DNA from: a virus
DNA: 64,000 nt
IMG/VR virus record: IMGVR_UViG_3300046323_000673
Coordinates: 1 to 64,000 of that record
Strand: one strand, 5' to 3'
Part shown: piece after piece, positions 1 to 64,000 of the stretch
How the letters are laid out: each line of letters opens with the position of its first letter
Numbering within the stretch: position 1 is the first letter of the stretch
Made by a program: the position numbers and the translations under genes
The notes under the pieces: model-generated
Told to the model about the DNA's origin: nothing
Seen by the model: only the letters and a program-made list of their open reading frames with translations
Databases searched by the model: none

Positions 1-9
1 CTTTCGGGC

Positions 10-519
10 ATGATGGTGAGCATGGGTGTTGTTCAATCGATCAAGCAGTGGTTCCGCAAAAGTGCCGACAAGGTAGCGCGTCGATTCTACGAGGGACCAA
101 ACCCGCCCCCTCGGTTGTTCGACGAAATTGAAGTCTTTGAGAAACTGCATCCGGATGCCACTGCGGATGAATGGCGCTCATTTGCGCTAGGAGCCGTTTC
201 AAACGCGTATCGGGATGGGTACGTGCGTGGGTTCGAGTATCGCGAAAGACTCCCGCAGGACGTCGATTACGAGCGGCAAAAGTGGATCGAGACGGAAGCG
301 CATCAACACGATTGGTCGGTGTGGCAAGGGGCGCCTACGAGTCACGAATTGCGCATGCAGTTCGAACAGCAGCGCAGTGATCCATTCGCGGGCATGAGTC
401 CTAAGGAACGAATGCAGGCGTTCGCGGCGATTGGACAACATACGGGCGGGTACAAGGTTGTTTGGCCGGGGGAAGATGATCCAACCCCGTGGGTGAAGGA
501 TCACGAAACCGACGCATGA
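10..519 (+). CDS. hypothetical phage protein (true start possibly 22)
   Basis: 169-aa ORF ending just before palindrome copy 1; CATGAT-N7-ATG at 9-24. Confidence 0.7.
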   Translation: MMVSMGVVQSIKQWFRKSADKVARRFYEGPNPPPRLFDEIEVFEKLHPDATADEWRSFALGAVSNAYRDGYVRGFEYRERLPQDVDYERQKWIETEAHQHDWSVWQGAPTSHELRMQFEQQRSDPFAGMSPKERMQAFAAIGQHTGGYKVVWPGEDDPTPWVKDHETDA

Positions 520-521
520 TC

Positions 522-551
522 AAATCCAATTGGATCGATCCAATTGGATTT
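522..551. repeat. 30-bp nested palindrome, copy 1
   Basis: AAATCCAATTGGATCGATCCAATTGGATTT exact; followed by TAACAT and AGGGAG before ATG 576. Confidence 0.97.
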
Positions 552-575
552 TGCCGTGTAACATAGGGAGTCGTC

Positions 576-1067
576 ATGTCGGAACAGGAAGCGGACAAGC
601 AGGCGAGTGATGCGATTGTGGCGGGCGTTGCGTTTTACGCAGCGGCACTTGCACGGGCGGATGTTGAACGTGCGAGGTTGAATAAGACGATTGCCGAGCG
701 TGACAAAACGATTATCGCAATGATCGACGAATCGAATTTCGATGCGAAGAAGACGAACGATATTCGTATTGATCATGAGAAGTATCAGCAGGAAGCCCAC
801 GACGCGAAATGCGAAGTGGGTACATTGAAGACCAAGCTCGAAAGCACCGAACAGGCATTGAAGACCGAACAGGCAAAATGTCGTCGCTTGGAATCAGACT
901 ATGAGGTGCAATCGCGTTGGTGTGATCAGTTGTGCGAGATGGCTCGTAAAACGGGGCGCCCTGCTCTTATGACGACGGAAGCGCTCAAAGTAGCGAAGGA
1001 CGCGATTGACGAATATATTGTCAATCATCCGCCCACGATTAACAAGCGAGCATCTTCCGAGTTCTAA
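576..1067 (+). CDS. hypothetical coiled-coil protein
   Basis: 163-aa ORF, SD AGGGAG, heptad-like K/E-rich middle. Confidence 0.75.
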   Translation: MSEQEADKQASDAIVAGVAFYAAALARADVERARLNKTIAERDKTIIAMIDESNFDAKKTNDIRIDHEKYQQEAHDAKCEVGTLKTKLESTEQALKTEQAKCRRLESDYEVQSRWCDQLCEMARKTGRPALMTTEALKVAKDAIDEYIVNHPPTINKRASSEF

Positions 1068-1294
1068 TGCCGTCCCCCCGCTGGATTGCATGGACCCCGT
1101 CTTCTTCCCGCCCGCACATTACCGCCCAATACACCGAACGCGTTTACGACTACGAGACACGCGCTTTCGAGCCGCAAACCGTGCATGCCCATTGCGGCAA
1201 GTGCAATGCCGTGTTGAAACACGAATGCGCATCGGGTAGGCCCCGCGAATGGATAGCCCGATTCGCGCTCGTTCATCGTCACGACGACGCATGA
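1067..1294 (+). CDS. small putative zinc-binding protein
   Basis: 75 aa, CGKC...C...HRH; start overlaps upstream stop (TAATG). Confidence 0.6.
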   Translation: MPSPRWIAWTPSSSRPHITAQYTERVYDYETRAFEPQTVHAHCGKCNAVLKHECASGRPREWIARFALVHRHDDA

Positions 1295-1301
1295 TTCCCC
1301 C

Positions 1302-3359
1302 GTGAAAGATTATATCTCCCAGCTATTCGATGCGAATGGGCGTCTTGCTACGAGGTTTGACGGGTACCAACCCCGGCCCGGACAGATCACCCTCGCTCGC
1401 AAGATCGATCAAGCGGTGCAAACCGGTGGGCGATTGTTGATTGAAGCTCCCACAGGGACAGGCAAGAGCTTTGGGTATCTTGTCCCGAGCGTGTATCACT
1501 TGACCGTGGGTTCCGACGCGCTGCTTGCGGCAAGGCAATCATCGGGCGCGGATGACGGGTTCGATGTTGAGGACGATGAGAACCCCGCCCCATACCCCCG
1601 CGCGGTGATTGCGACGGCAAACATTGCGTTGCAAGAGCAGCTTATGGGCAAGGATGTGCCGTTGATCCAAAACGTCGTGCCCGAATGGGAGTTCACCGCG
1701 GCGATTGCGAAGGGGCGGGCGAATTACCTGTGCCTGCATCGCTTCGACGAAACATGTTCGGACACGTTACTCGACCCGATTCGTGACCCCGAAGATCGCG
1801 AACGGTGGAACGTGCTTGCAAAGTGGCGAACGGAAACGACGACGGGGGATCTTTCCGAGCTGAGGTTTGAGCTATCAAGCACGTTAAAATCGAAAGCGGC
1901 AATCGCTGCGGACGATTGCATTGGAAAAGCATGCTCGCGTTCTGATGAATGTTTTTCGCAGAAGGCACGTGCCGCGGTACAGGAAGCTGATTTGGTGGTG
2001 ACGAATTACCACATGCTTTGCACGCACCTTTCAATGATGAATGAGTTTGGCCGGGGATTATTGCCCCGGTTCGATCTTCTGATACTTGATGAAGCGCATG
2101 CATTGCCCGATGTTGCGCGGGACTTTTTTGGGTTCAAGGTATCGAGCGGGGCGATTGCGTATGCGGTGCGGCTGATGGCGTCTTCGAAGTGGAAGGGGTC
2201 GTGCCCGTTTGCCCCAGGACTTCGCGACGACGTGATGCGCGCGGCTGAAGATTTTTTTCAAGAATTGGCGGCGTACAAATCGGGCCCGGTGTATTACGGG
2301 CGGCTAAAGGAACCAGATCCCGTCGATTCGTCGCGGCTTGTTTCATTGCTTGAACAAGCCCGTGATGCGCAAGTGGGCGTGTCGTCATCTGCGTGCGGGG
2401 TTGATATTGAACGTGCAGAGCAGCTCCGGCGCGCGGCGCGCAAATGCAGATTGCACGCGGAAAACATTCGCCGGGCAATGGAAAACAAGGATACGGGGCG
2501 CAAGGTAACCGAGGTGTTCTTCGTCGAGGAAAACGGGCGTTCGGTTGCGCTTTGCTGTAAACCCGTGAGTGTTGCGGGCATTCTGAAAAGTACGATATGG
2601 GAAGCGGTATCTATTCGCGCGGTGATTGCGACAAGTGCGACGCTTGCGGCTGATAACAGCCGTGACTCGATCGGGTACTTCTCGGATGAAGTGGGCGCTG
2701 ATGTCGCTGAACAATTGGTCGTGCCGAGTCCATTCGATTTCATGAAGCAGGCGTTGCTTGTGATTCCCGCGAACTTGCCGGACCCGAAGGACAAGCAGTT
2801 TGCCGAGCGCGTATCAGTCGTGATTGCCGATGCAGTCGAGCAAGCGGACGGGCGTTCATTGGTGCTTTGCACGAGCTACAAGACGCTTGCATGCGTGTAC
2901 GACGTGCTCGAAAGACGATTCGGTCATCGGTTCACGATCCTTCGTCAGGGGATGGCGCCGCGCATGCAATTGATTGAGCGATTCAAAAAGGACGTATCGA
3001 GTGTTTTGGTAGGAACGAAGTCGTTTTGGGAAGGCGTGGACGTGCCGGGTGAATCATTGTCGTGCACGATTATCGACAAGATCCCGTTCGATAGCCCGGA
3101 CGATCCGATCAACGACGCAATGAATGAGATCCTTGGACAGAAGGCGTTCAAGCAATACGCGATTCCCCGTGCGTCGATTGCGTTGCGGCAAGGGTTTGGG
3201 CGATTGATTCGCAGTTCGTTTGATCGGGGCGTGGTTGTGATATGCGACAAGCGGTTGGTTGATAAGCCTTTCGGGCGTACGATTGCGAATGCGTTGCCTA
3301 AGACGCGAGTGAGCCACAACATCGACGATATCAGGTCGTTTCTTGCGGGGCGGGCATGA
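1302..3359 (+). CDS. DinG/YoaA-family ATP-dependent DNA helicase with Fe-S cluster
   Basis: Q motif RPGQ, Walker A EAPTGTGKS, KGRANYLC plus further Cys, DEAH, TSATL, FWEGVD, QGFGRLIRS. Confidence 0.93.
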   Translation: MKDYISQLFDANGRLATRFDGYQPRPGQITLARKIDQAVQTGGRLLIEAPTGTGKSFGYLVPSVYHLTVGSDALLAARQSSGADDGFDVEDDENPAPYPRAVIATANIALQEQLMGKDVPLIQNVVPEWEFTAAIAKGRANYLCLHRFDETCSDTLLDPIRDPEDRERWNVLAKWRTETTTGDLSELRFELSSTLKSKAAIAADDCIGKACSRSDECFSQKARAAVQEADLVVTNYHMLCTHLSMMNEFGRGLLPRFDLLILDEAHALPDVARDFFGFKVSSGAIAYAVRLMASSKWKGSCPFAPGLRDDVMRAAEDFFQELAAYKSGPVYYGRLKEPDPVDSSRLVSLLEQARDAQVGVSSSACGVDIERAEQLRRAARKCRLHAENIRRAMENKDTGRKVTEVFFVEENGRSVALCCKPVSVAGILKSTIWEAVSIRAVIATSATLAADNSRDSIGYFSDEVGADVAEQLVVPSPFDFMKQALLVIPANLPDPKDKQFAERVSVVIADAVEQADGRSLVLCTSYKTLACVYDVLERRFGHRFTILRQGMAPRMQLIERFKKDVSSVLVGTKSFWEGVDVPGESLSCTIIDKIPFDSPDDPINDAMNEILGQKAFKQYAIPRASIALRQGFGRLIRSSFDRGVVVICDKRLVDKPFGRTIANALPKTRVSHNIDDIRSFLAGRA

Positions 3360-3865
3360 GCGCGAACGATAAAGCGTATTTGATGATCTGCGTAAATACG
3401 CAATCACTGCCCCTGCAAATCCCGTCATGGGCGATGCGTATGGTTGACGTGATGCAATCTGTCCGGATAGCGGTCATTGCACTTGAACAGGCAGCTTCGA
3501 CGATTACGAATTGTGACGATGACGAACGCAGCAAGGCCGAACGATGCGCACGCTTGTTCGCACAATTCGATATCGACCACGGTAATCGAATGAAGGAAGT
3601 CGCGACGCTCTTCACGGTGAAGCGTAACGAGGTGCCTTCCGAAATCGCGCAGTCGTTCGGCGCGGATATCACTGTGCTCGCATTGGCGTGCAGCAACATC
3701 AAGTTTCGAGGCGCGGTGTTTGCACGCATGCTTGAATCTCAAGAGTGGAATGCACCCGCAAGCATTGCGCTTTTCGCGTTGTCCGAGTCAAGCAAGGGGC
3801 AAACACACTTGCTTGATTGGGGTGCGCAATTCATCCTTGCGCCTGATACGAATTGCACGGCGTGA
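3356..3865 (+). CDS. hypothetical protein
   Basis: 169 aa, ATGA overlap with helicase stop. Confidence 0.7.
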   Translation: MSANDKAYLMICVNTQSLPLQIPSWAMRMVDVMQSVRIAVIALEQAASTITNCDDDERSKAERCARLFAQFDIDHGNRMKEVATLFTVKRNEVPSEIAQSFGADITVLALACSNIKFRGAVFARMLESQEWNAPASIALFALSESSKGQTHLLDWGAQFILAPDTNCTA

Positions 3866-3888
3866 TGAAATGGGGCATGTTCGCCCCC

Positions 3889-4404
3889 ATGAAGAATCAC
3901 CCCGGAATGAAGATCAAAACGTTTCAACGTCGTGACGATGTCGAACGGCTCATGCTCGCCGGGTTGCCGATTGAACAGATCGTCCGTTATGGCAAAGACA
4001 AGGGGTGGGACAATCACGCAGTTCGTCGTGATTTTAATGCAATCACCGATGAATGGTCGAAGCAGAGCGAGGAAGCTTTGCAGCACGCGCGGGGGCAAGC
4101 AGTGCAACGGATACGCGGCGACCTTGCCCGGATGCGTTTGGAGGCTGAGAAGAAGCCCAAGGGACGCAAGGGCCCCCAATGGGCGGAACTCCAGGCGGCG
4201 ACGTTCAAGGATATCGCGGCGCACGAACGACTACTTGCGCAAATCGAAGGAACACTCCGACCCGTGGAGGTGAAGATCACGATCAACGATTCATCCCGAC
4301 GTGCACTCATCGACGTGATCAACACGATGACCCCAACCGAGATGGATCAACTGATTCGTGAGCAAAAGGAACTCGAGCTACGAGCATCTGCAAAACGAAA
4401 CTAG
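3889..4404 (+). CDS. HTH-containing helical protein, possible terminase small subunit
   Basis: N-terminal HTH-like segment (LMLAGLPIEQIV...AVRRD), helical middle, ERLLAQIEG..PVEVKI; function is a weak resemblance only. Confidence 0.4.
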   Translation: MKNHPGMKIKTFQRRDDVERLMLAGLPIEQIVRYGKDKGWDNHAVRRDFNAITDEWSKQSEEALQHARGQAVQRIRGDLARMRLEAEKKPKGRKGPQWAELQAATFKDIAAHERLLAQIEGTLRPVEVKITINDSSRRALIDVINTMTPTEMDQLIREQKELELRASAKRN

Positions 4405-4459
4405 CGACATGATGACCCGTACAGGCAACACGCCTGCACAACCTACGAGGGTCGAAGTC

Positions 4460-4717
4460 ATGGCTAAAGACGGAATCAAGTTCAAGAAACTCAGTGATGC
4501 ACTTGCCGCGTTTGATCGGGGCGAGTTACCCAAGGGCACGAAGCTGTTTGTCGGTGCGACGACGACGATTCTTGCGCGTCGAATGAAGAACACGCAGGAC
4601 ATCTTCTATAAGTTTGAGGGTACGCCTTCCGAGTTCGTCCGTTTGGTACTCGGCAAGTTGACCACAACAAAGATCAAGGTCGAGGTCGAAGAACTTCCAT
4701 CAACGATCACACCTTAG
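4460..4717 (+). CDS. hypothetical protein
   Basis: Basic small ORF, GAGGG upstream of ATG 4460. Confidence 0.6.
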   Translation: MAKDGIKFKKLSDALAAFDRGELPKGTKLFVGATTTILARRMKNTQDIFYKFEGTPSEFVRLVLGKLTTTKIKVEVEELPSTITP

Positions 4718-4818
4718 TGATCCAGAGTCGCGGGACAAACGTCGTTCCGCGTGCGTAATCCCTTCCGACGAACTGCACGTGTGCGGCATGATGCCCCCTG
4801 CTAGGAGGGTCGTTTTTC

Positions 4819-6846
4819 ATGCCGCCGGTACAGTCACAAATCATCAAAGTCAAAGTTTCGCAGTTGGTCGAGTTTCGATCACGTCAGGTCTGCAAGAGCC
4901 TGGACGAACTTGCGAACAGCCTCAAGACACATGGGCAAATCGAGCCGCTCATTGTGCGCAAGGGTTCCAAGAAAAACACATACGAGATCGCCGCGGGTAC
5001 ACGTCGCAAGCGTGCAGCACTCATCGCAGAGATCGACACGCTAGACTGCGTTGTTCGCGACTTGACCGATCAACAGATGGTCGAAGTCTGCATCGCAGAG
5101 AACCGCGATCGCGACGATATTCACCCGCTTGAAGAAGCGGATGCGCTCTCCGAACTGCATGGACAGTTTGGACAAACGATCGAAGAGATGGCGGCCCGGT
5201 TTGGCCGGTCGAAGGAATACATCTGGGGGCGTTTGAAGATCGCGAAGATGCATGGCGATCTTCGTGCGTCGTTTCTTGCGAATCGGTTCGGCGTGAAGGG
5301 TGCGCTCGTGCTCGCGGGTGTTGCCGAAACGATGCAAGCGAAGGTGTGGGTTGAGCTTTCCAAACTCCCCGACACGATGCTTTCCGCGACCAAGATCAGC
5401 GGGTTTATACGGGACAAGTATTTACTTCGACTCGCATCCGCACCGTTCCCGATCGACAACAAAGATCTCGTTTCCGAAGCAGGCGAGTGTGGGCGTTGTC
5501 CGAAGCGAACCGGTGCGCAAGCAAGTCTCTTCCCTGACGACATCACAAGCGAGGATCGCTGCACGGACCTTGATTGTTTTACCGAGAAGAAGCAGGCGTT
5601 TGCCGACGTGCTCATTGAACGAGCGACAGCGAACGAGCTACGCGTTCTCGACAAGACGGAAGCAAGGGAGGTGTTCAAGTACGGCGAGACGATCGAGATC
5701 TTGAACCCCGAGTGTGCGTTCGTCGCGGTCGAGGGTAAGGTGCGGTTGGGCGAATCGAACTCGACATATCGCGAGCTGCTTTCATCGAATCCGCCCCCCG
5801 TCGTGATCGCGATTAACCCCGGCGGTGCGGGGCTCGAACTGTACGAAAAGGCAGCCGTCGCGAAGAGCATGCGTGCGTGCAAGGTGCCGTTCGTGAAGGA
5901 GTGGGAAAGCGTGTGCCTTCCCAAGGGCAAACCCACGCAATCGGGCGGTGATAAGCCCGATCGAAGTGTGACGAAGCAGGAACGTCAAGCGGCCGAACTT
6001 GCGATCACTGCGCTCCGGGAAGAAGCCGAATCGTTTGGTGAGATGAGCGCCGTGCAACGCAAGCGAACGTTCCAACTCATCGCGTTTGGAGCTGCGCGCA
6101 ACACGTGGTCGCAAGTGCAGAAAGCCTACATAAAGCGGCACAAGATCGACGACGGCAAGACGGGCGGCGATGCAAACGCACGCATGATCGCGATGCTTGA
6201 AGATCACATCAGCAAGCTAAGCTTTGAGCAATGCGTCGGGTTCATCTTCGAGATCGCGCTGCTGCGTGAAGTGCTTGGTGGCTCGGGTGAACCGAACTTT
6301 GAAAGCGAGATCTTCAAGCGAGGTTTGGCCGTATCGGGTCGCAAGTTGAGCGAGTTTCAGAAGCAGGTCACGAAGGCATCTAGCAAGGGTAAGGATGCAT
6401 CGGATGAAGAGCATGGGCCGACGACGAAGCGTTCAAGCCCTAAGCCCAGCAAGGCACCAAATCAGGGCAAAGCGAAGGCGAAGAAAGACAAGGATGATGA
6501 CGACGACGAACCACCCGTGAGCATGGGCGGTTGTTGCGCGATTTGTTCGTGTACGCGAGTCGAGCCGTGCGAGCGGATGATCGACGACAAGAAAACTGCG
6601 TGCGTGCGTGGGCAGGGTGAAGAGCTTTGCAGCTTGTGCGAAACGATCTTCGATACGGTGACTTCGATCGTCGAGGACAAGACAAACGTGTTCAGGTTTG
6701 AGGACGTGTTCGCGGGTGTGCGGATGCAGGATCAAGTGGAGGACACGGAAGGCGATCGTGATCTCGTTCGCGGGTGCCTTGATCGCATGGTCGAAGAAGA
6801 GATGATCGAACAGCAGGAAGACGACCGTTACCGCCGGGTCGAGTAG
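4819..6846 (+). CDS. ParB/RepB/Spo0J-family protein with long C-terminal extension
   Basis: LANSLKTHGQIEPLIVR, GTRRKRAA (GxxRxxA CTP-binding motif), ENRDRDDIHPLEEA, HTH, Cys clusters, C-terminal winged-helix-like end; SD AGGAGG. Confidence 0.9.
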   Translation: MPPVQSQIIKVKVSQLVEFRSRQVCKSLDELANSLKTHGQIEPLIVRKGSKKNTYEIAAGTRRKRAALIAEIDTLDCVVRDLTDQQMVEVCIAENRDRDDIHPLEEADALSELHGQFGQTIEEMAARFGRSKEYIWGRLKIAKMHGDLRASFLANRFGVKGALVLAGVAETMQAKVWVELSKLPDTMLSATKISGFIRDKYLLRLASAPFPIDNKDLVSEAGECGRCPKRTGAQASLFPDDITSEDRCTDLDCFTEKKQAFADVLIERATANELRVLDKTEAREVFKYGETIEILNPECAFVAVEGKVRLGESNSTYRELLSSNPPPVVIAINPGGAGLELYEKAAVAKSMRACKVPFVKEWESVCLPKGKPTQSGGDKPDRSVTKQERQAAELAITALREEAESFGEMSAVQRKRTFQLIAFGAARNTWSQVQKAYIKRHKIDDGKTGGDANARMIAMLEDHISKLSFEQCVGFIFEIALLREVLGGSGEPNFESEIFKRGLAVSGRKLSEFQKQVTKASSKGKDASDEEHGPTTKRSSPKPSKAPNQGKAKAKKDKDDDDDEPPVSMGGCCAICSCTRVEPCERMIDDKKTACVRGQGEELCSLCETIFDTVTSIVEDKTNVFRFEDVFAGVRMQDQVEDTEGDRDLVRGCLDRMVEEEMIEQQEDDRYRRVE

Positions 6847-6869
6847 CGCTTCCCTTATGTTTCCCGACG

Positions 6870-6899
6870 AAATCCAATTGGATCGATCCAATTGGATTT
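6870..6899. repeat. 30-bp nested palindrome, copy 2 (extends to 38 bp, 6866-6903)
   Basis: Exact copy 23 bp after the ParB-family stop. Confidence 0.97.
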
Positions 6900-6939
6900 C
6901 GTCTTTGAACGTACGGAAAATAAAAAGATCACGAACGTC

Positions 6940-6968
6940 TTGACTAGCGGGGCATCATGCCCCATATT
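6940..6968 (+). promoter_or_regulatory. sigma70-type promoter with A-rich UP-like tract
   Basis: TTGACT-17-CATATT preceded by GAAAATAAAAAG; homologous to promoters at 58415 and 59451. Confidence 0.7.
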
Positions 6969-7075
6969 GTCCAAGTTGACGGCGCGATGGGCGGCGAAGA
7001 CGGAAGGTGGATTTTACGTCAAGGCGCATGTTTACGCTTGATACGGTTTGGCGCACCTAGCGCTGGGAGGATGAT

Positions 7076-7381
7076 ATGTGTATTTCATGCAATAACGAGT
7101 CGCCATCGTGGTGCTGTTGGTGTGATTCGCGCTTCCATTGTGAAGCGCACTGCCCCACGTTTTTCGCGCCGTTTGCCGGGTACCATCCGTGTCACGGCGA
7201 ATGGAAGCCCACGGAGGGCGAGGCATTGGCGCTTGTTGGCGCGAAAGTATTTGATACGCGCGGCGATTCCCGCCTGATTGGCGGTATTGTCGAGGCCACC
7301 CACAATGAGGCGCGTGTCCGCGTCGCATGGCCTACGCATACTGATATAGCGCGCGTGCGTTATCTCGCGCGCCTTTCTTGA
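7076..7381 (+). CDS. hypothetical protein, Cys-rich N-terminus
   Basis: 101 aa, SD GGGAGG, CISC...CCWC...HC..HC. Confidence 0.6.
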   Translation: MCISCNNESPSWCCWCDSRFHCEAHCPTFFAPFAGYHPCHGEWKPTEGEALALVGAKVFDTRGDSRLIGGIVEATHNEARVRVAWPTHTDIARVRYLARLS

Positions 7382-7459
7382 GTTGAAATAACGAGCGCGG
7401 CGTAAACCGCGCAGGTTGTAAGCTCTGCGGTTGGAGGATGACTCGGGTGTGTGGGGTAT

Positions 7460-7639
7460 TCAATCACCGCCCGCATCACCACACACATACGCGGGATTCT
7501 GCGATGACAAATCAGCAGGTCCCGCGTCTTCGCATGCGGGTTCGTCCGTTGTTTCGACGGGTGTGTATACCCCGTCATCCGAGCATCCGATTGCGATGCA
7601 GCCCAACCCCAAGAGCAGCCCAACGATTACGATTCGCAT
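7460..7639 (-). CDS. small putative lipoprotein (59 aa, not in ORF track)
   Basis: Translated by hand: MRIVIVGLLLGLGCIAIGC-SDDGVYTPVETTDEPACEDAG...; hydrophobic signal peptide plus lipobox-like Cys. Confidence 0.6.
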   Translation of the reverse strand: MRIVIVGLLLGLGCIAIGCSDDGVYTPVETTDEPACEDAGPADLSSQNPAYVCGDAGGD

Positions 7640-7648
7640 TCCCGATGC

Positions 7649-8491
7649 TTATCGGTGTTTGCCGCGGATGACAAGCTCGTCAACCGAACCCCGCGATGCA
7701 CCCCGTGATCCCACGCTACGACCCGCCTGCACAACCGTGCAATCACACCCCTCGTAAAGCATACGCATCACCGAATCATCGTTCGTCGAAAGCACGACAA
7801 TGCATCCTCGTTCGTCGAGGGTGCGGAACACGTCACGAAGTCGGCGATGCTCATCAATGCCGAACGTGCCTGAGTAGCCCGTAAACGTTCCCAGGTAGGG
7901 CGGGTCGAAGTAAACCACGTCCCTGGCTTGTGCACGCGCTAGGACCCCCTCAAACACCTCGCAATGCAGTTCGGCGGAACGCAGTGCAGTTGAGCAAGCA
8001 CGCATATTGTCGAGGTCGAACGTGATGGGTTTGCCGTCCCCAAACGGCGCATTGAATTCCACTTTCGAGTTGACCCGATGTAGCCCATTGAAACATGCGC
8101 GGTTCAGATAGAGAAACCAAGCCGCTCGTTCGATGTTGTTTTGCTGTTTCTGTGCATTGAACATACGTCGAACATTCTCGAATTCAGCGCGTGTATTCAT
8201 TGCCGGGTATGAAAGATGCACACATTTCAATCGGAATTCTTCGGACAATCCCATCTGCAAAACCTCGTACAGCCCAATCAAATCGGCGCATGTATCCGAT
8301 AGAACGGCGCGCGTAGGCAATAGGCGAAAGAAGAGCGCAGCACCCCCCGCGAACGGCTCGAACCATCGTCGCGATCGTACATCCGTGGGCAAGAGCGGAA
8401 CGAGCTGGTCGATCAAATTGGATTTGCCCCCGAGCCATTTCACGGCGGGCGTGGGATACGTTTCGGGAAGTGCGAGTGACAAGGTGCGCAT
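7649..8491 (-). CDS. dam: Dam-family (D12 class) DNA adenine methyltransferase
   Basis: KWLGGKS, EPFAGGAALFF, FLYLNRACFNGLHRVNSK.EFNAPFG, YFDPPY; start placed at ATG 8491 because the longer ORF runs through a palindrome. Confidence 0.92.
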   Translation of the reverse strand: MRTLSLALPETYPTPAVKWLGGKSNLIDQLVPLLPTDVRSRRWFEPFAGGAALFFRLLPTRAVLSDTCADLIGLYEVLQMGLSEEFRLKCVHLSYPAMNTRAEFENVRRMFNAQKQQNNIERAAWFLYLNRACFNGLHRVNSKVEFNAPFGDGKPITFDLDNMRACSTALRSAELHCEVFEGVLARAQARDVVYFDPPYLGTFTGYSGTFGIDEHRRLRDVFRTLDERGCIVVLSTNDDSVMRMLYEGCDCTVVQAGRSVGSRGASRGSVDELVIRGKHR

Positions 8492-8521
8492 GGTGGGAGC
8501 ATGCCACAACACACGATCGTC

Positions 8522-8551
8522 AAATCCAATTGGATCGATCCAATTGGATTT
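8522..8551. repeat. 30-bp nested palindrome, copy 3
   Basis: Exact; between divergent dam and 8608 ORF. Confidence 0.97.
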
Positions 8552-8607
8552 CATCGAGTAACGTAGGTATTTGTTCTTCTGTGCACACCGTTTGGCGCGT
8601 TGGGTGC

Positions 8608-9336
8608 ATGATGTTTCGCGAGGTGCTTCACATGGTTCAAGGTCAATGGGCGGTCGCGGTTCGGGTTGTATCGACGGGCAAGGGTATGTTCGTCGATGGG
8701 GCGGATGAGGTGCGGGAAGAGGTTGCACGCAAAGCATTCGGCCGGGCGATTCGTGCGGGTGAATTGGGTTTGCCCGTCGATGGCGAGATGATTAGCGCCG
8801 TTCGATTGTTGAAGAAAGATCACGAAATTGTACTTCTCGATAAGGGCGATGCGATTGTCGATGCCGAGGGTTCGTGGCGAATCGCGCAGCAACACGAGGT
8901 CGGTGCGATTGAACGGTGGAAGTCTCGCGCCACGAGTATTATGGGTGAACCTACGAAAACAGCGCCCTACCATGATGAAACGATCGCGTTGGGTGTGCCT
9001 TGCATTCCTGGTGCATGGGGCGGCGATGGGTGTGCCATGCATTCGGGATTCCCTCGTGATGCGAATGGGTTGTGCGTCGAAGGTCATCGTATGGTGAAAC
9101 GGCTCGACTTGGTTATCGTGCCCAAATCAATGCAGGATCGTTCGGGATTCCCGTCGACACTGACACGGGAAGAGATCGACCTCGTTAGGGCCGAAACCGT
9201 GCAAGAGAGTGTTCACTGCGAGAAATACGACAAACTCACCGACGAACAATTGAACGAGGCGCTTGCGATTCTTGAGGCAAGGAAAGCGCAACACGAGCGC
9301 AAGGTGTTCGTCGAGTTTCCCGACGCGCCTAAGTGA
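8608..9336 (+). CDS. hypothetical protein
   Basis: Long ORF; start uncertain. Confidence 0.65.
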   Translation: MMFREVLHMVQGQWAVAVRVVSTGKGMFVDGADEVREEVARKAFGRAIRAGELGLPVDGEMISAVRLLKKDHEIVLLDKGDAIVDAEGSWRIAQQHEVGAIERWKSRATSIMGEPTKTAPYHDETIALGVPCIPGAWGGDGCAMHSGFPRDANGLCVEGHRMVKRLDLVIVPKSMQDRSGFPSTLTREEIDLVRAETVQESVHCEKYDKLTDEQLNEALAILEARKAQHERKVFVEFPDAPK

Positions 9337-9355
9337 TTGCGCGCATGATGTCGGC

Positions 9356-9745
9356 ATGAGCAAGCGCAAGTCATTGCCGATCAAATCCCCCACGCCCAAA
9401 CCCCCCTACATGTATCCGCACAGGAATCTCGCAATTGAAGCGATGATTGCCGCGGTGATTATGAACGATCAAACGCACACGTCGCCGGTAATTGAAAGGC
9501 TGAATGGTAGTGATTGGATCGATCCTTATTTGGCGTCGTTGTTGGAAGCAAATATCGTCGTGATTTGTCACGAGGTTGAACACGCCTTGCAATGGGCGCC
9601 GCGAACCGAGATTCACCGCGCGGTGCAAAGGATGGTTCGGCAAGGGCGAATCATTCCCAAGCAGCACCCAACGCGAGCGATCCCTCTTTACGCACTGGCA
9701 GGGTGTGACGATGCCACGCACGATGCTTCCCCTTCCCCCGCTTGA
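9356..9745 (+). CDS. hypothetical protein, possible winged helix
   Basis: EVEHALQWAPRTEIHRAVQRMVRQGRII; CATGAT-N6-ATG upstream. Confidence 0.55.
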   Translation: MSKRKSLPIKSPTPKPPYMYPHRNLAIEAMIAAVIMNDQTHTSPVIERLNGSDWIDPYLASLLEANIVVICHEVEHALQWAPRTEIHRAVQRMVRQGRIIPKQHPTRAIPLYALAGCDDATHDASPSPA

Positions 9746-9917
9746 ACCCCCTTCCAATCAAACGCAACCAGCCCGTCACGAGGTTTGGTTGCCCTGTTCT
9801 GCTCTTGGGTGCATCCACCTCGCGAGCACGATTCTAGGCACAGATACGGCCGAACAAGCAGCAACGGGGATTATGTGCATCGAGTGCACTCTCGCGTTGC
9901 TGTTCAAGCGGGCGTGA
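9711..9917 (+). CDS. small putative zinc-finger protein
   Basis: CSALGC...MCIEC; N-terminus MPRTMLPLPPL. Confidence 0.5.
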   Translation: MPRTMLPLPPLEPPSNQTQPARHEVWLPCSALGCIHLASTILGTDTAEQAATGIMCIECTLALLFKRA

Positions 9918-9950
9918 AGTGTTGCATGAAGTGGGCAAGGAGATCCCACC

Positions 9951-10865
9951 ATGCCTACAAAGAATTCCCATTCCACAGTGAAGAAGCATTTCGGCGTTCG
10001 CGCGCTCGTGTCGCTGCTCATGCTTGTCGTTGATTACGAGGTGCCCGTCGATTGCAATACCGCGGATGTGTTCAACGCGTGGGTGCGCGTAATCAATGCG
10101 GAATGGGCAAAGTCGCATCAACTTGACGCGCAAGCATGGGCATCAGAGCAATCGTTAATCGCAAGCGGCGCTCTTGTTCAGAATAATCGAGTGCGGCCGA
10201 CGTGCATCGATTCCTTGCCATATCGAACGGAATTCATGACGATCGATATGGGTGCTGTCGCTACTGCACTTGAAGCAAATCGTTCGTTGCATACGAATGG
10301 CGGTCAAAAGTCTTTCATTCGTATGCAGCTCGACTCGCATGTGATTCAGGCAGTGAAGGTCCTTCCCAACTTTGAGCGAGCGATTCTCCGGGGTGCGTTC
10401 GCTGTTATTGAAGAGCAATGCACCGAGTTCGACGATGTTCGTGTCGAGCTGATTGGGATGGCGTTCGACTTGGCCAATGGAATAGGGGACGTCGATATGT
10501 ATTCGCTTTCGACATATGCGCGGAAAGCATACGAGGAACGAGTTGCAAAGACTTCCGCACCCACAACGATCAATCAAACGCAAACCGACATCGCCAACGA
10601 ATGCGGGGCACTCTGCGCATTGCTGATTGAGAAGAACCGCAAGTACGGCGATTCAGCGTTGAACCCTGTGCATATCTTCTCGAAAGACCCGGCACACGTA
10701 CAGCTTCGACAACAGATCGATCACAAGATTGCACGAATCAAACGGAGTGATGAAAGCATCGAAGATGAAGACGTGACGCGTGATCTCATTGGGTATCTCG
10801 TTCTCTATCGAATCGCGCTCCAACGGTGGAAGAAGGGGCAGACCAATGCGAATCAAGTGCTCTGA
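9951..10865 (+). CDS. protein with C-terminal DUF1599/nucleotide-modification-associated-domain-1-like domain
   Basis: LLIEKNRKYGDSALNP..IFSK...IDHKIARIK...DEDVTRDLIGYLVL; SD AAGGAG. Confidence 0.75.
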   Translation: MPTKNSHSTVKKHFGVRALVSLLMLVVDYEVPVDCNTADVFNAWVRVINAEWAKSHQLDAQAWASEQSLIASGALVQNNRVRPTCIDSLPYRTEFMTIDMGAVATALEANRSLHTNGGQKSFIRMQLDSHVIQAVKVLPNFERAILRGAFAVIEEQCTEFDDVRVELIGMAFDLANGIGDVDMYSLSTYARKAYEERVAKTSAPTTINQTQTDIANECGALCALLIEKNRKYGDSALNPVHIFSKDPAHVQLRQQIDHKIARIKRSDESIEDEDVTRDLIGYLVLYRIALQRWKKGQTNANQVL

Positions 10866-11070
10866 TTGCACGTGCTTCCGCAGTACACCCGACCCCGAGC
10901 GGAAGTATTGCGGTTGGCCCTGTTCGATGTTCGGGTTTCCGCCCTTCATGCGCAAGACGGTCAATCGATTGCGTCGCCTTGAACGATGGGTTGCTGCAAT
11001 GGAATATCACAATATGCACAGGGCGAGAAAGGCCAGGCGGGCATGTTTAATGATCGCACCGACCGAATAA
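10846..11070 (+). CDS. small Cys-containing hypothetical protein
   Basis: MRIKCSDCTCF...; fills gap in co-oriented run. Confidence 0.4.
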   Translation: MRIKCSDCTCFRSTPDPERKYCGWPCSMFGFPPFMRKTVNRLRRLERWVAAMEYHNMHRARKARRACLMIAPTE

Positions 11071-11417
11071 GGATCACGACCCATGCGGCCGAACAATATC
11101 GAAAGCGAATCGACCGCAAGATATCAATGAACGAGGTTGTTTCGTTATTGACCGAGCGGGCGGCATGCGCAGCACACCTGAAGGACAAGACGCTCTTGGG
11201 CCATGAGCAATGGCGCATTGATGAACCGCACCCTTGCGTGCTCGTGATCAAGCGGGATAGGGATCAACCCATCGTCGCGGTTGTCGTGACCGTGCTTGAA
11301 ATAGAACGTCAACCCGATGATCTCGACTTGCGTGAATTCGCAAGTGAAACTCCGTTCGCGCCCATGACCAGAAAGCGCAAGCAGCAACGATCCCGCCGTC
11401 GCCGTCCCCGATTCTAA
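11043..11417 (+). CDS. hypothetical protein with ITxHA motif (DUF4258/RelE-like fold possible)
   Basis: IRITTHAAEQYRKRI...VAVVVTVL. Confidence 0.55.
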   Translation: MFNDRTDRIRITTHAAEQYRKRIDRKISMNEVVSLLTERAACAAHLKDKTLLGHEQWRIDEPHPCVLVIKRDRDQPIVAVVVTVLEIERQPDDLDLREFASETPFAPMTRKRKQQRSRRRRPRF

Positions 11418-11505
11418 CCCGCCTTTATTTCAAACTATTTCACCCGCCAAAACGAACATGTTCCCGATGCATGATGCCTACGAGCATCAACGCTCATTAG
11501 GAGGC

Positions 11506-12396
11506 ATGTTCATGTTTCAGCGATTCTACAAATACGCAAACAAGCAGCTCGACAAGTTCGGCGCGTATCTTTCGGTGCGGAACTATTCAGCGGAAGGACG
11601 GGCAAACAAGTTTCCCCTGCACGGTGCGATTGCACTGAGCAGCTACCGAACGAGCGATTCCATTCGGTTTGAATGGAATCTTGGCGAAGTGAAGCTGCGC
11701 GCATACGTCAGAAGCGAACCTGAAGAATCGCAATTCGCGGCGGGGTTTGCATTGCCAGGGTTCGCATTGCATTCAAGCGTGACGAGTTATCAAAAGCTCG
11801 GCAAAGCAACCAAGCGTATTGGACACTGCGAAGCCGACGTGCGTGTGTTTGACGGGGTAATCTATTGGACATCGCCGTTCGTGCATCCCGATATGTTCAA
11901 GAGTGACGAACCTTGGTACTTGCGGGGCAGCTTCTCGTTCGCGGATGCATTGCTTGGCAAGGTCGAAACGAAACGGGAATCGATATCAACAAACGAACCC
12001 GTGGTGATTCCAATGCCTGAAGGGTGCTACCCCGCGACGGTATCGTTCGACCTCGTGACATTCGGCCGCCCGCGATGGTTTCAAACGTCAACGAAGATGG
12101 CGGACATCAAGCTGGACAAGGGCGATGTTCCGTATCCCGGCAAAGGTGAAAACGCGTGGGATTGCGGCACGGATGGCACACGTCAACTTTCAATGCCTGC
12201 ATCGTCGCCGGCGGAAGCGGTTGGGTTCTTCGTTGGGCACGTATTGCAAAAGCGATGGTCGAGGGGTGGCAAGTCGTGGATGCCCGACCCGCCTAGTAGC
12301 GACGATGCACCGAACATCCCGAGCGATACGATTCCGCCTAGCGGAGTTTATACTGCAACGACGATCGTTCCCGGTGCGTCGCCCGTTCTGAATTGA
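11506..12396 (+). CDS. hypothetical protein
   Basis: About 296 aa, SD AGGAGG, aromatic-rich beta-type sequence. Confidence 0.75.
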   Translation: MFMFQRFYKYANKQLDKFGAYLSVRNYSAEGRANKFPLHGAIALSSYRTSDSIRFEWNLGEVKLRAYVRSEPEESQFAAGFALPGFALHSSVTSYQKLGKATKRIGHCEADVRVFDGVIYWTSPFVHPDMFKSDEPWYLRGSFSFADALLGKVETKRESISTNEPVVIPMPEGCYPATVSFDLVTFGRPRWFQTSTKMADIKLDKGDVPYPGKGENAWDCGTDGTRQLSMPASSPAEAVGFFVGHVLQKRWSRGGKSWMPDPPSSDDAPNIPSDTIPPSGVYTATTIVPGASPVLN

Positions 12397-12513
12397 ATGC
12401 ACTCACCTTGCCCATGTTCCTCGCAAGCATGGGCCCTTCCCGCGACATGATATTCGTTGAAAGGTTCACGATGCGCTTTCCCTCTCGAATGCGCATCGTG
12501 ATGGGTGCTTATC

Positions 12514-12822
12514 ATGGCGACTTCGACAACGCGTGTGTTTGCTGATTCTGAATTGAAGCAGCTTGGTCTTCCCGGCAAATGTGAAGGGGGCGAAGTGCTT
12601 GAAGATCGATTGATTGAAACTGTCGATGAAGAGTACGCCCCGCGCGGCAAGGCGAAAAAGAAAGTCACGAATGAATTGCGATTCGTGGTCTTTCAGCTCG
12701 CGGACAAATCGATTTGGGGCGTTGCGTATACGAAGCACGAGAATGGTTCGGTGAGCTTCGACAAGCAGGCGGAAGGCACGAAATACGCATATCAACGCGT
12801 GCTCAAACCGATCGCGGTGTAA
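12514..12822 (+). CDS. hypothetical protein
   Basis: About 102-aa ORF followed by strong hairpin. Confidence 0.65.
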   Translation: MATSTTRVFADSELKQLGLPGKCEGGEVLEDRLIETVDEEYAPRGKAKKKVTNELRFVVFQLADKSIWGVAYTKHENGSVSFDKQAEGTKYAYQRVLKPIAV

Positions 12823-12837
12823 TCGAATCGTTGCGGC

Positions 12838-12882
12838 ATGAAGAGAGGGGAGCTTGCACAACGCGGGCTCCCCTCTCTTCAT
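12838..12882. terminator. strong intergenic hairpin (terminator or processing site)
   Basis: ATGAAGAGAGGGGAGC...GCTCCCCTCTCTTCAT 16-bp perfect stem; only a short T run follows. Confidence 0.6.
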
Positions 12883-12895
12883 TTGGAGGTTTGAT

Positions 12896-13204
12896 ATGCG
12901 GACCATTAAATGCGCGCCGGTGTATGAGCGTTGCGGGCATTGTTCGCTCCCGGATGCATTGCACACGCAAGAGCAGCGAATGACGTGCGAACGGCGATTA
13001 CTTGCGGATGTATCGCGCTCCTGGCCTCGTACGGTCCCGAGTCATACCGAACGCGTGACACTGATGAACAAGCGCATTCAAGCGGCATTGCTTGCCATTA
13101 CGAAGGCGATGCAGGTCGTGGAATTGCGTTCGGATGAACGAGCGAAGATTCACACGGCGGTTGACGTGTTCGGTGCGCGCATTGCACGAATTGAGGCGGC
13201 ATGA
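12896..13204 (+). CDS. hypothetical protein
   Basis: SD GGAGGT; CGHC..H...C motif. Confidence 0.65.
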   Translation: MRTIKCAPVYERCGHCSLPDALHTQEQRMTCERRLLADVSRSWPRTVPSHTERVTLMNKRIQAALLAITKAMQVVELRSDERAKIHTAVDVFGARIARIEAA

Positions 13205-13437
13205 GAACGGGCGTGCATACCTCGCTCGGGATGGGTTTGCTTCCGTTTGCCGAAACGGATCACCCTGACGAAGATGATCCCGAAGTGCAACGCATCGCAA
13301 AGAGTATAGGGACAACCGCACGTGCACTCGCGAATGTAGCCGAGGAACGTTTGATCGGCGTGTTTTGCCGAACGGGCGAACGACCCGCGATGGATGACGT
13401 ACTTGCGATGCTCGAGGTCGAAGCATTTGAAAGATGA
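13201..13437 (+). CDS. hypothetical protein
   Basis: ATGA overlap; ends at palindrome copy 4. Confidence 0.6.
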   Translation: MRTGVHTSLGMGLLPFAETDHPDEDDPEVQRIAKSIGTTARALANVAEERLIGVFCRTGERPAMDDVLAMLEVEAFER

Positions 13438-13439
13438 CA

Positions 13440-13469
13440 AAATCCAATTGGATCGATCCAATTGGATTT
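13440..13469. repeat. 30-bp nested palindrome, copy 4 (extends to 13437-13472)
   Basis: Exact. Confidence 0.97.
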
Positions 13470-13524
13470 TGTGGGCAACATAGCCCGTTGCCATGAACGT
13501 GCATCGTCGGCGAACATCATCGAC

Positions 13525-14658
13525 ATGGCGACACGTACCGCACCGATCACGAAGCAAGTAGCACTCACGGGCACGGAAACCGACCTAGGTGCGCTCTTTG
13601 ATGAAACCGAGGGTAAGTTCCGGTTGACCGTACCAAGCGGCGCTACGTCGTCGGTGTGGATCGGCAAAAAGGGTGTGACTGCAACGGGTGGTGATGGTGG
13701 CGGGGCGTATGTTGCTGGCACGTGTGTGCAGCTTCCATCGACTTCGTTGCGTGGGTGGTTTGCCATCACGGATGGGGCGAGCGTGACGATCACGCTTGAG
13801 TGCGCGACGGGTGGTGCGGATGCTCCCGATTGGTCGGATGCAGGCACGACGAGTCCAGGCGGGGGCGGCGGTGGTGGGGGAACGGTTGACCAAGGTACAG
13901 GCGATCCGGCGAATCCTTGGTCAGTACAAGGCGTAAATGGTGGAACCCCCGAACGGCTTGCGACGGCGGCGCTTCAAGGCGCGGGTTTACCCAGTGCGTT
14001 GACCCCTGGCGGGGGTGTGAAGACTGGTCTGGTTGACGCGATCCCGGCGGGGACAAACAGTATTGGCAACGTCAATGCCGATCTCCGTGTTGGGTCCGCT
14101 GCTGTAACAAACGCGAATCCGGTTCCTACTGTTTTCCAGAACTTTCCGACATTCAATGTGCTTGCGCTTGCGACCGCACTCGGCAACGGCAAAGCATTGA
14201 TTTCGATCATGCTTAACGCGGGCGGTACGGCAACAAAAGTCCGGTTGCTTGATGTTCAAATCATGAACGTGCAGATTACCAATGTGACGGGTGTGCTTGC
14301 GGATATTCAAATACGCCGCATAACTGCGCATTCGGTCGGGACCGACATTACGAATCTCGTAACGAAGTTCGACACGTTGAATACGTTGGATGCGGGCATC
14401 ACCGTACGAACGGGCGCAACCGTCACAACTGAGGCAAACCCATTGCGTAAATGGTTATTAGCGACCGACGAATATGCTGTCGGATCGTTGGAAACCGAGA
14501 GTTTCCAGGCCTCACAGGAAAACCAATTTCCAGGTTTCTTTTTTGATCCACGCATGCAACCGCTTGTTGCGCGTCTAAATGAAGGATTTCAGATCCTTTG
14601 CAACACCAACACAACAGCCGGAACGTTTGACGTTGGTCTGACGTTTTCAGTGGAGTAA
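13525..14658 (+). CDS. putative virion-associated fibre/decoration protein
   Basis: Gly/Thr/Ala-rich beta-type composition, poly-Gly linker, IPAGTNSIGNV motif. Confidence 0.55.
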   Translation: MATRTAPITKQVALTGTETDLGALFDETEGKFRLTVPSGATSSVWIGKKGVTATGGDGGGAYVAGTCVQLPSTSLRGWFAITDGASVTITLECATGGADAPDWSDAGTTSPGGGGGGGGTVDQGTGDPANPWSVQGVNGGTPERLATAALQGAGLPSALTPGGGVKTGLVDAIPAGTNSIGNVNADLRVGSAAVTNANPVPTVFQNFPTFNVLALATALGNGKALISIMLNAGGTATKVRLLDVQIMNVQITNVTGVLADIQIRRITAHSVGTDITNLVTKFDTLNTLDAGITVRTGATVTTEANPLRKWLLATDEYAVGSLETESFQASQENQFPGFFFDPRMQPLVARLNEGFQILCNTNTTAGTFDVGLTFSVE

Positions 14659-14660
14659 CA

Positions 14661-15158
14661 ATGGCGAACGTTTACAAGACAAACTTCGTAGTCACGGGTG
14701 CAGCATCTGGAACGAGCGAACAAATCGTTTTGGAAAACCCGTCCGGGAGTGACAAACTTGCGCGGGTGTATGTCCCGCTTGCGGTTGTCGCAGATCAAAG
14801 CTTCACGGTTTGGACATTGCATCGACGCGATGCGCTTCCGACGCATGGCGTCAATGGTAATGCGCCGACTGAACAAACACTCTATGCGATGGATTCTGCT
14901 TCCCCTGCATCCGTGTGTAAAGTCTTCACGGGTGAACCAGGTGTTGCGCTGACGTTTGGCGGTTCAATTACGTGGCTCGACACGGTATCGCTTGATGCGA
15001 GTGACGCGGGTGATGATATGGAAAGAATCCCCGCAAAGTATTTGCCAGAGGATCATGCGCTTGTGATTCGCCCTGGTGAGTGCTTATCAATTACAGTTCC
15101 CGAAGGCGTGGTCGAATACACGATCATTATGCTTTTTGAGGAAGAAACGATCTTATAA
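14661..15158 (+). CDS. hypothetical protein resembling the C-terminal domain of the upstream gene
   Basis: Similar ending (LVIRPGECLSI...LFEEE vs LVARLNEGFQI...TFSVE); SD GGAG. Confidence 0.6.
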   Translation: MANVYKTNFVVTGAASGTSEQIVLENPSGSDKLARVYVPLAVVADQSFTVWTLHRRDALPTHGVNGNAPTEQTLYAMDSASPASVCKVFTGEPGVALTFGGSITWLDTVSLDASDAGDDMERIPAKYLPEDHALVIRPGECLSITVPEGVVEYTIIMLFEEETIL

Positions 15159-15247
15159 CACCCGACATCCTGCCCCGTTGCATTCAGTTTCCACATCCTC
15201 GACTCTGTGTTCGTCTGGACCATGACGACCCCCTCCGGACCCGTGAA

Positions 15248-15289
15248 CGAGGGGGATAGGCAGAATTCCCAAGAAGCCTATCCCCCTCG
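15248..15289. terminator. intergenic hairpin upstream of terminase
   Basis: CGAGGGGGATAGGC...GCCTATCCCCCTCG 14-bp perfect stem. Confidence 0.55.
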
Positions 15290-15339
15290 GACGCCTAAGT
15301 GCTTGACCTAGGCATCTTTACCGGGCACTTTGACCGGGC

Positions 15340-17277
15340 ATGCCGCGCACGCTTCTTCCACTTCCCGAACTATCAAACGACGAATTACCGATTGGTTTCG
15401 TGTACGCGTCGCTTGACGAAGTGGCATCGTCACGGCAACACGGGAACGAACAGGAAGACGCTTCCCCGCCCGATAGCGAGCCTGTATCAAGTGAAGCGGG
15501 CAAAGAGTCAGACGAAGACCATCGCCGCCTTTTAAGGGGCATCCTATCGCGAGCGGAACGTGCCCGAAACGATCCGGCCGAGTTCTTCCGATTCGCACTC
15601 AGGGAAGAGCGCACACAAGCACGCATTGAAACAGCGGCGCATCAACGGGTGCTCTTCTCGTTCGTGCAGCACTATCAACGGTGCGTGATCCGAATGCCGG
15701 CAGGTAGCAGCAAAACGTTTTGCATGGCCGCTCTGACGTTGTGGCTTCTCGGCAATGATCCCACCGAACGCGGGGCGATCATCAGCGCGTCACAAGAGCA
15801 GGCGGCGAAACCGTTCAGCATGGTGCAAGACTACTTGGCGGACGAACATCGGCTCTATCCCGAGATGCACTTGGTCTTTCCTGCATTGCGTCCTTCGATA
15901 AGGCAGAAGGACAAGTGGACCGATACGCGCTTGGTTGTCGAAAGGCCACCGGGCATTCGTGATGCGTCACTTGCCGCGATTGGTATCGATGGTGCATTGC
16001 AAGGCGCGCGCTTGTCGTGGATTCTTGTCGACGATGCCTTGTCGGAAGAAAACACGGCAACGCCCGCGCAACGATTGAAACTGAACAAGCTCTTCTTCTC
16101 GAAAGTGATATCGCGCAAAGACGTCGAACGTTCGCGCATCGTCGTGACGAACACGCCTTGGCATCCGGGGGACCTCACGCACGCACTTGAGAAGGCGGGT
16201 TGGCCGACACTCACAATGAGCATCGAAGGGGATATCACCGTCACGAATGCGCCGGATTGGGACACGGACGAACTGCGCGTGAATCCCATGAGTAGGAACC
16301 CAAGTTGCGAGGGGTTGCGCCTCGTGTCGCACGATAGCGAGGATTACGGCGCGCCCCTGTGCGTGAAGCTCCGGAACGGGGATATCGTTCGCGCAAACGA
16401 TGACGAGATTGCATCGTTTCAACGGGGCGAACGAACAGACCTCTTTTACTTCGATGTCGACGGGGTTGTCCCGCTATGGCCCGAGAAGTTCCCCATCGAA
16501 GCGATTGAGGAACTCCGGGACGTCACGTACGCGAGCGAGCCGCAAACGTATAACCAGATGTATCGGTGCCTATGCCGCGACGACGCATCCGCGAAGTGCA
16601 AGATCGAATGGATTGAAAAGTGCAAGGATCAAGCAGTTACGCTCGGGGTGCACACGCTCGTGTCGGAGTACCGCGGGCCAAACGTTACCGTCACGGGTGT
16701 GGATCTCGCGATTGGTGAAGGTGAGCAGCACGATTACACGGCATTGTTTACGTTCGAGGTATTGCCATCGATTACGATATCGACCGAGAAGGGCAATCGA
16801 ATCGTGCGTAATGCGCGCAAGATACTCGATGTCGAATACGGGCGGTTTGCGGGGCGATTGATCGTCGACAAGATCATTGACAAGGTGCGGCGATACAACT
16901 CATTCGTGCGGGTAGAAACGAATGCGGCGCAAGACTTTATTCGTCAATGGATACTCGACGTCGATATTGCGATTCCCGTCAAGGCGCACACGACGGGCAA
17001 GAACAAAACGCAACGGGTAATCGGCGTGGAAGGGCTCTTCATCGAATTGGAGTCGGGTGCGTGGATCATCCCGTGCGACCCGTACACACGCGCGATGCCC
17101 GAACCCGTGCGCCGGTGGGTGGACGAATGCCTGTACTATCAGCCTCCCCCCGCGCATACGGGTGACATATTGATGGCGGCATGGCTTGCACGTGCACAGG
17201 CGCGTGCACTCGGGGCGTTCGATGGTGAAGGTAGTGGAAGCGGTGGAAGTGTTGCCGCGTCGATTGCTGCGCGATGA
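15340..17277 (+). CDS. terL: terminase large subunit
   Basis: AAHQ Q-motif, deviant Walker A MPAGSSKT, GARLSWILVDD Walker B, VVTNTPWHPGDL motif III, LWPEKF, RNase H nuclease TGVDLA...DYTA, VETNAAQ, HTGDILMA. Confidence 0.9.
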   Translation: MPRTLLPLPELSNDELPIGFVYASLDEVASSRQHGNEQEDASPPDSEPVSSEAGKESDEDHRRLLRGILSRAERARNDPAEFFRFALREERTQARIETAAHQRVLFSFVQHYQRCVIRMPAGSSKTFCMAALTLWLLGNDPTERGAIISASQEQAAKPFSMVQDYLADEHRLYPEMHLVFPALRPSIRQKDKWTDTRLVVERPPGIRDASLAAIGIDGALQGARLSWILVDDALSEENTATPAQRLKLNKLFFSKVISRKDVERSRIVVTNTPWHPGDLTHALEKAGWPTLTMSIEGDITVTNAPDWDTDELRVNPMSRNPSCEGLRLVSHDSEDYGAPLCVKLRNGDIVRANDDEIASFQRGERTDLFYFDVDGVVPLWPEKFPIEAIEELRDVTYASEPQTYNQMYRCLCRDDASAKCKIEWIEKCKDQAVTLGVHTLVSEYRGPNVTVTGVDLAIGEGEQHDYTALFTFEVLPSITISTEKGNRIVRNARKILDVEYGRFAGRLIVDKIIDKVRRYNSFVRVETNAAQDFIRQWILDVDIAIPVKAHTTGKNKTQRVIGVEGLFIELESGAWIIPCDPYTRAMPEPVRRWVDECLYYQPPPAHTGDILMAAWLARAQARALGAFDGEGSGSGGSVAASIAAR

Positions 17278-17339
17278 TGTCCTACTTTCGATCGCGCGAA
17301 TTGTCGTTCCAGCGACATGACTCTCCATGTTACTCGACG

Positions 17340-17369
17340 AAATCCAATTGGATCGATCCAATTGGATTT
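17340..17369. repeat. 30-bp nested palindrome, copy 5
   Basis: Exact; left flank is reverse complement of CGTCGAGTAACAT. Confidence 0.97.
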
Positions 17370-17441
17370 GGCGAAAGGTGAACCATGCAACTAAAACGGA
17401 ACGAGTGCGCTACGGCTGTTCGATGATGCATGATTGCGTGC

Positions 17442-18026
17442 ATGACGAACACGACCGAACCGCTCACCCGTGCACAAGCAATTGCAATCGATGGTAAACC
17501 CCTATGCCAACCCAATGGGTGCCATGAAGACGACCTCGAACCGAACTTGGGAAACGTCGCGGGTTGGTGGATGTGCAAGCGGTGCGGATCGGCATTGACG
17601 TCGCAGGTTGCGCAAGCGTTCACGGATGAACCGTTGTCGTACGTGAATCAAGCCATTCAATGGATGCACGCGGGGACGATGGTGCTGCACGTGCAGGCGA
17701 TGATCGTTGCTCGTGTACAGGTTGTGAATCAGCCGGGTGAATACACTGATTTGCAGAACAACACGATTGATCGATATGTCGTGGAACTCGACGACGGCAA
17801 TGCGTTCATCCTACCCACGGACGAGCGTGTGCTTGTTCCATTGACGGCATTGCACGTGAAAGTGTTTGAGCAGATGCAAGCGAGCATTCGACAGATCGTT
17901 ATTGGTGCATTCGCCGGAATACGCACACCAACGCGAACGAAGGAAGAGCAAGACGAACGGATGGCAATTGCTGTTCTCTTGCTCCGTGCAGCCCTTACGC
18001 AGCAGCTCCGCGCGCTTGGGACTTGA
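17442..18026 (+). CDS. hypothetical protein with zinc-ribbon-like N-terminus
   Basis: CQPNGC...WMCKRCG; CATGAT-N7-ATG upstream. Confidence 0.65.
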   Translation: MTNTTEPLTRAQAIAIDGKPLCQPNGCHEDDLEPNLGNVAGWWMCKRCGSALTSQVAQAFTDEPLSYVNQAIQWMHAGTMVLHVQAMIVARVQVVNQPGEYTDLQNNTIDRYVVELDDGNAFILPTDERVLVPLTALHVKVFEQMQASIRQIVIGAFAGIRTPTRTKEEQDERMAIAVLLLRAALTQQLRALGT

Positions 18027-18059
18027 TACCCCGCCCGCAAGACTGATACGTCTGCCCCT

Positions 18060-19688
18060 ATGGCACCTCCCGGCGTAGGCAGTAAGAAGATCATCCACAA
18101 CACCCGCGAAAGAGTTCTCTCGGGGGATCACAATCGCGAGCAAGCGGTACACGACCAAATGCTCGCGGAGATCCTCCGATGCTTGACCGATCCCTCGTAC
18201 GAACTTGATCTTGCCGGCGGGGTCGAAACGAACGGCACGGGCAGTGAGTCGCTACCACGCGCGACGATCATCTCGGGTATTCGCGTGCGGCCGGAAGTGG
18301 GGACGATCAATTGCTTTGTTGAACCGGGCGCGATCTGCATCTTGGATAATCCCACGCCGAACGCTGACGAATCGAAACTCGCATACGTGGTTGATCCAGG
18401 CGTGCAAACCGCGGGTGTTTTGACGTTGACGCCTGGTAGCGGTGGATCAATTCGTATCGACGTCATTGAATGCCAACGCGTTGAAACGATCATCGAAACC
18501 GATTCGCGCGATATTTTCGATCCGGGCACGGGACTTTTCTCGCCGACGCTCGTGAACAAGGTGACGACGGGTCGGCTCGTGTACCGCATTCGAACGGGTG
18601 TGATTGGCGGGGGGTTCCCTGGCATTGCGGCGGGATGGTTGCCCCTCGCAGTTTCTTCGGTACCAGCGGCGGCAACCACGTGGAACGACGTCACGCTTTG
18701 GGACGTGCGTCCCCTGTATCACGAGCGCGTCGTGCCGCTATGCAATGCACGGAATGCGTTGAACACGGTGCAGCGGCATAACGTAGCGTGTGATGTCACT
18801 ACAGTGCCGGGCGAAGTTCGTCAGTCAGGCGTCATCGACGTCGCGTTCGGGGTGTACAAGGCAGGCGGGCAATTGATCCACCCTGGTACGACCGATGAAT
18901 GGATTGACGTTGCCAATGCAACCTTGCGGGCAGCGGGAACAACGTCGGCTCTTTTGCCCTGGTACCTATACGCGGTTTTCCCGTTTGGGTTGCCACGATG
19001 GGTACAGTATTGCCCCTACACGGCGGGCATTCGCGAACCGAGGGGAACGCGTGGCATTCCCGTGATTGCACGATGGGATTGTGGATACGACGGGCGACCG
19101 TTATCGAATAGCGCATTGACACCCACGTGGACGGGGTTGCTTGATCCCGCGAGTCGTAATGCGGTTGTGTTATTGGCAGGCTTGCAAGCGGATCCGGGCG
19201 GCGGACCAACCGGGGTTTTGTCGGACGGACGGACAACCCATTTCGTCGATTTCCCAACCAAGGTATTGTCGCCGATTGCGACTTCCACGACGACATCAAC
19301 GACTTGGCAGCTTGCTGATGGTACGTCGCAACCGGGCAATGCACGCGCTGTCTACGTGACGATGCAGCTCATTCTCAACGTGACGGCAAACACGCCTCGC
19401 AATATCGAGTTCTTCCGTGACGTGTCAGTTGGTGGCCCTGACGGTAGTACGACAAATCTCGCATTGATTGCCAACGTCGGCGACACACGTGGGTTTGTAT
19501 ATGCCGCGATCAATGCGACGTATGCCCTTGAAGTGACCGTACGCGTGCCGCTGGCATACACTTCGACATCATTCGTTGGTGTACGTACGTTCAATCTGAT
19601 TTGGGTTCACGGTATATCAGCAGGGCCGCTCACCTACACAATCGTGAGTCGACTTGCGACGATTAAGGGTTGGGAATTAGGACCTTGA
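18060..19688 (+). CDS. putative virion structural (tail-associated) protein
   Basis: 542 aa, Thr/Gly/Val-rich; RIDVI and GWLPLAV...TLWDVRP resemble tail-fibre N-terminal domains. Confidence 0.55.
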   Translation: MAPPGVGSKKIIHNTRERVLSGDHNREQAVHDQMLAEILRCLTDPSYELDLAGGVETNGTGSESLPRATIISGIRVRPEVGTINCFVEPGAICILDNPTPNADESKLAYVVDPGVQTAGVLTLTPGSGGSIRIDVIECQRVETIIETDSRDIFDPGTGLFSPTLVNKVTTGRLVYRIRTGVIGGGFPGIAAGWLPLAVSSVPAAATTWNDVTLWDVRPLYHERVVPLCNARNALNTVQRHNVACDVTTVPGEVRQSGVIDVAFGVYKAGGQLIHPGTTDEWIDVANATLRAAGTTSALLPWYLYAVFPFGLPRWVQYCPYTAGIREPRGTRGIPVIARWDCGYDGRPLSNSALTPTWTGLLDPASRNAVVLLAGLQADPGGGPTGVLSDGRTTHFVDFPTKVLSPIATSTTTSTTWQLADGTSQPGNARAVYVTMQLILNVTANTPRNIEFFRDVSVGGPDGSTTNLALIANVGDTRGFVYAAINATYALEVTVRVPLAYTSTSFVGVRTFNLIWVHGISAGPLTYTIVSRLATIKGWELGP

Positions 19689-19701
19689 TAGTGTCGAGAA
19701 T

Positions 19702-20166
19702 GTGCCGCATATTTTTTATATGCGGCTACTTTCAATAACGTCACATATTATGGCCACGGTAATCATATTTACAGTGGCGTGCTCTGACGATGTTTCGTTC
19801 GGGCTGGTGTGTCGAGAAACTCCGAGCAACACACCAACGAACGCAATCCCTTGCGTCGACATCTACGACTGCCCAAGGGATTGCGACTTCTACACGTGCA
19901 GCAACAGCAAGTGCATATCCACCGGCACGAAAGCCGATGGTATGCCCTGCTCTCTCCAATGCACCGACCAACCAGCCTTCTGTCGAGCGGCAACGTGCAC
20001 ACCAGGGTGTGAGTATTCCCTCGATTGCCCACGACCCCCGAACGACTGCCAGGCCGTCACGTGCGCAAACAATGAGTGCTCGTACGGTCCAATGAGCAAC
20101 GTCCCGTGCGACAACAACAATGGCACATGCATCAACGGCGCATGCTCGGTTGTCACCAACGACTGA
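19702..20166 (+). CDS. Cys-rich putative lipoprotein
   Basis: IIFTVAC lipobox-like, about 20 Cys in repeated CxxxxDC...C..G.C units; start uncertain. Confidence 0.65.
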   Translation: MPHIFYMRLLSITSHIMATVIIFTVACSDDVSFGLVCRETPSNTPTNAIPCVDIYDCPRDCDFYTCSNSKCISTGTKADGMPCSLQCTDQPAFCRAATCTPGCEYSLDCPRPPNDCQAVTCANNECSYGPMSNVPCDNNNGTCINGACSVVTND

Positions 20167-20395
20167 ACATCCCACTGACCAACGCGCCATGATCCCTTCA
20201 CGAAGAAGTGACGCGAACCGATAAACTCGGTCGCTTTTGGTGATTGGACCTCGGTGCTTCACCGAAACACACGGATGCACACGCATCCCATAAATTGGCG
20301 ATTCGCCCCCCAATAGATAGCAATCACCACCGCGTCACTTCTTCGCTCTTCCCACCCAACACATGACGAACAGGGTATAACCACCCCCATTCATC

Positions 20396-21724
20396 ATGTT
20401 TAACCCGTCAATTCGCGTTACTTCCATTGCCCAATTGGCGGCCCTACAAGGGGTCGACATCGCGCTTGCAGCGACCTCAGTAGGCCTTGACCCGATCCTG
20501 ATTGAAAGGGTCGACAATGGGCGTCAGGGCTTCCCTAAAAGCTATGCACGAAATCTAGCCGCTGCGTTGGGGGTTGATGAACCGACCCTACTCGCGGCGG
20601 CTAGAACCGTACTCGACGACAGTGCATACCCGCAGTCGATGGCGAGCGTGGCAATCGCACCCAAACCGCCCGAAGCGATCTTGGGCGAGACGTTCCCCAT
20701 GTGCCTCACGAACGTGACGCGTAATCAGTCGACGGTGATGGCACCCGCGTTGACGGTTTGGCTTGTTGGGCAGGACGTTGGGAACGTGGGGAGCAAGGGC
20801 GCGTTCGGGCGAATCAACAGGAACACGGGCGTACCTCTCGCGCCGATAGAGATGTCGAACAATGTGCAGATGCCGATGACGCTAACGAGGGGTATCGACA
20901 CGCTCTACACGTCGGGTGATGTGTCGGAGTTGGGGAACCCGAGAGTTGCGGCCGTATCGTTATTGAGCGGGACCATCACGCACGAGAGTTTGATCGGAAC
21001 AACGAACAACACGTGCACGGTCACATACGCGCCGGCAACGAATGAGCTTTGGGTATCGGTGCAGCTCGACGAACGTGTGTACGTGCTCGATGTAGTTACG
21101 GGCGGGGTTCTCTATTCACTCGCGCTCACGTACTTGGGCAATGACTACGAGCCGTGCGGGATGGTTGCCGCTAACGGGAAGATGTACGTCACGGGTGCAC
21201 GAAACCTCGGGGGTGGATCATGGGAGGGCCACCTGTTCGAGTTCAATCAAACCACGTACGCGATTGAGCGGGTATCAACGGGGGACAACATGGGCACGTG
21301 CGTTGACGTGGCATTCGACGGCGTTGATACGTTCTACGTCGTGTCGAGCATCGTGGCAGGCGGGGGGTTCTTCGTTGTGCCGACCTCGAGCTTTTCGAGC
21401 TCGGCACGATCGTTCAGTGGGTTGGAGTTGATCTACGATGCGAAGTGGGTGGTGTGCGCGTTTGGGTTCGTGTTCGTGTCGGAGCAAAACATCGGGTCGA
21501 TACCCAAGCTGATACGAGTCACGCCCGGTAGTGGTTTGCAGTTAGCGGCGACGTTCCTTTCGTTTGGGGGTAGTGGGTACTTGGGCAAGCCGGGGTTTGA
21601 CTCGCTATTGTTATGGGTACCGAATCCCAACGATGGGACTGTATCCATGGTCAAACCCGATACGATGACGGTGATGACGAGCGTGTTCGTGGACGGGCAA
21701 CCATGGGCGGCAATCGTCGTTTGA
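20396..21724 (+). CDS. XRE-like HTH fused to YncE-like beta-propeller
   Basis: N-terminus LAATSVGLDPILIERVDNG...NLAAALGVD; repeated blades (LWVS, MYVT, FYVV, VFVS, LWVPN..DGTVS, VDGQPWAAI). Confidence 0.6.
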   Translation: MFNPSIRVTSIAQLAALQGVDIALAATSVGLDPILIERVDNGRQGFPKSYARNLAAALGVDEPTLLAAARTVLDDSAYPQSMASVAIAPKPPEAILGETFPMCLTNVTRNQSTVMAPALTVWLVGQDVGNVGSKGAFGRINRNTGVPLAPIEMSNNVQMPMTLTRGIDTLYTSGDVSELGNPRVAAVSLLSGTITHESLIGTTNNTCTVTYAPATNELWVSVQLDERVYVLDVVTGGVLYSLALTYLGNDYEPCGMVAANGKMYVTGARNLGGGSWEGHLFEFNQTTYAIERVSTGDNMGTCVDVAFDGVDTFYVVSSIVAGGGFFVVPTSSFSSSARSFSGLELIYDAKWVVCAFGFVFVSEQNIGSIPKLIRVTPGSGLQLAATFLSFGGSGYLGKPGFDSLLLWVPNPNDGTVSMVKPDTMTVMTSVFVDGQPWAAIVV

Positions 21725-21740
21725 GGGCATGATGGTGGGC

Positions 21741-22058
21741 ATGAGACCTACCCTTGAAGAGATCGCGGAAGCACGCGCCCTAGCAACGCGAATGCTATTT
21801 CACCGTTCAGATGACCTTGTGTTGATGAAAGTGTTGCGCACGTTCATCGCGACAACAGCCCCATTAACGAAGGAACAAGCCATCCCGGTGATGGTTGGGC
21901 ACGCGAACAAGGCAGGCGATTGGAAAGGCACGGACGCCGATATTGAGAGCGCAACCAAAGCCTTGATGACCGATTCGTCGGTTGGTCGAAGCGGGTGGCA
22001 AGACGTCGTGTGGGCGCAATGGGCAACGCTTGTGCACTTCAACGGGGGTGTAGAGTGA
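21741..22058 (+). CDS. hypothetical protein
   Basis: CATGAT-N7-ATG upstream; ORF track start 21729. Confidence 0.65.
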   Translation: MRPTLEEIAEARALATRMLFHRSDDLVLMKVLRTFIATTAPLTKEQAIPVMVGHANKAGDWKGTDADIESATKALMTDSSVGRSGWQDVVWAQWATLVHFNGGVE

Positions 22059-22438
22059 GCACGTTTCATTGCAAGAAGTTGTGCGAAAGTAGTTGTTGCT
22101 CATCATTCCGTATTGCGCTTATTGCGGATGGCAAGCGCAGCCAATTCGCAACTGCATCTTGCGATTGTTTCGAGTGTTCAGCGTGTGACCTGATTACGGA
22201 CCCCAAGAAGCTTGCCAAGCTGATGATGAAGGCGTTGCGTGCACGGGGTTTGGATGTCGAATCGTGGTCGCCCGAATATCCACCCTATGACCCGTCGATC
22301 GCGATACGGCTGAAGGATGGGTCGTTTCGTAGAATCATGTCGATGAAGCAGGCACGTACCGACCTTCTCATGGTGATGGCAACACCCGCCGACGAAACAA
22401 GCTTTGACGTCGTGAAGCAGATCATCGGCGCGGGATGA
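22055..22438 (+). CDS. hypothetical Cys-containing protein
   Basis: GTGA overlap with upstream stop. Confidence 0.55.
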   Translation: MSTFHCKKLCESSCCSSFRIALIADGKRSQFATASCDCFECSACDLITDPKKLAKLMMKALRARGLDVESWSPEYPPYDPSIAIRLKDGSFRRIMSMKQARTDLLMVMATPADETSFDVVKQIIGAG

Positions 22439-22476
22439 TGTCGCGTGTGTTAGGGTACGCATCGGGTCAGTTGTAG

Positions 22477-22506
22477 AAATCCAATTGGATCGATCCAATT
22501 GGATTT
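22477..22506. repeat. 30-bp nested palindrome, copy 6
   Basis: Exact; followed by CGTCGAGTAACATAGAGGG then ATG 22531. Confidence 0.97.
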
Positions 22507-22530
22507 CGTCGAGTAACATAGAGGGTCGTC

Positions 22531-23091
22531 ATGTTAGCAAGCGTCGAACGAGTGATCATTTGGGATGGTACGGGACAAGAACGGGTTGGAACTTTGGTGT
22601 ATCCGAGTCCCGCGTTGTCGAGTGAGGAGGACAACGGGCGCATCATCACGCTTCCAACCGACGAACGATTGTTTGGCAAGAGCGCGCTTGGTGGGCTCTT
22701 CATTCGTCATTGGGGCGGCGGGGTGAAGTTCACGTCGATGCAGCCGCAACGACATTGCCCGATGGTCCTGCATGTTTCGTCGGACTTGTCGTTTCTGCAT
22801 TGGGTGCTGCGCATTGAAAAGGCCGATTCGAAAGCGGATGTACGCGGCACACTCGCGATCGTCGGAACGAACGATCCGGTGATTCAATCGGTCGGGGTAT
22901 TGTCCGCGATAGGGCGCACCGTTGACCTGTCGTCGCTCGGGGAAGCCGACAAGCAAGGTGGGTGGTTCATCAAGGGCAAATCGGTCCTACGCACAATGCA
23001 GGACGGGCTTTGCCCATTGATGGTGCAAGCGGTGAGTGACAACTTGCGCGTGAGGTGGACGGCGCTCACCCAAAGTCGAAGCGAGGAATGA
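22531..23091 (+). CDS. hypothetical protein
   Basis: 186-aa ORF with SD GAGGG. Confidence 0.7.
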   Translation: MLASVERVIIWDGTGQERVGTLVYPSPALSSEEDNGRIITLPTDERLFGKSALGGLFIRHWGGGVKFTSMQPQRHCPMVLHVSSDLSFLHWVLRIEKADSKADVRGTLAIVGTNDPVIQSVGVLSAIGRTVDLSSLGEADKQGGWFIKGKSVLRTMQDGLCPLMVQAVSDNLRVRWTALTQSRSEE

Positions 23092-23345
23092 ACGTGTTGA
23101 AGAAGCTTGGGGCGTTCATCTGGTTCGTGTACGATGTTGGGCGCCTCCTGTTCACTCGCGAATACAACGAACCTGATACGCCCCCGAACGACGACGATGA
23201 AGGCGAGCACGTACCAACAACACCCGTCGTGCACGTGTCGCCTGATGCATCGCGGATGATCTCCCGTCCCAAGCCGGTCATCGCACCGGCAATCGACGAA
23301 CCACTTGAAGGCAGCATCGAAGCTCGCCGACGCATGATCAACTGA
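23088..23345 (+). CDS. hypothetical protein
   Basis: ATGA overlap, SD GAGG. Confidence 0.55.
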   Translation: MNVLKKLGAFIWFVYDVGRLLFTREYNEPDTPPNDDDEGEHVPTTPVVHVSPDASRMISRPKPVIAPAIDEPLEGSIEARRRMIN

Positions 23346-23665
23346 TGTTCACAGTGATCAATGGCCATTCTGTCGATATTGTGGAGAGCGAGTTTCGTAG
23401 ACGATTTCACGTGGAAGTCGCGCACGTCATCGATGAGATTCACGCAATGAATCTCATCGAGTCGGTTGGTGGACACGTTCCATTTCGCCGAAGACAATCC
23501 GTCGAAATGACGCTTAAACACTTGTTGTCGATCGGCTCGTACCCAGACGACAAGCTGCAAGCATCCCTGAAACATCCGACAACCGTTACATCGCAACCCA
23601 CCATGAGGTTTATGGTTGGCGTCGTATCGCGTCTTTTTGGCGACGTTGGAGATGATTCACGGTAG
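23345..23665 (+). CDS. hypothetical protein
   Basis: TGATG overlap. Confidence 0.55.
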   Translation: MFTVINGHSVDIVESEFRRRFHVEVAHVIDEIHAMNLIESVGGHVPFRRRQSVEMTLKHLLSIGSYPDDKLQASLKHPTTVTSQPTMRFMVGVVSRLFGDVGDDSR

Positions 23666-23673
23666 AAGGAACC

Positions 23674-25776
23674 ATGGGTTTCTTCCGCAACGATGGGCAA
23701 ACGTTCCCCGGCCCCGCATTCCCCATTCAATCCACCGTGCGCGGCACGAACGGCACGATATACGCCGTGAGTTCGTTTGGCGTGGATGACACGACGTTTG
23801 GCCCGTCGTTCCGCCCGCAAAGTCTTGTCGAGAACGACCGACATAGGACGCTCGACTTCCGCCGGAAGTTCTACAATTGCACACAGCACGACCACAAGAT
23901 CTACGATATGTCGGGGCGGATGAACCGGGGTGGGCAGATGGCCCTTATGCAACCCCTGCTTTCCTCGCAACCCCCGCCGTTTTACGTGCCCCTTGATCAA
24001 CGTCGGCCGAACAACCCGTATCGACTCGCGCGATTGATCGTGCAGGCGTTCACGAACTTCGTATTCGGTGAACATCGATTCCCGAAGATCAAATGCACGG
24101 GCGATACCGACGCGGAAGACTTCGCAGACGCGCTTGTGCAGGCGAGCGACCTACCCACTGTGATGATTCGCGCACGCAACATGGGCGGGTCATGCGGAAG
24201 CGTTGGCCTATCGTGGCGGTTCTATCAGGGCAAACCATGCGTGCGTGTGCATTCCGCGGCGAACGTGTACGTGCACGAATGGGTTGATCGTGATGAAGGC
24301 GTCGTCGCGCACGTGAGCGAGATCTATCTCGTGTATCGGGATGTTTGGAACGACAAGGCAAAGAAGCAGGAACGAGCCCCGCATTGGTACCGTCGCGATT
24401 GGACACCCACCGCCGATATCGTGTTTGTCGAACAGCCATTGAACAAGGACGGGGGTGCTAACGAGTGGGTTGTCGATGAAGATCAAACGGTCGTGCACGA
24501 TGACGGGTTTGCCCATTTCGTCTGGATTCCAAATCAACCGAGTGACGACGACGAAAGCGAATACGACGGCGAACCCGATTACGAGGGGTTATTCGAGCAA
24601 GCCAACACGATCGATATGCTCAACAGCGTGCTCGCGACGGGCACAGTGCGAAACCTTGATCCCACGCTCGTATTGAAGCTATCGACCGAACAGCAAGAGA
24701 TGCAGAAGCGCGGCGTGTCTAAAGGAAGCGACAATGCGTTGAACGTCGGCGAATCGGGTGATGCGAAGTATTTGGAACTCGGGGGCACGGCTGCATCGAC
24801 GGGCATTGCGCTCTTGAAGCAGCAACGGCAATTCGCGCTCGAGGTCGCACAGTGCGTGATTCCCGACCCGAACGAGATTGCAGCAGCAGCAACGTCGGGG
24901 CGTGCGATCGAATTGCTCTATGCACCCATGGGCGCGAAATCATCCATATTCCAAGCGCAATATGGCAAGGGCATCACGTCGCTTGTTACGCAGATGATCA
25001 CGAGTGCTCGAAAGCGAATGCCGACAACGAACGAGGATGGATCACTTGAATACCCGCTCGAACTCGATGGCGAGACGGGGTTGATGGTCCCCGTCGAATA
25101 CTTCCTCGACTTGCCCCCACGCGAGATCACCGAAGCGGTTGTCGACCCGATATCGGGATTGCCCACGGGTGAGAACAAGATCGTCGGGTATGAGCAGCGC
25201 AAGCCGGGCAAGGGGCGAGTGTTCGTGTGCGAATGGCCGAAACGATTCGGAACGACAGACACTGACGATCAATCAGCCGCAACGACAACCGCGACAAGCA
25301 CGGGCGGGAAAGCATTCGTGTCGCAACGAAGCGCGGTGGAATCGTTTGCAAAGCGTATGGGCCGTGATCCACACGAAGAATGGAAGCGCGTACTTGAGGA
25401 AAAGAAGCAGGCAGACGAACGTGAACAAGGGATGTTCCCCGGCACGGGCGGGGCAGTGGCGTCGTCGTTGGGTGCTGATACGGGTCAAGCGTCAGTTGAC
25501 GACGTGGAAGAGCAGGACGGGGCGATTGCGGGCGAGCAAGGGGGGGGCAATGACGTCGCGCCTGTGCCCACTGAGATCGAACCGTCGCTTGTGCTTAACG
25601 GTGCACAGATACAAGCGGCACTCGAAATCGTGCAGCAGGTCGTCACGCAACAAATCCCACGTGATACAGCGATCGGCCTGCTCAAGATCGGGTTCAATAT
25701 GACCAACGCACAATCAATCGAGATCCTTGGTTCGGCTGGTCGTGGGTTTGTTCCTGCATCGCAAGACGGCAACTGA
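23674..25776 (+). CDS. portal protein (SPP1 gp6-like)
   Basis: NPYRLARLIVQAFTNFVFG, HDDGFAHFVWIPN, GDAKYLE, ATSGRAIELLYAPM; upstream of minor head protein gene. Confidence 0.85.
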   Translation: MGFFRNDGQTFPGPAFPIQSTVRGTNGTIYAVSSFGVDDTTFGPSFRPQSLVENDRHRTLDFRRKFYNCTQHDHKIYDMSGRMNRGGQMALMQPLLSSQPPPFYVPLDQRRPNNPYRLARLIVQAFTNFVFGEHRFPKIKCTGDTDAEDFADALVQASDLPTVMIRARNMGGSCGSVGLSWRFYQGKPCVRVHSAANVYVHEWVDRDEGVVAHVSEIYLVYRDVWNDKAKKQERAPHWYRRDWTPTADIVFVEQPLNKDGGANEWVVDEDQTVVHDDGFAHFVWIPNQPSDDDESEYDGEPDYEGLFEQANTIDMLNSVLATGTVRNLDPTLVLKLSTEQQEMQKRGVSKGSDNALNVGESGDAKYLELGGTAASTGIALLKQQRQFALEVAQCVIPDPNEIAAAATSGRAIELLYAPMGAKSSIFQAQYGKGITSLVTQMITSARKRMPTTNEDGSLEYPLELDGETGLMVPVEYFLDLPPREITEAVVDPISGLPTGENKIVGYEQRKPGKGRVFVCEWPKRFGTTDTDDQSAATTTATSTGGKAFVSQRSAVESFAKRMGRDPHEEWKRVLEEKKQADEREQGMFPGTGGAVASSLGADTGQASVDDVEEQDGAIAGEQGGGNDVAPVPTEIEPSLVLNGAQIQAALEIVQQVVTQQIPRDTAIGLLKIGFNMTNAQSIEILGSAGRGFVPASQDGN

Positions 25777-26774
25777 TGAAGCGCGCATCGCCCCTCGAAA
25801 TCCTTCAACGTTCCCGACAACGCGCGCTCGACTTCGCGGGCAAAGCGGGCACGGCGCGGATGCGTCACGTGTTGGAAAAGGCCCAACGCGATATGGAACG
25901 GCGGTTGAAGGAAACCGAGGGGCTGGGCGGGGCAGGCAGTGGAAGCTTCACCGCTGCCCAATTGCGCACAACGTTGGCCCAAGTGCGTGACGTATTGCGT
26001 GCGACGGCATTGCCAGGGATGCAAAGCGATATCGTGGACGTTGGGAAGATGGCGGCGGAAAGCGCGGCGCAATCAACGATCGAATACATACGCGCGAGCG
26101 ACAAGGCGTTCACGGGGCTTGGTCGTTCCCTCGCAATCGATAACGCGGCGCTTTACGATGTTGCCGTGCGAGGGTCGGAAGCGAGCATCTTGCGTCGCAT
26201 TGGCTCGAACCCGAAAGACCCTCGTTCGTTGGGCGTGTTGCAGCGGTATGGGATCAACACGGTTGGCGCGTTCGAGGGCGTGTTGCAACAACGATTGATT
26301 GCACAGAAGCCATGGGCAGACGTGCGCAAGGAACTGATTGAAGAGTCGCCGTTTCTGCAAGGCCAACCGATGCATTGGGCGGAACGCATTGTTCGAACCG
26401 AGGTCATGGGCGCCAACAACTTCGCGTCGAATTCGGCGATCACTGAATTGAATGAGCAGCTCGACGACATGCTGAAGATCAATTCAGCGACGTTCGACAA
26501 CCGTACAAGTGCCGATAGCTACGCGGTGCACGGGCAGATACGTCGCACGAACGAGGCATTTGATTCGTGGTGGGGGAGCTTTATGCATCCACCGGATAGG
26601 CCGAACGATCGCAGTGTGGTCGTGCCGCACCGGATGTCGTGGCCATTGCCCGCTGGATTGAAGCCCAAGAGTGATGGGGAGATCGCCGCACGTTGGGCAA
26701 TGGAAGGGCGGAAGGGTTCACCACCGGCACGGCCGCGAATCAGCACGGTGCCGATGGATCAATTGCGGAAGTGA
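25776..26774 (+). CDS. minor head morphogenesis protein (Mu F / SPP1 gp7-like)
   Basis: AERIVRTE, DNRTS...HGQIR, PPDRPNDRS motifs; follows portal. Confidence 0.85.
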   Translation: MKRASPLEILQRSRQRALDFAGKAGTARMRHVLEKAQRDMERRLKETEGLGGAGSGSFTAAQLRTTLAQVRDVLRATALPGMQSDIVDVGKMAAESAAQSTIEYIRASDKAFTGLGRSLAIDNAALYDVAVRGSEASILRRIGSNPKDPRSLGVLQRYGINTVGAFEGVLQQRLIAQKPWADVRKELIEESPFLQGQPMHWAERIVRTEVMGANNFASNSAITELNEQLDDMLKINSATFDNRTSADSYAVHGQIRRTNEAFDSWWGSFMHPPDRPNDRSVVVPHRMSWPLPAGLKPKSDGEIAARWAMEGRKGSPPARPRISTVPMDQLRK

Positions 26775-26845
26775 ACCGTCAAGTAACCCGTGCAATATAT
26801 TCCAGCACTCGACGAACATCCCTTCCTCGCGATACCCTCACGTGT

Positions 26846-27100
26846 ATGTCGATGTTCAAGCTCCGAACCGCACCGGGCGATCCCGGTATCAGGCGGGGTG
26901 ATGCAGGCCGGTTCGTTCCGGCTGCACCTCCCCAAGTCACGCGTGAAGCTGTGAACGAGGGTATCGACACGATGCAGCTCGTTCACGAACGCTACCAAGC
27001 CCCCGAGCATCCCACGCCGGGGAAGAAGCGGGGCGTGTCGGAAAACCCCTGGCCTCCCGCAACGCCCCCCGCGCAGTCCCCTTTCCGCGTTCGTTCGTGA
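26846..27100 (+). CDS. small Pro-rich hypothetical protein
   Basis: TACCCT-N7-ATG upstream; ends PFRVRS. Confidence 0.45.
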   Translation: MSMFKLRTAPGDPGIRRGDAGRFVPAAPPQVTREAVNEGIDTMQLVHERYQAPEHPTPGKKRGVSENPWPPATPPAQSPFRVRS

Positions 27101-27118
27101 TACGTTCAACAAGTAACC

Positions 27119-27148
27119 AAATCCAATTGGATCGATCCAATTGGATTT
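27119..27148. repeat. 30-bp nested palindrome, copy 7
   Basis: Exact; followed by CATCGAGTAACGAAGGGATTTG. Confidence 0.97.
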
Positions 27149-27173
27149 CATCGAGTAACGAAGGGATTTGGTC

Positions 27174-27449
27174 ATGGCACAAGGCGACGGCAAGACACCG
27201 GGCACTGGTTCAAGTAGCCCGTTTGGCGACGGGCAGGGCGGCATCAGCGGCGGACGGGCAGCCCCGTTTGACCAGTTCGCGCAATCGAACCCGCAACGCC
27301 CTGTATCCCCTACGAGTTTTCCCAAGGGGCAAGTTCCCGCGGGTGGCGAGATCTTGAAAGCGGACCCCGTTGCGGGTTCGATTCGTGCCGCGCAGATCGG
27401 CACGACTGCAACGAACAACCGTCCCCCCTTCCGCACACGAGGCGCGTAA
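27174..27449 (+). CDS. small Gly/Pro-rich hypothetical protein
   Basis: About 91 aa directly after palindrome; ends PPFRTRGA. Confidence 0.55.
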   Translation: MAQGDGKTPGTGSSSPFGDGQGGISGGRAAPFDQFAQSNPQRPVSPTSFPKGQVPAGGEILKADPVAGSIRAAQIGTTATNNRPPFRTRGA

Positions 27450-27452
27450 TCA

Positions 27453-27863
27453 ATGGGCGGCATCGTCGAACTCTCAGGCGGGTTATCCGCGGGTGCACCG
27501 GCGGGTTGCGGGTGTGGCGATGCCTCACTCGTATTCCCGTTTGAGTTTCCCGGCGGATGCAGCGGCAAACCATTCACGGTAAGCACGCAAGGCGGCCGGA
27601 CGATCATCAGCCCGGTGACATACGTTTCGCTTCCGAATATTGGAACGGGCGGCGACGTCACAAAAGCGGATCTCTTTGCCTTTCGAGGTGAAGGGACGGT
27701 CGAGCTCGAACTCACGTTCGACGACGGCATTGGAGGCACGACGGTTGTTGTGGTTCCAATGCAGGGACTTTACTTCCAAACGTTTGGCGCTCCGAAGTAC
27801 CTGGTAGGGGTACGGGTGCGCGGTAACAGCACGATCACGTATTTCGCATCAGGACCTCAATAG
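27453..27863 (+). CDS. hypothetical virion protein
   Basis: 136 aa, beta-rich, in head module. Confidence 0.6.
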   Translation: MGGIVELSGGLSAGAPAGCGCGDASLVFPFEFPGGCSGKPFTVSTQGGRTIISPVTYVSLPNIGTGGDVTKADLFAFRGEGTVELELTFDDGIGGTTVVVVPMQGLYFQTFGAPKYLVGVRVRGNSTITYFASGPQ

Positions 27864-27883
27864 GTCGGAGGACACGGACGAAC

Positions 27884-28564
27884 ATGGCGAACATCAAAGA
27901 GAAAGCAGCGCTTGCGGGCGCGACGAACAACACGTTACCCGAGCACTTGAAAACGATCGGGTTTGCCGCGGTGATGCGTGGGCAAATCAATCAAGTGGTT
28001 CGGAAGAAGGATCCCGCGGCGAGTGTGTATTCGCCGGTCGCAACGGTGGAAGCGGTTGTGCTCGCCGACGATGCGAAAGCTACGAGCATCCTGCGTGCAT
28101 ACGCGCGTGTCGGAACCGTGACGGGTGCGCTTACCGTGGTTGCACCGGGAACCACGCCGGCGACAACCGAGATTTCGATTCAGCCGAACGGTGACATCAT
28201 GGTTCTCGCGGCTGATGCTATTACGAGTCTCGACGTCACGTTCGTCCCGGAACGAGGCGACGTTGACGAACTCCCGAATTGGCCCGTCGCATCCGATGCG
28301 ATTGCATTGCCCGCGCGCATCACCACGCCGGGTGCGATCCTCTTGCTTGAAGCTGAATCACTTGAAGGAACGCTCACGGGCAAACTGCGTGTGCTCGCCC
28401 CGAGTGCATCCGCAGCGGCGACAGGCCAAGCACGCTTGAACCTCGCGAAAACGAGCGTGAAGTTTGCCCCCGCGGATGCAGTGACGAAAGCGCGCGTGAA
28501 GCTGCTTGTGTGCGCGGCGGTCGATCTTGACACGGTTCTCGAATCCGACGCGACTATTCAGTAA
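27884..28564 (+). CDS. putative head decoration/structural protein
   Basis: 226 aa, Ala/Thr/Val-rich with internal two-fold similarity; SD GGAGG. Confidence 0.55.
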   Translation: MANIKEKAALAGATNNTLPEHLKTIGFAAVMRGQINQVVRKKDPAASVYSPVATVEAVVLADDAKATSILRAYARVGTVTGALTVVAPGTTPATTEISIQPNGDIMVLAADAITSLDVTFVPERGDVDELPNWPVASDAIALPARITTPGAILLLEAESLEGTLTGKLRVLAPSASAAATGQARLNLAKTSVKFAPADAVTKARVKLLVCAAVDLDTVLESDATIQ

Positions 28565-28586
28565 TAACAAACGGAGGAAGGTCGTC

Positions 28587-29555
28587 ATGGCAGAACAATC
28601 GCAAGAGCAGGGTAACGAAACGGGTGCTGCGGGTGGGAACGCTGCACCGGACAAACAAGGCGGGGGCGCGTTTGGTACCGCCACACGTGCGCCCGTCTTC
28701 CCGTCGCAAGCCGCAGCGGCAACGCAAGGCAACAACGCTGCACAGGGGCAGGACGGGGCAGCAGCGGGCGGTGTAGCGCCAACAGTTCGCAAGCCCGTAG
28801 GCACTGCGCAGATCCCCGACGAAGCGTTGAATGCTCGACTCGAACGCAATCGCCGACAAACCGAAGACAAGTATCTGAAGATGCTTGGTGTAAAGAGCGA
28901 AGCAGAAGCGAAAGCCAAACTCGATTCGCTCAAGAGTGCCGAGCAAGAGGGCGAGAAACGTCGGCTTGCGGAACTCTCCGAAGTCGAGCGGTACAAGGCA
29001 GAACTCGCCACCGCGCAACAACGAATCGCGCAGCTCGAATCGCAACTCGCGGAACGTGATCAAGAGCGTGAACACGAGCAACACGAGCAAGTGATCGTGC
29101 GTGTTGCGGGCGAGAGCATCAAGCCGAACGCGTTGCGCCTCTACAAACTCGATCTCGCGCAACACGTGAAGAAGCTCGCGGTGACAAACCCGCAACTTGC
29201 CGAGTCTTTCAACGAACGCGGTATCCGACGATTCACCGACAAGTGGTTGAAGGAAAACCCTGAGTTTGCGAAAGCGCCCGTCGATGCAGCACCGGCGGGT
29301 ACTGGTAATGCATCGGCGAAACCCCCCGCGACGGGTGCACGTCCCGCGCCTGCACAACCGGGCCTTGTGCGCCGTCCCGTGTCGACAGGCGCGCCTGTTC
29401 GTAAAGTCGGGGCACCCCCCGTTAATGGGCAAGCAGGCGGCGCGAATGGCCTGTTCAACGGCAAGACGCCCAAGCCGGGCCGTGCCAATTCGATGAATAA
29501 CCAAGAATTCAAAGAGTACGTAAAGCAAACGACCGGCGCCAATTATAGCGGCTAG
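28587..29555 (+). CDS. capsid scaffolding protein
   Basis: Low-complexity ends, central coiled coil (AELSEVERYKAEL), WLKENPEFAK; directly before MCP; SD GGAGG. Confidence 0.75.
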   Translation: MAEQSQEQGNETGAAGGNAAPDKQGGGAFGTATRAPVFPSQAAAATQGNNAAQGQDGAAAGGVAPTVRKPVGTAQIPDEALNARLERNRRQTEDKYLKMLGVKSEAEAKAKLDSLKSAEQEGEKRRLAELSEVERYKAELATAQQRIAQLESQLAERDQEREHEQHEQVIVRVAGESIKPNALRLYKLDLAQHVKKLAVTNPQLAESFNERGIRRFTDKWLKENPEFAKAPVDAAPAGTGNASAKPPATGARPAPAQPGLVRRPVSTGAPVRKVGAPPVNGQAGGANGLFNGKTPKPGRANSMNNQEFKEYVKQTTGANYSG

Positions 29556-29570
29556 GTCACCCTCCCAACG

Positions 29571-29600
29571 AAATCCAATTGGATCGATCCAATTGGATTT
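29571..29600. repeat. 30-bp nested palindrome, copy 8
   Basis: Exact; between scaffold and MCP. Confidence 0.97.
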
Positions 29601-29624
29601 CGTGATCCATCCCATCACAATCCA

Positions 29625-29654
29625 TTGACGAACGGTGATCCTCGCGCGTAGGGT
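29625..29654 (+). promoter_or_regulatory. candidate promoter for major capsid gene
   Basis: TTGACG-18-TAGGGT in 220-bp intergenic region. Confidence 0.45.
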
Positions 29655-29775
29655 TGTATTCACACGCCCCCCCGTACACACGCGAGCGGCCAATCACGCG
29701 GCACACCGGCGGTCAATCAGGTGGTCTCCAGGCGACGCTAAGCACGACCCATAGCGGGGCAAGGAGACTGTTCAC

Positions 29776-31161
29776 ATGTCACTCGTTTTGGGTATCCCGC
29801 CCGCAATTCTCAACCTCGTTCAGCAAGGCTTGCTTGAACGAGCATTCCACGACGGCCTCTTCCCCTCGCTGCTCTATCGCGGCGAAGCGCAGTACGAGGA
29901 ATGGCAAGGTCAAACCGGCACTGAGATCTTTATGACTCGGCCCGGGCTCTTGGCACCCATCACGACCCCGCTCGTTCCAGGTGTGGATCCCGTTCCGCAG
30001 ACCGTGAGTTTTGAGCAATGGGTTGCACGGCTTGATCGTTATTCGGGGACGATCGATACGCACATGCCGACGTCGGCGGTTGCGCAAGCTGATTTGTTCA
30101 TGCGCAATGTTCAGCAGCTCGGTTTGCAGGCCGGTCAGAGCCTCAACCGTTTGCCCCGCAACGCGCTTTACAAGTCGTACCTATCGGGCCAAACAGTGAC
30201 GATCCTCGTCACTGCGGTACCTGATACGGCAATCCGTGTTGCGTCGTTGAATGGATTCACTGACGTCGTGAGTCGTGGCGTGAACGTGCGCCCGTTGCCG
30301 GTTTCCCCGAGTGCACCGTTGCCCATTACGATCAACGGAACGACCGCGCGTAACGTGGTTGGTGCATTCCCCGATGACCCGAACGATCCGTACGGACCGG
30401 GCACGCTATTGCTTGATGCAGCCGTGGGTGCAGTGGTTGCAGTTCGTTCGTCAGTGCTTTCGCGATTCAAGCCACGCGTGATTCGTTGCGGCGGTGGTAG
30501 CTCGATTGACGCAATCGGAAGCACGGACGTGCTCACGTTGCAGGACGCAATCAATTCCACGAATTGGCTGCGCAAAAACAACGTTCTTCCCCACGAAGAT
30601 GGGTACTACCACGGGCATATCAACACGGACGCCAACTCGCAGGTCTTCCAAGATCCCGCGTTCCAACGATTGAACACGAGCTTGCCGAATGGCGAGTATT
30701 ACCAAAAGGCGTTCTTCGGAACGATCGCCGGTATCGCGTTCTACTCGAACAACGAAAACCCGGATTACACCAACTCGGGGGCTCGTACGCTTACCGGGAC
30801 GAACGCTGCGTATAGCGCTGACATCGGCGCTGAAACGACGAACGAATCGGGGATCAACATTGGTCGCGTGGTCATCACCGGCCGTGGTTCGATCTACGAA
30901 AAGGGCCTCGACGAAAACGCATACGTCACCGAAGCGGGTGTTACCGGAAAGATCGCCGATTTCCAGGTGGTGAATGGCGGTGTGGAAATCAGCACCGAAC
31001 GTATTCGATTGATCCTGCGTGCCCCGCAGAATCGTTTGCAGGATCAAGTAGCTGCAACGTGGTCGATCACGACCTGCTTCCCGATTCCCTCGGATGCGGC
31101 GAGCGGCGGACTTGAGCGATTCAAGCGTGCGGTCGTCATCGAACACGCGCTCGATAGCTGA
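29776..31161 (+). CDS. major capsid protein
   Basis: 461 aa after scaffold; LRKNNVLP..DGYY.GHI, GTIAGIAFY resemble N4-gp56-like HK97-fold MCPs; SD AAGGAG. Confidence 0.8.
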   Translation: MSLVLGIPPAILNLVQQGLLERAFHDGLFPSLLYRGEAQYEEWQGQTGTEIFMTRPGLLAPITTPLVPGVDPVPQTVSFEQWVARLDRYSGTIDTHMPTSAVAQADLFMRNVQQLGLQAGQSLNRLPRNALYKSYLSGQTVTILVTAVPDTAIRVASLNGFTDVVSRGVNVRPLPVSPSAPLPITINGTTARNVVGAFPDDPNDPYGPGTLLLDAAVGAVVAVRSSVLSRFKPRVIRCGGGSSIDAIGSTDVLTLQDAINSTNWLRKNNVLPHEDGYYHGHINTDANSQVFQDPAFQRLNTSLPNGEYYQKAFFGTIAGIAFYSNNENPDYTNSGARTLTGTNAAYSADIGAETTNESGINIGRVVITGRGSIYEKGLDENAYVTEAGVTGKIADFQVVNGGVEISTERIRLILRAPQNRLQDQVAATWSITTCFPIPSDAASGGLERFKRAVVIEHALDS

Positions 31162-31172
31162 TTGATTCAGTA

Positions 31173-31211
31173 GGCAAGAGCGGGACGGTTGACGATCGCC
31201 CTGCTCTTGCC
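31173..31211 (+). terminator. hairpin downstream of MCP
   Basis: GGCAAGAGCGGG...CCCTGCTCTTGCC. Confidence 0.55.
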
Positions 31212-31242
31212 GCACGATGCGACCTCCCTAGGAGGTCGTTTT

Positions 31243-31833
31243 ATGGCTCGAAATCTTCCCGCAAACACTGAAGAACGAAACCTTACCCCGGTTGATGCGC
31301 AAGCGTTGAAGGAAGCGCAAGCGTTGAATGCTGCTGCTGATGCTTCGCGTGGTACGTCAAACGTTGCTGCTGAAGCTGCACGTGCGCAGCAGCAACAAGG
31401 CGCGAGTGTGCAAGTGCTCGATGCAACGCCCATTCGAACGGTGGATATGTCCCCGCCGGGTAACAAGATTGACGCATTACCGGACATGGTCAGTCGGCAT
31501 CTTGTCGATGCGTCAACGACTGCACCCGTCGTGCGCAGTGCACTTGATGTTCCCTTACCCAAAGTGGCGCGAACAGGAACGGCAATCGTGATGCAAGGCG
31601 TGGGTGCAATGCAAGGCAACGGAGCGACCGAAGCAGTAGAAGCAGCTCCCCCAGTCGAACGAAAGTATCGTGTTATGGAAACACGAATGATCCTTGACAC
31701 GACAAGTGCATCGCGAACAAAGCTGCAAGAGGGAAAGGAAATCAGTGACAAACACTACACGATTCGCCGATTGCAGCAGCAGGGCGTGAAGCTCAAAGAC
31801 ATTACAGATCTTGATCCCAACGCGCCGGTTTGA
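31243..31833 (+). CDS. hypothetical protein (head module)
   Basis: SD AGGAGGT, which lies in a small hairpin GACCTCC-CTA-GGAGGTC. Confidence 0.7.
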   Translation: MARNLPANTEERNLTPVDAQALKEAQALNAAADASRGTSNVAAEAARAQQQQGASVQVLDATPIRTVDMSPPGNKIDALPDMVSRHLVDASTTAPVVRSALDVPLPKVARTGTAIVMQGVGAMQGNGATEAVEAAPPVERKYRVMETRMILDTTSASRTKLQEGKEISDKHYTIRRLQQQGVKLKDITDLDPNAPV

Positions 31834-31846
31834 AAGGGTTTGACCA

Positions 31847-32254
31847 ATGGGTGTCGATTATCTGACCGCTGATGAAAAGGTCCGCATTCGGCACCACCTT
31901 GGTTACCTGAATGTGGATGAATCGAGCACGTTCGTGATCGGTTTGCCCGCGGGTGTCGAAACGCAATTCATGATCGAGGGATCGTTTTCCCGACTGCTTG
32001 CCGCTGCATTGCCCCAGGTGCGCAAGCTCTTGCAATACTGCGAATGCACCGAGGAACAACGATTCAGCTCGCAACCCAACGCGGTTGTGAAAGAAGTCGA
32101 TGGGATCAAGATGGGCGCAGAGGACGAACAGTTGATGCTTTCCCGCAATTACGACTATTGGCGCGCGGCACTCGCCAACATGTTCGGGATCCCGCCCAAC
32201 CAGTTTGATATGCGGTACGGCGGCGGTTCACTCAACATCCGCGTGCAGGGGTGA
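31847..32254 (+). CDS. putative head-tail adaptor
   Basis: 135 aa, LTADEKVRIRHHLGY; position after MCP. Confidence 0.6.
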   Translation: MGVDYLTADEKVRIRHHLGYLNVDESSTFVIGLPAGVETQFMIEGSFSRLLAAALPQVRKLLQYCECTEEQRFSSQPNAVVKEVDGIKMGAEDEQLMLSRNYDYWRAALANMFGIPPNQFDMRYGGGSLNIRVQG

Positions 32255-32266
32255 GCATCGAAGGTG

Positions 32267-32296
32267 AAATCCAATTGGATCGATCCAATTGGATTT
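32267..32296. repeat. 30-bp nested palindrome, copy 9 (extends to 32263-32300)
   Basis: Exact; between convergent genes. Confidence 0.97.
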
Positions 32297-32307
32297 CACC
32301 CCGTTCA

Positions 32308-32862
32308 TCACCGCGAGCGTGGACGACGTCGCAACATGCGAGGGACGCGAATCGCTGAACGAAGAATCGACGCGAGTTCTTCACGGTCGAGTTTGCGTGC
32401 GTGTGCGAGTTCTTCTTCCAATCGAAAACAACGCTGAATCAACTCGTTGTATTCGGCGTTCAATGCATCGAACGAACCGAATTGTTTCAATTGTGATTCG
32501 AGCACGCGAACACGAGCATTCAGGTTTGCGCATTCGGTCGTCTTGGCATCGAGATCTGTTTGCTTGAACATCGTCTGCTCAACTGCCCATTGAAGGCACG
32601 CCGCTTCGTTCTCGGCAGTCTTGCGATCGAATGTGACTTCCGCAAGCTTGGCGTGGATCTGTTTCGCGCATGCCCATGTACACACGTCAAATGATGACTT
32701 ATTGAATCCATTTCTTACGAATTCGGATCGATATCCTGCACTGAAATGACGCCATTCGTCTTCGTCTGGGTTTGGTGGGTATGCATTGCGTCGCTTGTTT
32801 GGATTCGCTTCCTGTTTCCCGCACGCATCACAGATCATTACTGTGGTTGTTTCGCTGCTCAT
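32308..32862 (-). CDS. antisense insert: zinc-finger plus coiled-coil hypothetical protein
   Basis: CDACG...DVCTWAC then coiled coil; SD GAGG. Confidence 0.7.
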   Translation of the reverse strand: MSSETTTVMICDACGKQEANPNKRRNAYPPNPDEDEWRHFSAGYRSEFVRNGFNKSSFDVCTWACAKQIHAKLAEVTFDRKTAENEAACLQWAVEQTMFKQTDLDAKTTECANLNARVRVLESQLKQFGSFDALNAEYNELIQRCFRLEEELAHARKLDREELASILRSAIRVPRMLRRRPRSR

Positions 32863-32910
32863 TGATTGATCCTCGCTCTCGTTCCCATCATGCGATGATT
32901 GCGCCTGCCC

Positions 32911-33471
32911 ATGAAACCTCGAGCCCTACCCGCTGGTACCGCGGCACGAACAGTGCTCGCACGCATCGCCCCTGCCATCGACAACGCGCGACAAGTCGCA
33001 ACCGAGATCGGCGCGCGTCCGTATCAAGTCTTCCTCGTGTGGGGCGCGTGGGGTGGCAAGGAACGGGGCGAAGGAACGTTCGGGGAACTCGCACGGTTGC
33101 AGCTATTGCCAAACCCCAAGATCGACACTGTGCAATTCACGAACACGCCCTACAGCGCGGGGCAGTTGCCCGTGGGTGCATTGCGCGTGTCGGGTATTTC
33201 GTCGACGTATACGCAACCTGTTTTGCAGGGTAATCGACTTCCGAATGGGCATGAGTTCGACAAGCAAAACAGGCGTAACGACTTCTTCTACGAGATCACG
33301 CTCGATGATCGAACCCCGAGTGAAGACCCCGAACGTGCGCGTATGCGATTGCTCTCTGGACCCACGCTCATGCCCACGCGCGTATCGTGGGAGATGCAAC
33401 TTGAACGCTCGTCTGATGATCGTTCCAATCGGGAAGCACGCATTGATCGCGCGAATGGAAAGGGCTGCTGA
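32911..33471 (+). CDS. putative head-closure/neck protein
   Basis: Size and position in neck module. Confidence 0.55.
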   Translation: MKPRALPAGTAARTVLARIAPAIDNARQVATEIGARPYQVFLVWGAWGGKERGEGTFGELARLQLLPNPKIDTVQFTNTPYSAGQLPVGALRVSGISSTYTQPVLQGNRLPNGHEFDKQNRRNDFFYEITLDDRTPSEDPERARMRLLSGPTLMPTRVSWEMQLERSSDDRSNREARIDRANGKGC

Positions 33472-33977
33472 TGGCTGCTGAAATCACGTTGCAGGAAGCG
33501 GCGCAACGAACGGAAGAACTCAAAGAGAAGTGGCACAAGGCGGCTGTGCTTGGCTTGCAATCAGCAGCGGCAAGGGGCGTGCAGGACATCGTCACGCGCA
33601 TCATCCCATCACGCACGCCGCAACCCGTGGACCGGGGAGTCTATCGCTCGGGATGGCGGTTCTATACAGCTCCCGATGGTGCGGTGATTGATAACGCCGA
33701 ACCGCACGCCATCTTGATCGAAGACGGCGTGCGTGCGGGTAACGTTAAGATCGGGAAGAAGATGATCGACGCGCTTGCTGAGTGGGTACAGCGCAAGGGC
33801 ATTGTTAGTGGGGATGACGCACGTTCGGTTGCATGGGCAATCGCGAAGTCGATGCAGCGCCGGGGGATATTCAACAAGGGCAAGGGAATGGGGATACTTG
33901 CCGAACTGGTCGACAAGTATCTGCCCGGCTATGTCGAAGAAGAAGTTGCGCGGGAAGTCGAACGGGCGGGGTTCTAG
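33471..33977 (+). CDS. neck protein, HK97 gp10-like
   Basis: PVDRGVYRSGW...PHAILIEDG...LAEWVQRKG...AIAKSMQRRG. Confidence 0.7.
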   Translation: MAAEITLQEAAQRTEELKEKWHKAAVLGLQSAAARGVQDIVTRIIPSRTPQPVDRGVYRSGWRFYTAPDGAVIDNAEPHAILIEDGVRAGNVKIGKKMIDALAEWVQRKGIVSGDDARSVAWAIAKSMQRRGIFNKGKGMGILAELVDKYLPGYVEEEVAREVERAGF

Positions 33978-34096
33978 ATCGATTTACGTTGCGCCATTTT
34001 CAACGCATTCCGACGTAGTGCATCGAAATCGGCGATTAAGGCGAGTTCCCGAATGCACAGAAGTATCCGATAGAATTTGAGTTCGTCCTGATTCAT
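33974..34096 (-). CDS. possible 40-aa protein (not in ORF track)
   Basis: MNQDELKFYRILLCIRELALIADFDALRRNALKMAQRKSI fills the gap exactly. Confidence 0.35.
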   Translation of the reverse strand: MNQDELKFYRILLCIRELALIADFDALRRNALKMAQRKSI

Positions 34097-34105
34097 GTGG
34101 TGATT

Positions 34106-34330
34106 CTAGATCTTCTTGGCGAACCCGTATCGTTTGCCACGCTTTTCACCTTCCGCGTCGATTGCACCAAGCGCGGTGAGGTACGCAATCGCGGCGCTCC
34201 ATTCGGATGACGAGCATGAAACGTGAACAGCGATTTCGCCCTTGGTGAGTTTCTTGTCTTTCGACTTTTCGAGTGTGTTGACGATCTGTTGAGCGATTCG
34301 TTGGGTATTCGATGAGACTTCGGTAGCCAT
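34106..34330 (-). CDS. antisense insert: small winged-helix DNA-binding protein
   Basis: LTKGEIAVHV...WSAAIAYLTALGAIDAEGEKRGKRY; SD AAGGAG. Confidence 0.7.
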   Translation of the reverse strand: MATEVSSNTQRIAQQIVNTLEKSKDKKLTKGEIAVHVSCSSSEWSAAIAYLTALGAIDAEGEKRGKRYGFAKKI

Positions 34331-34360
34331 GGAATTGAACTCCTTTCGAGTCGGGATAGG

Positions 34361-34564
34361 TCATGCGACGTTTCTCGCGGCCCGTTGCGCGCGTTTCACT
34401 TCTTCCCGTCGTGATTGTGCCGCCTTCACTTGTGCGAGGTGCACGGCGCATCGCTTGTTTGGCTTCAACGCATCACGTTTGCAGTCGATGCATTTACCCA
34501 TGTTCATTTGCTTCTTCCGCCATGCGTCGCGGTCTTCGTCGAAGATGCTGATTTTATGGATCAT
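34361..34564 (-). CDS. antisense insert: small zinc-finger protein
   Basis: GKCIDC...RCAVHL; CATGAT-N6-ATG next to palindrome copy 10. Confidence 0.65.
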   Translation of the reverse strand: MIHKISIFDEDRDAWRKKQMNMGKCIDCKRDALKPNKRCAVHLAQVKAAQSRREEVKRAQRAARNVA

Positions 34565-34580
34565 GCCGTGATCATGCGTG

Positions 34581-34610
34581 AAATCCAATTGGATCGATCC
34601 AATTGGATTT
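34581..34610. repeat. 30-bp nested palindrome, copy 10
   Basis: Exact; between divergent genes. Confidence 0.97.
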
Positions 34611-34631
34611 TGTGATGCTACCTTCACAACC

Positions 34632-35351
34632 ATGGCCGTTTTCGACGCGCTTAGGAAATACCTTGCGGGCGGGCTGTTCTTCGGCCGGGCAAACCCAAGG
34701 AACAAGCCCCGACCCCTTCCCTCGCACGATGCACGGTCGTACGCGCTCGCGAAGTTTGGCGACTTCCTCGCGGCGCTCGAATGGTCCCGTCCTGGTGACG
34801 TCGGCAAACCCGATGTTCCATATCGAATCGCACGCGAGGATATTTACGAGGAACAACCCGACGATCCCGCGCAATTGAACTTCCCAAGCATCGCGTTCCT
34901 TCCCGCGCGGGGCATGCACGATCAATACAACCTTGGTCCAAGCGACATTATCGACGAAAGCCGAGACCAGTTTGGGAAGGGCACCGTGCTGCTCTTGCAA
35001 GGGGAGTACATCGAACCGTTCATGATCGAGGTGTGGGGAAGTCACATCGCTGAACGCCGGTCGATTCTTGCCGGCATACAAGCGGTGATGCGAATGAACG
35101 AGCGTTCGAATGCGTTGCAGCTCCTGCTTCCCGAATACTTTGGTCGGGTCGCAAGCTTCAGTTTGATGGATTCGCAGAACATCGACGATCCCGACGTTGT
35201 TCGTGGACGCCGGCGGGGGCAAGTCGCGGTCGAACTGCGCGTACCCGAAGTTGTGCTTGTCGACGTCGTAACGATGCGTCCCTGCCTATGTGTTGAGGTC
35301 GTGGACAAGCTGCGTTCCGAACAATGCGGACAAGATGCCGACTCGACGTAG
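34632..35351 (+). CDS. putative tail terminator/completion protein
   Basis: FPSIAF motif; immediately upstream of sheath. Confidence 0.6.
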   Translation: MAVFDALRKYLAGGLFFGRANPRNKPRPLPSHDARSYALAKFGDFLAALEWSRPGDVGKPDVPYRIAREDIYEEQPDDPAQLNFPSIAFLPARGMHDQYNLGPSDIIDESRDQFGKGTVLLLQGEYIEPFMIEVWGSHIAERRSILAGIQAVMRMNERSNALQLLLPEYFGRVASFSLMDSQNIDDPDVVRGRRRGQVAVELRVPEVVLVDVVTMRPCLCVEVVDKLRSEQCGQDADST

Positions 35352-35378
35352 AGCGAAACAACGGCGTAACGTACTTGC

Positions 35379-37598
35379 ATGGGTGCAGGCTTTTTACGCA
35401 GATTCATCGGGCGCCAACCTACAGTCGACGAGCTTCTCGCGATTGAAGGCGTTGTGCTCATTGACAAGGATCCACCGGCGGCGATCAACGGGGCAAACAC
35501 GGGTGTTGCCCTTGTCGTAGGTGAGTTCGAGGATGGTCCGTTCAATACGCCGCTAGAGATCCTTTCATCGAATGATCTCGCGACGACGTTCGGGCAATTC
35601 GGTTTCAACTATGACGGTTTGGCGGGGGGTAACCCTTGTGCTCGATCACGACTCGCGGACGGGGCGACATCCCCCGAGTATTGGAACGGCAACGGGTTCA
35701 TCGGGCTTGTGAACAAGAGGTTCGCGGGGCTCGTTCTCGTTCGCGTTGATACGAGCGTGGGTGAAGTTTCGTTCACAAGACTTGCGAGTCTATCCGGACG
35801 AACTGATTTCTCGTTCGCGCTTTCCGATGGTGCATCGCTCGATTTCGATATCGGCGCGGGTACAGTATCGGCGGTGTTTAACGGCGCGGTTGCGACGATT
35901 GCAAGCGCGGCGGGCACGTACCCAAGCACGTTCACCGGCGGGCAAACCCTGACCGTCGCAATCGAGGGAACGACCTACGTGATCACGTTCCTCGCGGCGG
36001 ACCAAACCCAAGCGCAGTGCATCGCGCGAATGAACGCGGCGGTTGGGTACACGGCATTCGTTTCGTTCAGCGCAACCGTGATCGATTTCAATGGTCGCAT
36101 TGAAGGCACCGATGGCGAGATCCAAGTGCTCGCGGTGAGCGGCGCACTCGTCACGACTGCAACCGGGTTTTCCGCGGGCGCTGCTGTAAACGGAACGGGC
36201 AACGTCCCGAACCTTGCAGCCATTTCAAGCACAGATGCCGACGCGGTAGTGAATGCGGCGGATGCAGACACCAACATCGACCGCGACGCGAACAACGCGA
36301 TTCGCATCGTGAATACGGGTACGCCTGGCACAGGCACGATCATCGTCGATAGTACGAGCACGGCACTCGCGTTTGGCTTCCCGCTCGACACGGAAGCAGA
36401 TGCCGCAGTGGGCATTGATGGGAGCATTCCCGCGGGCACACGTATTCGAACAGGTGCGGGCGTTGAATTCGTCACAATGACGACGACGGCAATCACCGCG
36501 GCAAACGCCGGCCCCTACACGATTCGCGTACGACACGCGCTCGACAATGGTGCAGGTGCATCACAACTCGTTTCGACGCTGAACGTTGTGCCTTTCCCGA
36601 TTGCGATCGGGGCATTCGCAGTGACGAACAATCTGCCTATCGGTGCGGCGAAAACGGAAGCACAACTTGACGCGCTGTACACGACCGCGATTCAAGGAAC
36701 GAAGTCGATCAAGGGCATCACGAAGAAAGTGAACATCATCGTGAGTGCGCGACAATCGAACACGATTCGTTCGGCGCTGAAGGTGAATCAGCTTGAGGCG
36801 TCCACGGAAGGCTGCTTCGGGCGTATCGCATGCATTCGTCCCCCACTTGGAATCACTCGAGCAACCGCGCGCAGCACGTCGGCACAACCCGGCGTCGGGG
36901 CGTATAGGAACCGGGGTGTGGTGTACTGTTACCCCGGCGTTCAAACCTACGTCCCGCAGATTGCAGCACGTGGCATCGCGGGCGGTGCGGGGTTCACCGC
37001 GGACGGGATCATCAACACGGGATTCGATACGTGGATGACCTCGATCCTTTCTCAACTCCCGCCGGAAGAAGATGCGGGGCAAGAAACCGGGTATTTGGCA
37101 GGCGTGCTTGATATCGAACGCAATGCCGATGTCGCTGATTTGAAGATCGAGGATTACATCGCGTTCAAGGCGTCGGGTATTGCCGCACCTCGCATCGATG
37201 ACGGCGTATGTATCGTGCAAAGTGCGGATACAAGTGTTGACCCGGCGGTTGACCCCGTGGGCGTTCCCATTGCCCGACAACGATTCGTGTATTACCTGCA
37301 AGACACGCTTGGTCCGCGTCTCAATACGTACGTGAAGAAGGGCAGCACGAACGAACGACGGGCGTTGGTCGTGGGCGAAGTCGACGGGTTCTTGTCGGGT
37401 TTGCTTAGCGAGGGACAACCGTCACTCGCGCGCATTCTTGGTTATGAAATCGACACAATTAGCGGCAACACGCCTGCACTTCTCGAACGAGGGATCTTTC
37501 GTATCATCGAACGTGTGAAGATGATCGCGCCGTTCCGAGCTATTGTGCTCGAATCAATAGTGGGTGAAACGGTTCAGATCGCCGAAACAGCGGCGTAA
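35379..37598 (+). CDS. contractile tail sheath protein
   Basis: GVVLID..PP...VGEFEDGPFNTP..I.S...FG N-terminus; IARQRFVYYL C-terminal sheath motif; 739 aa. Confidence 0.88.
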   Translation: MGAGFLRRFIGRQPTVDELLAIEGVVLIDKDPPAAINGANTGVALVVGEFEDGPFNTPLEILSSNDLATTFGQFGFNYDGLAGGNPCARSRLADGATSPEYWNGNGFIGLVNKRFAGLVLVRVDTSVGEVSFTRLASLSGRTDFSFALSDGASLDFDIGAGTVSAVFNGAVATIASAAGTYPSTFTGGQTLTVAIEGTTYVITFLAADQTQAQCIARMNAAVGYTAFVSFSATVIDFNGRIEGTDGEIQVLAVSGALVTTATGFSAGAAVNGTGNVPNLAAISSTDADAVVNAADADTNIDRDANNAIRIVNTGTPGTGTIIVDSTSTALAFGFPLDTEADAAVGIDGSIPAGTRIRTGAGVEFVTMTTTAITAANAGPYTIRVRHALDNGAGASQLVSTLNVVPFPIAIGAFAVTNNLPIGAAKTEAQLDALYTTAIQGTKSIKGITKKVNIIVSARQSNTIRSALKVNQLEASTEGCFGRIACIRPPLGITRATARSTSAQPGVGAYRNRGVVYCYPGVQTYVPQIAARGIAGGAGFTADGIINTGFDTWMTSILSQLPPEEDAGQETGYLAGVLDIERNADVADLKIEDYIAFKASGIAAPRIDDGVCIVQSADTSVDPAVDPVGVPIARQRFVYYLQDTLGPRLNTYVKKGSTNERRALVVGEVDGFLSGLLSEGQPSLARILGYEIDTISGNTPALLERGIFRIIERVKMIAPFRAIVLESIVGETVQIAETAA

Positions 37599-37609
37599 GA
37601 GGTGACGTC

Positions 37610-38059
37610 ATGGGCGATCGATTAAAGGGCCAAGAGGTATCAATCAGGGTCATCGACTCGGGGACGATGGTCGCGAGTCTCGATTCGATCACGAGCTTCA
37701 ATGAGGAAATGAAGTCGGAGATCAAAGAGGACGGCTTTCTCGGGGAAGTCGCGAATCGATTCGATGACATCTTCAACGGGTTTGGCGGCGACTTTGAAAT
37801 TCACGTCCGTCGTTCGGATTATGTGAATTTTCAAAAACGCGTGAAGGAACGACAACAACGCAAGGTCGTGACGCGCGTGTTCAACGTCGTGCGTACCGAC
37901 CTCTACCCCGATGGCACGTCGACCGTGTTCACGTACATCGACGTGAAGTGGGGGGCGATGAGTACGAGCGCGGGAAGTCGCACCGACTTCGTGAAGATGA
38001 AAACAAGTTTTGCTTGTTCAGAACGCGCCGACAAGCAAAACGCACTGCCCCTTTCCTGA
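37610..38059 (+). CDS. tail tube protein
   Basis: 149 aa directly after sheath, beta-rich, ends SFACSER. Confidence 0.75.
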   Translation: MGDRLKGQEVSIRVIDSGTMVASLDSITSFNEEMKSEIKEDGFLGEVANRFDDIFNGFGGDFEIHVRRSDYVNFQKRVKERQQRKVVTRVFNVVRTDLYPDGTSTVFTYIDVKWGAMSTSAGSRTDFVKMKTSFACSERADKQNALPLS

Positions 38060-38081
38060 CAAATCCCTACGTTACTCGACG

Positions 38082-38111
38082 AAATCCAATTGGATCGATC
38101 CAATTGGATTT
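38082..38111. repeat. 30-bp nested palindrome, copy 11
   Basis: Exact; left flank is reverse complement of CGTCGAGTAACGTAGGGATTTG. Confidence 0.97.
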
Positions 38112-38190
38112 CGTTCGTTCACGCACACGAGCACGCATCCCTTGACGTCTTGCCCTATTGGCGTTCTGATGTGATTTGGAGGTCGTGACG

Positions 38191-38841
38191 ATGGCTGATA
38201 AGAACGACGCTGATTGGTTTGATGGCGACGGCAAAGCGGGGCAGGAAGAGGGTACGCAAGAGCAAGGTGCCGAACTTGAAGTCGAGGACGATGACGAGTC
38301 GCAAGGGGCGGTGATGGATGAAGTTCCCATCGAAGAACTGCAATCCCCCGCGGCCGATCTCAAAACGGAAGAGCCAAAAAAGATCACAACGCGACAAATG
38401 GTCCCCAAGTCGGACGGTGTTCGTCGCGCGCCGGTATGGGCAAAGATCCCAAAGGGAATGAAGTTTCCCAAGGGTATCGACGTTTTGATTCTTCGCATTC
38501 GCGCCGAATTGACGATGTATCCCGGCAAGGGTGAACGTCAGGTCATTATCTGGCAGGTAACGGACGGCGATCAAAAGCTCGCGATATCCCGCGCAATGGG
38601 CGATTCAAACCGCCTTGGAATCGAAATGACGAAACAGATGATTCGCGCGGCCGATGGTCAGCAAATCAATTGGACGGGTGATCCATCCGCGCCGGGAATT
38701 GATATCGATCGGTTTTGGCACGAAATCGGACAGAAGGGTCGGTCGATTCTTCATCGCATCACAAACCAATTGTGCGTGATGAGCGAGGAAGAACATGCTG
38801 ATTTTTTCGAGCATTGCATCGCTGCCGTTCGGACGGGCTAA
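38191..38841 (+). CDS. tail assembly chaperone
   Basis: Between tube and tape measure; SD GGAGGT; slippery heptamer near 3' end. Confidence 0.7.
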   Translation: MADKNDADWFDGDGKAGQEEGTQEQGAELEVEDDDESQGAVMDEVPIEELQSPAADLKTEEPKKITTRQMVPKSDGVRRAPVWAKIPKGMKFPKGIDVLILRIRAELTMYPGKGERQVIIWQVTDGDQKLAISRAMGDSNRLGIEMTKQMIRAADGQQINWTGDPSAPGIDIDRFWHEIGQKGRSILHRITNQLCVMSEEEHADFFEHCIAAVRTG

Positions 38842-39149
38842 GGTTTGACAAGGAAGGCTTCACGCTTGATCCTGATGAGCGATTGAACCTTCTGAAACGG
38901 CTCATTCGATATGCGGGCGATGCTGAAATGTACGCGTTCGTGATTGCTTACTGCACGTCGATCAACCCAATCGATATGCATAAGAATCGAATCTGGCAAC
39001 ACGTATACCTTGCCAGGTATATGCGCCTTTCCCCGAGCGAGATTGAGCGCATGCCCCTCTCGCTTATCCGTCAATACATCGCTACCCTGTCCGAGTTCAT
39101 CAAAAAGGAAGCAGGTCCCGCGCAGCAAGCCGAGACCGACTTCGTGTGA
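38802..39149 (+). CDS. tail assembly chaperone C-terminal extension (-1 frame)
   Basis: -1 frame opens at T TTT TTC 38802-38808; LSPSEIERMPL resembles gpT/gpE'-type extensions. Confidence 0.65.
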   Translation, partial: FFRALHRCRSDGLRFDKEGFTLDPDERLNLLKRLIRYAGDAEMYAFVIAYCTSINPIDMHKNRIWQHVYLARYMRLSPSEIERMPLSLIRQYIATLSEFIKKEAGPAQQAETDFV

Positions 39150-39164
39150 TGCGAGGGTAGTTTC

Positions 39165-41144
39165 ATGGCGAAAACCACCGAAGTCAAAGTGAAGTTAAAA
39201 GTCGAGGACGGTGGTTCGTCCAGTGTCCTCGATCGAATCAAGAAGGGATTCTTCGGGGTCGAATCTGCTGAAAAGTTAGCCGAAAAATCGGCGAAAGATT
39301 TCGCCGAACAGTTCGTCGAGCAAAACAAAATCAAGGAACGAATCGATAAGGTCAAAGACTCGTTCCTTGATTTATCACGTAGCATTGCGGTATCTGCCAT
39401 CGAAGGGCAAAAAGCTGATAAGTCGATCGCTGGTTTGATCGCGATTGCACAGGGTTCGCAATGGTCCGCGGCGTATGAATCGGCGCAAGCGTTGAACGAT
39501 CAACTCGACGAAATCAGTGTGAAGGCGGGGCAAGCAGGCGATGACGTAGGAGCTGCATTCCAGGTCATGGCCGAAATCAGCGGCGCGACGGAAGGCGGCC
39601 TAGCGAAAGCGAAAGAGCAAACCGCGAGTCTTGCGACCATTGCCAATACGCTCGGGAAAAGCACGGCGGACATCGCGCGTGAATTCAGCTTCATGGGTGA
39701 AGGCGTCGTGAAGACCAAGGGGCAGCTTTTCCAGTTGCTTCAAACAACGGGAATCTTCGGGGACAAGACGAAAGATGCGTCGAATTATTGGGCAAGTTTG
39801 ACCGAAGAAAGCAGGCTTGAACAACTCTCGTCTGGGCTCGAAAAGGTCGCATCCAAGCTGAAGGATAGCGAGCCGGTGATCGGCGACTACCTCACGACGA
39901 TCGACAACTTGTTCGGTATGGCAAAAGAGAAGCTCGGGGAACCAATCATCAATTCGATGAAACCCGCACTTACCGACTTGATTGGACGATTGAAAGTCGC
40001 AATGCCCGCGATTGAAAAGTTCGGCATTGTCATGGGCAAAGAGATTAGTCATTGGGTCGATGACGCGGTGAAAGAGATTTCGGAGGGTTTCAAGTACATG
40101 GAAACCCACGCGGAAGAGATAAAGAACGCAATCGCAGAAGGGTACAAAACGGCGAAAGAAGTCGTGATGTTCATCCTCGATCACAAGGAAGAGATCGCGA
40201 TCGCGTTCGGTGCAAATGCAGTGTTGCCAGGACTTCGTGCGGGTGCAAGTGCCGCGGGTTCGCTCATTGATGCGAGTGCCAAGGGGATTGGACCATTGGC
40301 GGGCACGGGCGGGGGTATTGCAGCGGGTGCTGCAACAATGGTTGCGTTTGCCGCGGCGGTGGGTGCATTCGCATTGGTTGTCGATCAATGGGGCGAGTTG
40401 ATGGCGTCCACAGAAGGCGGCAAAAGCGAGGGGCAGCAAGACTTCGCGGCGTATCAACGGTCGTTTGAGCAACGTGCAGCAGCTCCCGATACGGGTGCAT
40501 GGGGCAAAGACGAAATGAAGGGGTTTGAGCAGCAGCGCGCAGCGTTCGTGCAGCTCGCGCAAGACCTGGGTGAAAACGCACGTGCGGCCGGGGAACTTGC
40601 TGATCGTGCATTCGCGGCGCACAAGGGTATGCGCGATATGGTTGGGCCCGTCGAAGAAGCGCAAAAGATGTTCGACAACTTCGCAAAAGCCCGTGCTGAA
40701 GGGATGATTCCCGATGAAGCGAGCATTGCGACGGCTGATTCATTGATCGGGCAAGTAGGTGCGAGCTTTACAAAAGCAATGGCGACGCACAACCAAGGGG
40801 CATCGCAATACATCGCGAACCTGCTTGCGAAAAGCGAGGGGTTGCAAGGTGCATTCCTCGCATCTGCTGATCTCACGAGTGAAGGGTTTGAAGCCCTCGC
40901 AAGCATGGTCGAAGGGCAATCGAAGGAGTTTGCTGATTTGCTTCGGGGAAGAGCAGGCGAAGGAAAGACCGCGCCGGCGACGCCTGCTGCACCCAAAGTG
41001 GTGATGACGGGCGGACAAACATTCCAAATCAAGCAGGACTTCCGCGATCAAGATCCCGACCGGGTTGCGATCATGTTCGAGCGGGATATTGGTCGGAGTA
41101 TTGAAAGGAAGTTGTCGGCGGGGTCGAACGTGTTTGGCGCCTAA
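39165..41144 (+). CDS. tape measure protein
   Basis: 659 aa helical, Ala/Glu/Lys-rich; VKVKLKVED start; position. Confidence 0.8.
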   Translation: MAKTTEVKVKLKVEDGGSSSVLDRIKKGFFGVESAEKLAEKSAKDFAEQFVEQNKIKERIDKVKDSFLDLSRSIAVSAIEGQKADKSIAGLIAIAQGSQWSAAYESAQALNDQLDEISVKAGQAGDDVGAAFQVMAEISGATEGGLAKAKEQTASLATIANTLGKSTADIAREFSFMGEGVVKTKGQLFQLLQTTGIFGDKTKDASNYWASLTEESRLEQLSSGLEKVASKLKDSEPVIGDYLTTIDNLFGMAKEKLGEPIINSMKPALTDLIGRLKVAMPAIEKFGIVMGKEISHWVDDAVKEISEGFKYMETHAEEIKNAIAEGYKTAKEVVMFILDHKEEIAIAFGANAVLPGLRAGASAAGSLIDASAKGIGPLAGTGGGIAAGAATMVAFAAAVGAFALVVDQWGELMASTEGGKSEGQQDFAAYQRSFEQRAAAPDTGAWGKDEMKGFEQQRAAFVQLAQDLGENARAAGELADRAFAAHKGMRDMVGPVEEAQKMFDNFAKARAEGMIPDEASIATADSLIGQVGASFTKAMATHNQGASQYIANLLAKSEGLQGAFLASADLTSEGFEALASMVEGQSKEFADLLRGRAGEGKTAPATPAAPKVVMTGGQTFQIKQDFRDQDPDRVAIMFERDIGRSIERKLSAGSNVFGA

Positions 41145-41344
41145 GAGTCAAACACGTCGCTTATTTTGAAAGCGTATCGCGAATTGACGACACGTTCATC
41201 TTCACGAACAAGCGCGCCGTGCCCATTTATGCAAGTTGCAGGCTCGCAACTTGTTTCATGAATACCCCTGCTTCCAGGTTCATACATAAGATCACGACGT
41301 GCTTTGTATCCGCACGTTTTGCAAACCAATGTGACGCGGGTCAT
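41141..41344 (-). CDS. antisense insert: small zinc-binding protein
   Basis: CKTCG...CINGHG; ATGA overlap. Confidence 0.6.
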   Translation of the reverse strand: MTRVTLVCKTCGYKARRDLMYEPGSRGIHETSCEPATCINGHGALVREDERVVNSRYAFKISDVFDS

Positions 41345-41697
41345 GACTGATGGGAACCGCGCGGGTCGTGTTGGCCTTCGGTGCCGAAGAAATCTTCCTG
41401 TACAAGTTCGTCCAGGAACTCATTGAATTGCTGGACGAACGTTTCCCGTTCGTCTTTCGATAATCCCAAGATCACGTCGAACAAGTACGCGGGATGTTTG
41501 ATGTTCGCAATTGATTGGTCAACGAACGTGCAACGCGACAAGTATTGTTGCAATGCGTTGGTCATCGACTGCTTCATTGCAAATCGTTCGTAGAGCAATG
41601 TGCTTGTAATGGGCGAATGTCTTTCCATTGCGAGAATGGCGACGAACACGCGGGCAAGGTTGGCGGTACTTGCGTACTTGAAATTGGCACGGGGCAT
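41341..41697 (-). CDS. antisense insert: hypothetical protein
   Basis: SD AGGAGG; C-terminal LDEL..EDFFGTEGQHDPRG. Confidence 0.7.
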   Translation of the reverse strand: MPRANFKYASTANLARVFVAILAMERHSPITSTLLYERFAMKQSMTNALQQYLSRCTFVDQSIANIKHPAYLFDVILGLSKDERETFVQQFNEFLDELVQEDFFGTEGQHDPRGSHQS

Positions 41698-41732
41698 GAG
41701 ATGAAACCTCCTGCCCTCGTCATGCCGCGCGT

Positions 41733-41945
41733 TCAGTGTCGTCGTTTGCTTGGCTTTCCTTTCCGACGATTGCGTGCAAGGTTTGCACGCTTCTCGCGAC
41801 GATTGCGAATGCGGGGTTGATTAGGTGATGGCTTATCAGGCGCGAAGTTTGTAACAACATGACCTTGCAACATTGCGTGCCGTTCGGCTTCTGCCATCGG
41901 GTCGAATTCATCAACGATAAACTTGGTGGGTGTGGTGTTATCCAT
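41733..41945 (-). CDS. antisense insert: small basic protein
   Basis: CATGAT-N7-ATG adjacent to palindrome copy 12; Arg/Lys-rich tail. Confidence 0.6.
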   Translation of the reverse strand: MDNTTPTKFIVDEFDPMAEAERHAMLQGHVVTNFAPDKPSPNQPRIRNRREKRANLARNRRKGKPSKRRH

Positions 41946-41961
41946 GTTCGACATCATGCAC

Positions 41962-41991
41962 AAATCCAATTGGATCGATCCAATTGGATTT
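41962..41991. repeat. 30-bp nested palindrome, copy 12
   Basis: Exact; between divergent genes. Confidence 0.97.
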
Positions 41992-42065
41992 CACGCTCTC
42001 CCACGCGTGATGGTACACTCGCCACGTAAGCGCCCCCCACGGGCACATAGGAGGCACGGAAGCAC

Positions 42066-42764
42066 ATGCAGCACATGCATTTCGATTGGACGATGATCAC
42101 GCCCGAAGAAGCGGGCGCGCTGGAAGAAGCAGCGGTGACAGCTCTTGATGCAGGCGAGTTTGGTTTGACCGAAATGCCCGCTGAACTCATGACGACGGGT
42201 GAAGAAGTTGTCGAGGAAGCCCTCGAAACGGTCGAAGACGAAAACGCCGAAAGCATCGAAGAACAGGCCGAAGAAGCAATCGAAGGGGAAGAATTGCACG
42301 CGGGCGAGATCGACCCGACCGTGCTAGGCGAGATCGCTTCTGCGTGCGCTGACAAGGCCGAAGAAGCCGCGACGAAAGCGGAAGAAGCTGCTGAACTCGC
42401 GGATGATTCCGAGCTTGAAGGCGTCGATCCCAAGGAAGCCAAGACAGCAGCGGAAGATGCACGTGAAGCCGCTGATGCAGCTCGTGAAGCAGCCGATGAA
42501 GCTGAGAAAGCAGTCGCGGATGAAGATTATGGGAAGGCTCTTGAGCTTTACATGACGGCTGCCGAAGAAGCGGCGACGGCGGAAGAAGCGTGCACCGTTG
42601 CGTGTGCAGCCGCAAAGATGAACCAACAACCGCCTGTTGCAGCAGCACCGAGTGGCGACAAGGGTGCAGCAGCGAAAGCCGCTCCTACGCCCCCTGCAAC
42701 GCCCGCAAAGTCCAAGCCTGCAAAGGGCATGGCGGGTTGGGCCGATCGCGTACTTGCAGCCTAG
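42066..42764 (+). CDS. highly acidic Ala/Glu-rich protein
   Basis: 232 aa, SD AGGAGG. Confidence 0.75.
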   Translation: MQHMHFDWTMITPEEAGALEEAAVTALDAGEFGLTEMPAELMTTGEEVVEEALETVEDENAESIEEQAEEAIEGEELHAGEIDPTVLGEIASACADKAEEAATKAEEAAELADDSELEGVDPKEAKTAAEDAREAADAAREAADEAEKAVADEDYGKALELYMTAAEEAATAEEACTVACAAAKMNQQPPVAAAPSGDKGAAAKAAPTPPATPAKSKPAKGMAGWADRVLAA

Positions 42765-43069
42765 CTTCGGTGTCTGCGTTCCAAAGCATCGTGAAAGCGT
42801 CGTTTCGCTTCACGATGCTTTGCATCTGCTTCATCGGCTTCGCGACGTAGCTTGTCGATATCAATGGGAACAACGTTCATTTCGATGAACTTCTGAACAT
42901 CCTCGTTCAGTTTGCCAGTATCGTCAAACAAGCGAGCGATCAAACTTTCAGCACGTAATCCCAGAATGTCAGACGTGTTTGACCTGAGTTCGACAGAATG
43001 AAGTTCCTGTCTGATGCCGAGTTCCGAATTGATGCCTGTGATTTTGAACGTGATATCGATTCTTTGCAT
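42761..43069 (-). CDS. antisense insert: hypothetical protein
   Basis: 102 aa; CATGAT-N6-ATG adjacent to palindrome copy 13. Confidence 0.65.
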   Translation of the reverse strand: MQRIDITFKITGINSELGIRQELHSVELRSNTSDILGLRAESLIARLFDDTGKLNEDVQKFIEMNVVPIDIDKLRREADEADAKHREAKRRFHDALERRHRS

Positions 43070-43089
43070 ACGTCGATCATGCCGTGACG

Positions 43090-43119
43090 AAATCCAATTG
43101 GATCAACCCAATTGGATCT
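43090..43119. repeat. 30-bp nested palindrome, copy 13 (3 mismatches)
   Basis: AAATCCAATTGGATCAACCCAATTGGATCT. Confidence 0.9.
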
Positions 43120-43138
43120 CACGTGATACCCTTCCCAC

Positions 43139-44341
43139 GTGAGCAGCATCGTCATCGAAGAACTCGAGGGGCAGAAGCGCACTTTAACCTTGAACGGCCC
43201 GGCATTGCCCCTTCGCGGCGCAACATGGGGCGGCGAGATGCGCCTCGTGACTGCGTTCCCACCAGGGCGGGGCGGTGAAGCAACGCAGCAGGTTCTAGGC
43301 ATCACGGAAGCCCCTAGCGAATGGGAGGGCACGTGGAACACGACGCGCATGGTTGCAGCTCCGTCAGTTCTTCGTTCGTCAGGGCAGAACCAAGGCATCA
43401 CACGCGCGTTCACGCTCATGACGGTGTTCGAGGAAATCATCCGCGCCGGTTCTCTCTTGCGCGTTACGTGGGCAACGGAGAACCGAAAGCTCGAGCGCGA
43501 GGGTCGGGTTGGGAGTTTCAAGTTTCCCATCGACCGCGAAGACGATATTCGGTGGAACGCGTCGTTCGTTTGGACATCACGTGGTTCGGGCAATTCGGTC
43601 ACGCCCGTCGCGCAAGCTGAAGAAGATATCGAAGCGTCACTGCGCGCAATCAATGGCACCTTGGCGGATATCCAAAGCGTGATCGTTGGTTCGCCCGTGC
43701 AGAGCATCACGCCAACCACACCGAACGGCGCATCGTTTCTCACGCTTGGGCAGCTCGAACAAATCGCGAGTGCACCCCGCAACTTCGCCGACCAAATCGG
43801 AAACACGGTTGTGTTTCTGCAATCAAATGTTTCACGCGCGATCGGCGTGGTCGAAACAATACGGGCACAACCGTCGCAGGTTGCGGAAATTGCATCGACG
43901 ACATCGCAACAAGTGCAAACCGAAATGCTCGATATTCGCAAACGACTAGGGCGCATTCCCCCCGAGACGTTGGTTGAGCCGGGTTCGTCCGTTTCAACAG
44001 TTGCGCGCACGTCAGCATATTTCGCGAGCATCGGGGGCAAGACGAACAAGACGATTCAGCAAACGATCGCGGTGCAGAACGCGGCACGAAAGAACGTGCG
44101 GGCGGGGGATGCGCGTAGGGGTCAAGATCGCGCCGATCCATCGAACGTGATCGAAACGATATTTGCACGCGCGGGCGATACGTTCGCGGGGTTGTCGATG
44201 AAGTATTACGGGTCGGCTGATTTGGCGGCGCAACTCGCGCGGGCGAATGGGTTTCCCGCGTATCAAGTCGCGCCCCCGGTGGGAAAGCGGCTCATCATCC
44301 CCGAATTCACAAGCTCGGATGGTCCGCAGAAATCGAGCTAG
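43139..44341 (+). CDS. tail tube initiator/baseplate protein with C-terminal LysM-like domain
   Basis: RAGDTFAGLSMKYYGSADLAAQLARANG...GKRLIIP; follows tape measure. Confidence 0.75.
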   Translation: MSSIVIEELEGQKRTLTLNGPALPLRGATWGGEMRLVTAFPPGRGGEATQQVLGITEAPSEWEGTWNTTRMVAAPSVLRSSGQNQGITRAFTLMTVFEEIIRAGSLLRVTWATENRKLEREGRVGSFKFPIDREDDIRWNASFVWTSRGSGNSVTPVAQAEEDIEASLRAINGTLADIQSVIVGSPVQSITPTTPNGASFLTLGQLEQIASAPRNFADQIGNTVVFLQSNVSRAIGVVETIRAQPSQVAEIASTTSQQVQTEMLDIRKRLGRIPPETLVEPGSSVSTVARTSAYFASIGGKTNKTIQQTIAVQNAARKNVRAGDARRGQDRADPSNVIETIFARAGDTFAGLSMKYYGSADLAAQLARANGFPAYQVAPPVGKRLIIPEFTSSDGPQKSS

Positions 44342-44595
44342 TTCGAATTGGAATCAAGCAACGCAAGTTCGGCACGCATTGCAATCACATCGGCTTCGAT
44401 ATCTTTGATCGCCGATTTCAATGCGGTGCGCTTTGCTTCATTGATTTCTTGTGCACCGATTCGGCTCCCACGTGCATGCCAAACGTCAGTGCCCTTTTCA
44501 TTCGATATGCCAATCGGTTTGGTCGACTTGCCTTCCCAATACCAGATATCGAATTTTGGATTGATTGAACGATGGTTCCACATGCTCACCTTCAT
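44338..44595 (-). CDS. antisense insert: hypothetical protein (start may be 44583)
   Basis: 85 aa, begins next to palindrome copy 14. Confidence 0.65.
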   Translation of the reverse strand: MKVSMWNHRSINPKFDIWYWEGKSTKPIGISNEKGTDVWHARGSRIGAQEINEAKRTALKSAIKDIEADVIAMRAELALLDSNSN

Positions 44596-44604
44596 GCTGC
44601 ACCC

Positions 44605-44634
44605 AAATCCAATTGGATCGATCTAATTGGATTT
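44605..44634. repeat. 30-bp nested palindrome, copy 14 (1 mismatch)
   Basis: AAATCCAATTGGATCGATCTAATTGGATTT. Confidence 0.95.
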
Positions 44635-44653
44635 TGCCGTGTAACATAGGGAC

Positions 44654-46369
44654 ATGCCCGTTCGTGAGCAGCCCCGACAAAGCTACACCCCCCGCGCACG
44701 CCTCGAACTCATCATCCGTTTGGAAGACTTCGGGGACAAGGCGAACCCTGTCCCGCCTTCCCCGGTGATGCCTCCTCACTTACGCAGCGGGAAGAAGAAG
44801 GGCGGCACGAACGATGACAAGCTGCGTATCGAGCGCGAGGGCGATCGTTTGGTCCTGCGTTCACCCACCGCGGGCGATAACAAGGGCCCCCCGCAACAAC
44901 AGATCCGTAGCAGCGACAACCGCACGTTTCGACTCGACGGGCTTGTTCCATTGCGCGCAACTGTGAACCGCAACGGGCCACGCATGGCCGATACGCTTTC
45001 CCTCTCCGTCGACTTCGCAAGCTTGCCACTCGACCCGCGCGTGATTCGAAGCATCGCCGTGCAATTGTGGATCGGATGCATCACGCCCGAACAGCTTGCG
45101 GAAGAATCTCAGGGCAAACGAAAAACACCCTGTCCGGATACGTTCACCGATTCATTCGGACGAACGAGAAGCAACCTGCGATTCCAAGGATACGTCGATG
45201 ACTTCGAATGCACATTGAACGACGGCGCTCCTGAAGTGAACCTTGAATGCACCGACAACACGCGCATCCTGATTGATCAAGACGCGCCAGTGAAACTCAC
45301 GGTATCGGCTGATAAACCCCTCGACGAAGCAGTCGCCGACTACCTCTCGAACTTCCCGCAATTCGTGGGCCTTAGCGTTGAGTACAGGCCGGGGGGTGTG
45401 GCTGTTCCGAGCTTGGGTACTGCCCTTGCTAAAACCGCGTTTAAGCCAAAGCTAGGGCCTCCCCCGGCGGGCGGCGGCGCGGGTGGGAAAATGACGGTAT
45501 GGGATTACCTGACCGACATCGCGGGTTCGGTGGGCTTGCTTGTTCGGTTCGAGAATACGACCGTGATTCTGCAACGCCCTCGCACGTTCTACGCGGGGCG
45601 GGGACGTGCACGCCCTGATGATCCATTTCGTGGACGCATCTTGCCCACGGGAAGGCAGATTGATTCACGCCTGCTTGTGTATGGGCGCAACGTGGACGAA
45701 CTCGGGTTCAAACGTAAGTTTTCCCGGAACATCAGTACGAACGTGGAAGTGCGCTGTTATTCGCCCCGATTGGGCAAAACGTTGGTTGCTCGATACCCGG
45801 TTGGAAAATCGGATAGGCAAAACAAGCCTGTGCCCGGCGACAAGCAAGATACGTCGTGGAAGGTCGTCACGGTGTACGGCATTGAAGACGAACCCACGTT
45901 ACGCGTCGTTGCACAAGGCGTGTACGAGCAATTAGGCAGGGCTGAACTCACTGGCAAAGTCGTCACGAAGAACCTTGGCAGCTTTGGTGGAAGCAATAGC
46001 GATCCCGATTTACTCGATGTGCAAGCGGGTGATTCGGTCGTGATCGAAGTGCAGCGGGATGATCCGGCACTCACGGCAATGGGCGGGCAGGGCGGAAGCG
46101 GGAACGCGCAAGCATTTCTCGAACGGTTGGGATACCCGAGCGATTTTGCAACGGCGTATCAAAACGCGGTGACGAACATCGGATTACCGACGACGTTTCG
46201 TGTTCGTACCACGGCGATTGATTGGGATTTCGAGCAAGGTGTGACGCTCGATTACGAGGTGGTCAATTACGTGGAAGTGCGCGCGTCGAAGGAATTACCG
46301 GAAGGGGAAGAGATTCCCGATGTGGACCCCGCCGATCAACCGGATAGGGTCGCGGTTGAGAGCGAGTGA
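44654..46369 (+). CDS. baseplate hub protein (gpD/gp27-like)
   Basis: RFQGYVDD, LECTDNTRILID, TVWDYLTDIA, LVYGRNV; position before spike. Confidence 0.75.
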   Translation: MPVREQPRQSYTPRARLELIIRLEDFGDKANPVPPSPVMPPHLRSGKKKGGTNDDKLRIEREGDRLVLRSPTAGDNKGPPQQQIRSSDNRTFRLDGLVPLRATVNRNGPRMADTLSLSVDFASLPLDPRVIRSIAVQLWIGCITPEQLAEESQGKRKTPCPDTFTDSFGRTRSNLRFQGYVDDFECTLNDGAPEVNLECTDNTRILIDQDAPVKLTVSADKPLDEAVADYLSNFPQFVGLSVEYRPGGVAVPSLGTALAKTAFKPKLGPPPAGGGAGGKMTVWDYLTDIAGSVGLLVRFENTTVILQRPRTFYAGRGRARPDDPFRGRILPTGRQIDSRLLVYGRNVDELGFKRKFSRNISTNVEVRCYSPRLGKTLVARYPVGKSDRQNKPVPGDKQDTSWKVVTVYGIEDEPTLRVVAQGVYEQLGRAELTGKVVTKNLGSFGGSNSDPDLLDVQAGDSVVIEVQRDDPALTAMGGQGGSGNAQAFLERLGYPSDFATAYQNAVTNIGLPTTFRVRTTAIDWDFEQGVTLDYEVVNYVEVRASKELPEGEEIPDVDPADQPDRVAVESE

Positions 46370-46395
46370 TTTACTGTGATGATTGTCGTTTGTCC

Positions 46396-46590
46396 TTAAC
46401 GCAACACGATCTTTTTCTTTTGTGCGCCGGTAAATGGATTCACGACGAAGATCTCTTTATATACTCCAGGAAAGAACGCGTTGATAAACTCAAAACGTGT
46501 ACATTGCAATCTGACAATTTCTCCTGGTTTTGAATTGAGTAAGTTAAAACAATCACGTGATAGCTTTCCATTCGTAGAATCTTTAATCAC
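46396..46590 (-). CDS. antisense insert: small AT-rich hypothetical protein
   Basis: 64 aa in visibly AT-richer DNA left of palindrome copy 15. Confidence 0.55.
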   Translation of the reverse strand: MIKDSTNGKLSRDCFNLLNSKPGEIVRLQCTRFEFINAFFPGVYKEIFVVNPFTGAQKKKIVLR

Positions 46591-46648
46591 GGTTTGTCTC
46601 TTTCCTGTAATGGGTGGGTAGTATGCATGAATTTTTCATGCAGCACCC

Positions 46649-46678
46649 AAATCCAATCGGATCGATCCAATTGGATTT
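46649..46678. repeat. 30-bp nested palindrome, copy 15 (1 mismatch)
   Basis: AAATCCAATCGGATCGATCCAATTGGATTT. Confidence 0.95.
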
Positions 46679-46698
46679 CACCGTGATACAGGTAGGGC

Positions 46699-47730
46699 AT
46701 GCCCCCCCGACGACGACCACGCGCACGCCCGATGAACCTTCCCGATCTCGCAAACGCGATGAAGGGACCGGGCAACGACACGCGGCAATGGGTATCGTTT
46801 GGCCTGGTTGACGAGGTGCCCGTCGACTTCGATGTTGACCACGGCCCGCTCATATCAGTCATCTTGAAACCATCCGAAGTCGAGGTGGTTTGCCGAGTTG
46901 CGATGCAGGTAGGAGGCAATGGGGAGGGCGAGTATTACCCGTTCGTCGAAGGCGATGAAGTCATCGTGCTTGTCCCCGGCGGCAACGAACGAGGCGGATG
47001 CGTCATCGTCGGACGATTGCCCAACCAACGCACGCCATTCCCCCAAGGAAGCGTCGCGGGACAAGACCCATCGACGAATGCATTCGGGTTCCGCCGGACG
47101 AAAGCACCGTTCATCAGTGAAGCGGACGGGCCAATCCTTCAGCGACAAGCCAAGAGCGGCGCGTTCATTTCACTTGATGAAGCCGGTACGGCGACGATTG
47201 CGAATGGCGACAAGAGCGCGATGCAATTGTCGTCAGACGCGCTCACAATTCAATCGGGTGACGGCAACTCGATTGTGCAGCTCGACATCACGGGTGGACG
47301 CGCAACCGTGCAAAGTGGTTCGGCGGTGCTCACCCTCGCAAGTGCGACGGCTGTACCCGCGACAAGCTCGATCGTGACACCCAACGTGCTGCAATTCTCG
47401 ACGGCAGGGGCTCCCCCGGCGGAACACGTCATCACGACAGAAGCGGTCGTGAATCTTGTATCGGGCATCTTGAACACGTTGGGTGTTGCATTGACCGCAC
47501 TTGGCGCAACGCCGTTGACGGGTGCGGTACTTGGCGCGTTACTCGAAGATCCAGCGTTCTCGATTGCGTTAGCAGCGGCGATCCCAGTGATTGCACAACG
47601 GCAACAGAACAGCCTTGTTGCGCTCGCATTGGTTGCCGCGTTTAGCAATCCAACGGCGAAACCCCCGCCGGTGCCAGGTCAGGGACAGACGTCACCGGGA
47701 ATAGGCTGTACGGGGCTCTTGGCGGGGTAG
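46699..47730 (+). CDS. baseplate central spike (gpV/gp5 OB-fold)
   Basis: GNGEGEYYPFVEGDEVIVLVPGG...IVGRL OB-fold motif followed by beta-strand repeats. Confidence 0.8.
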   Translation: MPPRRRPRARPMNLPDLANAMKGPGNDTRQWVSFGLVDEVPVDFDVDHGPLISVILKPSEVEVVCRVAMQVGGNGEGEYYPFVEGDEVIVLVPGGNERGGCVIVGRLPNQRTPFPQGSVAGQDPSTNAFGFRRTKAPFISEADGPILQRQAKSGAFISLDEAGTATIANGDKSAMQLSSDALTIQSGDGNSIVQLDITGGRATVQSGSAVLTLASATAVPATSSIVTPNVLQFSTAGAPPAEHVITTEAVVNLVSGILNTLGVALTALGATPLTGAVLGALLEDPAFSIALAAAIPVIAQRQQNSLVALALVAAFSNPTAKPPPVPGQGQTSPGIGCTGLLAG

Positions 47731-47948
47731 GAACGAACGACTTTCCACGTGGGATCATTCGTCGCTTTGCGAAGCCAATTGCGTACGTAAATCGCGACCG
47801 ATTTCTTGCGATAAACCTGCCCGTCTTTGCGATGCTTGCTCCATTGATAACCACGCGCTGTTTCTAACGTGTATTGTCCTTTTCCGTTTTTAATGCGGAA
47901 CTTGGGCTTCTTATCCTTCATAACGTCATATTTGATCGCGCTGCTCAT
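47679..47948 (-). CDS. antisense insert: small basic protein
   Basis: MSSAIKYDVMKDKKPKFRIKNGKGQY...; CATGAT-N7-ATG upstream; 3' end overlaps spike gene. Confidence 0.5.
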   Translation of the reverse strand: MSSAIKYDVMKDKKPKFRIKNGKGQYTLETARGYQWSKHRKDGQVYRKKSVAIYVRNWLRKATNDPTWKVVRSYPAKSPVQPIPGDVCP

Positions 47949-47958
47949 ATCTGCGATC

Positions 47959-48276
47959 ATGGCACGCATGGGTCGTTCACCTTCACCCGATGCAGCACCC
48001 CCCGTTGAACAAGCAGCAGCAGCCGCAAACGCATCGTTTCTGCCATCACCGACAGGGCTTGAACTGTGCGGGTTCGCCTTGCCTGCAATCCCGGCGTTCC
48101 CTGGATTGCCCGCACTTCCGAGTCTCGACACGTTGTTTGCTTTCCCGCCCGCGTTCAGCTTCCCGATTCCGATGGTGTGCGGGTTGGCGGATAGTTTGGC
48201 GGGGAGCGTTGGGTATGGCGGGGGACGTACGCCGTCGCGGGTGGAAGCGATTGATCACGAATTCGATGGGGCGTGA
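47959..48276 (+). CDS. Pro-rich hypothetical protein
   Basis: Ala/Pro-rich ORF after spike. Confidence 0.55.
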   Translation: MARMGRSPSPDAAPPVEQAAAAANASFLPSPTGLELCGFALPAIPAFPGLPALPSLDTLFAFPPAFSFPIPMVCGLADSLAGSVGYGGGRTPSRVEAIDHEFDGA

Positions 48277-48277
48277 T

Positions 48278-48532
48278 TCACAAGTCGATGCAATCGGCGA
48301 CGCTAAAGCTACGTTCCGATTTCAATTGAGCTTTCAATCGTTCGACTTCTGCTTTCAAGGCATCACGTTCCATTGCCAATTCTACGATAACGCCTGGATA
48401 CACGTAGCCTTGGTATCCGTTAGGAATCAATTCAGGATGCACACAATCGGTCCGATAAGTCTTCAAAACATCAGCATCGATCGTCATTTGCATAGGAACA
48501 CCAAGTAAAGTTCCTGCCCATACAATTTTCAT
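48278..48532 (-). CDS. antisense insert: hypothetical protein
   Basis: SD GAGGT; ERDALKAEVERLKAQL coiled coil; next to palindrome copy 16. Confidence 0.65.
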   Translation of the reverse strand: MKIVWAGTLLGVPMQMTIDADVLKTYRTDCVHPELIPNGYQGYVYPGVIVELAMERDALKAEVERLKAQLKSERSFSVADCIDL

Positions 48533-48565
48533 GAAATCACCTCTTGTTCGCTTCATGCCACGACG

Positions 48566-48595
48566 AAATCCAATTGGATCGATCCAATTGGATTT
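48566..48595. repeat. 30-bp nested palindrome, copy 16
   Basis: Exact; between divergent genes. Confidence 0.97.
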
Positions 48596-48652
48596 CACCG
48601 ACAAAACCGATGATCCTTGACCCAACGCCCCAACTTGCACGACCCTGTACCC

Positions 48653-49456
48653 ATGCCGCTCGTGCAGATCAAGATCGACCAAGCAGGTAAACCAGCGGGC
48701 CTTCCCGGCGTCGCACGTGAAGATCTCGACGTCAGCGTCGATGTCGTCTTGAGCGCGGTTGGCGGACCCTTCAGGCAGTGGCGATGGTCGGTCATCGATC
48801 AAGCACTCGAGTTCGAAACCGACTCGCTTGGAACAGCCGCGATCGTTTCACCGTCTTCGAGCACGACCGTGCTGTCTCCCATCGATGCGTCGGGGACTTA
48901 CTTGGTGCAGCTTGAGATCGATAGCGGCTCGGGACTCGGGGCGACGGCTGATGACATCGTGCGCATCACATTTTACGCGGGCGTACCGCTTGCGATCGAA
49001 CCAGACGAACTTCCGCAACGCATCCCCGCGGCGCGTGAATACACGGAGCACAACGTCCCGAATGCGGCCTACCCGCTCGGGAACGTAATCGGTTGGGCCT
49101 ACACGATCGGCAAGTGGCTTAATGGGGTCGCGCGACGGCTTTATCGAGTTGCGCCCCGTGCGGGCATTCGCATAACAACCGCAAGTGCAGGGCCTACCGT
49201 TTCGGTTGTGCGTCAGTTCTACATGTTGATCCCCACGTTCAACGGCACGACGTACACGTGCACGATTGATCCGCCATTCCCCAACGCGTTTTATGGGGTA
49301 TCGATTACGCCACACGAAAGTGTGGATTATGGGCACCCTAAAACGTGGGCGGTGAACGTGGTAAGTTCGTCCGTGTTCGAGGTCGTGTTTTACGACAACG
49401 CGGATGCACCAACGGGCGCGGACTTCACTGCGTTCGTCGGCCTTGGGGATAGCTGA
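48653..49456 (+). CDS. putative virion protein with Ig/PKD-like N-terminal domain
   Basis: WRWSVI...DASGTYLVQLEI; in baseplate module. Confidence 0.55.
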   Translation: MPLVQIKIDQAGKPAGLPGVAREDLDVSVDVVLSAVGGPFRQWRWSVIDQALEFETDSLGTAAIVSPSSSTTVLSPIDASGTYLVQLEIDSGSGLGATADDIVRITFYAGVPLAIEPDELPQRIPAAREYTEHNVPNAAYPLGNVIGWAYTIGKWLNGVARRLYRVAPRAGIRITTASAGPTVSVVRQFYMLIPTFNGTTYTCTIDPPFPNAFYGVSITPHESVDYGHPKTWAVNVVSSSVFEVVFYDNADAPTGADFTAFVGLGDS

Positions 49457-50325
49457 TGCTGGGCCTTGGTTGGGGCTCTAGCGGGTGGGGGGCTAGTGGT
49501 TGGGGTGCGCCTACCCTTGCCGATGCACTCACGATTCTATCGGCGGTTGCGGTCCGGGAAAACTGCGTGCGTCTCACGTTCAATTTGATCCTCGCGTACA
49601 CCGACGTGCGAGGACTTGTCGACGCGGCCGATCCTGATAACTACGTGTTCGAACCTGTGGAAGGCACGATCGGCGAAGATGGTTTGCCCCCCCGGCCTGT
49701 GTTTCCCGTGCTTGTCGAACAAGTCAAACGACCCGACGTGAATGGTAAATCGATCGACGTGTGGCTTGATCGACGATTGTCACCATATCCCGCGCAATAT
49801 CGTGTTCGTTGCGTGCGTTCAGTTGCCGCAAATGGCGCTGCACTTTCAAGCATGATTGCCGTGTTTCACGGCGTAACGTGGGCACCTCCCACGCCGGAAA
49901 ACGCAACCACGCCCGCAACCGACATCGCGAATCCCGGATATGAATCAGCATCGATCCCGGGTTCAACGCAGATCTTGGGCGTGTATCCAACGACGTCCCA
50001 AGGCGACTACGCGACGGATCAAGGACTCGTTTCGTACAAGAAACGCATCTTTCGCCGGCTCACGACAAGGCGTGGACGATTCGCGCATTTGCCAAATTAC
50101 GGCGTAGGGTTGCTTGACCAGATCAAACGCCTCGCCAAACCTTCGATCAAACAGACGATCGCGGCGCAAGCAGAGGCGCAAATACGCGAGGAACCTGAAA
50201 CACTCGACGTGCGCGTGACAATCACGAGCGACGCAAACACACCGGGACTCTTCCGATTCCGCGTGCAGGCGCGAACAAGTGTGTTCGGTACGGTAAACCT
50301 CGACATTCCCGTATCAACTGCGTGA
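49456..50325 (+). CDS. baseplate wedge protein with C-terminal gp25/gpW-like domain
   Basis: GLVSYKKRIFRRLTTRRGRFAHLPNYGVGL...IREEP; precedes baseplate J. Confidence 0.75.
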   Translation: MLGLGWGSSGWGASGWGAPTLADALTILSAVAVRENCVRLTFNLILAYTDVRGLVDAADPDNYVFEPVEGTIGEDGLPPRPVFPVLVEQVKRPDVNGKSIDVWLDRRLSPYPAQYRVRCVRSVAANGAALSSMIAVFHGVTWAPPTPENATTPATDIANPGYESASIPGSTQILGVYPTTSQGDYATDQGLVSYKKRIFRRLTTRRGRFAHLPNYGVGLLDQIKRLAKPSIKQTIAAQAEAQIREEPETLDVRVTITSDANTPGLFRFRVQARTSVFGTVNLDIPVSTA

Positions 50326-50335
50326 TTATTGCCGG

Positions 50336-51442
50336 GTGGATACCCCTACCCGCTTCGACCTCTACCAGATTGGCCGTGAGTATCTGCTCACGTACGCGAC
50401 AAACATTCAGCGCAACGTGGTTGACACTGAAGGGTCGGATGCGAACCTGTTCGTCGGGGCAACAAGCTTCATGGCGGGCGCGGTATCAACGCAACTTGCC
50501 GCTCGATTAGCTGCGCATTTTGCTCGTTCCGCAATTGGTGAAGACCTTGATCGATTGCTTGTCGATCGGTGGACCCTACCGCGTAAAGGTGCAGCACCCG
50601 CAATCGGTTCCGTTCGTTTTTACCGAACATCAGCAGCAGCCGGTGCGGGTACGGTTCTGGTTGGAACGAAGGTCGGAACGGATGACGGTATCGAGTACGT
50701 CACAACAACGCCTGCGCTCTTCAGCACAGGAACGCTTTCGGTTTCCGCTGACGTGCGTGCAACACGCGCGGGCGATACGCAGCAAGTCGGACGATACCGG
50801 CTCGTTCGTATTTATCAACCGGGTGTGATCTTTGACCCGTCGATTCAAGTCATCAACGACGAATCCACCGCGGGCGGGGAACCTCGAGAAGATGACGACG
50901 ACTATCGATTGCGAGGGCAGAACGCACCTGCTTCGCTTGCACGCGGAACGTTACAAGCCATTCGTGAGGGTGCGGTATCAACGCCGGGTGTAGCGACTGC
51001 AATGGCAACGGAAGCCATCGACGGGGATCTTCGTCCCGCACGCGTTGTGCTTTTATCCATCGCGGATGGTTCGGGGTTGGCAAATCGCGCATTAGGAAAC
51101 GAGGCATTGCGCACCGTTGATGATTATCGCGCGGCGGGAATTGCCGTGATTGCCACGTTATCCACGCCGTTTCTGATTGGCGTGCGATTGAAACTCGCGT
51201 TCATCGCGGGCGTGTCGACGACGATCCTGAGTGATACCGTTCGGCGTGCGGTGATCGCATACGTGAACAGTTTACCCACGGGCGGCGCGCTCTATCGCTC
51301 GAACTTGAACAGCTTGCTTGCGCGGTACCAGGCAAACGGGCTGATACCGAATCAAAGCAGCATCGTCGAACCAACGGGCGATATCTTCCCGCCGGCGGGG
51401 CGAACGATTCGCACGACAAGCGATCTCGTCACGTTGGAGTGA
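50336..51442 (+). CDS. baseplate J-like protein
   Basis: AIGEDLDRL...RKGAAPAIGSVRF, GGEPREDDDDYRLR, ARGT..AI. Confidence 0.88.
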   Translation: MDTPTRFDLYQIGREYLLTYATNIQRNVVDTEGSDANLFVGATSFMAGAVSTQLAARLAAHFARSAIGEDLDRLLVDRWTLPRKGAAPAIGSVRFYRTSAAAGAGTVLVGTKVGTDDGIEYVTTTPALFSTGTLSVSADVRATRAGDTQQVGRYRLVRIYQPGVIFDPSIQVINDESTAGGEPREDDDDYRLRGQNAPASLARGTLQAIREGAVSTPGVATAMATEAIDGDLRPARVVLLSIADGSGLANRALGNEALRTVDDYRAAGIAVIATLSTPFLIGVRLKLAFIAGVSTTILSDTVRRAVIAYVNSLPTGGALYRSNLNSLLARYQANGLIPNQSSIVEPTGDIFPPAGRTIRTTSDLVTLE

Positions 51443-51453
51443 TCAAAAGGACA

Positions 51454-51483
51454 AAATCCAATTGGATCGATCCAATTGGATTT
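51454..51483. repeat. 30-bp nested palindrome, copy 17 (extends to 51451-51486)
   Basis: Exact; abuts 3' CCA of tRNA-like element. Confidence 0.97.
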
Positions 51484-51485
51484 TG

Positions 51486-51589
51486 TGGGCGCGGCGACGG
51501 GACTCAAACCCGCGACTCCGACAACCTTGGGTAAAAGATAACGAAAACTCCAAAGTCGTCGGCGTACGTCACCTTGATCTGCACCGCGC
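51486..51589 (-). ncRNA. tRNA-like RNA with extended anticodon arm
   Basis: Acceptor CGCGGTG/CGCCGCG plus C-CCA, T arm GCGGG-TTTGAGT-CCCGT, variable loop AGTC, 13-bp stem with 19-nt loop in place of anticodon arm, poorly paired D stem. Confidence 0.55.
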
Positions 51590-51727
51590 ATACGCATCAT
51601 GACTCGTCGTCGAAGTACTCGCACGACATATCGTTCGGCGCCGCGTGAGTCATACGTTGTCGTCGGCGCCGAACGACGTGTCACTTGGGTACCAGGGCGA
51701 CGCATGCTTTGCGCTAACATCGCCAAC

Positions 51728-53302
51728 ATGGCCGAACTGAAGACAGGACCCATCACCCGCGCAGAGCTCGAACAGATTTGGAAGAGCGTCACGGACCCCG
51801 AGTATTCCCGCGCGTTCATCGACCGGGGTGAAGGACAAGGGTTCGAAGCGCACACGCAAGCGATGCAGCAGCTCGCGCGCGTATCGACGGGCATTGACCG
51901 AACAACGCAAGGGCTCTACGTCAAATCTTGGTCGGGACAAACGTTCGAGCCTGCATCAGGCGCGCAGTTCTCGACTGTGGATATCACCATCACCCGATCG
52001 AAGGAATTCGTTTGGTCGGTTGTGCTTCCCGTCGGAACACGCATTCAAGAGGTAGCGATCGATTTCGGTCGACTCGGGGGGGAAGAAGTTATCACCGGCC
52101 GGGAATACCTCTTCCCGCAAAACACGGGATTCGTCTCAGGGCAACCCGGACCCATCACCATTACCGCGATTGCAGATAGGCAAGGTGAAGGTTTCGACAA
52201 TCCCCTGCCCGGAACGTTGAACCGCATTGCACAGGTCGGTGTTGGGCTCTCCAATTCAGGCGCGAGCATCGTGCTTGGAACGAGCATTCATTCGATGATT
52301 CTCGCAATCGAACCCGACGTGATTACGAATGACCAGATCGGGCAATACGTGCAGTTCATCGCAGGTGCGAACCAAGGGCAGATCCGCCGCGTCGTGGGTA
52401 TTATTCCGCCCGATCCGATAACGCCGATCGATGGCGGAACCGCACTGCTTGAAGCAACGCAAATCTTTCGATTCGCATCAGTGGCCGGAACGTTCATCCC
52501 CGGCGAGATACTTTCGCAACCCGCAACGCCCGCGACAAGCATCGTCGTTTTGCAGGGACCGACCCATTTGATCGCGCAACGGCAAAGCGGGGATATCGTC
52601 GCGGGAACGCTTGTGTATGGCGTGCAAAGCGGCGCGGTTGCAGTCTTCGATTCTGTCGATCAATCGGGTGACTTGATCGCCGAAACGAACACCGCAACAT
52701 GGCGGATCATGAGCTGGGGTGAATTCGGGATTGCTGTTACGAACGAGGAACACCCCAACGGCGGACGTGCAGCCGTGCTTGACGAAATTGGATATGAGCG
52801 GATGACGTATCGCGGCACGGGCGAAAGCGACGATGGGTTTCGTAAACGCGTTGCGAACTTTGCGGACCTCGTGAGTCCCAAGGCGATCACGCGCATTGCG
52901 AATCGAATCCTTGTTCCGTACGGATACGAGGCGCATTTGTGCGAGGTGGGGAAGCCGAACTTTCGAGGGTTCTTCTACGACGGCGATCCCGTGCAGCAAA
53001 ACCCAGCAATCGCGTTTGCATACGATCTCGACTTCGCATTGCAACCCGCGCAAAAGCTCATGCTCGAACTCGATTACACAGAATTCCGCGCGTTCTTTTT
53101 GTTGGGTGTGCCGCGACTTGCGCTTGGTGAATTCGGGTTTGCGTACGATGATGGGATGGTGAACTTCTACGATGCAGCGCCATACCTATCGTTTTTCGAT
53201 GGGTTTCCGGCAACTGCATCGACGATTTACCGAACGTTATGGCACGCGGTAAACGGGGCAAAAGCGGGCGGGGTAGGGTTTGACTTGTCGGTGGATTGCT
53301 AA
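51728..53302 (+). CDS. baseplate wedge/tail protein following J
   Basis: VLDEIGYER...GESDDGFRKRV, AKAGGVGF C-terminus typical of gpI/J-like wedge proteins; start placed at ATG 51728. Confidence 0.7.
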   Translation: MAELKTGPITRAELEQIWKSVTDPEYSRAFIDRGEGQGFEAHTQAMQQLARVSTGIDRTTQGLYVKSWSGQTFEPASGAQFSTVDITITRSKEFVWSVVLPVGTRIQEVAIDFGRLGGEEVITGREYLFPQNTGFVSGQPGPITITAIADRQGEGFDNPLPGTLNRIAQVGVGLSNSGASIVLGTSIHSMILAIEPDVITNDQIGQYVQFIAGANQGQIRRVVGIIPPDPITPIDGGTALLEATQIFRFASVAGTFIPGEILSQPATPATSIVVLQGPTHLIAQRQSGDIVAGTLVYGVQSGAVAVFDSVDQSGDLIAETNTATWRIMSWGEFGIAVTNEEHPNGGRAAVLDEIGYERMTYRGTGESDDGFRKRVANFADLVSPKAITRIANRILVPYGYEAHLCEVGKPNFRGFFYDGDPVQQNPAIAFAYDLDFALQPAQKLMLELDYTEFRAFFLLGVPRLALGEFGFAYDDGMVNFYDAAPYLSFFDGFPATASTIYRTLWHAVNGAKAGGVGFDLSVDC

Positions 53303-53405
53303 CGTTCGCGACGGGGTTTCCAGGGCGGTTCTTCCCCCGGTTCGCCCATTGTTTGAGCGAGACCGGGGATGGTTCCCGCTGCGCCAAGCACGGCACCAAG
53401 AATCG
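53299..53405 (-). pseudogene. 3' fragment of the gene split by the IS1-family element
   Basis: Encodes ILGAVLGAAGTIPGLAQTMGEPGEEPPWKPRRER*, in frame with 56746-57261 once element and one duplication copy are removed. Confidence 0.8.
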
Positions 53406-53721
53406 GGTAGTGGGGTAAGTACCCCAGTCGCAGTTTCAAATGGGACCACTTTGGGAACGCAAACGGTCGTACTTGACGAACCCTAGTCGATGACGATTTG
53501 TGCGTACCTGAACACGCGAACCGATGACAAGAATCGTCCGATCCATCGAATGAGTGCTTGACCGTTGCAAAGTGGTCAAGTTTCACCGTGACAAACTACT
53601 AAACAATGTCCTAGCGCGCGGACAAACACTAGAAAACACTGCGTTTGGTGCTAGATTGGTCTTACTTGACGTGCACTGAAGAGTCGATTTGTTCGACGCC
53701 GGTGCGCTTCGCGAGGGGACC

Positions 53722-54819
53722 ATGTCGAACGTTTTGTCCGACGAGAAGCGTCTTGCCGTTCTTGCGGCATTGGTGGACGGCAATTCTGAGCGTGCGGTCG
53801 AACGCATGACCGACGTTGATCGGAAGACGGTTCGTCGACTTGCGATTGCGTTGGGTGAAGGTGCGGTCAACCTGCACAATCGTCTCGCGCGTGGGTTGTC
53901 GTGCTCTCTTGTCCAAGTCGATGAGATTTGGTCGTACGTGCAGAAGAAGGAAGCTCGCGTCACTGAGAAGGACGGCCCCGACGTAGGAGAGGCGTACACG
54001 TTCGTCGCGTTGGATTCGTCATCGCGGTTTGTCATTGGTTGGCACGTGGGCAAGCGTGACCAAGCGTCGACAGACACCTTCATGCAGGACGTGCGTGCGC
54101 GGCTCGTTGTTATGCCCGCCATGACGTCGGACGGGTTCGCGCCGTATATCAGTGCGATCGGTGCGTCGTTCGGTCCTGGCATCGATTACGCGCAAACGAT
54201 CAAGAATTACGGAAGCAAGGGACGTCGCGAGGGCGGATCGGATCACCGCTACGAGCCCCCTCGTGACCCGTTCATCACGAAGAAAAGCATCTTCGGCGCT
54301 CCGAACCTTGAACGCGCGAGCACGGCCTACGTAGAGCGAAACAACGGGACAATGCGCCATCACATTGGACGCATGCGCCGCTTGTGTTTGGCATTTTCCA
54401 AGAAACTTCCGAACCATCGCGCGGCAATTGCGTTGGCGTACGTGCACTACAACCTTTGCCACGTGGTCTCTACGTTGCGCGTAACGCCCGCGATGGCGGC
54501 GCACGTGACGGATCATGTTTGGGATCTTCGGGAGTTACTTGCGGCGTTGCTTGACGCTGCTCCTTGTGAAGCACCGGAGAAGCAGGTCCTTGCGTCTCGC
54601 GTGCCCGAAGTGACGCACCGCGAGCTTCCGAATAATCGCGGCTTTCTTCGGGTCGTGGACGGCGGGAAAGCCAAACCTGTAGCGCCTACGCCGATCGCCC
54701 CTGTACCCGTTCCAATGGTTGCGACGGTAGCCGAACCCGAAATACCACGGGGGACGCAGCTCGATCTTTTTGCCTGGAAAACACGTGAAAGACAGCTTTC
54801 GCTGTTTCCCGATGCGTAA
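53722..54819 (+). CDS. IS1-family DDE transposase
   Basis: N-terminal HTH, VQVDEIWSYVQKK, WHVGKRD, TSDGFAPY, TAYVERNNGTMR, RRLCLAFSKK, TPAMAA. Confidence 0.9.
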   Translation: MSNVLSDEKRLAVLAALVDGNSERAVERMTDVDRKTVRRLAIALGEGAVNLHNRLARGLSCSLVQVDEIWSYVQKKEARVTEKDGPDVGEAYTFVALDSSSRFVIGWHVGKRDQASTDTFMQDVRARLVVMPAMTSDGFAPYISAIGASFGPGIDYAQTIKNYGSKGRREGGSDHRYEPPRDPFITKKSIFGAPNLERASTAYVERNNGTMRHHIGRMRRLCLAFSKKLPNHRAAIALAYVHYNLCHVVSTLRVTPAMAAHVTDHVWDLRELLAALLDAAPCEAPEKQVLASRVPEVTHRELPNNRGFLRVVDGGKAKPVAPTPIAPVPVPMVATVAEPEIPRGTQLDLFAWKTRERQLSLFPDA

Positions 54820-54889
54820 CAAATAGACGTTGCCAATAAACATGGTCTATTGCTTCAATCATGTTCATCGATTTTGGGGACGTGTGACA

Positions 54890-55351
54890 ATGAAGCATGA
54901 GCGTAACAACTGGCCTCCGTCGTCGGCACAACTCGCGATCATAGACAAGAAGTGGCATCTGAGCGCAGAGCTACCACTTCCACCTGAAAGCACGTTGATC
55001 GAACATGCTTTTTTGATTGCGTGCGGTGTTCGACCAATGGCGTTGGTTTGCGCTATCGGTAATGATCCGGGAGCCGTGTACTATGTCGCGCTACGGCTTG
55101 ACAAGTACGCGGTAAACGCTGGCGATAACGTGATCGCGTTTATGGTTCAGGATGATAACGGCGTCATGCAATGTGGATTTGCCGGTGCACCATGGGTCAT
55201 CGATATGCTTCGATTTGCATACAGCACAGCCGCTGCGGACCATAAGCACGAGATAATCGGGCTACTGCTTGGCTACAGTGCCAACGCCATCGACCGTCAT
55301 GCGTGTTTCAATGCGGGCAAACCCGTAATTAACCCAATAGGTCAAGTTTGA
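54890..55351 (+). CDS. IS cargo: hypothetical protein
   Basis: About 153 aa, HEIIGLLLGYS motif; ORF track start 54830. Confidence 0.6.
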   Translation: MKHERNNWPPSSAQLAIIDKKWHLSAELPLPPESTLIEHAFLIACGVRPMALVCAIGNDPGAVYYVALRLDKYAVNAGDNVIAFMVQDDNGVMQCGFAGAPWVIDMLRFAYSTAAADHKHEIIGLLLGYSANAIDRHACFNAGKPVINPIGQV

Positions 55352-55727
55352 CCGCATACCAATCGCATTGGGGGCACATGGTACATCTAGTAAACTCGTC
55401 AGATTTTATCAGTCGGACTTCCTTCATGTGGCCACACACGCTCAAATAGCTACCCGTGAATGGCACTTTGCCATTAAGCGTTGTCTTATTGGCTATGAGT
55501 TCACGAGCATTCTTTTGCACGCTTAGCGATCGCATTACATCATCGCTTTGGCGTGCTGCTATTACCATGTGTATCGAATTTGTACTCTCGAACAGTACCG
55601 GATTAACGGATATAACTTCGTACGAACCGTTCGTCAGTTCGTCGAGCGTGGCTTTCGCCTTTTCTAGCGGCACTGTGCGCACTTCCCAAGTGTAGACAGT
55701 GTGGAGAGGCAAAGGTTTGTCGGCCAT
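55329..55727 (-). CDS. IS cargo: hypothetical protein
   Basis: 132 aa; WEVRTV...LDELTNGSYEVISV (DUF4177-like) plus C-terminal Cys cluster. Confidence 0.6.
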   Translation of the reverse strand: MADKPLPLHTVYTWEVRTVPLEKAKATLDELTNGSYEVISVNPVLFESTNSIHMVIAARQSDDVMRSLSVQKNARELIANKTTLNGKVPFTGSYLSVCGHMKEVRLIKSDEFTRCTMCPQCDWYAVKLDLLG

Positions 55728-55994
55728 GGATCGGATCCCATGGCGAGCGCACGCAACACGAATCCCTTGACTCGGGACCGTTACCCCTTCATCATCGCAC
55801 GCATCCGTGACGGGATGGCGGGCGAGTCTGTCGGGGCGAAAGCCGCGCGGCTCGCCCTTCTACTTTTGTTGTCAACCGCTAAACGTCCAGACAAGCCCAA
55901 ACGTTCAGCGTGTGAATGGATGGAACACCACGGCGAGCCAGTCAATGGGGCATTGTGTGGAATTTTCTACGCAATTCTAAGCAATTGGAATTGC

Positions 55995-56252
55995 TCACGA
56001 ATGCGAGACAAGAGGGGCAGTTGTCGCGTCAATCCGTGCTTCGATCTCGCGTAAACCCTTCAAGATCTCCCGACGTAGGAACACGCGTGAATGCACGCGT
56101 TTATCAGGCGTCGCGGTAGCGTCTTCGACCAACGAACGAAGGTTCGTCACAACGGGACGAAGCAGATCCGCATAGGCCGCAAGGGCCGCGGGATCGGAAG
56201 TCTGGATCGCGGCACGTATCCGCGCGCGTTCCCTCACTCGGGATCGGCTCAT
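55995..56252 (-). CDS. IS cargo: small helical protein
   Basis: MSRSRVRERARIRAA...; SD GGGAGG, ATGA overlap with HTH gene. Confidence 0.6.
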   Translation of the reverse strand: MSRSRVRERARIRAAIQTSDPAALAAYADLLRPVVTNLRSLVEDATATPDKRVHSRVFLRREILKGLREIEARIDATTAPLVSHS

Positions 56253-56593
56253 GCTGCCCTCCCGATGATCGGCGTCGTGACGACAACCTTCCCGCCTAGA
56301 AGGACCTCTACAGGCACCTTTGCCACGGCCGCCAAACGGATCGCGAACGTTCCGGTAGGCGGGATCCCGTTGGGATTTGCGATGCGTCGAAGCGTCCCGG
56401 ATGGGATCCCGGTTTGGACGGCGAGACAAGCGAAGCTTCCGAACGCGCGCTTCAACTTACGCACGGCGACGCGTACGGCCTTAGTTTCTTCGGGGGATAA
56501 CTTCAACGCGTCGGAACGACGGCGCTTTGCGGGGGATGTTTTAGACGTGTCGTTTTCTTGGCCAGCTTCGCTAGGCCAGGATAGATCGAACAT
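56249..56593 (-). CDS. IS cargo: XRE-family HTH regulator
   Basis: GSFACLAVQTGIPSGTLRRIAN...AIRLAAVAKVPVEVLL; SD GAGGT. Confidence 0.75.
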   Translation of the reverse strand: MFDLSWPSEAGQENDTSKTSPAKRRRSDALKLSPEETKAVRVAVRKLKRAFGSFACLAVQTGIPSGTLRRIANPNGIPPTGTFAIRLAAVAKVPVEVLLGGKVVVTTPIIGRAA

Positions 56594-56745
56594 GGGCGTG
56601 ACCTCGTAGAGCGGGGTTGCGTCAAGTCGCCTCGGAGGGTTTCCAGATCCTTCGGGGCGACGCCTTTTCAGGCACGCACATTCTACATCGCCGCAAGTTC
56701 GATCGTGTTAAATGGGACCACTATTCATGAAAGTACCCCACTACC

Positions 56746-57261
56746 AAGAATCGCCATTGTCGCGATTCTTGCATTTCGATTCACGCGGCGATATGCGGGC
56801 GATTGATTCGGGCGATGAACCGTCACCTCCATTTGATCTGAACCTGGCATCGCGGGATCAACCCCGGTGATGTATTCGCTCGCAACGGGCGTTCCTTGGG
56901 GCGTGCCTTCCTGTTCCTGCACGTCGGTTGTCTTGTGTTCGGCACGCTCGGGAACTGCCAGTTGCGGCGCGGCAAATTCACCATTCACCCATTCAATGAT
57001 CTCACGTTCACCATCTGGTAAAACGTACCTAAGTTTGGGCGAATCGTAATACCAGTATACGAGACGTCCATCGGGCAACCTTGACTCGTGATGATTGTGC
57101 ACATTGGCGCAATCATACGCATTGTATTGGCATACAATGCCGGAAGGATGAAGCGCGTGGCAATATGACGGCTTCTGTTTGGGAAAGTCGGGATGACCCG
57201 CGGTGATGGGTTTCCCGTACCATTCCCCAAGTCGAGCATTGTTTCGTTTCGCTTCACCCAT
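56746..57261 (-). pseudogene. 5' part of hypothetical gene interrupted by IS element
   Basis: MGEAKR... ORF runs into the IS right end and stops at 56725; natural C-terminus lies at 53299-53405. Confidence 0.8.
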
Positions 57262-58309
57262 TTAAGCACCTATCACAGTGGCGCATTCGTACATCGCCAT
57301 CCTTCGAAAACAGCTTGATCCCGTGAACCGGACATTCGTCAATCGGAACATGCGCGGAATAAGCGAATGCACTCTCATCACGAACAATTAATTGCTCATT
57401 GCCCAACCATCCTTGTTTGCGCAGTTCACCGACGATATCAGCAGGCGTCCACCCCGGCGGCTTCAATCGCTTCCCATCGCTTTCGCGTTTGGGCCCGTCT
57501 TTCTTCGCCATGTTTGCGGCGTGGATCGCGCGTGCAATTGGTCGACCATCGACGCCACATGCAACCCGCGCCCCTTCGATAACCACGTCGAGATCGCCCA
57601 ACGCGTCGATGAATTCGGGGAAGTCGACTTTGATTCGTCCATCTTTGATAATCGCAAGAATCGAATCTTGGATTGATTCCAATTCCATGCACTCCGCTTC
57701 ACCGCCGCCATAAATGCCTTGATTTCCAAACACGGAATCAAGCAGCTCGACGAACTCTTCCGCAATGAGCCGCAATCGAAAGCGCACGGTCGCATCGCTC
57801 GGAATGCCAGGCGTATCCCGACGCTCTTGGTCGGGAAGCACAACCGTGAACAGCTCGCGAACCTGCGTTGTGCGGTCATTGGCGCGGCATTGTTCAAGCT
57901 CTTTGCGCATACGCTGAACATCGAGTGCGATACCATCGCCGCCGTTTTCGGATGCATGCCCAACGTGCGCAAGTTCGGCTGAAACGTCGCGGATGACTTC
58001 GCGGAAACAATCGCGGTACATATCGCGTTCAATACGCATTTCGTCAAGTTGTTTTTGCAATAAGCGGATCGAACTATGCTTCTCGATGAACGCAATGCAT
58101 TCGGGCGGCGCACCATCCTCCGCGCGTTGATGCCACGCGTCGGAAAGCTCCTGCTTAAAGTCGTGGATCAAGTCATAGTCGTCAGTACCGTCACCATCCC
58201 GTTTTGCGATGATGTGGCTGTACGCATCCGAGATCATGGATCGTGCCCACGCATCGAAGAATTCGTCGAGTTCATTGGCGTCGTCGTTGGGTGTTTGCTC
58301 TTGAGTCAT
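57254..58309 (-). CDS. MazG-like/PRA-PH-like NTP pyrophosphohydrolase domain protein
   Basis: FRLRLIAEEFVEL...IDALGDLDVV..G...IHAANMAK...DGKRLKPPGW; SD AAGGAG. Confidence 0.82.
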   Translation of the reverse strand: MTQEQTPNDDANELDEFFDAWARSMISDAYSHIIAKRDGDGTDDYDLIHDFKQELSDAWHQRAEDGAPPECIAFIEKHSSIRLLQKQLDEMRIERDMYRDCFREVIRDVSAELAHVGHASENGGDGIALDVQRMRKELEQCRANDRTTQVRELFTVVLPDQERRDTPGIPSDATVRFRLRLIAEEFVELLDSVFGNQGIYGGGEAECMELESIQDSILAIIKDGRIKVDFPEFIDALGDLDVVIEGARVACGVDGRPIARAIHAANMAKKDGPKRESDGKRLKPPGWTPADIVGELRKQGWLGNEQLIVRDESAFAYSAHVPIDECPVHGIKLFSKDGDVRMRHCDRCLNG

Positions 58310-58346
58310 CGGGGGGAAGCTCCTTCGTTTGGGTTCATGGCACACA

Positions 58347-58376
58347 AAATCCAATTGGATCGATCCAATTGGATTT
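58347..58376. repeat. 30-bp nested palindrome, copy 18 (extends to 58344-58379)
   Basis: Exact; between divergent genes. Confidence 0.97.
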
Positions 58377-58414
58377 TGTCGGCAGTAGTACGAAAAGAAA
58401 ACAAACAACATCAC

Positions 58415-58443
58415 TTGACACCCTAGGCATCATGCCCTATATA
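58415..58443 (+). promoter_or_regulatory. sigma70-type promoter with A-rich UP-like tract
   Basis: TTGACA-17-TATATA. Confidence 0.7.
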
Positions 58444-58492
58444 TGGGTTGTCGACGGCGCGATGAGTGCTGCAACAAGGGAGCTGGACGAAG

Positions 58493-58696
58493 ATGAACAT
58501 CGGGGACGTGGTAACCGCAAAGGTTCGATGTGAAGTGGTTGAGCTTGTTGTGTCGTCGGTGATTCAGGTTTCCGACGCGATGAAGCAAGCCAAGCCCGGT
58601 ATTGTGTGTACGATCATCGCAGAAGGCAGCCACAAGCGTACGCAGTTGTGCAAGATCGCTGACGTGTTCTCTGATGGTTGCGTTGCTTGGATGTGA
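58493..58696 (+). CDS. small hypothetical protein
   Basis: MNIGDVV...; SD AAGGGAG. Confidence 0.6.
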   Translation: MNIGDVVTAKVRCEVVELVVSSVIQVSDAMKQAKPGIVCTIIAEGSHKRTQLCKIADVFSDGCVAWM

Positions 58697-59373
58697 TGAG
58701 CCAATCGCATCTTTGATGAACCCCGACGATAGCGCCGGGCTCAGTGCGTTAAGTGCCTAGAACATTGTCACAAGACGGCCCCTGGAACGCGTCGACATTC
58801 CCGAACCACCAAAGACACGACCGAACCAACCAACGACGCACCTTGCCCGGTTCTATTGCGAACGAAATACGTTCACGACCGGGCGAGTGTTACGCGTTTG
58901 GGCTAGCGGGTCGTGCGGCGTGAGGGGGTAGGGGGTTTTGTTGTTGCCGTTTGGGAGACGGCTGCGCGTTCGCTTGCCGTCGTGGCGATGGGTTCAAGTA
59001 CAGCGCGTTCACCACTCGCACTTGGTCCAACAACATCACGTCGCGACGTCGTTGCGTGCAACGCAACGGAGCACTCCGCTAGGAGTGCTCCTGAGACAAT
59101 GATCAAGTATGATTACGAAATATAGCGATATATTGCGTAAGATCTAAGTATTTCGATCCCATACAAAATAGTACCTTGACACCTTGCCTATGTCACGTCA
59201 CCCTAGAGGGCGGCGGGAGGGGAAGGTCTGGATCTTACGCGTGCGTGTGTGCGCATGCGCGTGTACGCGTGACGTGCGCGAGGGGCGATCGAATGAGGTG
59301 TGGGCGACCTGAGACGTCCACACGTGACGAGTTTGGACCATCGCCGGGACGTGTTTTGCTATGTTACCCGATG

Positions 59374-59403
59374 AAATCCAATTGGATCGATCCAATTGGA
59401 TTT
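59374..59403. repeat. 30-bp nested palindrome, copy 19
   Basis: Exact; both flanks resemble those of copy 2. Confidence 0.97.
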
Positions 59404-59450
59404 GCATTTTGGTTGTTGAACGTACCGAAAATAAAAAGATCAAGATCGTC

Positions 59451-59479
59451 TTGACTACCTAGACAACATGCCCTATATA
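59451..59479 (+). promoter_or_regulatory. sigma70-type promoter with A-rich UP-like tract
   Basis: TTGACT-17-TATATA preceded by GAAAATAAAAAG. Confidence 0.7.
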
Positions 59480-59528
59480 TGGGTTGTCGACGGCGTGATG
59501 GGTGCCGAGACAAGGGAGCAAGACGCGC

Positions 59529-59762
59529 ATGAACACGACGGACGCAAACGGCAAGACCCTAGATCAAGCTCGTGAATACGCACAGGCCACCGCGAACAAG
59601 CTTGGCGCGTCCACGAACGATCGAGTCGTCACGCTGAACCAGCTCTACCATTCGAAGCGTCGCTGGTCATACGGCGTGCGCTTTGAACTTCCAGGCGATT
59701 TGACGACGAAGGTCGTGGACGGCTCGCGCATCGAATCGGTTGAACAGTTTTACCCACAATGA
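59529..59762 (+). CDS. small hypothetical protein
   Basis: SD AAGGGAG; same leader as 58493 gene. Confidence 0.65.
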   Translation: MNTTDANGKTLDQAREYAQATANKLGASTNDRVVTLNQLYHSKRRWSYGVRFELPGDLTTKVVDGSRIESVEQFYPQ

Positions 59763-59829
59763 GATCCACGCATTCCTGATGAACCCCGACGATGGCGTCG
59801 GGGTTTGGTGCGTTGAAGGGTAGGAGATC

Positions 59830-60138
59830 ATGAGCATGTGTTGCAGGAATCATCTGTTGTGTTTGGGCCTTGGCGCGGATTGCGCGCCTCCCATTGAACT
59901 TGAAGTGCTTTTCAATGGGGAGCTTTCGCGCACGATTCCCGTGTCGAACACTTCACCCGAAGCGATTCACGAGGCGCTCGATTCGGCTCCCATGGGCGGG
60001 GGTTGGGGCGTGCGTATCAAGAGCACCGCCGATATCCTCGACTTGATTGGTGCATTTCACACAGTGGCAACTGCAAGTGGTTGGGTTTTCGAGTCTCAGT
60101 TTGGGATGATGTTTGATTGTGCCGAGGTTTCGCAATGA
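59830..60138 (+). CDS. hypothetical protein
   Basis: SD AGGAG. Confidence 0.65.
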   Translation: MSMCCRNHLLCLGLGADCAPPIELEVLFNGELSRTIPVSNTSPEAIHEALDSAPMGGGWGVRIKSTADILDLIGAFHTVATASGWVFESQFGMMFDCAEVSQ

Positions 60139-60311
60139 CACGGGCGGCACAGGAACTCACGAGTATCGTCGACGACTACGAGCGGGAAGCAAACGAGTTC
60201 GAACAATGCGCGGCGATGCGTCGCGGTGACATGAAGCTCGAGCGGGAAGCGATGACTTGCCGCTCGGAAGCACGCAGGGTTCGTCAAGAATTGGAAAGGT
60301 TTGGACGATGA
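60135..60311 (+). CDS. small helical hypothetical protein
   Basis: ATGA overlaps on both sides. Confidence 0.55.
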   Translation: MTRAAQELTSIVDDYEREANEFEQCAAMRRGDMKLEREAMTCRSEARRVRQELERFGR

Positions 60312-60613
60312 AATCTATTTCAATCAATGGGCGCGTAGTTAGTGCCCGTTCATGTGGTGTAAATGTATTTTGTCGCGATATTCATGCAAGTGGGATTATT
60401 TGTATTTATGAAAATTCAAGCGGTCATCCCCCAGTTGGCGATATGCCAGCACATGTACATACGACAACAACTCGTAAACATGGGCCGATGTATTGGAATT
60501 CAGATGAAGGTCCATTGTTTTTTATGAATGAGTTAAGACAACCGATTGACCCACCATTGGCATGGACTCACGGCTGTTTTGCCGTCTTGAACGATAAAGG
60601 CGAATTGATATGA
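60308..60613 (+). CDS. hypothetical protein
   Basis: ATGA overlap; CRDIHASGIICIY motif; AT-richer DNA. Confidence 0.6.
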   Translation: MKSISINGRVVSARSCGVNVFCRDIHASGIICIYENSSGHPPVGDMPAHVHTTTTRKHGPMYWNSDEGPLFFMNELRQPIDPPLAWTHGCFAVLNDKGELI

Positions 60614-61146
60614 AAAACAATCGAGTGATTACATTCCTTCAGCGCAAGGGTGCACGCGAAACGTGGGAGTACGAGCGGGTCGTGATCCTGCTGCTTGAAC
60701 TGGCCTGCTTGGTCGCGGGTGTGCTCGCGTCCCCGTCACGTACCACGATGCTTCTAATGGCAATCGATTTGCCGCGTTCGCTTTACGCAACCGAACTTGC
60801 ACGAGCGGTACGGTCAGGAGCGGCAAGGAAGGCCGAACGCGCGAAAGCAATGGGCATCCCTGAAGTCGAGCTTGCGTGCTCGCGGGATATTGAACGCGCG
60901 GCGAAGAATCAGCAGCTCATGACTGCGGCACAACCCGTGGTCGGACTTGCGTTGTCAGTCGCGGGTTCGGGGCAGGGATTCACGCGAGCGATCATTGTGG
61001 GGTTTATCGTGTCGGTGATTCGATGGGCGAGCGTCGAAGTGTATGGAGTTTGGCGCGCGTGGTATCGGGAACGTGTACCCGTGCAGGTGACAAGACAATC
61101 ACGTGATTTGACTCATGCGCTCATGATTGGGCAGGTGAAATCATGA
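60610..61146 (+). CDS. putative membrane protein
   Basis: Hydrophobic segments VVILLLELACLVAGVLA and AIIVGFIVSVIRW. Confidence 0.65.
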   Translation: MKNNRVITFLQRKGARETWEYERVVILLLELACLVAGVLASPSRTTMLLMAIDLPRSLYATELARAVRSGAARKAERAKAMGIPEVELACSRDIERAAKNQQLMTAAQPVVGLALSVAGSGQGFTRAIIVGFIVSVIRWASVEVYGVWRAWYRERVPVQVTRQSRDLTHALMIGQVKS

Positions 61147-61823
61147 ATCGCGTATCATTCCACGGCGACGCATCGTTGCCGCATTACGTGCACGGCGGGC
61201 ATTTCGAGTACAGCCATGAAGTCAATGGGATCCCAACGTGGGAAAGCGTCAAGGTGCCTCGTGAGCTTTGGGGTGAAGGATATCCATGGTGCACTGATAA
61301 AGATCGCGAGTATTATCGTCAATGGGATCATCGGCAGTTCCTTCCATACGTTCAATTGCGTCCTGAAGACAAACCATGTGGGCAATCCCGTGGTGAAGGT
61401 CAAGGAGCTGGCACTGCGCAAATAACGTACACGGCGAGCCATACAGTTTTCGCGTGCTGGGATTACACCGGCGATGTTCGCGGCGGGAGCTATTCGATGT
61501 TTTGGATCGATGGTCGGCTATCGGCAAACGATATGATCACCGCGATCAATAGAGACTTCCCGTGCATCTGGGCACGCATTACGGGTGGCAGCGGCGCAAT
61601 GCATGTTTGGGGCGATGATCCTCCGCCGGTTGCGACTGCCTTGGACGTGGTTGCAGTGGCGAAAGTAGCGACGTCAAAAGCAGAACCCGCGCCAACGTAT
61701 GACTTTTCGATTCCTGACGAGCTGTTCGTTAGGGCAGCACCCACGCCCGAACTTGTGCAGATCGTCGAAGATGCCACACCTGTTGCCAATGAACAATTGC
61801 GAAGTGCGATGGTGAAACCATGA
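61143..61823 (+). CDS. hypothetical protein
   Basis: 226 aa, WDYTGDVRGGSYS motif; ATGA overlap. Confidence 0.7.
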   Translation: MNRVSFHGDASLPHYVHGGHFEYSHEVNGIPTWESVKVPRELWGEGYPWCTDKDREYYRQWDHRQFLPYVQLRPEDKPCGQSRGEGQGAGTAQITYTASHTVFACWDYTGDVRGGSYSMFWIDGRLSANDMITAINRDFPCIWARITGGSGAMHVWGDDPPPVATALDVVAVAKVATSKAEPAPTYDFSIPDELFVRAAPTPELVQIVEDATPVANEQLRSAMVKP

Positions 61824-62116
61824 ATTGGAAAGCTGACGAATCCGGTTCGTTTTCTGAACTGAACATTGACCCGTTCACGTTGCGCGTTGCGTGCGGCGAC
61901 AATGGGAAGTTTTACGCGGCCGTTTTTCGCAGTACCATCGTTTGCACGATGACGTTCTCAATGTACAAGACGGAAGCGAACGCGCAACGTGCCGCGGTGA
62001 AGCTGTTCGAGAAATACGTGACCAGTGAATGGCAAGTGCTTCGCGATGCATTCGCGAATTTGCGTTTGCAAAGTAATGATAAACGAAAGCGAATGCCGAA
62101 GTTTGTTCCTTTATGA
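61820..62116 (+). CDS. hypothetical protein
   Basis: ATGA overlap. Confidence 0.6.
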   Translation: MNWKADESGSFSELNIDPFTLRVACGDNGKFYAAVFRSTIVCTMTFSMYKTEANAQRAAVKLFEKYVTSEWQVLRDAFANLRLQSNDKRKRMPKFVPL

Positions 62117-62125
62117 GGTGAAGTC

Positions 62126-62434
62126 ATGAAGCGCAAAATCATGCAAGCGACTGTCATTCGATTGGACAAGAATGGTATTCCACCGAGCGTGAAGCCGAAC
62201 TCGTTTTGGCTCATGAACAAGCAAGAGACGGGTTGGTCAAGCCATGGGTACCCATACCCTTCAATTGGCAGACTTCTTAATGAATGGGATGTTTTATTAG
62301 GTGCATCTGGTAACGATAAGCATGGTGCATTCATTAAAGCGCATCCTATTCCTGACGATCCGCATGAGCGATACAATCGATTGAAAGAACATCGAAACAC
62401 TTTGCGAATGCTTGTCGATAATTCAGTTGCATGA
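62126..62434 (+). CDS. hypothetical protein
   Basis: SD GAGGT. Confidence 0.6.
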   Translation: MKRKIMQATVIRLDKNGIPPSVKPNSFWLMNKQETGWSSHGYPYPSIGRLLNEWDVLLGASGNDKHGAFIKAHPIPDDPHERYNRLKEHRNTLRMLVDNSVA

Positions 62435-62441
62435 TCCGTAC

Positions 62442-63941
62442 GTGAAGCGGATATCCATTACGATCGACAACAGATTGCGTATGCGTGCGAGCGATCTCGA
62501 TTCCGAGACGCTTACCCACCTGCAACGCGAATTCACCCACCGCAACCCCCAAAAGGCCAAGCTCGAAAAGCAGACGGAAGGCGCGAAGTACAATCGCGCC
62601 AAACCGTTCCTGAAGTTCGCCCTTGCGAAAAGCGCAGCCGCACAACCCGCGACGATTTCGACGTGGGCATTGAATGGCGACGAACTCACGTTCCCCCGTG
62701 GCGGGCGCGAACGATTGACGTTCATGCTTGAGGATCGCGATTACTTGGTCGACACGATTGATCAACGCACGGACGGCACGCTTCCCTGGCCGAACGCGCG
62801 CTACACGGGCGAGCTATGGGACTTTCAGCAACGCATGGTTGAGACGGGCATGCAGGTTGAGGAAGGCATCGCGCGTAGCCCTACAGGCTCGGGAAAGACC
62901 GAAGCAATCATCGGGCTTATGTGCGAAGCGAATCTGCCATCACTCGTGATCGTGCATGGGCACGCATTGCTTGATCAATGGATTCGTCGGGTGCGGCAAT
63001 CGACGAATATCAATGATATCGGAATCATTGGCGATGGGAAGTTTGACCCGAAGCCGATTACAATCGGGATGCAGCAAACGCTTGCTCGCCGAATCGATAA
63101 GGTTAGAGGGTTTTTTGGGTTCGTCGCGTGTGACGAGGCGCATCTATTCGCGGCTGATACGTTTCTTGAAGTGGTTGATCAATTGCCTTCGCGGTACCGG
63201 GTTGGATTCACCGCGGACGAACACCGTAAAGATGGGAAGGAATTCCTGCTCTACGATACGCTTGGGCCTGTCTTCGCGGAAGTGAAGGAAAAGAAGCTTG
63301 TTGATGAAGGGTACATTCTGGACGTCGAAGTTCGCCTTGTGCCCACAGGTTTCGAGCGGCAATGGTGGACCGATCTTCACCCGCAAGCACGCGGAATGGA
63401 AATGCTTCGGCTTATTAACGAAATGGGCGAAGACAACGAACGGAACGCAATCGCTACCCAAATCGCGTTATGGGCAGCGCGGGAAGGGCACCAAGTGCTT
63501 GTGATGGCGCATCACACCGTGCATTGTCGTCGACTGCTTGCCGATATTGCCGCGTCAAACCCGCGCGTTGGATTGCTTATCGGCGAAGACAAAGACGCGT
63601 ACGTGCGAGGTATCGCAGGAATGATGCAGGGTTCCGTTCAGATCGGCGTTGGTACCTACAAGAAGATGGGTACCGGCATTGATTTGAAGGCATTGTCAAG
63701 GGGTGTTGCCGTCACGCCGGTGCACTTGAACAAGTTTTTCCTGAAGCAACTGAAGGGTCGGTTCTGTCGCACTGCTACCGATAAAGCAGATTCGGCGATC
63801 TACGTGCTGTACGACGAATTGATCTTCGGACTCGCGCCAGTGGAAAACTTCAAACGTTGGGCGTCACGTGTGCTTGTGCGTGATGATGACCAATGGATTG
63901 ACGCGAAAGAATACTTGAAGCGCGAGAAGGCCGAATCATGA
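62442..63941 (+). CDS. superfamily 2 (DEAH, ResIII/UvsW-like) helicase
   Basis: LWDFQ, SPTGSGKT, CDEAH, GFTA, GTGIDL, QLKGRFCR; GTG 62442 preceded by CATGAT-N6; ORF track start 62412. Confidence 0.9.
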   Translation: MKRISITIDNRLRMRASDLDSETLTHLQREFTHRNPQKAKLEKQTEGAKYNRAKPFLKFALAKSAAAQPATISTWALNGDELTFPRGGRERLTFMLEDRDYLVDTIDQRTDGTLPWPNARYTGELWDFQQRMVETGMQVEEGIARSPTGSGKTEAIIGLMCEANLPSLVIVHGHALLDQWIRRVRQSTNINDIGIIGDGKFDPKPITIGMQQTLARRIDKVRGFFGFVACDEAHLFAADTFLEVVDQLPSRYRVGFTADEHRKDGKEFLLYDTLGPVFAEVKEKKLVDEGYILDVEVRLVPTGFERQWWTDLHPQARGMEMLRLINEMGEDNERNAIATQIALWAAREGHQVLVMAHHTVHCRRLLADIAASNPRVGLLIGEDKDAYVRGIAGMMQGSVQIGVGTYKKMGTGIDLKALSRGVAVTPVHLNKFFLKQLKGRFCRTATDKADSAIYVLYDELIFGLAPVENFKRWASRVLVRDDDQWIDAKEYLKREKAES

Positions 63942-64000
63942 GAACGATGAAACCGCTTCCACCATTGCCGAATCACGTGCTTGCAAAGCAGGGCCTTGGC

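Follow-up and report, generated by a model that had tools for sequence, protein, structure and literature searches.

The window analysed here comprises the first 64,000 nt of one 83,860-bp contig from an uncultured freshwater phage and holds a 30-bp element at exactly the 19 starts listed in an earlier sequence-only reading. Sixteen of these copies are exact and three carry 1-3 mismatches (three at 43090, one each at 44605 and 46649; Table 1). Four further copies lie beyond the window, at 64587 (1 mismatch), 69451, 74193 and 82422, bringing the full contig to 23 copies, 19 of them exact, while the 30-mer was matched in none of 100 dinucleotide-preserving shuffles of the window. Neighbouring copies in the window are separated by 1,027 to 6,893 bp, in line with the 1.0-6.9 kb first reported, and copy spacing was more even than chance in 5/5 genomes. 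On a curated gene map all 23 copies are intergenic, as had been claimed, and occupy 23 of the 48 gaps of at least 30 nt, a status that rests on start-codon choice, since the longest raw ORFs span several copies. Copies 8522, 41962, 44605 and 58347 lie in divergent gaps. An IS-like transposase ORF (53689-54819, weak rve/IS1 matches) falls inside the copy-free stretch 51454-58347, which bears out the remark that the inserted element holds no copy.

The 30-mer is identical to its own reverse complement and is laid out as ATCCAATTGGAT + CG + ATCCAATTGGAT, bounded by AA...TT, confirming the proposed composition of two 12-bp palindromes joined by CG. At no more than 1 mismatch the 12-mer ATCCAATTGGAT occurs 39 times, 38 of them within copies, the other being a 1-mismatch orphan at 8412; no standalone exact 12-mer was found.

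Table 1 Copies of the 30-mer, promoters and the ParB-family gene in the window
Feature	Positions	Strand	Context
Copy 1	522..551	.	exact; starts 2 nt past stop of ORF 10-519; GTAACATAGGG in right flank at offset 6, 0 mismatches; next ATG at 576
ParB-family protein, 675 aa	4819..6846	+	Pfam ParB_N and HTH_ParB domains; candidate reader
Copy 2	6870..6899	.	exact; 23 nt past ParB-like stop at 6846; reversed extension in left flank, 2 mismatches
Early promoter TTGACT-17-CATATT	6940..6968	+	sigma70-type, read directly; 40 nt downstream of copy 2; A-rich upstream stretch; near-duplicate of promoters after copies 18 and 19
Copy 3	8522..8551	.	exact; divergent gap, minus-strand Dam-type methylase gene (start 8491) / plus-strand ORF; right extension 2 mismatches
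Copy 4	13440..13469	.	exact; 2 nt past stop at 13437; variant extension on right
Copy 5	17340..17369	.	exact; 62 nt past terminase stop at 17277; left extension 2 mismatches; orthologous to L043 site 272
Copy 6	22477..22506	.	exact; right extension 1 mismatch; ATG 22531; orthologous to L043 site 2576
Copy 7	27119..27148	.	exact; right extension 2 mismatches; ATG 27168; orthologous to L043 site 6983
Copy 8	29571..29600	.	exact; upstream of capsid-gene promoter; orthologous to L043 site 9383
Promoter TTGACG-18-TAGGGT	29625..29654	+	sigma70-type; 25 nt downstream of copy 8; precedes major capsid gene 29776-31161
Copy 9	32267..32296	.	exact; 12 nt past stop at 32254; orthologous to L043 site 12009
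Copy 10	34581..34610	.	exact; gap between small minus ORF 34106-34330 and a plus-strand gene that precedes the sheath gene
Copy 11	38082..38111	.	exact; left extension 1 mismatch
Copy 12	41962..41991	.	exact; divergent gap, small minus ORF 41733-41957 / plus ORF at 42066
Copy 13	43090..43119	.	3 mismatches (positions 16, 18, 29); minus ORF 42761-43069 / plus ORF 43139
Copy 14	44605..44634	.	1 mismatch (C20T); right extension 0 mismatches
Copy 15	46649..46678	.	1 mismatch (T10C)
Copy 16	48566..48595	.	exact; gap ahead of plus ORF at 48617
Copy 17	51454..51483	.	exact; 11 nt past stop at 51442
Copy 18	58347..58376	.	exact; divergent gap, minus-strand pyrophosphohydrolase-like gene / early promoter 58415-58443
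Early promoter TTGACA-17-TATATA	58415..58443	+	sigma70-type; 39 nt downstream of copy 18
Copy 19	59374..59403	.	exact; left extension 2 mismatches
Early promoter TTGACT-17-TATATA	59451..59479	+	sigma70-type; 48 nt downstream of copy 19

The stretch 32001-52000 is covered by contigs of four other freshwater runs from four studies. These independent contigs end at exact copies, the usual behaviour of de Bruijn graphs at repeats, and run through the imperfect copies 44605 and 46649 without a single difference. All four runs hold the array, which rules out the artefact of assembly or adapters raised as a possible refutation. An exact search of 185,579 species genomes with the 26-nt core gave 0 matches, and the core was likewise absent from IMG/VR. 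A host REP is rejected on the lack of core matches in species genomes and of a Y1/RAYT transposase, which was found in none of the 5 genomes tested, a CRISPR array on the kb spacing, and a tRNA or Rfam RNA on the lack of a match in either search. The earlier statements that no REP or CRISPR repeat is matched and that the element is a genuine cis-component of the phage both held up. No cultured relative was found in the phage collection.

Palindrome arrays and a ParB-family protein in related phages

A search of related phages found 22 lineages, each with its own perfect palindrome of 16-30 bp. Of the 9 complete genomes studied, 8 have arrays of 7-31 copies (17-31 palindromes in each of G001-G005). 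A search for a reader by comparison with G007, the only genome free of palindromes, gave just a papain-like peptidase. By sequence comparison, the palindrome array is a trait of the whole clade, which is the main new result. In lineage L043, with about 70% nucleotide identity to the window, all five sites read CTTTCGGATCGATCCGAAAG and are orthologous in position to window copies 17340-32267. A site also directly follows the PolB core in the window, and in each of G001, G002 and G004 one falls in frame within the linker of PolB. Site positions evidently persist while the palindrome sequence is replaced between relatives.

The sole clear sequence-specific DNA binder is the ParB-like protein, which among solved structures is closest to Spo0J/ParB/Noc (E 4e-21) and aligns with them at the GxRRxRAA box. 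The copies could be loading sites of the parS/KorB-operator type for this putative CTPase, which would load, slide or spread, and silence or compact the genome. Consistent with such a role are the canonical ParB/Spo0J/Noc-type N-terminus and HTH with a CTP-binding box, the position of copy 2 just behind the gene, and a 16-bp palindromic core common to the three ParB-bearing lineages (identical in L096 and L099, with the window differing at one symmetric position pair), a length like that of the 16-bp KorB operators (PMC11790492). However, homologues were found only in the L096-L099 sublineage, with none in IMG/VR and 0/5 in G001-G005, which nevertheless all carry palindromes. Relatives encode short ParB_N-only proteins, which form a separate family with no member found in G003 or the window. 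A search for ParA found none, and the copy beside the ParB-like gene simply occupies an orthologous gap ahead of an early promoter. The earlier nomination of this protein as a binder stands as far as a genuine ParB/Spo0J/Noc N-terminus plus HTH is concerned, but the protein is limited to one sublineage whereas the arrays are clade-wide, and we consider loading by ParB quite improbable.

The relatives also bear on how the site is built. In L096, whose ParB-like protein is 93% identical to that of the window, the 30-mer is altered symmetrically at two bases (T10C plus A21G), so that the 30-bp dyad is kept and both 12-bp sub-palindromes are lost; the same base is altered on one half only in copy 46649. 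The sub-palindromes are not conserved across relatives, and other relatives have single palindromes of 16-24 bp. Together with the 12-mer never standing alone, this weakens the proposal of two adjacent dimers on 12-bp palindromes. All 22 lineage palindromes keep perfect symmetry across an even centre, which is CG in 22/22, and this symmetry is of the duplex-recognition type.

Promoters, base pairing and possible copying between sites

The copies sit directly upstream of promoter-like elements. TAnnnT is found exactly 7 nt from the copy edge in 9/46 flanks (0.18 expected), and the fuller motif GTAACATAGGG stands on one side of 13/23 copies and, with at most 1 mismatch allowed, nowhere else. The same pattern recurs in G004 at offsets 4 and 7, in 7/38 flanks (0.02 expected per offset). 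The sigma70-consensus promoters in gene gaps, 4/4, are located 25-48 nt downstream of a copy, and L043 site 9383 is followed by TTGACG...TAGGGT just as copy 8 is. The palindrome is not part of every promoter, since many copies in G001 and L043 lie 5-20 nt before a ribosome-binding site without a promoter-like hexamer and only 5/18 TAGSCT promoter-like sites in G004 adjoin a palindrome. One of the core genes, at contig 69506-70195, is from a family with Pfam Sigma70_r2 matches in 66/71 members, and the phage is predicted to run its own transcription programme; no evident covariation was seen between the C-terminus of the sigma factor and the palindromes.

Placement near promoters would also suit an RNA stem-loop, namely the terminator or attenuator half of a terminator-promoter cassette that insulates transcription units like the PeSLs of T4-type phages, with recombination keeping the copies alike. 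Many copies lie 2-23 nt after stop codons and ahead of promoters, the element folds as a 13-16 bp hairpin (-16.5 to -23.5 kcal/mol, z -3.8 to -6.0), and small minus-strand ORFs of the tail module start beside copies, as PeSLs flank small extra genes. PeSLs are promoter-plus-stem-loop repeats for which terminator activity has been shown (PMC2839356, PMC4122927). A scan for a stem plus T-run, however, was passed by only 2/6 copies in 44001-64000, copy 17 among them, and G+C-rich relatives lack the T-run. Copies in divergent gaps have nothing to terminate, and in three genomes there are copies within the PolB reading frame. On the mRNA strand of G001 a C-A mismatch is present in 24/31 copies and folding is not more stable than in shuffles (z -0.85), while loop positions are self-complementary in 22/22 lineages, which a hairpin does not need. 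No compensatory pairing is seen in the variable flanks, and because these carry no excess complementarity in 8 genomes (permutation P 0.054 to 0.99, falling below control in G002 and G004), selection does not seem to act on base pairing itself. A terminator is thus an unlikely account of the array. Alternatively, a sequence-specific RNA-binding or RNA-cutting protein might process polycistronic messages at each identical hairpin, as the hairpins immediately ahead of G001 and L043 ribosome-binding sites could suggest. Yet the element is fully symmetric, works in both orientations and occurs in divergent gaps, and neither an RNA-processing protein nor an Rfam match was recognised, which makes such processing highly improbable.

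One asymmetric base pair is common to all 31 copies of G001 in both orientations (24 to 7), which points to copying between sites and is not explained by selection for binding. The sites might serve mainly in DNA transactions, for example as recombination or cleavage hotspots or targets, extruded or cut at the centre and copying themselves and their flanks between gaps; they could be semi-selfish, or seed recombination-dependent replication and cassette exchange. The replacement of all sites of a genome together between relatives, the conversion of copy 46649 on one half only, flank families common to distant copies (18-19 identical nt at 522/44605 and 27119/69451) and the even copy spacing all favour such a role. 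The phage also codes RecA/UvsX-like and SbcCD-like proteins and one gene read by eye as RuvC-like, without a family match, and deletions via recombination between repeats were inferred in Cluster O phages (PMC4351075). Against it, the copy flanks have no target-site duplications and there is no REP-associated transposase. Conserved positions at 70% identity argue for function at the site over free mobility, and copying accounts for the uniformity of the copies but not for their retention. We regard it as distinctly unlikely that the sites act mainly through DNA transactions.

Known dispersed repeats and a putative operator array

Many copies of one operator across a genome are familiar from the conserved inverted repeats of phiC31, the C1 operators of P1 and the centromere sites of N15, all temperate phages whose repressor or partition proteins are known. 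No repressor or integrase was recognised in the phage here, and its replication genes resemble those of lytic T4-like phage. Cluster O mycobacteriophages (the Corndog group) have invariant 17-bp dyad repeats of a role unknown to the authors, who suspected a dimeric binder and inferred recombination between copies (PMC4351075). As in the array here (clade maximum 31, in G001), these number over 30 per genome with invariant arms and lie genome-wide, often in short gaps and sometimes within genes. They do not occur in the genome of the host and have no meaningful orientation. The Cluster O site is, however, 7+3+7 with a free spacer, whereas here a perfect dyad of 16-30 bp runs through the CG centre; five Cluster O phages have one common sequence, whereas here it differs between relatives at conserved positions, and the two phage groups are unrelated. 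The description of an undescribed phage system was right as to a genuine, non-chance phage cis-element, but its kind is not unprecedented.

Cluster A stoperators are 20-30 genome-wide sites, mostly outside promoters, at which bound repressor blocks transcription (PMC6550527). They are similarly dispersed with a genome-specific consensus, theirs tracking repressor divergence, but they are asymmetric, oriented with transcription and have a known repressor, whereas the sites here are symmetric. T4-type PeSLs likewise pair a stem-loop with a promoter in a repeated intergenic unit, border small extra genes and serve as points of recombination (PMC2839356, PMC4122927). Their stem-loops have no single invariant sequence and cluster in hyperplastic regions with sigma70 early promoters, whereas the early, replication and virion modules here share one exact palindrome, evenly distributed among them. 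On plasmid RK2, the KorB operators (OB) precede promoters by 4-10 bp or by 45 to more than 1,000 bp (PMC11790492). OB/parS sites are likewise 16-bp palindromes dispersed on a mobile genome and read by a ParB-family CTPase, a family also coded in the window, but most array-bearing relatives lack a ParB-like gene, no ParA is present and the protein of the window is a candidate reader.

Among the regulatory, organising and recombination roles first proposed, the evidence ranks the regulatory one first, and within-genome invariance combined with between-lineage replacement supports it. So do the site positions that outlast the change of sequence, the duplex-type symmetry, the apparent lack of selection on pairing, the tie to promoters and the predicted transcription programme of the phage. 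The variation of site length between lineages, from 16 to 30 bp, is odd for one conserved protein family and counts against it; Pfam on 79 smaller ORFs returned no standard HTH or RHH family, and no reader of the palindromes was found. Tentatively, we favour the 30-mer as a duplex-DNA recognition site for a putative phage regulator, placed at transcription-unit boundaries. We infer that the phage makes a DNA-binding protein, dimeric or of higher order, that recognises the 30-mer by its sequence and as a symmetric site. Protein-bound copies would overlap promoters or lie immediately upstream of them, and their occupancy would switch gene sets on or off together, or block read-through, the net result being an operator array across the whole genome. 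Within each genome, selection plus copying between sites would maintain the identity of the copies, while site and reader would co-evolve, giving each lineage of the clade its own palindrome.

A dispersed palindrome in the gene gaps of a contractile-tailed phage

The contig carrying the array belongs to a contractile-tailed phage. Its structural and packaging genes include those for a terminase, portal, major head protein and baseplate proteins (the sheath match is weak), and it also encodes a replication and recombination set of a family-B DNA polymerase (PolB), a DnaB-like helicase, a primase, and RecA/UvsX-like and SbcCD-like proteins. Nearly all confident genes lie on the plus strand. Metagenomic sequencing of freshwater and sediment samples contains the phage in 24 DNA runs. 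In a collection of 50,697 deposited phage records no close relative was found by DNA or by sheath match, and the terminase matches there remain below 60% identity.

All 19 copies of the 30-mer listed for the window by the sequence-only reading were recovered at their starts, 16 exact and three with 3, 1 and 1 mismatches, and 100 shuffles of the window yielded no match. A search of the rest of the contig added four copies, bringing the count to 23 on 83,860 bp. The 12-bp half occurs solely within copies, except for one orphan with a single mismatch at 8412, and therefore the unit is the 30-mer and not the 12-mer. The two 12-bp palindromes of the earlier description are not conserved: in the relative L096, whose ParB-like protein is 93% identical, the orthologous gap holds the 30-mer with the symmetric changes T10C and A21G, which retain the 30-bp dyad and break both 12-bp sub-palindromes. 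Window copy 46649 carries the L096-type change on one half only. The claimed intergenic location applies to all 23 copies, which occupy 23 of the 48 gaps of at least 30 nt in a gene map curated by codon statistics; the gene maps are rough calls of our own, and naive longest ORFs overlap some copies. Neighboring copies lie 1.0-8.2 kb apart on the contig with genes in between, distributed evenly over the packaging, head, tail and replication modules, and no other strongly repeated motif was found in the genome.

An assembly or adapter artefact is ruled out by contigs from four of these runs, independent and from four other studies, which cover 32001-52000 and contain the array. Where a copy is exact these contigs break off, whereas they read through the imperfect copies at 44605 and 46649 with no differences. 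A host repeat of the REP or REPIN kind was likewise rejected, as the 26-nt core had no exact match in the genomes of 185,579 prokaryote species (one genome each) and the RAYT transposase family Y1_Tnp was found in none of five phage genomes tested; an exact search of IMG/VR with the core also gave no match. In CRISPR arrays the unique spacers between repeats measure only some tens of bases, whereas kilobases with genes separate the copies here. Across the whole window, including the candidate tRNA-like stretch 51486-51589, no Rfam family reached its gathering score and ARAGORN found no tRNA.

Coordinates of features discussed in the text (window positions unless marked as contig)
Feature	Coordinates	Strand	Remark
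Conserved small protein	1067-1294		
ParB-like protein, 675 aa	4819-6846	+	
Dam-type methylase	7649-8491	-	encoded in window
Small ORF	41733-41957	-	tail/baseplate region
Small ORF	42761-43069	-	tail/baseplate region
Small ORF	44338-44595	-	tail/baseplate region
Small ORF	46396-46590	-	tail/baseplate region
Small ORF	48278-48556	-	tail/baseplate region
IS-like ORF	53689-54819		weak rve and IS1 transposase domain matches, both below Pfam cut-offs
Gap with GC/GT-rich run	58696-59373		~680 nt, no confident gene
Conserved small protein	contig 63938-64480		
Divergent sigma70-family factor	contig 69506-70195 (L077:6506-7195)		outside window; core gene of clade

Private palindromes at conserved places across the clade

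Relatives located through their sheath, capsid and polymerase proteins each bear a palindrome of their own, as do four further complete genomes; the original observation is upheld and extended. Among complete genomes the copies number 31 in G001, 24 in G003, 19 in G004, 18 in G002, 17 in G005, 8 in G006 and about 7 in G008, with none in G007. In place of an array, G007 has a repeat of ~20 nt that is not palindromic, contains AAACCGAAACCC and is present six times. With the lineages L096 and L099 included, 22 distinct palindromes of 16-30 bp were collected; each of the 22 has an even, unbroken centre of symmetry, and in each that centre is CG (in the contexts ATCGAT, CACGTG, TACGTA, CCCGGG, CTCGAG, GTCGAC, GGCGCC and AGCGCT), although the lineages are related and these are not independent events. 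One of them, that of G001, bears a single asymmetric base pair. In ~40 shorter loci, many too short to judge, no family appeared at a threshold of at least three copies of a palindromic 10-mer. The IMG/VR contig G009 (L086), in which a 20-bp palindrome occurs seven times within 22 kb, is classed there as a provirus, which may bear on lifestyle and host.

Positions are conserved while the sequence changes. Gene order in the locus L043 matches that of the window between 17.0 and 32.2 kb, with nucleotide identity of about 66-75%. Each of its five palindromes (CTTTCGGATCGATCCGAAAG) occupies the place of a window copy (17340, 22477, 27119, 29571 and 32267). In the window a palindrome lies 17 nt past the PolB stop codon; in G001, G002 and G004 the genome's own palindrome is translated in frame within the linker ahead of a C-terminal PolB domain. 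This extra domain of ~75 aa (loci L023, L040 and L031, respectively) has 34% identity between G002 and G004. Spacing was more even than random in all five genomes tested (CV 0.44-0.60), with P ~0.002 for the window genome when copies were compared with randomly drawn gene boundaries, and P from 0 to 0.017 for the relatives when compared with uniform placement.

One asymmetric pair is common to all 31 copies in G001, whereas the closely related L015 has a perfect palindrome, and these copies lie in both orientations (24 forward, 7 reverse), each of which occurs before plus-strand genes. Families of flanks recur at copies far apart. Site-by-site independent mutation cannot yield such patterns or the one-sided change of copy 46649; the copies must derive from one another, whatever selection later maintains them. 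We consider a recombination or cleavage target that owes its uniformity to such copying improbable as the primary role of the site.

The number of dispersed sites and their lineage-specific sequences (23 copies here, 7-31 in relatives) resemble the stoperators of Cluster A mycobacteriophages (PMC6550527), which are asymmetric, oriented with transcription and dispersed in ~20-30 copies with a likewise lineage-specific consensus. The site described here is, in contrast, symmetric, the 30-mer being its own reverse complement. We consider a dispersed operator-like site for a putative phage DNA-binding protein to be the most likely reading, and hold it tentatively.

Promoter context and the probable form of recognition

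An extension, YRYCGAG-TAACAT-AGGGA, flanks 13 of the 23 copies, always at the same offset and never on both sides, and its core, allowing at most one mismatch, is found beside the palindrome only. TAnnnT exactly 7 nt from the palindrome edge occurs in 9 of 46 flanks, where 0.18 are expected. Right-side extensions are followed within about 5-12 nt by a plus-strand start codon, and the five left-side extensions face the preceding gene, towards its 3' end. That of copy 19 is directed into the gap with the odd GC/GT-rich run, which is located between two early-promoter cassettes. Four sigma70-consensus promoters were found in gene gaps; three of them closely resemble one another and have an A-rich stretch upstream, and one lies ahead of the capsid gene. 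Each of the four follows a copy at a distance of 25-48 nt. In the PeSL cassettes (PMC2839356; PMC4122927), a stem-loop with terminator features is joined to a sigma70 early promoter in hyperplastic regions. The copies described here are distributed over the packaging, head, tail and replication modules and are not confined to hyperplastic regions of non-essential genes. We consider a PeSL-like stem-loop insulator unlikely.

Divergent gaps hold several copies, among them the one that separates the Dam-type methylase from its neighbour and those next to the small minus-strand ORFs of the tail module. Such small protein-like ORFs interleave with plus-strand tail and baseplate genes (window 41341-48556), most of them starting beside a palindrome, and the five tabulated look like inserted extra genes. 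The IS-like ORF, which may be an inserted IS, sits within a palindrome-free stretch of 6.9 kb.

A start-proximal motif, TAG(C/G)CT with an ATG or GTG 6-7 nt further on, is found repeatedly in gene orientation in G004 (18 times), G005 and G002 (L028-L042), which suggests promoters lacking a -35 element and yielding leaderless messages. Of the 18 sites in G004, a palindrome is adjacent to only 5. At the same distance from start codons, CATGAT is ~9-fold enriched in the window genome. The palindrome as a fixed substitute for a -35 element fits the window and G004; it was rejected, as distances vary in G002 and the hexamer is missing in G001, G005 and L043.

As RNA, the element gives a good fold, at -16.5 to -23.5 kcal/mol. 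Complementarity of the variable flanks was compared with mispaired controls in eight genomes and showed no excess: P was 0.054 in the window, 0.14-0.68 in five of the others, and 0.99 in G002 as well as in G004. An excess of stem extension was discarded, since the 8-9 of 23 copies with at least three extra paired bases do not rise above the mispairing control (P = 0.054). The would-be loop is self-complementary in all lineages and the G001 fold is no better than those of shuffles. Only 3-4 T follow the stem, with none in G+C-rich relatives, and a terminator-like flag was raised for just two of six copies in 44001-64000. With T-runs short or absent and no excess pairing of the flanks, the element does not fit the class of intrinsic terminators, whose G+C-rich stem precedes a U-tract and can vary through compensatory change. 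Together with the divergent gaps and the copies within an essential reading frame (the PolB linker of the relatives), these observations argue that the element is read by sequence on duplex DNA. A role in RNA processing is very improbable.

Candidate readers and the meaning of the array

A protein that would recognise the palindrome, here termed the reader, was sought among the encoded proteins. The ParB-family candidate of the sequence-only reading is genuine in its domains: Pfam assigns ParB_N and HTH_ParB, and Spo0J/ParB/Noc structures match its N-terminus and HTH (E 4e-21) with the GxRRxRAA box aligned. Its link to the array did not hold across relatives, as homologues were found in none of the five complete relatives searched (G001-G005) nor in IMG/VR, and occur only in four short metagenome contigs of the same sublineage (three near-identical, one 57% identical). 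Loading of the ParB/KorB type, for which KorB operators are a precedent (PMC11790492), would draw on this HTH-bearing, predicted CTPase encoded by the same phage. Palindromes are present also in relatives in which it was not found, and we consider such loading in this sublineage quite improbable. Short ParB_N-only proteins in G001, G002, G004 and G005 belong to a different family, which was not found in G003 or the window. A family search for ParA-type ATPases, the partner that partition would call for, gave only a P-loop match below cut-off inside the DnaB-like gene.

The divergent sigma factor is missed by Pfam in this genome, although 66 of 71 members of its family match Sigma70_r2, and its profile matches FliA and ECF sigmas among solved structures; the family has 839 cluster representatives in a library of 1.84 billion proteins. 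It fits a phage-run transcription programme and the TAGSCT-N6-7-ATG sites of G004, G002 and G005. As the reader it was rejected: differences in its C-terminal region do not evidently follow the palindrome classes, and the palindrome-free G007 encodes it too. Gating by methylation was also set aside: the window and G001 encode a D12-class methylase, whereas G004 and G005, in which the palindrome centre is also GATCGATC, do not (none of three methylase families tested was found in G004). In the genome GATC is over-represented rather than avoided, with 638 occurrences against ~320 expected from base composition.

Pfam scans found no repressor-like or integrase family, as a temperate phage of the stoperator type would have with its cognate immunity repressor, though small, fast-evolving proteins could escape such scans, with the sole rve match being the weak one in the IS-like ORF; in 79 further ORFs they found no standard DNA-binding family. 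A phyletic contrast of eight palindrome-bearing genomes with G007 returned antisense shadow ORFs and one papain-like peptidase but no DNA binder. The two conserved small proteins, of which that at 1067-1294 is zinc-ribbon-like and 75 aa long, had no family in the protein atlas, the one at contig 63938 giving a weak helicase-loader lead. Two other core families were compared as profiles with solved structures, and no informative match emerged.

Alternatively, although we think it distinctly unlikely, the array could be an evenly spaced chromosome address system, read or cut at the invariant CG centre by undescribed machinery. Such machinery would be, for instance, a loader, or a structure-specific nuclease seeding recombination-dependent replication and cassette exchange. 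The entire set of sites would be rewritten jointly as lineages diverge, and the promoter link would be secondary, gaps usually being the only places that keep a perfect dyad of 16-30 bp.

The literature search, which was not exhaustive, returned precedents of kind and none on this clade. Among these are the unexplained dyad repeats of Cluster O mycobacteriophages (PMC4351075), on which the present array offers a handle. The novelty lies in a pattern that spans the clade, is CG-centred and private to each lineage, and keeps its positions. The clade is large (at least 1,114 relatives of the capsid protein at E <= 0.001 among 8,000 candidates scored), none of its phages is cultured, and its rule is one private, CG-centred perfect palindrome per lineage, every 3-6 kb, at conserved places. 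It thereby provides a natural experiment in which 20-30 DNA sites and their reader shift specificity together, with dozens of matched site sets. Should the reader prove to be a regulator, in line with the preferred operator-like site, a family of operator-regulator pairs, each orthogonal to the others, would be available from the lineages; otherwise the array may represent a new way of organising or processing a phage chromosome.

Follow-up and report, generated by a model that had tools for sequence, protein, structure and literature searches.

A recurrent perfect palindrome as the probable core of a promoter/operator module beside antisense accessory genes in a phage virion operon

In the genome of an uncultivated freshwater phage (83,860 bp; 55.3% G+C; CheckV completeness, 91%), one perfect palindrome recurs many times, and small minus-strand genes lie beside several of its copies within the plus-strand virion operon. 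We consider that, with a probability of roughly 60%, the palindrome is the shared core of the phage's own promoter/operator module and not a recombination site, and that the antisense genes are morons exchanged by homologous recombination. The palindrome would most likely act as a shared two-way promoter switch. The window referred to below is the whole stretch of 64,000 nt that was analysed, and the region studied in it spans positions 32267–48595.

The palindrome is a 30-nt sequence, AAATCCAATTGGATCGATCCAATTGGATTT, built of two tandem 12-bp palindromes, ATCCAATTGGAT, and it occurs 19 times in the window and 23 times in the 83.9-kb genome. With up to three mismatches allowed, the 19 matches in the window compare with 0.00 expected from 100 shuffles, and 16 of the 23 copies are identical over the 30 nt. 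Twelve copies occupy tandem junctions of plus-strand genes, eight occupy divergent junctions, one lies at a convergent junction, and two are inside called genes. Palindromes are found at 8 of the 12 divergent junctions versus 12 of the 73 tandem junctions (odds ratio 10, Fisher p = 7e-4). Twelve of the 23 copies, located between co-directional genes, have no adjoining insert. Outside the studied region, the window holds 11 copies, one at a tandem plus-strand junction (522–551) and the others at 6870, 8522, 13440, 17340, 22477, 27119, 29571, 51454, 58347 and 59374; these, like the genome-wide total, had been overlooked in the first reading.

The original prediction described at least eight minus-strand interruptions of the virion operon, and all eight units were recovered. 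They comprise 12 ORFs, and two of them are small operons of three ORFs each (33974–34564 and 41141–41945). The predicted arrangement was also confirmed: a palindrome separates the 5′ end of the insert from the next plus-strand gene in six units (copies 34581, 41962, 43090, 44605, 46649 and 48566), it sits at the 3′ end in one (32308–32862, copy 32267), and it is absent from one (47679–47948). Several inserts had been noted as AT-richer than their neighbours; here, all 11 antisense ORFs tested were below the genome average, with a G+C content of 37–52% versus 54–58% in five control genes. At four of the eight junctions, the antisense stop overlaps that of the neighbour (CTAG or CTAA), and no terminator was seen at the eight inserts.

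The units are arranged as follows, all antisense ORFs being on the minus strand. The perfect copy at 32267–32296, whose arms reach 19 nt, lies between the stop of the plus-strand gene 31847–32254 and the 3′ end of 32308–32862 (184 aa; a four-Cys zinc-ribbon-like N-terminus and a coiled coil), the 5′ end of which has no palindrome. The first operon consists of the distal 33974–34096 (40 aa; its stop overlaps the plus-strand stop in CTAG), 34106–34330 (74 aa; weak winged-helix-like matches below the Pfam cut-offs) and the Cys-rich 34361–34564 (67 aa), where CATGAT is 6 nt before the ATG and 4 nt from the palindrome; the perfect copy at 34581–34610 follows in the divergent junction, upstream of 34632–35351 (+). 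Another perfect copy, at 38082–38111, lies between two plus-strand genes with no antisense ORF, and has a leftward-facing TAACGT at offset 7; it had been overlooked in the first reading. The second operon contains 41141–41344 (67 aa, zinc-ribbon-like), 41341–41697 (118 aa, with a conserved C-terminal motif) and 41733–41945 (70 aa, Arg-rich tail; CATGAT 7 nt before the ATG and 3 nt from the palindrome), and the perfect copy at 41962–41991 occupies the divergent junction upstream of 42066–42764 (+). The gene 42761–43069 (102 aa, coiled-coil-like; CATGAT, 6 nt, ATG) is followed by a copy with three mismatches at 43090–43119, a site that is perfect in the relative L035 and missing in L028. The ORFan 44338–44595 (85 aa, or 81 aa from its second ATG) adjoins a one-mismatch copy at 44605–44634 in a divergent junction: on the minus strand, CATGAA (44591–44596) is 8 nt from the palindrome and 7 nt before the second ATG, and on the plus strand, TAACAT (44642–44647) is 7 nt from it and 6 nt before the ATG of 44654–46369. 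The weak ORF 46396–46590 (64 aa, GTG start, 37% G+C, coding score 2.9) follows CATGAA, a 6-nt gap and a mini-ORF of 13 codons, and the divergent junction there carries a one-mismatch copy at 46649–46678. The palindrome-free 47679–47948 (89 aa) overlaps the 3′ end of 46732–47730 by 52 nt. Finally, 48278–48532 (84 aa) has CATGAA 8 nt from the palindrome and a 19-nt leader with a Shine-Dalgarno-like AGAGGTGA; the perfect copy at 48566–48595 lies in the divergent junction upstream of 48653–49456 (+).

To judge from their conservation, at least five of these antisense ORFs are real genes: 32308–32862, 34361–34564, 41341–41697, 41733–41945 and 42761–43069. In relatives at 80–93% nucleotide identity, the frames are intact, indels come in multiples of three, and substitutions are biased to third positions. 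The first gene is intact in L030 (80%, with third-position bias) and has nine homologue clusters at 43–100% identity, or eight when the window's own fragment (P0040, 100% identical over 68% of the query) is excluded. The second is intact in L025 (92.6%), the fourth in L028 and L035 (82.6%) and the fifth in L035 (88.3%), and the third has five homologue clusters besides itself (42–85%). Among 1.84 billion representatives searched, 44338–44595 matched only itself and three repeat proteins. By tblastn against 21 distant loci, none of 11 antisense ORFs gave a match, and all 18 plus-strand genes from 29776 to 50325 matched 4–21 of these loci. In most of the distant relatives, the gap at slots S2, S5 and S6 is narrow (−6 to 59 nt) and contains no palindrome. 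On this distribution, the antisense genes are judged to be accessory and lineage-specific.

Three features were found in the sequences flanking the palindrome. One is that a −10-like hexamer (CATGA or TAACR, a pattern defined post hoc after inspection of the flanks) occurs at an offset of 5–10 on 15 of 46 flanks versus 0.5 expected. Another is that its offset from the palindrome edge is 7 or 8 on all 15. The last is that on 13 of the 15, a start codon of an ORF of at least 40 aa follows 6–24 nt beyond the hexamer. Both antisense units lacking a 5′ palindrome (32308–32862 and 47679–47948) keep CATGAT, 25 and 7 nt before the ATG, respectively. At 11 of the 23 copies, including 51454, 64587, 32267 and 29571, neither flank has the pattern at this offset; near-variants were seen by eye at five of these 11 (13440, 34581, 41962, 46649 and 82422). 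No −35 element was recognisable, the hexamer in its position being TCGATC. In the relative G003, 7 of 18 copies are followed, by eye, by TANNNT or CATGAT within 45 nt, then 6–7 nt and an ATG, and among relatives the spacing from the palindrome to the −10 or to the ATG varies. The proposal of a bidirectional promoter is supported at the sequence level, by the hexamer-bearing flanks, the start codons beyond them and the enrichment at divergent junctions.

From this geometry we infer the following arrangement. Being composed of two 12-bp palindromic half-sites in tandem, the palindrome would probably bind a dimer of dimers of a putative phage-encoded DNA-binding protein. A −10-like hexamer would stand at a fixed 7–8 bp outside one or both edges, TAACRT-like toward most plus-strand genes and CATGAW toward the antisense genes, and with start codons 6–25 nt past it, many transcripts may be leaderless or nearly so. 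Positions of about −20 to −50 in one promoter, or in two that point outward, would then fall within the palindrome, where a single bound factor could switch both. The small minus-strand ORFs, AT-richer than the genome, would be morons that each have a CATGAW promoter-like element of their own and that have settled directly against the stop codons of conserved virion genes. Because an antisense insert interrupts a co-directional operon, the next structural gene would need its own promoter, which the same palindrome module could supply. Searches of about 50 proteins against Pfam, PHROG and NCBIfam returned no candidate regulator, and none of the RNA runs was found to contain this DNA. All five complete distant relatives carry a private palindrome of their own in 17 to about 31 copies (listed counts, 18, 24, 18 and about 31; 23 in this phage), which fits a co-evolving phage-encoded factor. 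In three of these relatives, 8 of 18, 16 of 24 and 5 of 18 copies were placed inside genes, by a gene caller of limited accuracy on high-G+C genomes.

Morons of lambdoid and other phages are extra genes between conserved late genes, with their own promoter and a different base composition; the classical moron also has its own terminator, and usually one or two are present per module. The antisense genes resemble them in lying between late genes, being missing in relatives, differing in base composition and having a promoter-like element. Unlike classical morons, they occupy eight junctions in 17 kb, are all antisense and have no visible terminator.

That the palindrome instead works as an RNA or DNA hairpin (to terminate or attenuate transcription in both directions, as a site for RNase III-type processing, or as a 5′/3′ stabiliser separating transcription units) appears unlikely. 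All five copies folded form stable stems (−18 to −27 kcal/mol, z −4.2 to −6.3) that none of 200 shuffles equalled, flanked by AAA and TTT; most copies directly follow a stop codon, the sole convergent junction (32267) would suit a two-way terminator, and the promoter-early stem-loops (PeSLs) of T4-type phages terminate, according to PMC2839356. Pairing beyond the 30 nt is mildly enriched (at least three extra pairs in 8 copies versus 2.7 in shuffles), an indication that hairpin or cruciform formation may be under some selection. However, eight copies lie between divergent starts, where the palindrome is expected in neither transcript, and there is no free U-tract after the stem because the TTT is paired. 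Moreover, tolerated compensatory changes would be expected but none were seen, 16 of 23 copies being identical over their full length; the flanks do not covary in three relatives, and no Rfam family matched.

Gene content around the module does change among close relatives. The 44338–44595 slot holds three unrelated alleles, all retaining the palindrome and CATGAA (44591–44596), with no homology further left; the slot is bounded on one side by the stop codon upstream and on the other some 15 nt from the palindrome, where homology resumes. This is the only slot with multi-allele exchange at the module. The ORFs of 41141–41697 (41141–41344 together with 41341–41697) are missing in L028 and L035, and the break of the 41144–41730 indel coincides with stop codons, at a distance of 232 nt from the palindrome. 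In L028, 42761–43069 is replaced by an unrelated 62-aa antisense ORF, and the palindrome is missing. The contigs of these relatives were retrieved through the palindrome itself, so that any indel seen lies near it by construction. The expectation that content would change precisely at palindrome boundaries is accordingly borne out, to within about 15 nt, in the 44338–44595 slot but not by the 232-nt break or the L028 allele, and these two cases, with the two palindrome-free 5′ ends, go part of the way toward refuting the palindrome as the point of exchange. Under the promoter/operator reading, turnover would be ordinary phage recombination between co-infecting relatives, and the conserved module of about 50–60 bp, present in about 20 copies per genome, would be a frequent but not exclusive joint, like the PeSLs. 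Genes for a UvsX-like recombinase and for SbcCD-like proteins are present in the phage genome.

It is quite improbable that the inserts are selfish free-standing homing endonucleases and their degenerate remains (intronless homing), with the palindrome incidental. Free-standing homing genes of T4-type phages are AT-rich, lie between conserved genes and vary among close relatives, as do the inserts, and the L037 allele of the 44338–44595 slot (155 aa) matches phrog_374, 'HNH endonuclease' (E 4.4e-10, residues 2–89). That match, however, falls in positions 191–274 of the 617-position profile, a stretch that is not catalytic, the HNH Pfam model has no match in the phage genome, none of 10 antisense ORFs searched matched a nuclease family, and most inserts (40–118 aa) are too small for an endonuclease.

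The original prediction also suggested that the palindrome may be a docking or exchange point of an integron-like cassette system; this claim is not supported. We regard it as very improbable that the palindrome is a site-specific recombination site (an attC-like hairpin or a target of an HUH or tyrosine recombinase) for antisense cassettes. Integrons combine degenerate attC sites bearing extrahelical bases, an IntI-type tyrosine recombinase, a cassette array and a common Pc promoter. The likeness lies in small genes that adjoin promoters and a palindromic site, itself an imperfect analogue of attC, and in content that varies among relatives: the palindrome abuts the 5′ end of six of the eight inserts, and one slot has three alleles bounded about 15 nt from it. 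Against this, the inserts are scattered, not arrayed, and have their own promoter-like elements with no common Pc; the genome-wide copies are near-identical perfect palindromes, unlike attC; 12 of 23 have no insert; breaks fall about 15 nt off the palindrome or 232 nt away at stop codons, never at its centre or edge; and the antisense allele of L028 lacks it. The recommended search of the rest of the genome (91% complete) gave no match to Phage_integrase, Resolvase or Y1_Tnp, with positive controls, and thus no tyrosine (IntI-type included), serine or HUH recombinase. The L033 allele has a partial serine-integrase 'Recombinase' domain (PF07508, 22.3 bits versus a cut-off of 21.1; phrog_95, E 3.5e-12) but no catalytic resolvase domain, and an IS1-family-like DDE transposase gene at 53722–54819 (NF033558, E 4.7e-15, below cut-off) shows no connection with the palindrome, and its surroundings yielded no terminal inverted repeats.

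Scarcely any probability attaches to a parS-like or methylation-gated site serving partition, condensation or replication through the ParB-family protein (4819–6846; N-terminal ParB/Spo0J domain, TIGR00180, 107 bits versus 58) and the Dam-like methylase (7649–8491): KorB-type ParB proteins do regulate many operators, copies 6870 and 8522 flank the two genes and the palindrome centre is GATCGATC, but the ParB-like protein has no match in five palindrome-bearing relatives (four at least 90% complete), no ParA was found (the sole match being a 12.9-bit P-loop in a DnaB-like gene), the 638 GATC sites of the genome are not avoided elsewhere (observed/expected 0.92), and the palindromes of five of eight relative lineages lack a GATC centre, which is present in three (ACGGATGATCGATCATCCGT, L018 and L021).

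Among known systems, the PeSLs (Arbiol et al. 2010, PMC2839356; Comeau et al. 2014, PMC4122927) share a short composite of promoter and stem-loop in tens of copies per genome, a position immediately upstream of small ORFans, indels or replacements between close relatives with the joint in the motif, and exchange via homologous recombination with no dedicated recombinase. They differ in having a full sigma-70 consensus (−35 and −10), where this phage shows just −10-like hexamers, pointing in one direction or in both; in variable stem-loops of five arrangements, not one invariant 30-bp perfect palindrome; in lying mostly in hyperplastic regions, not throughout core replication and virion modules; and in being co-directional with their genes, whereas the ORFans here are antisense. 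For PeSLs, both promoter and terminator activity have been demonstrated, as have mini-circles; in the present module, promoter activity is predicted from the sequence. [quoted passage not shown] 2015, PMC4351075), likewise an invariant inverted repeat scattered over the genome, often in short intergenic gaps, specific to its phage group, with a presumed dimeric regulator and some indels bordered by copies. That repeat is unrelated in sequence (7+3+7 bp with a variable centre), and one third of its sites are in genes; Cresawn et al. considered a function in transcription unlikely, given that most of the sites do not lie near promoters. In this phage, by contrast, the spacing between the sites and the −10-like hexamers and start codons is fixed. 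The stoperators of Cluster A mycobacteriophages (PMC9283540, PMC6550527) are also a short site that recurs many times across a phage genome and is recognised by a single phage protein, and site and protein specificity diverge among relatives, in parallel with the private palindromes. They are asymmetric, oriented with transcription, and bound by a monomeric immunity repressor to block elongation; the site described here is perfectly palindromic, and the genome yielded neither a repressor nor an integrase nor any further sign of lysogeny. The start-associated sequences (SAS) and their extended inverted repeats (ESAS) of Cluster K mycobacteriophages (Pope et al. 2011, PMC3203893) are comparable in that, in a subset of genes, a conserved element precedes the start codon by a few bases, half of these elements have inverted repeats in front of them, and the half-site consensus differs between subclusters. 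The SAS, however, is an asymmetric 13-mer including the ribosome-binding site, and the repeats of the ESAS, imperfect and separated by spacers that vary, lie in one orientation in the non-structural half of the genome, unlike the palindrome here. Taken together, the system is an unusually tidy case of known phage gene shuffling and not a new integron-like system.

The record comprises 83,860 bp in one contig with 55.3% G+C, of which the window is the first 64 kb, and its completeness was estimated at 91% (CheckV). Since the related metagenome contig L026 bridges the record ends (positions 83855 and 6) with 133 nt between them, the record is essentially whole: a nearly complete genome that is circularly permuted or circularly assembled. 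The layout is of the myovirus type according to the PHROG matches, with the terminase (15340-17277) and portal (23674-25776) of the packaging and head module, the major head protein (29776-31161), a neck or tail-completion protein (33471-33977) and the baseplate wedge proteins (49456-51442); a conserved 739-aa tail protein is located at 35379-37598. The replication genes matched in PHROG encode helicases, a primase, a DNA polymerase, a UvsX-like recombinase and an SbcCD-like pair (78357-81603). No similar phage was found among 50,697 GenBank phages by megablast and tblastn, and the sequencing runs containing the phage DNA are freshwater and sediment metagenomes. In the whole window, neither tRNA nor tmRNA was detected by ARAGORN, and no Rfam family reached the gathering threshold. 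The leaderless-type starts, the 60–68% G+C of the relatives and one homologue, at 42% identity, from a MAG that is labelled Dermatophilaceae hint weakly at an Actinomycetota host. Apart from this, two related contigs (L023 and L032) carry about 150 extra nt at 14048-14073, inside the 398-aa gene 13462-14658, which may be a variable repeat or domain.

Eight units of minus-strand ORFs interrupt the plus-strand virion operon, at 32308-32862, 33974-34564, 41141-41945, 42761-43069, 44338-44595, 46396-46590, 47679-47948 and 48278-48532. All of them were found where the original prediction had placed them; two are small operons, and the units comprise 12 ORFs in total. The predicted tally of palindromes also held (six inserts have one at their 5′ end, one has it at the 3′ end, and one has none), as did the AT-richness of the inserts: the antisense ORFs have 37–52% G+C versus 54–58% for the control genes. 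As close relatives, we used sixteen short metagenome contigs that carry the exact palindromic 30-mer described below and are 84–96% identical to the genome. In these contigs, the frames of 32308-32862, 34361-34564, 41733-41945 and 42761-43069 are intact and the gaps are multiples of three, with third positions over-represented, accounting for 57 of 99, 11 of 25, 17 of 33 and 18 of 36 substitutions, respectively; the ratio of non-synonymous to synonymous changes in these four ORFs is much above that of the neighbouring structural genes. The ORF 32308-32862 has nine cluster hits at 43–100% identity, one of which is the window's own fragment, and its homologues share 47 invariant columns, including four cysteines; no relative was found in IMG/VR when it was queried alone or as the homologue alignment. 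Five homologue clusters besides itself were found for 41341-41697, while 44338-44595 is an ORFan and 46396-46590 a weak ORF. The Pfam, PHROG and NCBIfam searches assigned no antisense ORF to a known family, and for 32308-32862 and 41341-41697 the ESM Atlas gave no function-naming match at 0.9 or a TM of 0.5.

In four of the eight slots (the operon junctions holding these units), the stop codons of the plus-strand gene and the antisense gene overlap as CTAG or CTAA (33974-33977, 41141-41144, 42761-42764 and 44338-44341). The same overlap is seen in an allele of the close contig L037. These overlaps show either extreme packing or a junction rule; an IS5-like YTAR target was rejected, as no matching repeat occurs at the other end of the inserts.

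All of the palindromes are copies of one perfect 30-mer, AAATCCAATTGGATCGATCCAATTGGATTT, which contains two tandem 12-bp palindromes. It occurs 19 times in the window, where none is expected, and 23 times in the whole genome, and 16 of the 23 copies are identical across the 30 nt. Twelve copies lie between tandem plus-strand genes without an insert, eight between divergent genes, one between convergent genes and two within called genes; the copy at 38082, within the region of the inserts, has no antisense ORF. The copies are situated 2–60 nt past a stop codon, and the next start is mostly 19–80 nt further on. The palindrome is found at 8 of 12 divergent versus 12 of 73 tandem junctions (p = 7e-4), where two of the four palindrome-free divergent junctions depend on doubtful ORF calls. 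This excess is what a promoter module would predict, because a divergent junction needs two promoters. The exact 30-mer gave 0 matches in IMG/VR and 0 in 185,579 reference genomes (GTDB), and by genome-wide count GATC, which is not avoided in the genome, is nothing special to the palindrome. In the Logan contigs of four freshwater runs (X3–X6), contigs stop at the palindrome, as at window 32266-32297, or pass into the flank of another copy: for example, a loose end at 32295 runs on into the flank of copy 64587 (copies are named by their start coordinates). These cross-joins, two listed joints of which have just 21 letters on the shorter side, are read not as recombination but as the result of assembling a 30-nt repeat from 31-mers. 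The repeat fragments and chimerises short-read assemblies of these phages, and is a marker of this kind of breakage.

The flanks of the palindrome show a promoter-like geometry. The motif CATGA or TAACR starts 7 or 8 nt outside the palindrome edge in 15 of 46 flanks versus 0.5 expected from the genome-wide frequency, where the pattern was picked after the flanks had been seen and the p-value is indicative only; near-variants (CAACAT, GATACA, TACCTT and CATGCT) occur on several further flanks. The distance from the hexamer to the start codon is 6–8 nt at 43090-left, 44605-right, 44605-left and 17340-left, and 6–7 nt, as read by eye, at 34581-left and 41962-left. It is 11–12 nt, with an AGGGAG-like stretch, at copies 522, 22477, 27119 and 69451, and 16–24 nt, with a Shine-Dalgarno-like motif in some cases, at 8522-right, 48566-left, 58347-left, 59374-left and 74193-right. 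A promoter-like hexamer lies upstream of all eight antisense units, and the palindrome-free 5′ ends keep CATGAT, 7 nt before the ATG of 47679-47948 and 25 nt before that of 32308-32862. Should the hexamer act as a −10 element, the palindrome would cover about −20 to −50 of one or two outward promoters, and its centre would fall near −35 of both. No canonical −35 element occurs at the palindromes, and a sigma-70 consensus scan of 31–50 kb returned 4 sites, none of them at a palindrome, where 9.8 were expected. Three other places, 6900-6970, 58377-58450 and 59404-59480, have near-consensus promoters of the sigma-70 type (TTGACT or TTGACA, 17 nt, CATATT or TATATA) with a common AT-rich upstream stretch, 40–50 nt downstream of copies 6870, 58347 and 59374; they are likely early promoters of a class distinct from the palindrome-adjacent ones.

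The palindrome may alternatively act in the transcript, where the predicted fold would be stable (−18 to −27 kcal/mol). A role as RNA alone is less likely, because no free U-tract follows the stem (the TTT is itself paired, and the next base is C, T or G), eight copies lie between divergent starts, no Rfam family matches the palindrome, and the copies are identical rather than compensatory. An intrinsic (rho-independent) terminator was rejected, since the stem lacks an unpaired U-tract and is A+T-rich, unlike the G+C-rich stem of such terminators; a terminator scan of 31–50 kb also listed no palindrome copy. Covariation in the flanks was dropped as evidence for a hairpin, being weak in this genome and absent in three relatives.

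The 739-aa tail protein, used as a query, retrieved 21 IMG/VR loci at 42–56% identity, and every lineage among these distant relatives has its own repeated perfect palindrome, whose sequence differs by lineage. The four fully fetched relatives carry 18, 24, 18 and about 31 copies of their own palindromes, the last being a one-mismatch palindrome. A genome-wide palindrome is thus characteristic of the lineage as a whole, each member having a private version, and this points to a putative phage-encoded binding protein that co-evolves with its site. In the distant relative G003, 7 of 18 copies have TANNNT or CATGAT within 45 nt, followed by 6–7 nt and ATG, the same leaderless type of layout. No candidate regulator was found: among about 50 proteins searched there was no repressor-like HTH family, and the Pfam, PHROG and NCBIfam searches of the antisense ORFs and about 40 other proteins named neither a regulator nor a function for the inserts. 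The antisense ORF 34106-34330 shows a weak winged-helix signal, and 63938-64480 and 74257-75246 encode conserved proteins to which no function could be assigned. The N-terminal domain of a 675-aa ParB-like protein (4819-6846, plus strand) is a genuine ParB/Spo0J domain (TIGR00180, 107 bits). The minus-strand gene 7649-8491 encodes a Dam-like N6-adenine methyltransferase (phrog_56, E 1e-60); palindrome copies flank both genes. A ParB-parS system, or ParB as the conserved palindrome binder, was dropped, because no ParA was found, none of five palindrome-bearing relatives has a match to the ParB-like protein, and GATC is not special. The gene 22531-23091, which is missing in the distant relative G002, was likewise dropped as the binder, since G002 has its own near-palindromic motif.

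The same 21 loci provided information on the junctions themselves. By tblastn, none of 11 antisense ORFs was matched in them; the plus-strand genes from 29776 to 50325 were matched in 18 of 18 cases, each in 4–21 of the loci. Where nine distant relatives were compared at the slots 33974-34564, 44338-44595 and 46396-46590, their junctions are mostly −6 to 59 nt long and palindrome-free. The exceptions are L016, where the palindrome is present and the insert absent, and L018, which has inserts, one with a palindrome and two without. In L017, the slot matching 32255-32952 holds a plus-strand lipoprotein-like ORF (7952-8365; LAALCAGC) just after L017's own palindrome. A minus-strand 185-aa ORF of L017 at the position of 32308-32862 was discarded as unrelated, the lipoprotein-like ORF being the better reading. 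The arrival of an accessory gene thus tends to coincide with that of a palindrome, at otherwise tight junctions and in either orientation.

Turnover was also found among the close relatives. The slot 44338-44595 has three unrelated alleles, namely an 85-aa ORF in the window, a 155-aa ORF in L037 whose relationship is to HNH-endonuclease proteins in their non-catalytic part (phrog_374), and a 160-aa ORF in L033 that contains half of the serine-integrase 'Recombinase' domain; they split directly after the stop of 43139-44341 and rejoin about 15 nt left of the palindrome at a common CATGAA. L028 and L035 have 21 nt in place of the ORFs 41141-41344 and 41341-41697, and the breakpoints of this indel (41144-41730) are two stop codons, 232 nt from the palindrome. 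L028 has further replaced 42761-43069 and its palindrome with 200 nt encoding an unrelated 62-aa antisense ORF without a palindrome, whose ATG lies 6 nt after a CATGAA; L035 keeps 42761-43069 and has a perfect palindrome at the site where the window copy has three mismatches. Among the close relatives, an insert at 32262/3 lies 4 nt from the palindrome, and small plus-strand genes are gained or lost beside palindromes elsewhere in the genome. The expectation that gene content changes precisely at the palindrome is therefore borne out to within about 15 nt in the slot 44338-44595 and is contradicted at 41144-41730; since the close contigs were retrieved via the palindrome, the sample is biased and the nearness of indels to it is partly built in.

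Similar changes are seen outside the virion operon. To the right of copy 17340, the relatives (L027 1319-1888; L038) have two small plus-strand genes of 94 and 89–93 aa, and the window retains only, at 17385-17441, a 13-codon remnant that resembles the scar of a deletion and whose first seven codons match the relatives' first gene. The stretch from the terminase stop to the palindrome is, moreover, 485 nt longer in L027. In L031, the 615 nt at 59524-60138, with two small plus-strand genes, are swapped for 306 unrelated nt, 120 nt downstream of copy 59374.

How such genes are exchanged was considered from the enzymes encoded. The absence of a recombinase, noted originally for the window, extends to the whole genome, which encodes no tyrosine or serine recombinase and no Y1 HUH transposase: PF00589 gave 0 matches in the 83,860 bp, with 14 of 14 controls detected, and Resolvase and Y1_Tnp gave none, with the control genomes detected. 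No HNH domain was found in the genome either. A 365-aa protein (53722-54819, plus strand) matches an IS1-family transposase in its N-terminal 146 residues (NF033558, E 4.7e-15), scoring 56 bits where the cut-off is 100; rve and DDE_Tnp_IS1 match it weakly. This IS1-like DDE protein is absent from four distant relatives and gave nothing by phmmer against the PDB sequences; its surroundings showed no terminal inverted repeats, and nothing connects it to the palindrome. The observed breakpoints are stop codons or lie within the common promoter flank, and are not at the centre or edge of the palindrome. Given the encoded UvsX-like recombinase, the simplest account is that homologous and illegitimate recombination between co-infecting relatives would swap the genes, with the conserved module of palindrome and hexamer acting as portable homology.

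A more far-reaching reading gives the private, perfectly conserved palindrome of each phage species in this freshwater lineage two jobs, as the operator of a set of one- and two-way promoters across the genome and as portable homology for exchange; it would then serve as a species 'barcode'. Here, the phage's UvsX/SbcCD-type machinery would start the exchange at the palindrome, possibly via hairpin or cruciform breakage; an accessory gene with the right module could enter about 20 different junctions, facing either way and free of polar effects; and only phages with a common barcode would exchange genes. We consider this reading improbable as a whole, at roughly 15%. If true, the palindrome would be a recombinase-free functional analogue of the integron.

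The comparison with integrons, as originally drawn, fails in every defining feature tested (recombinase, array and attC-type site). In integrons, the IntI tyrosine recombinase is encoded beside the array, promoterless co-oriented cassettes lie behind a common promoter, and an imperfect, variable attC occupies the 3′ end of each cassette. Here, in contrast, there is no IntI (no match to PF00589), the inserts are dispersed over eight junctions in 17 kb, each with its own CATGAW upstream, and the site is invariant and located at the 5′ end of six of the eight inserts. The inserts are closer to morons, which are genes between conserved genes, absent from relatives, of odd base composition and with their own promoter and terminator. 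They likewise lie between conserved genes, are absent from relatives and have a lower G+C content than their neighbours; a promoter-like hexamer is present at all eight units, and instead of a terminator there are convergent stops that overlap at four of them.

Among repeated motifs, the promoter-early stem-loops (PeSLs) of T4-type phages follow the same logic. Homologous exchange with the motif as portable homology is shown for them in PMC2839356 and PMC4122927, and PeSLs are described as a full sigma-70 promoter with variable stems and co-directional ORFans in hyperplastic regions; neighbouring PeSLs also recombine into mini-circles. The likeness lies in a stem-forming palindrome with −10-like hexamers ahead of six of the eight antisense units; the architecture differs, since the present module has neither a full sigma-70 consensus nor a −35 element. 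As to PeSL-type joints within the motif, the slot 44338-44595 provides one with three alleles, the joint at 32262/3 is 4 nt off and that at 41144-41730 is 232 nt off, all in palindrome-selected contigs. The Cluster O mycobacteriophages carry more than 30 copies of a 17-bp dyad repeat whose function is given as unknown in PMC4351075, where a transcriptional role is doubted and some indels are copy-flanked; it resembles the present palindrome as an invariant, group-specific inverted repeat (23 copies here, 18 to about 31 in each of five relatives). The SAS/ESAS of the Cluster K mycobacteriophages (PMC3203893) and the Cluster A stoperators are also among the closest known systems. Stoperators are asymmetric, point along with transcription and go with a lysogeny module and an immunity repressor; the present site is a perfect palindrome, and neither an integrase nor, among the roughly 50 proteins, a repressor-like HTH accompanies it. 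The case opens no new category: in T4-type phages and actinobacteriophages, repeated regulatory motifs are already known to serve as recombination joints too. What it contributes is a series of private palindromes that extends across the lineage, together with a clear example of a slot with several alleles.

In practical terms, the gain is modest: the module is a candidate portable bidirectional promoter/operator. For the phages themselves, the private palindromes form a comparative series of site and factor co-evolution, in which a single conserved backbone of virion and replication genes carries eight different sequences, and the three-allele slot shows accessory-gene exchange under way in a single population of lake and sediment. 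Should the proposed function of the module hold, its symmetric operator-promoter would start transcription of the structural genes anew and, facing the other way, transcribe the newcomer; a lytic phage would thereby gain accessory genes in the operon under the tightest constraint while avoiding polar effects.
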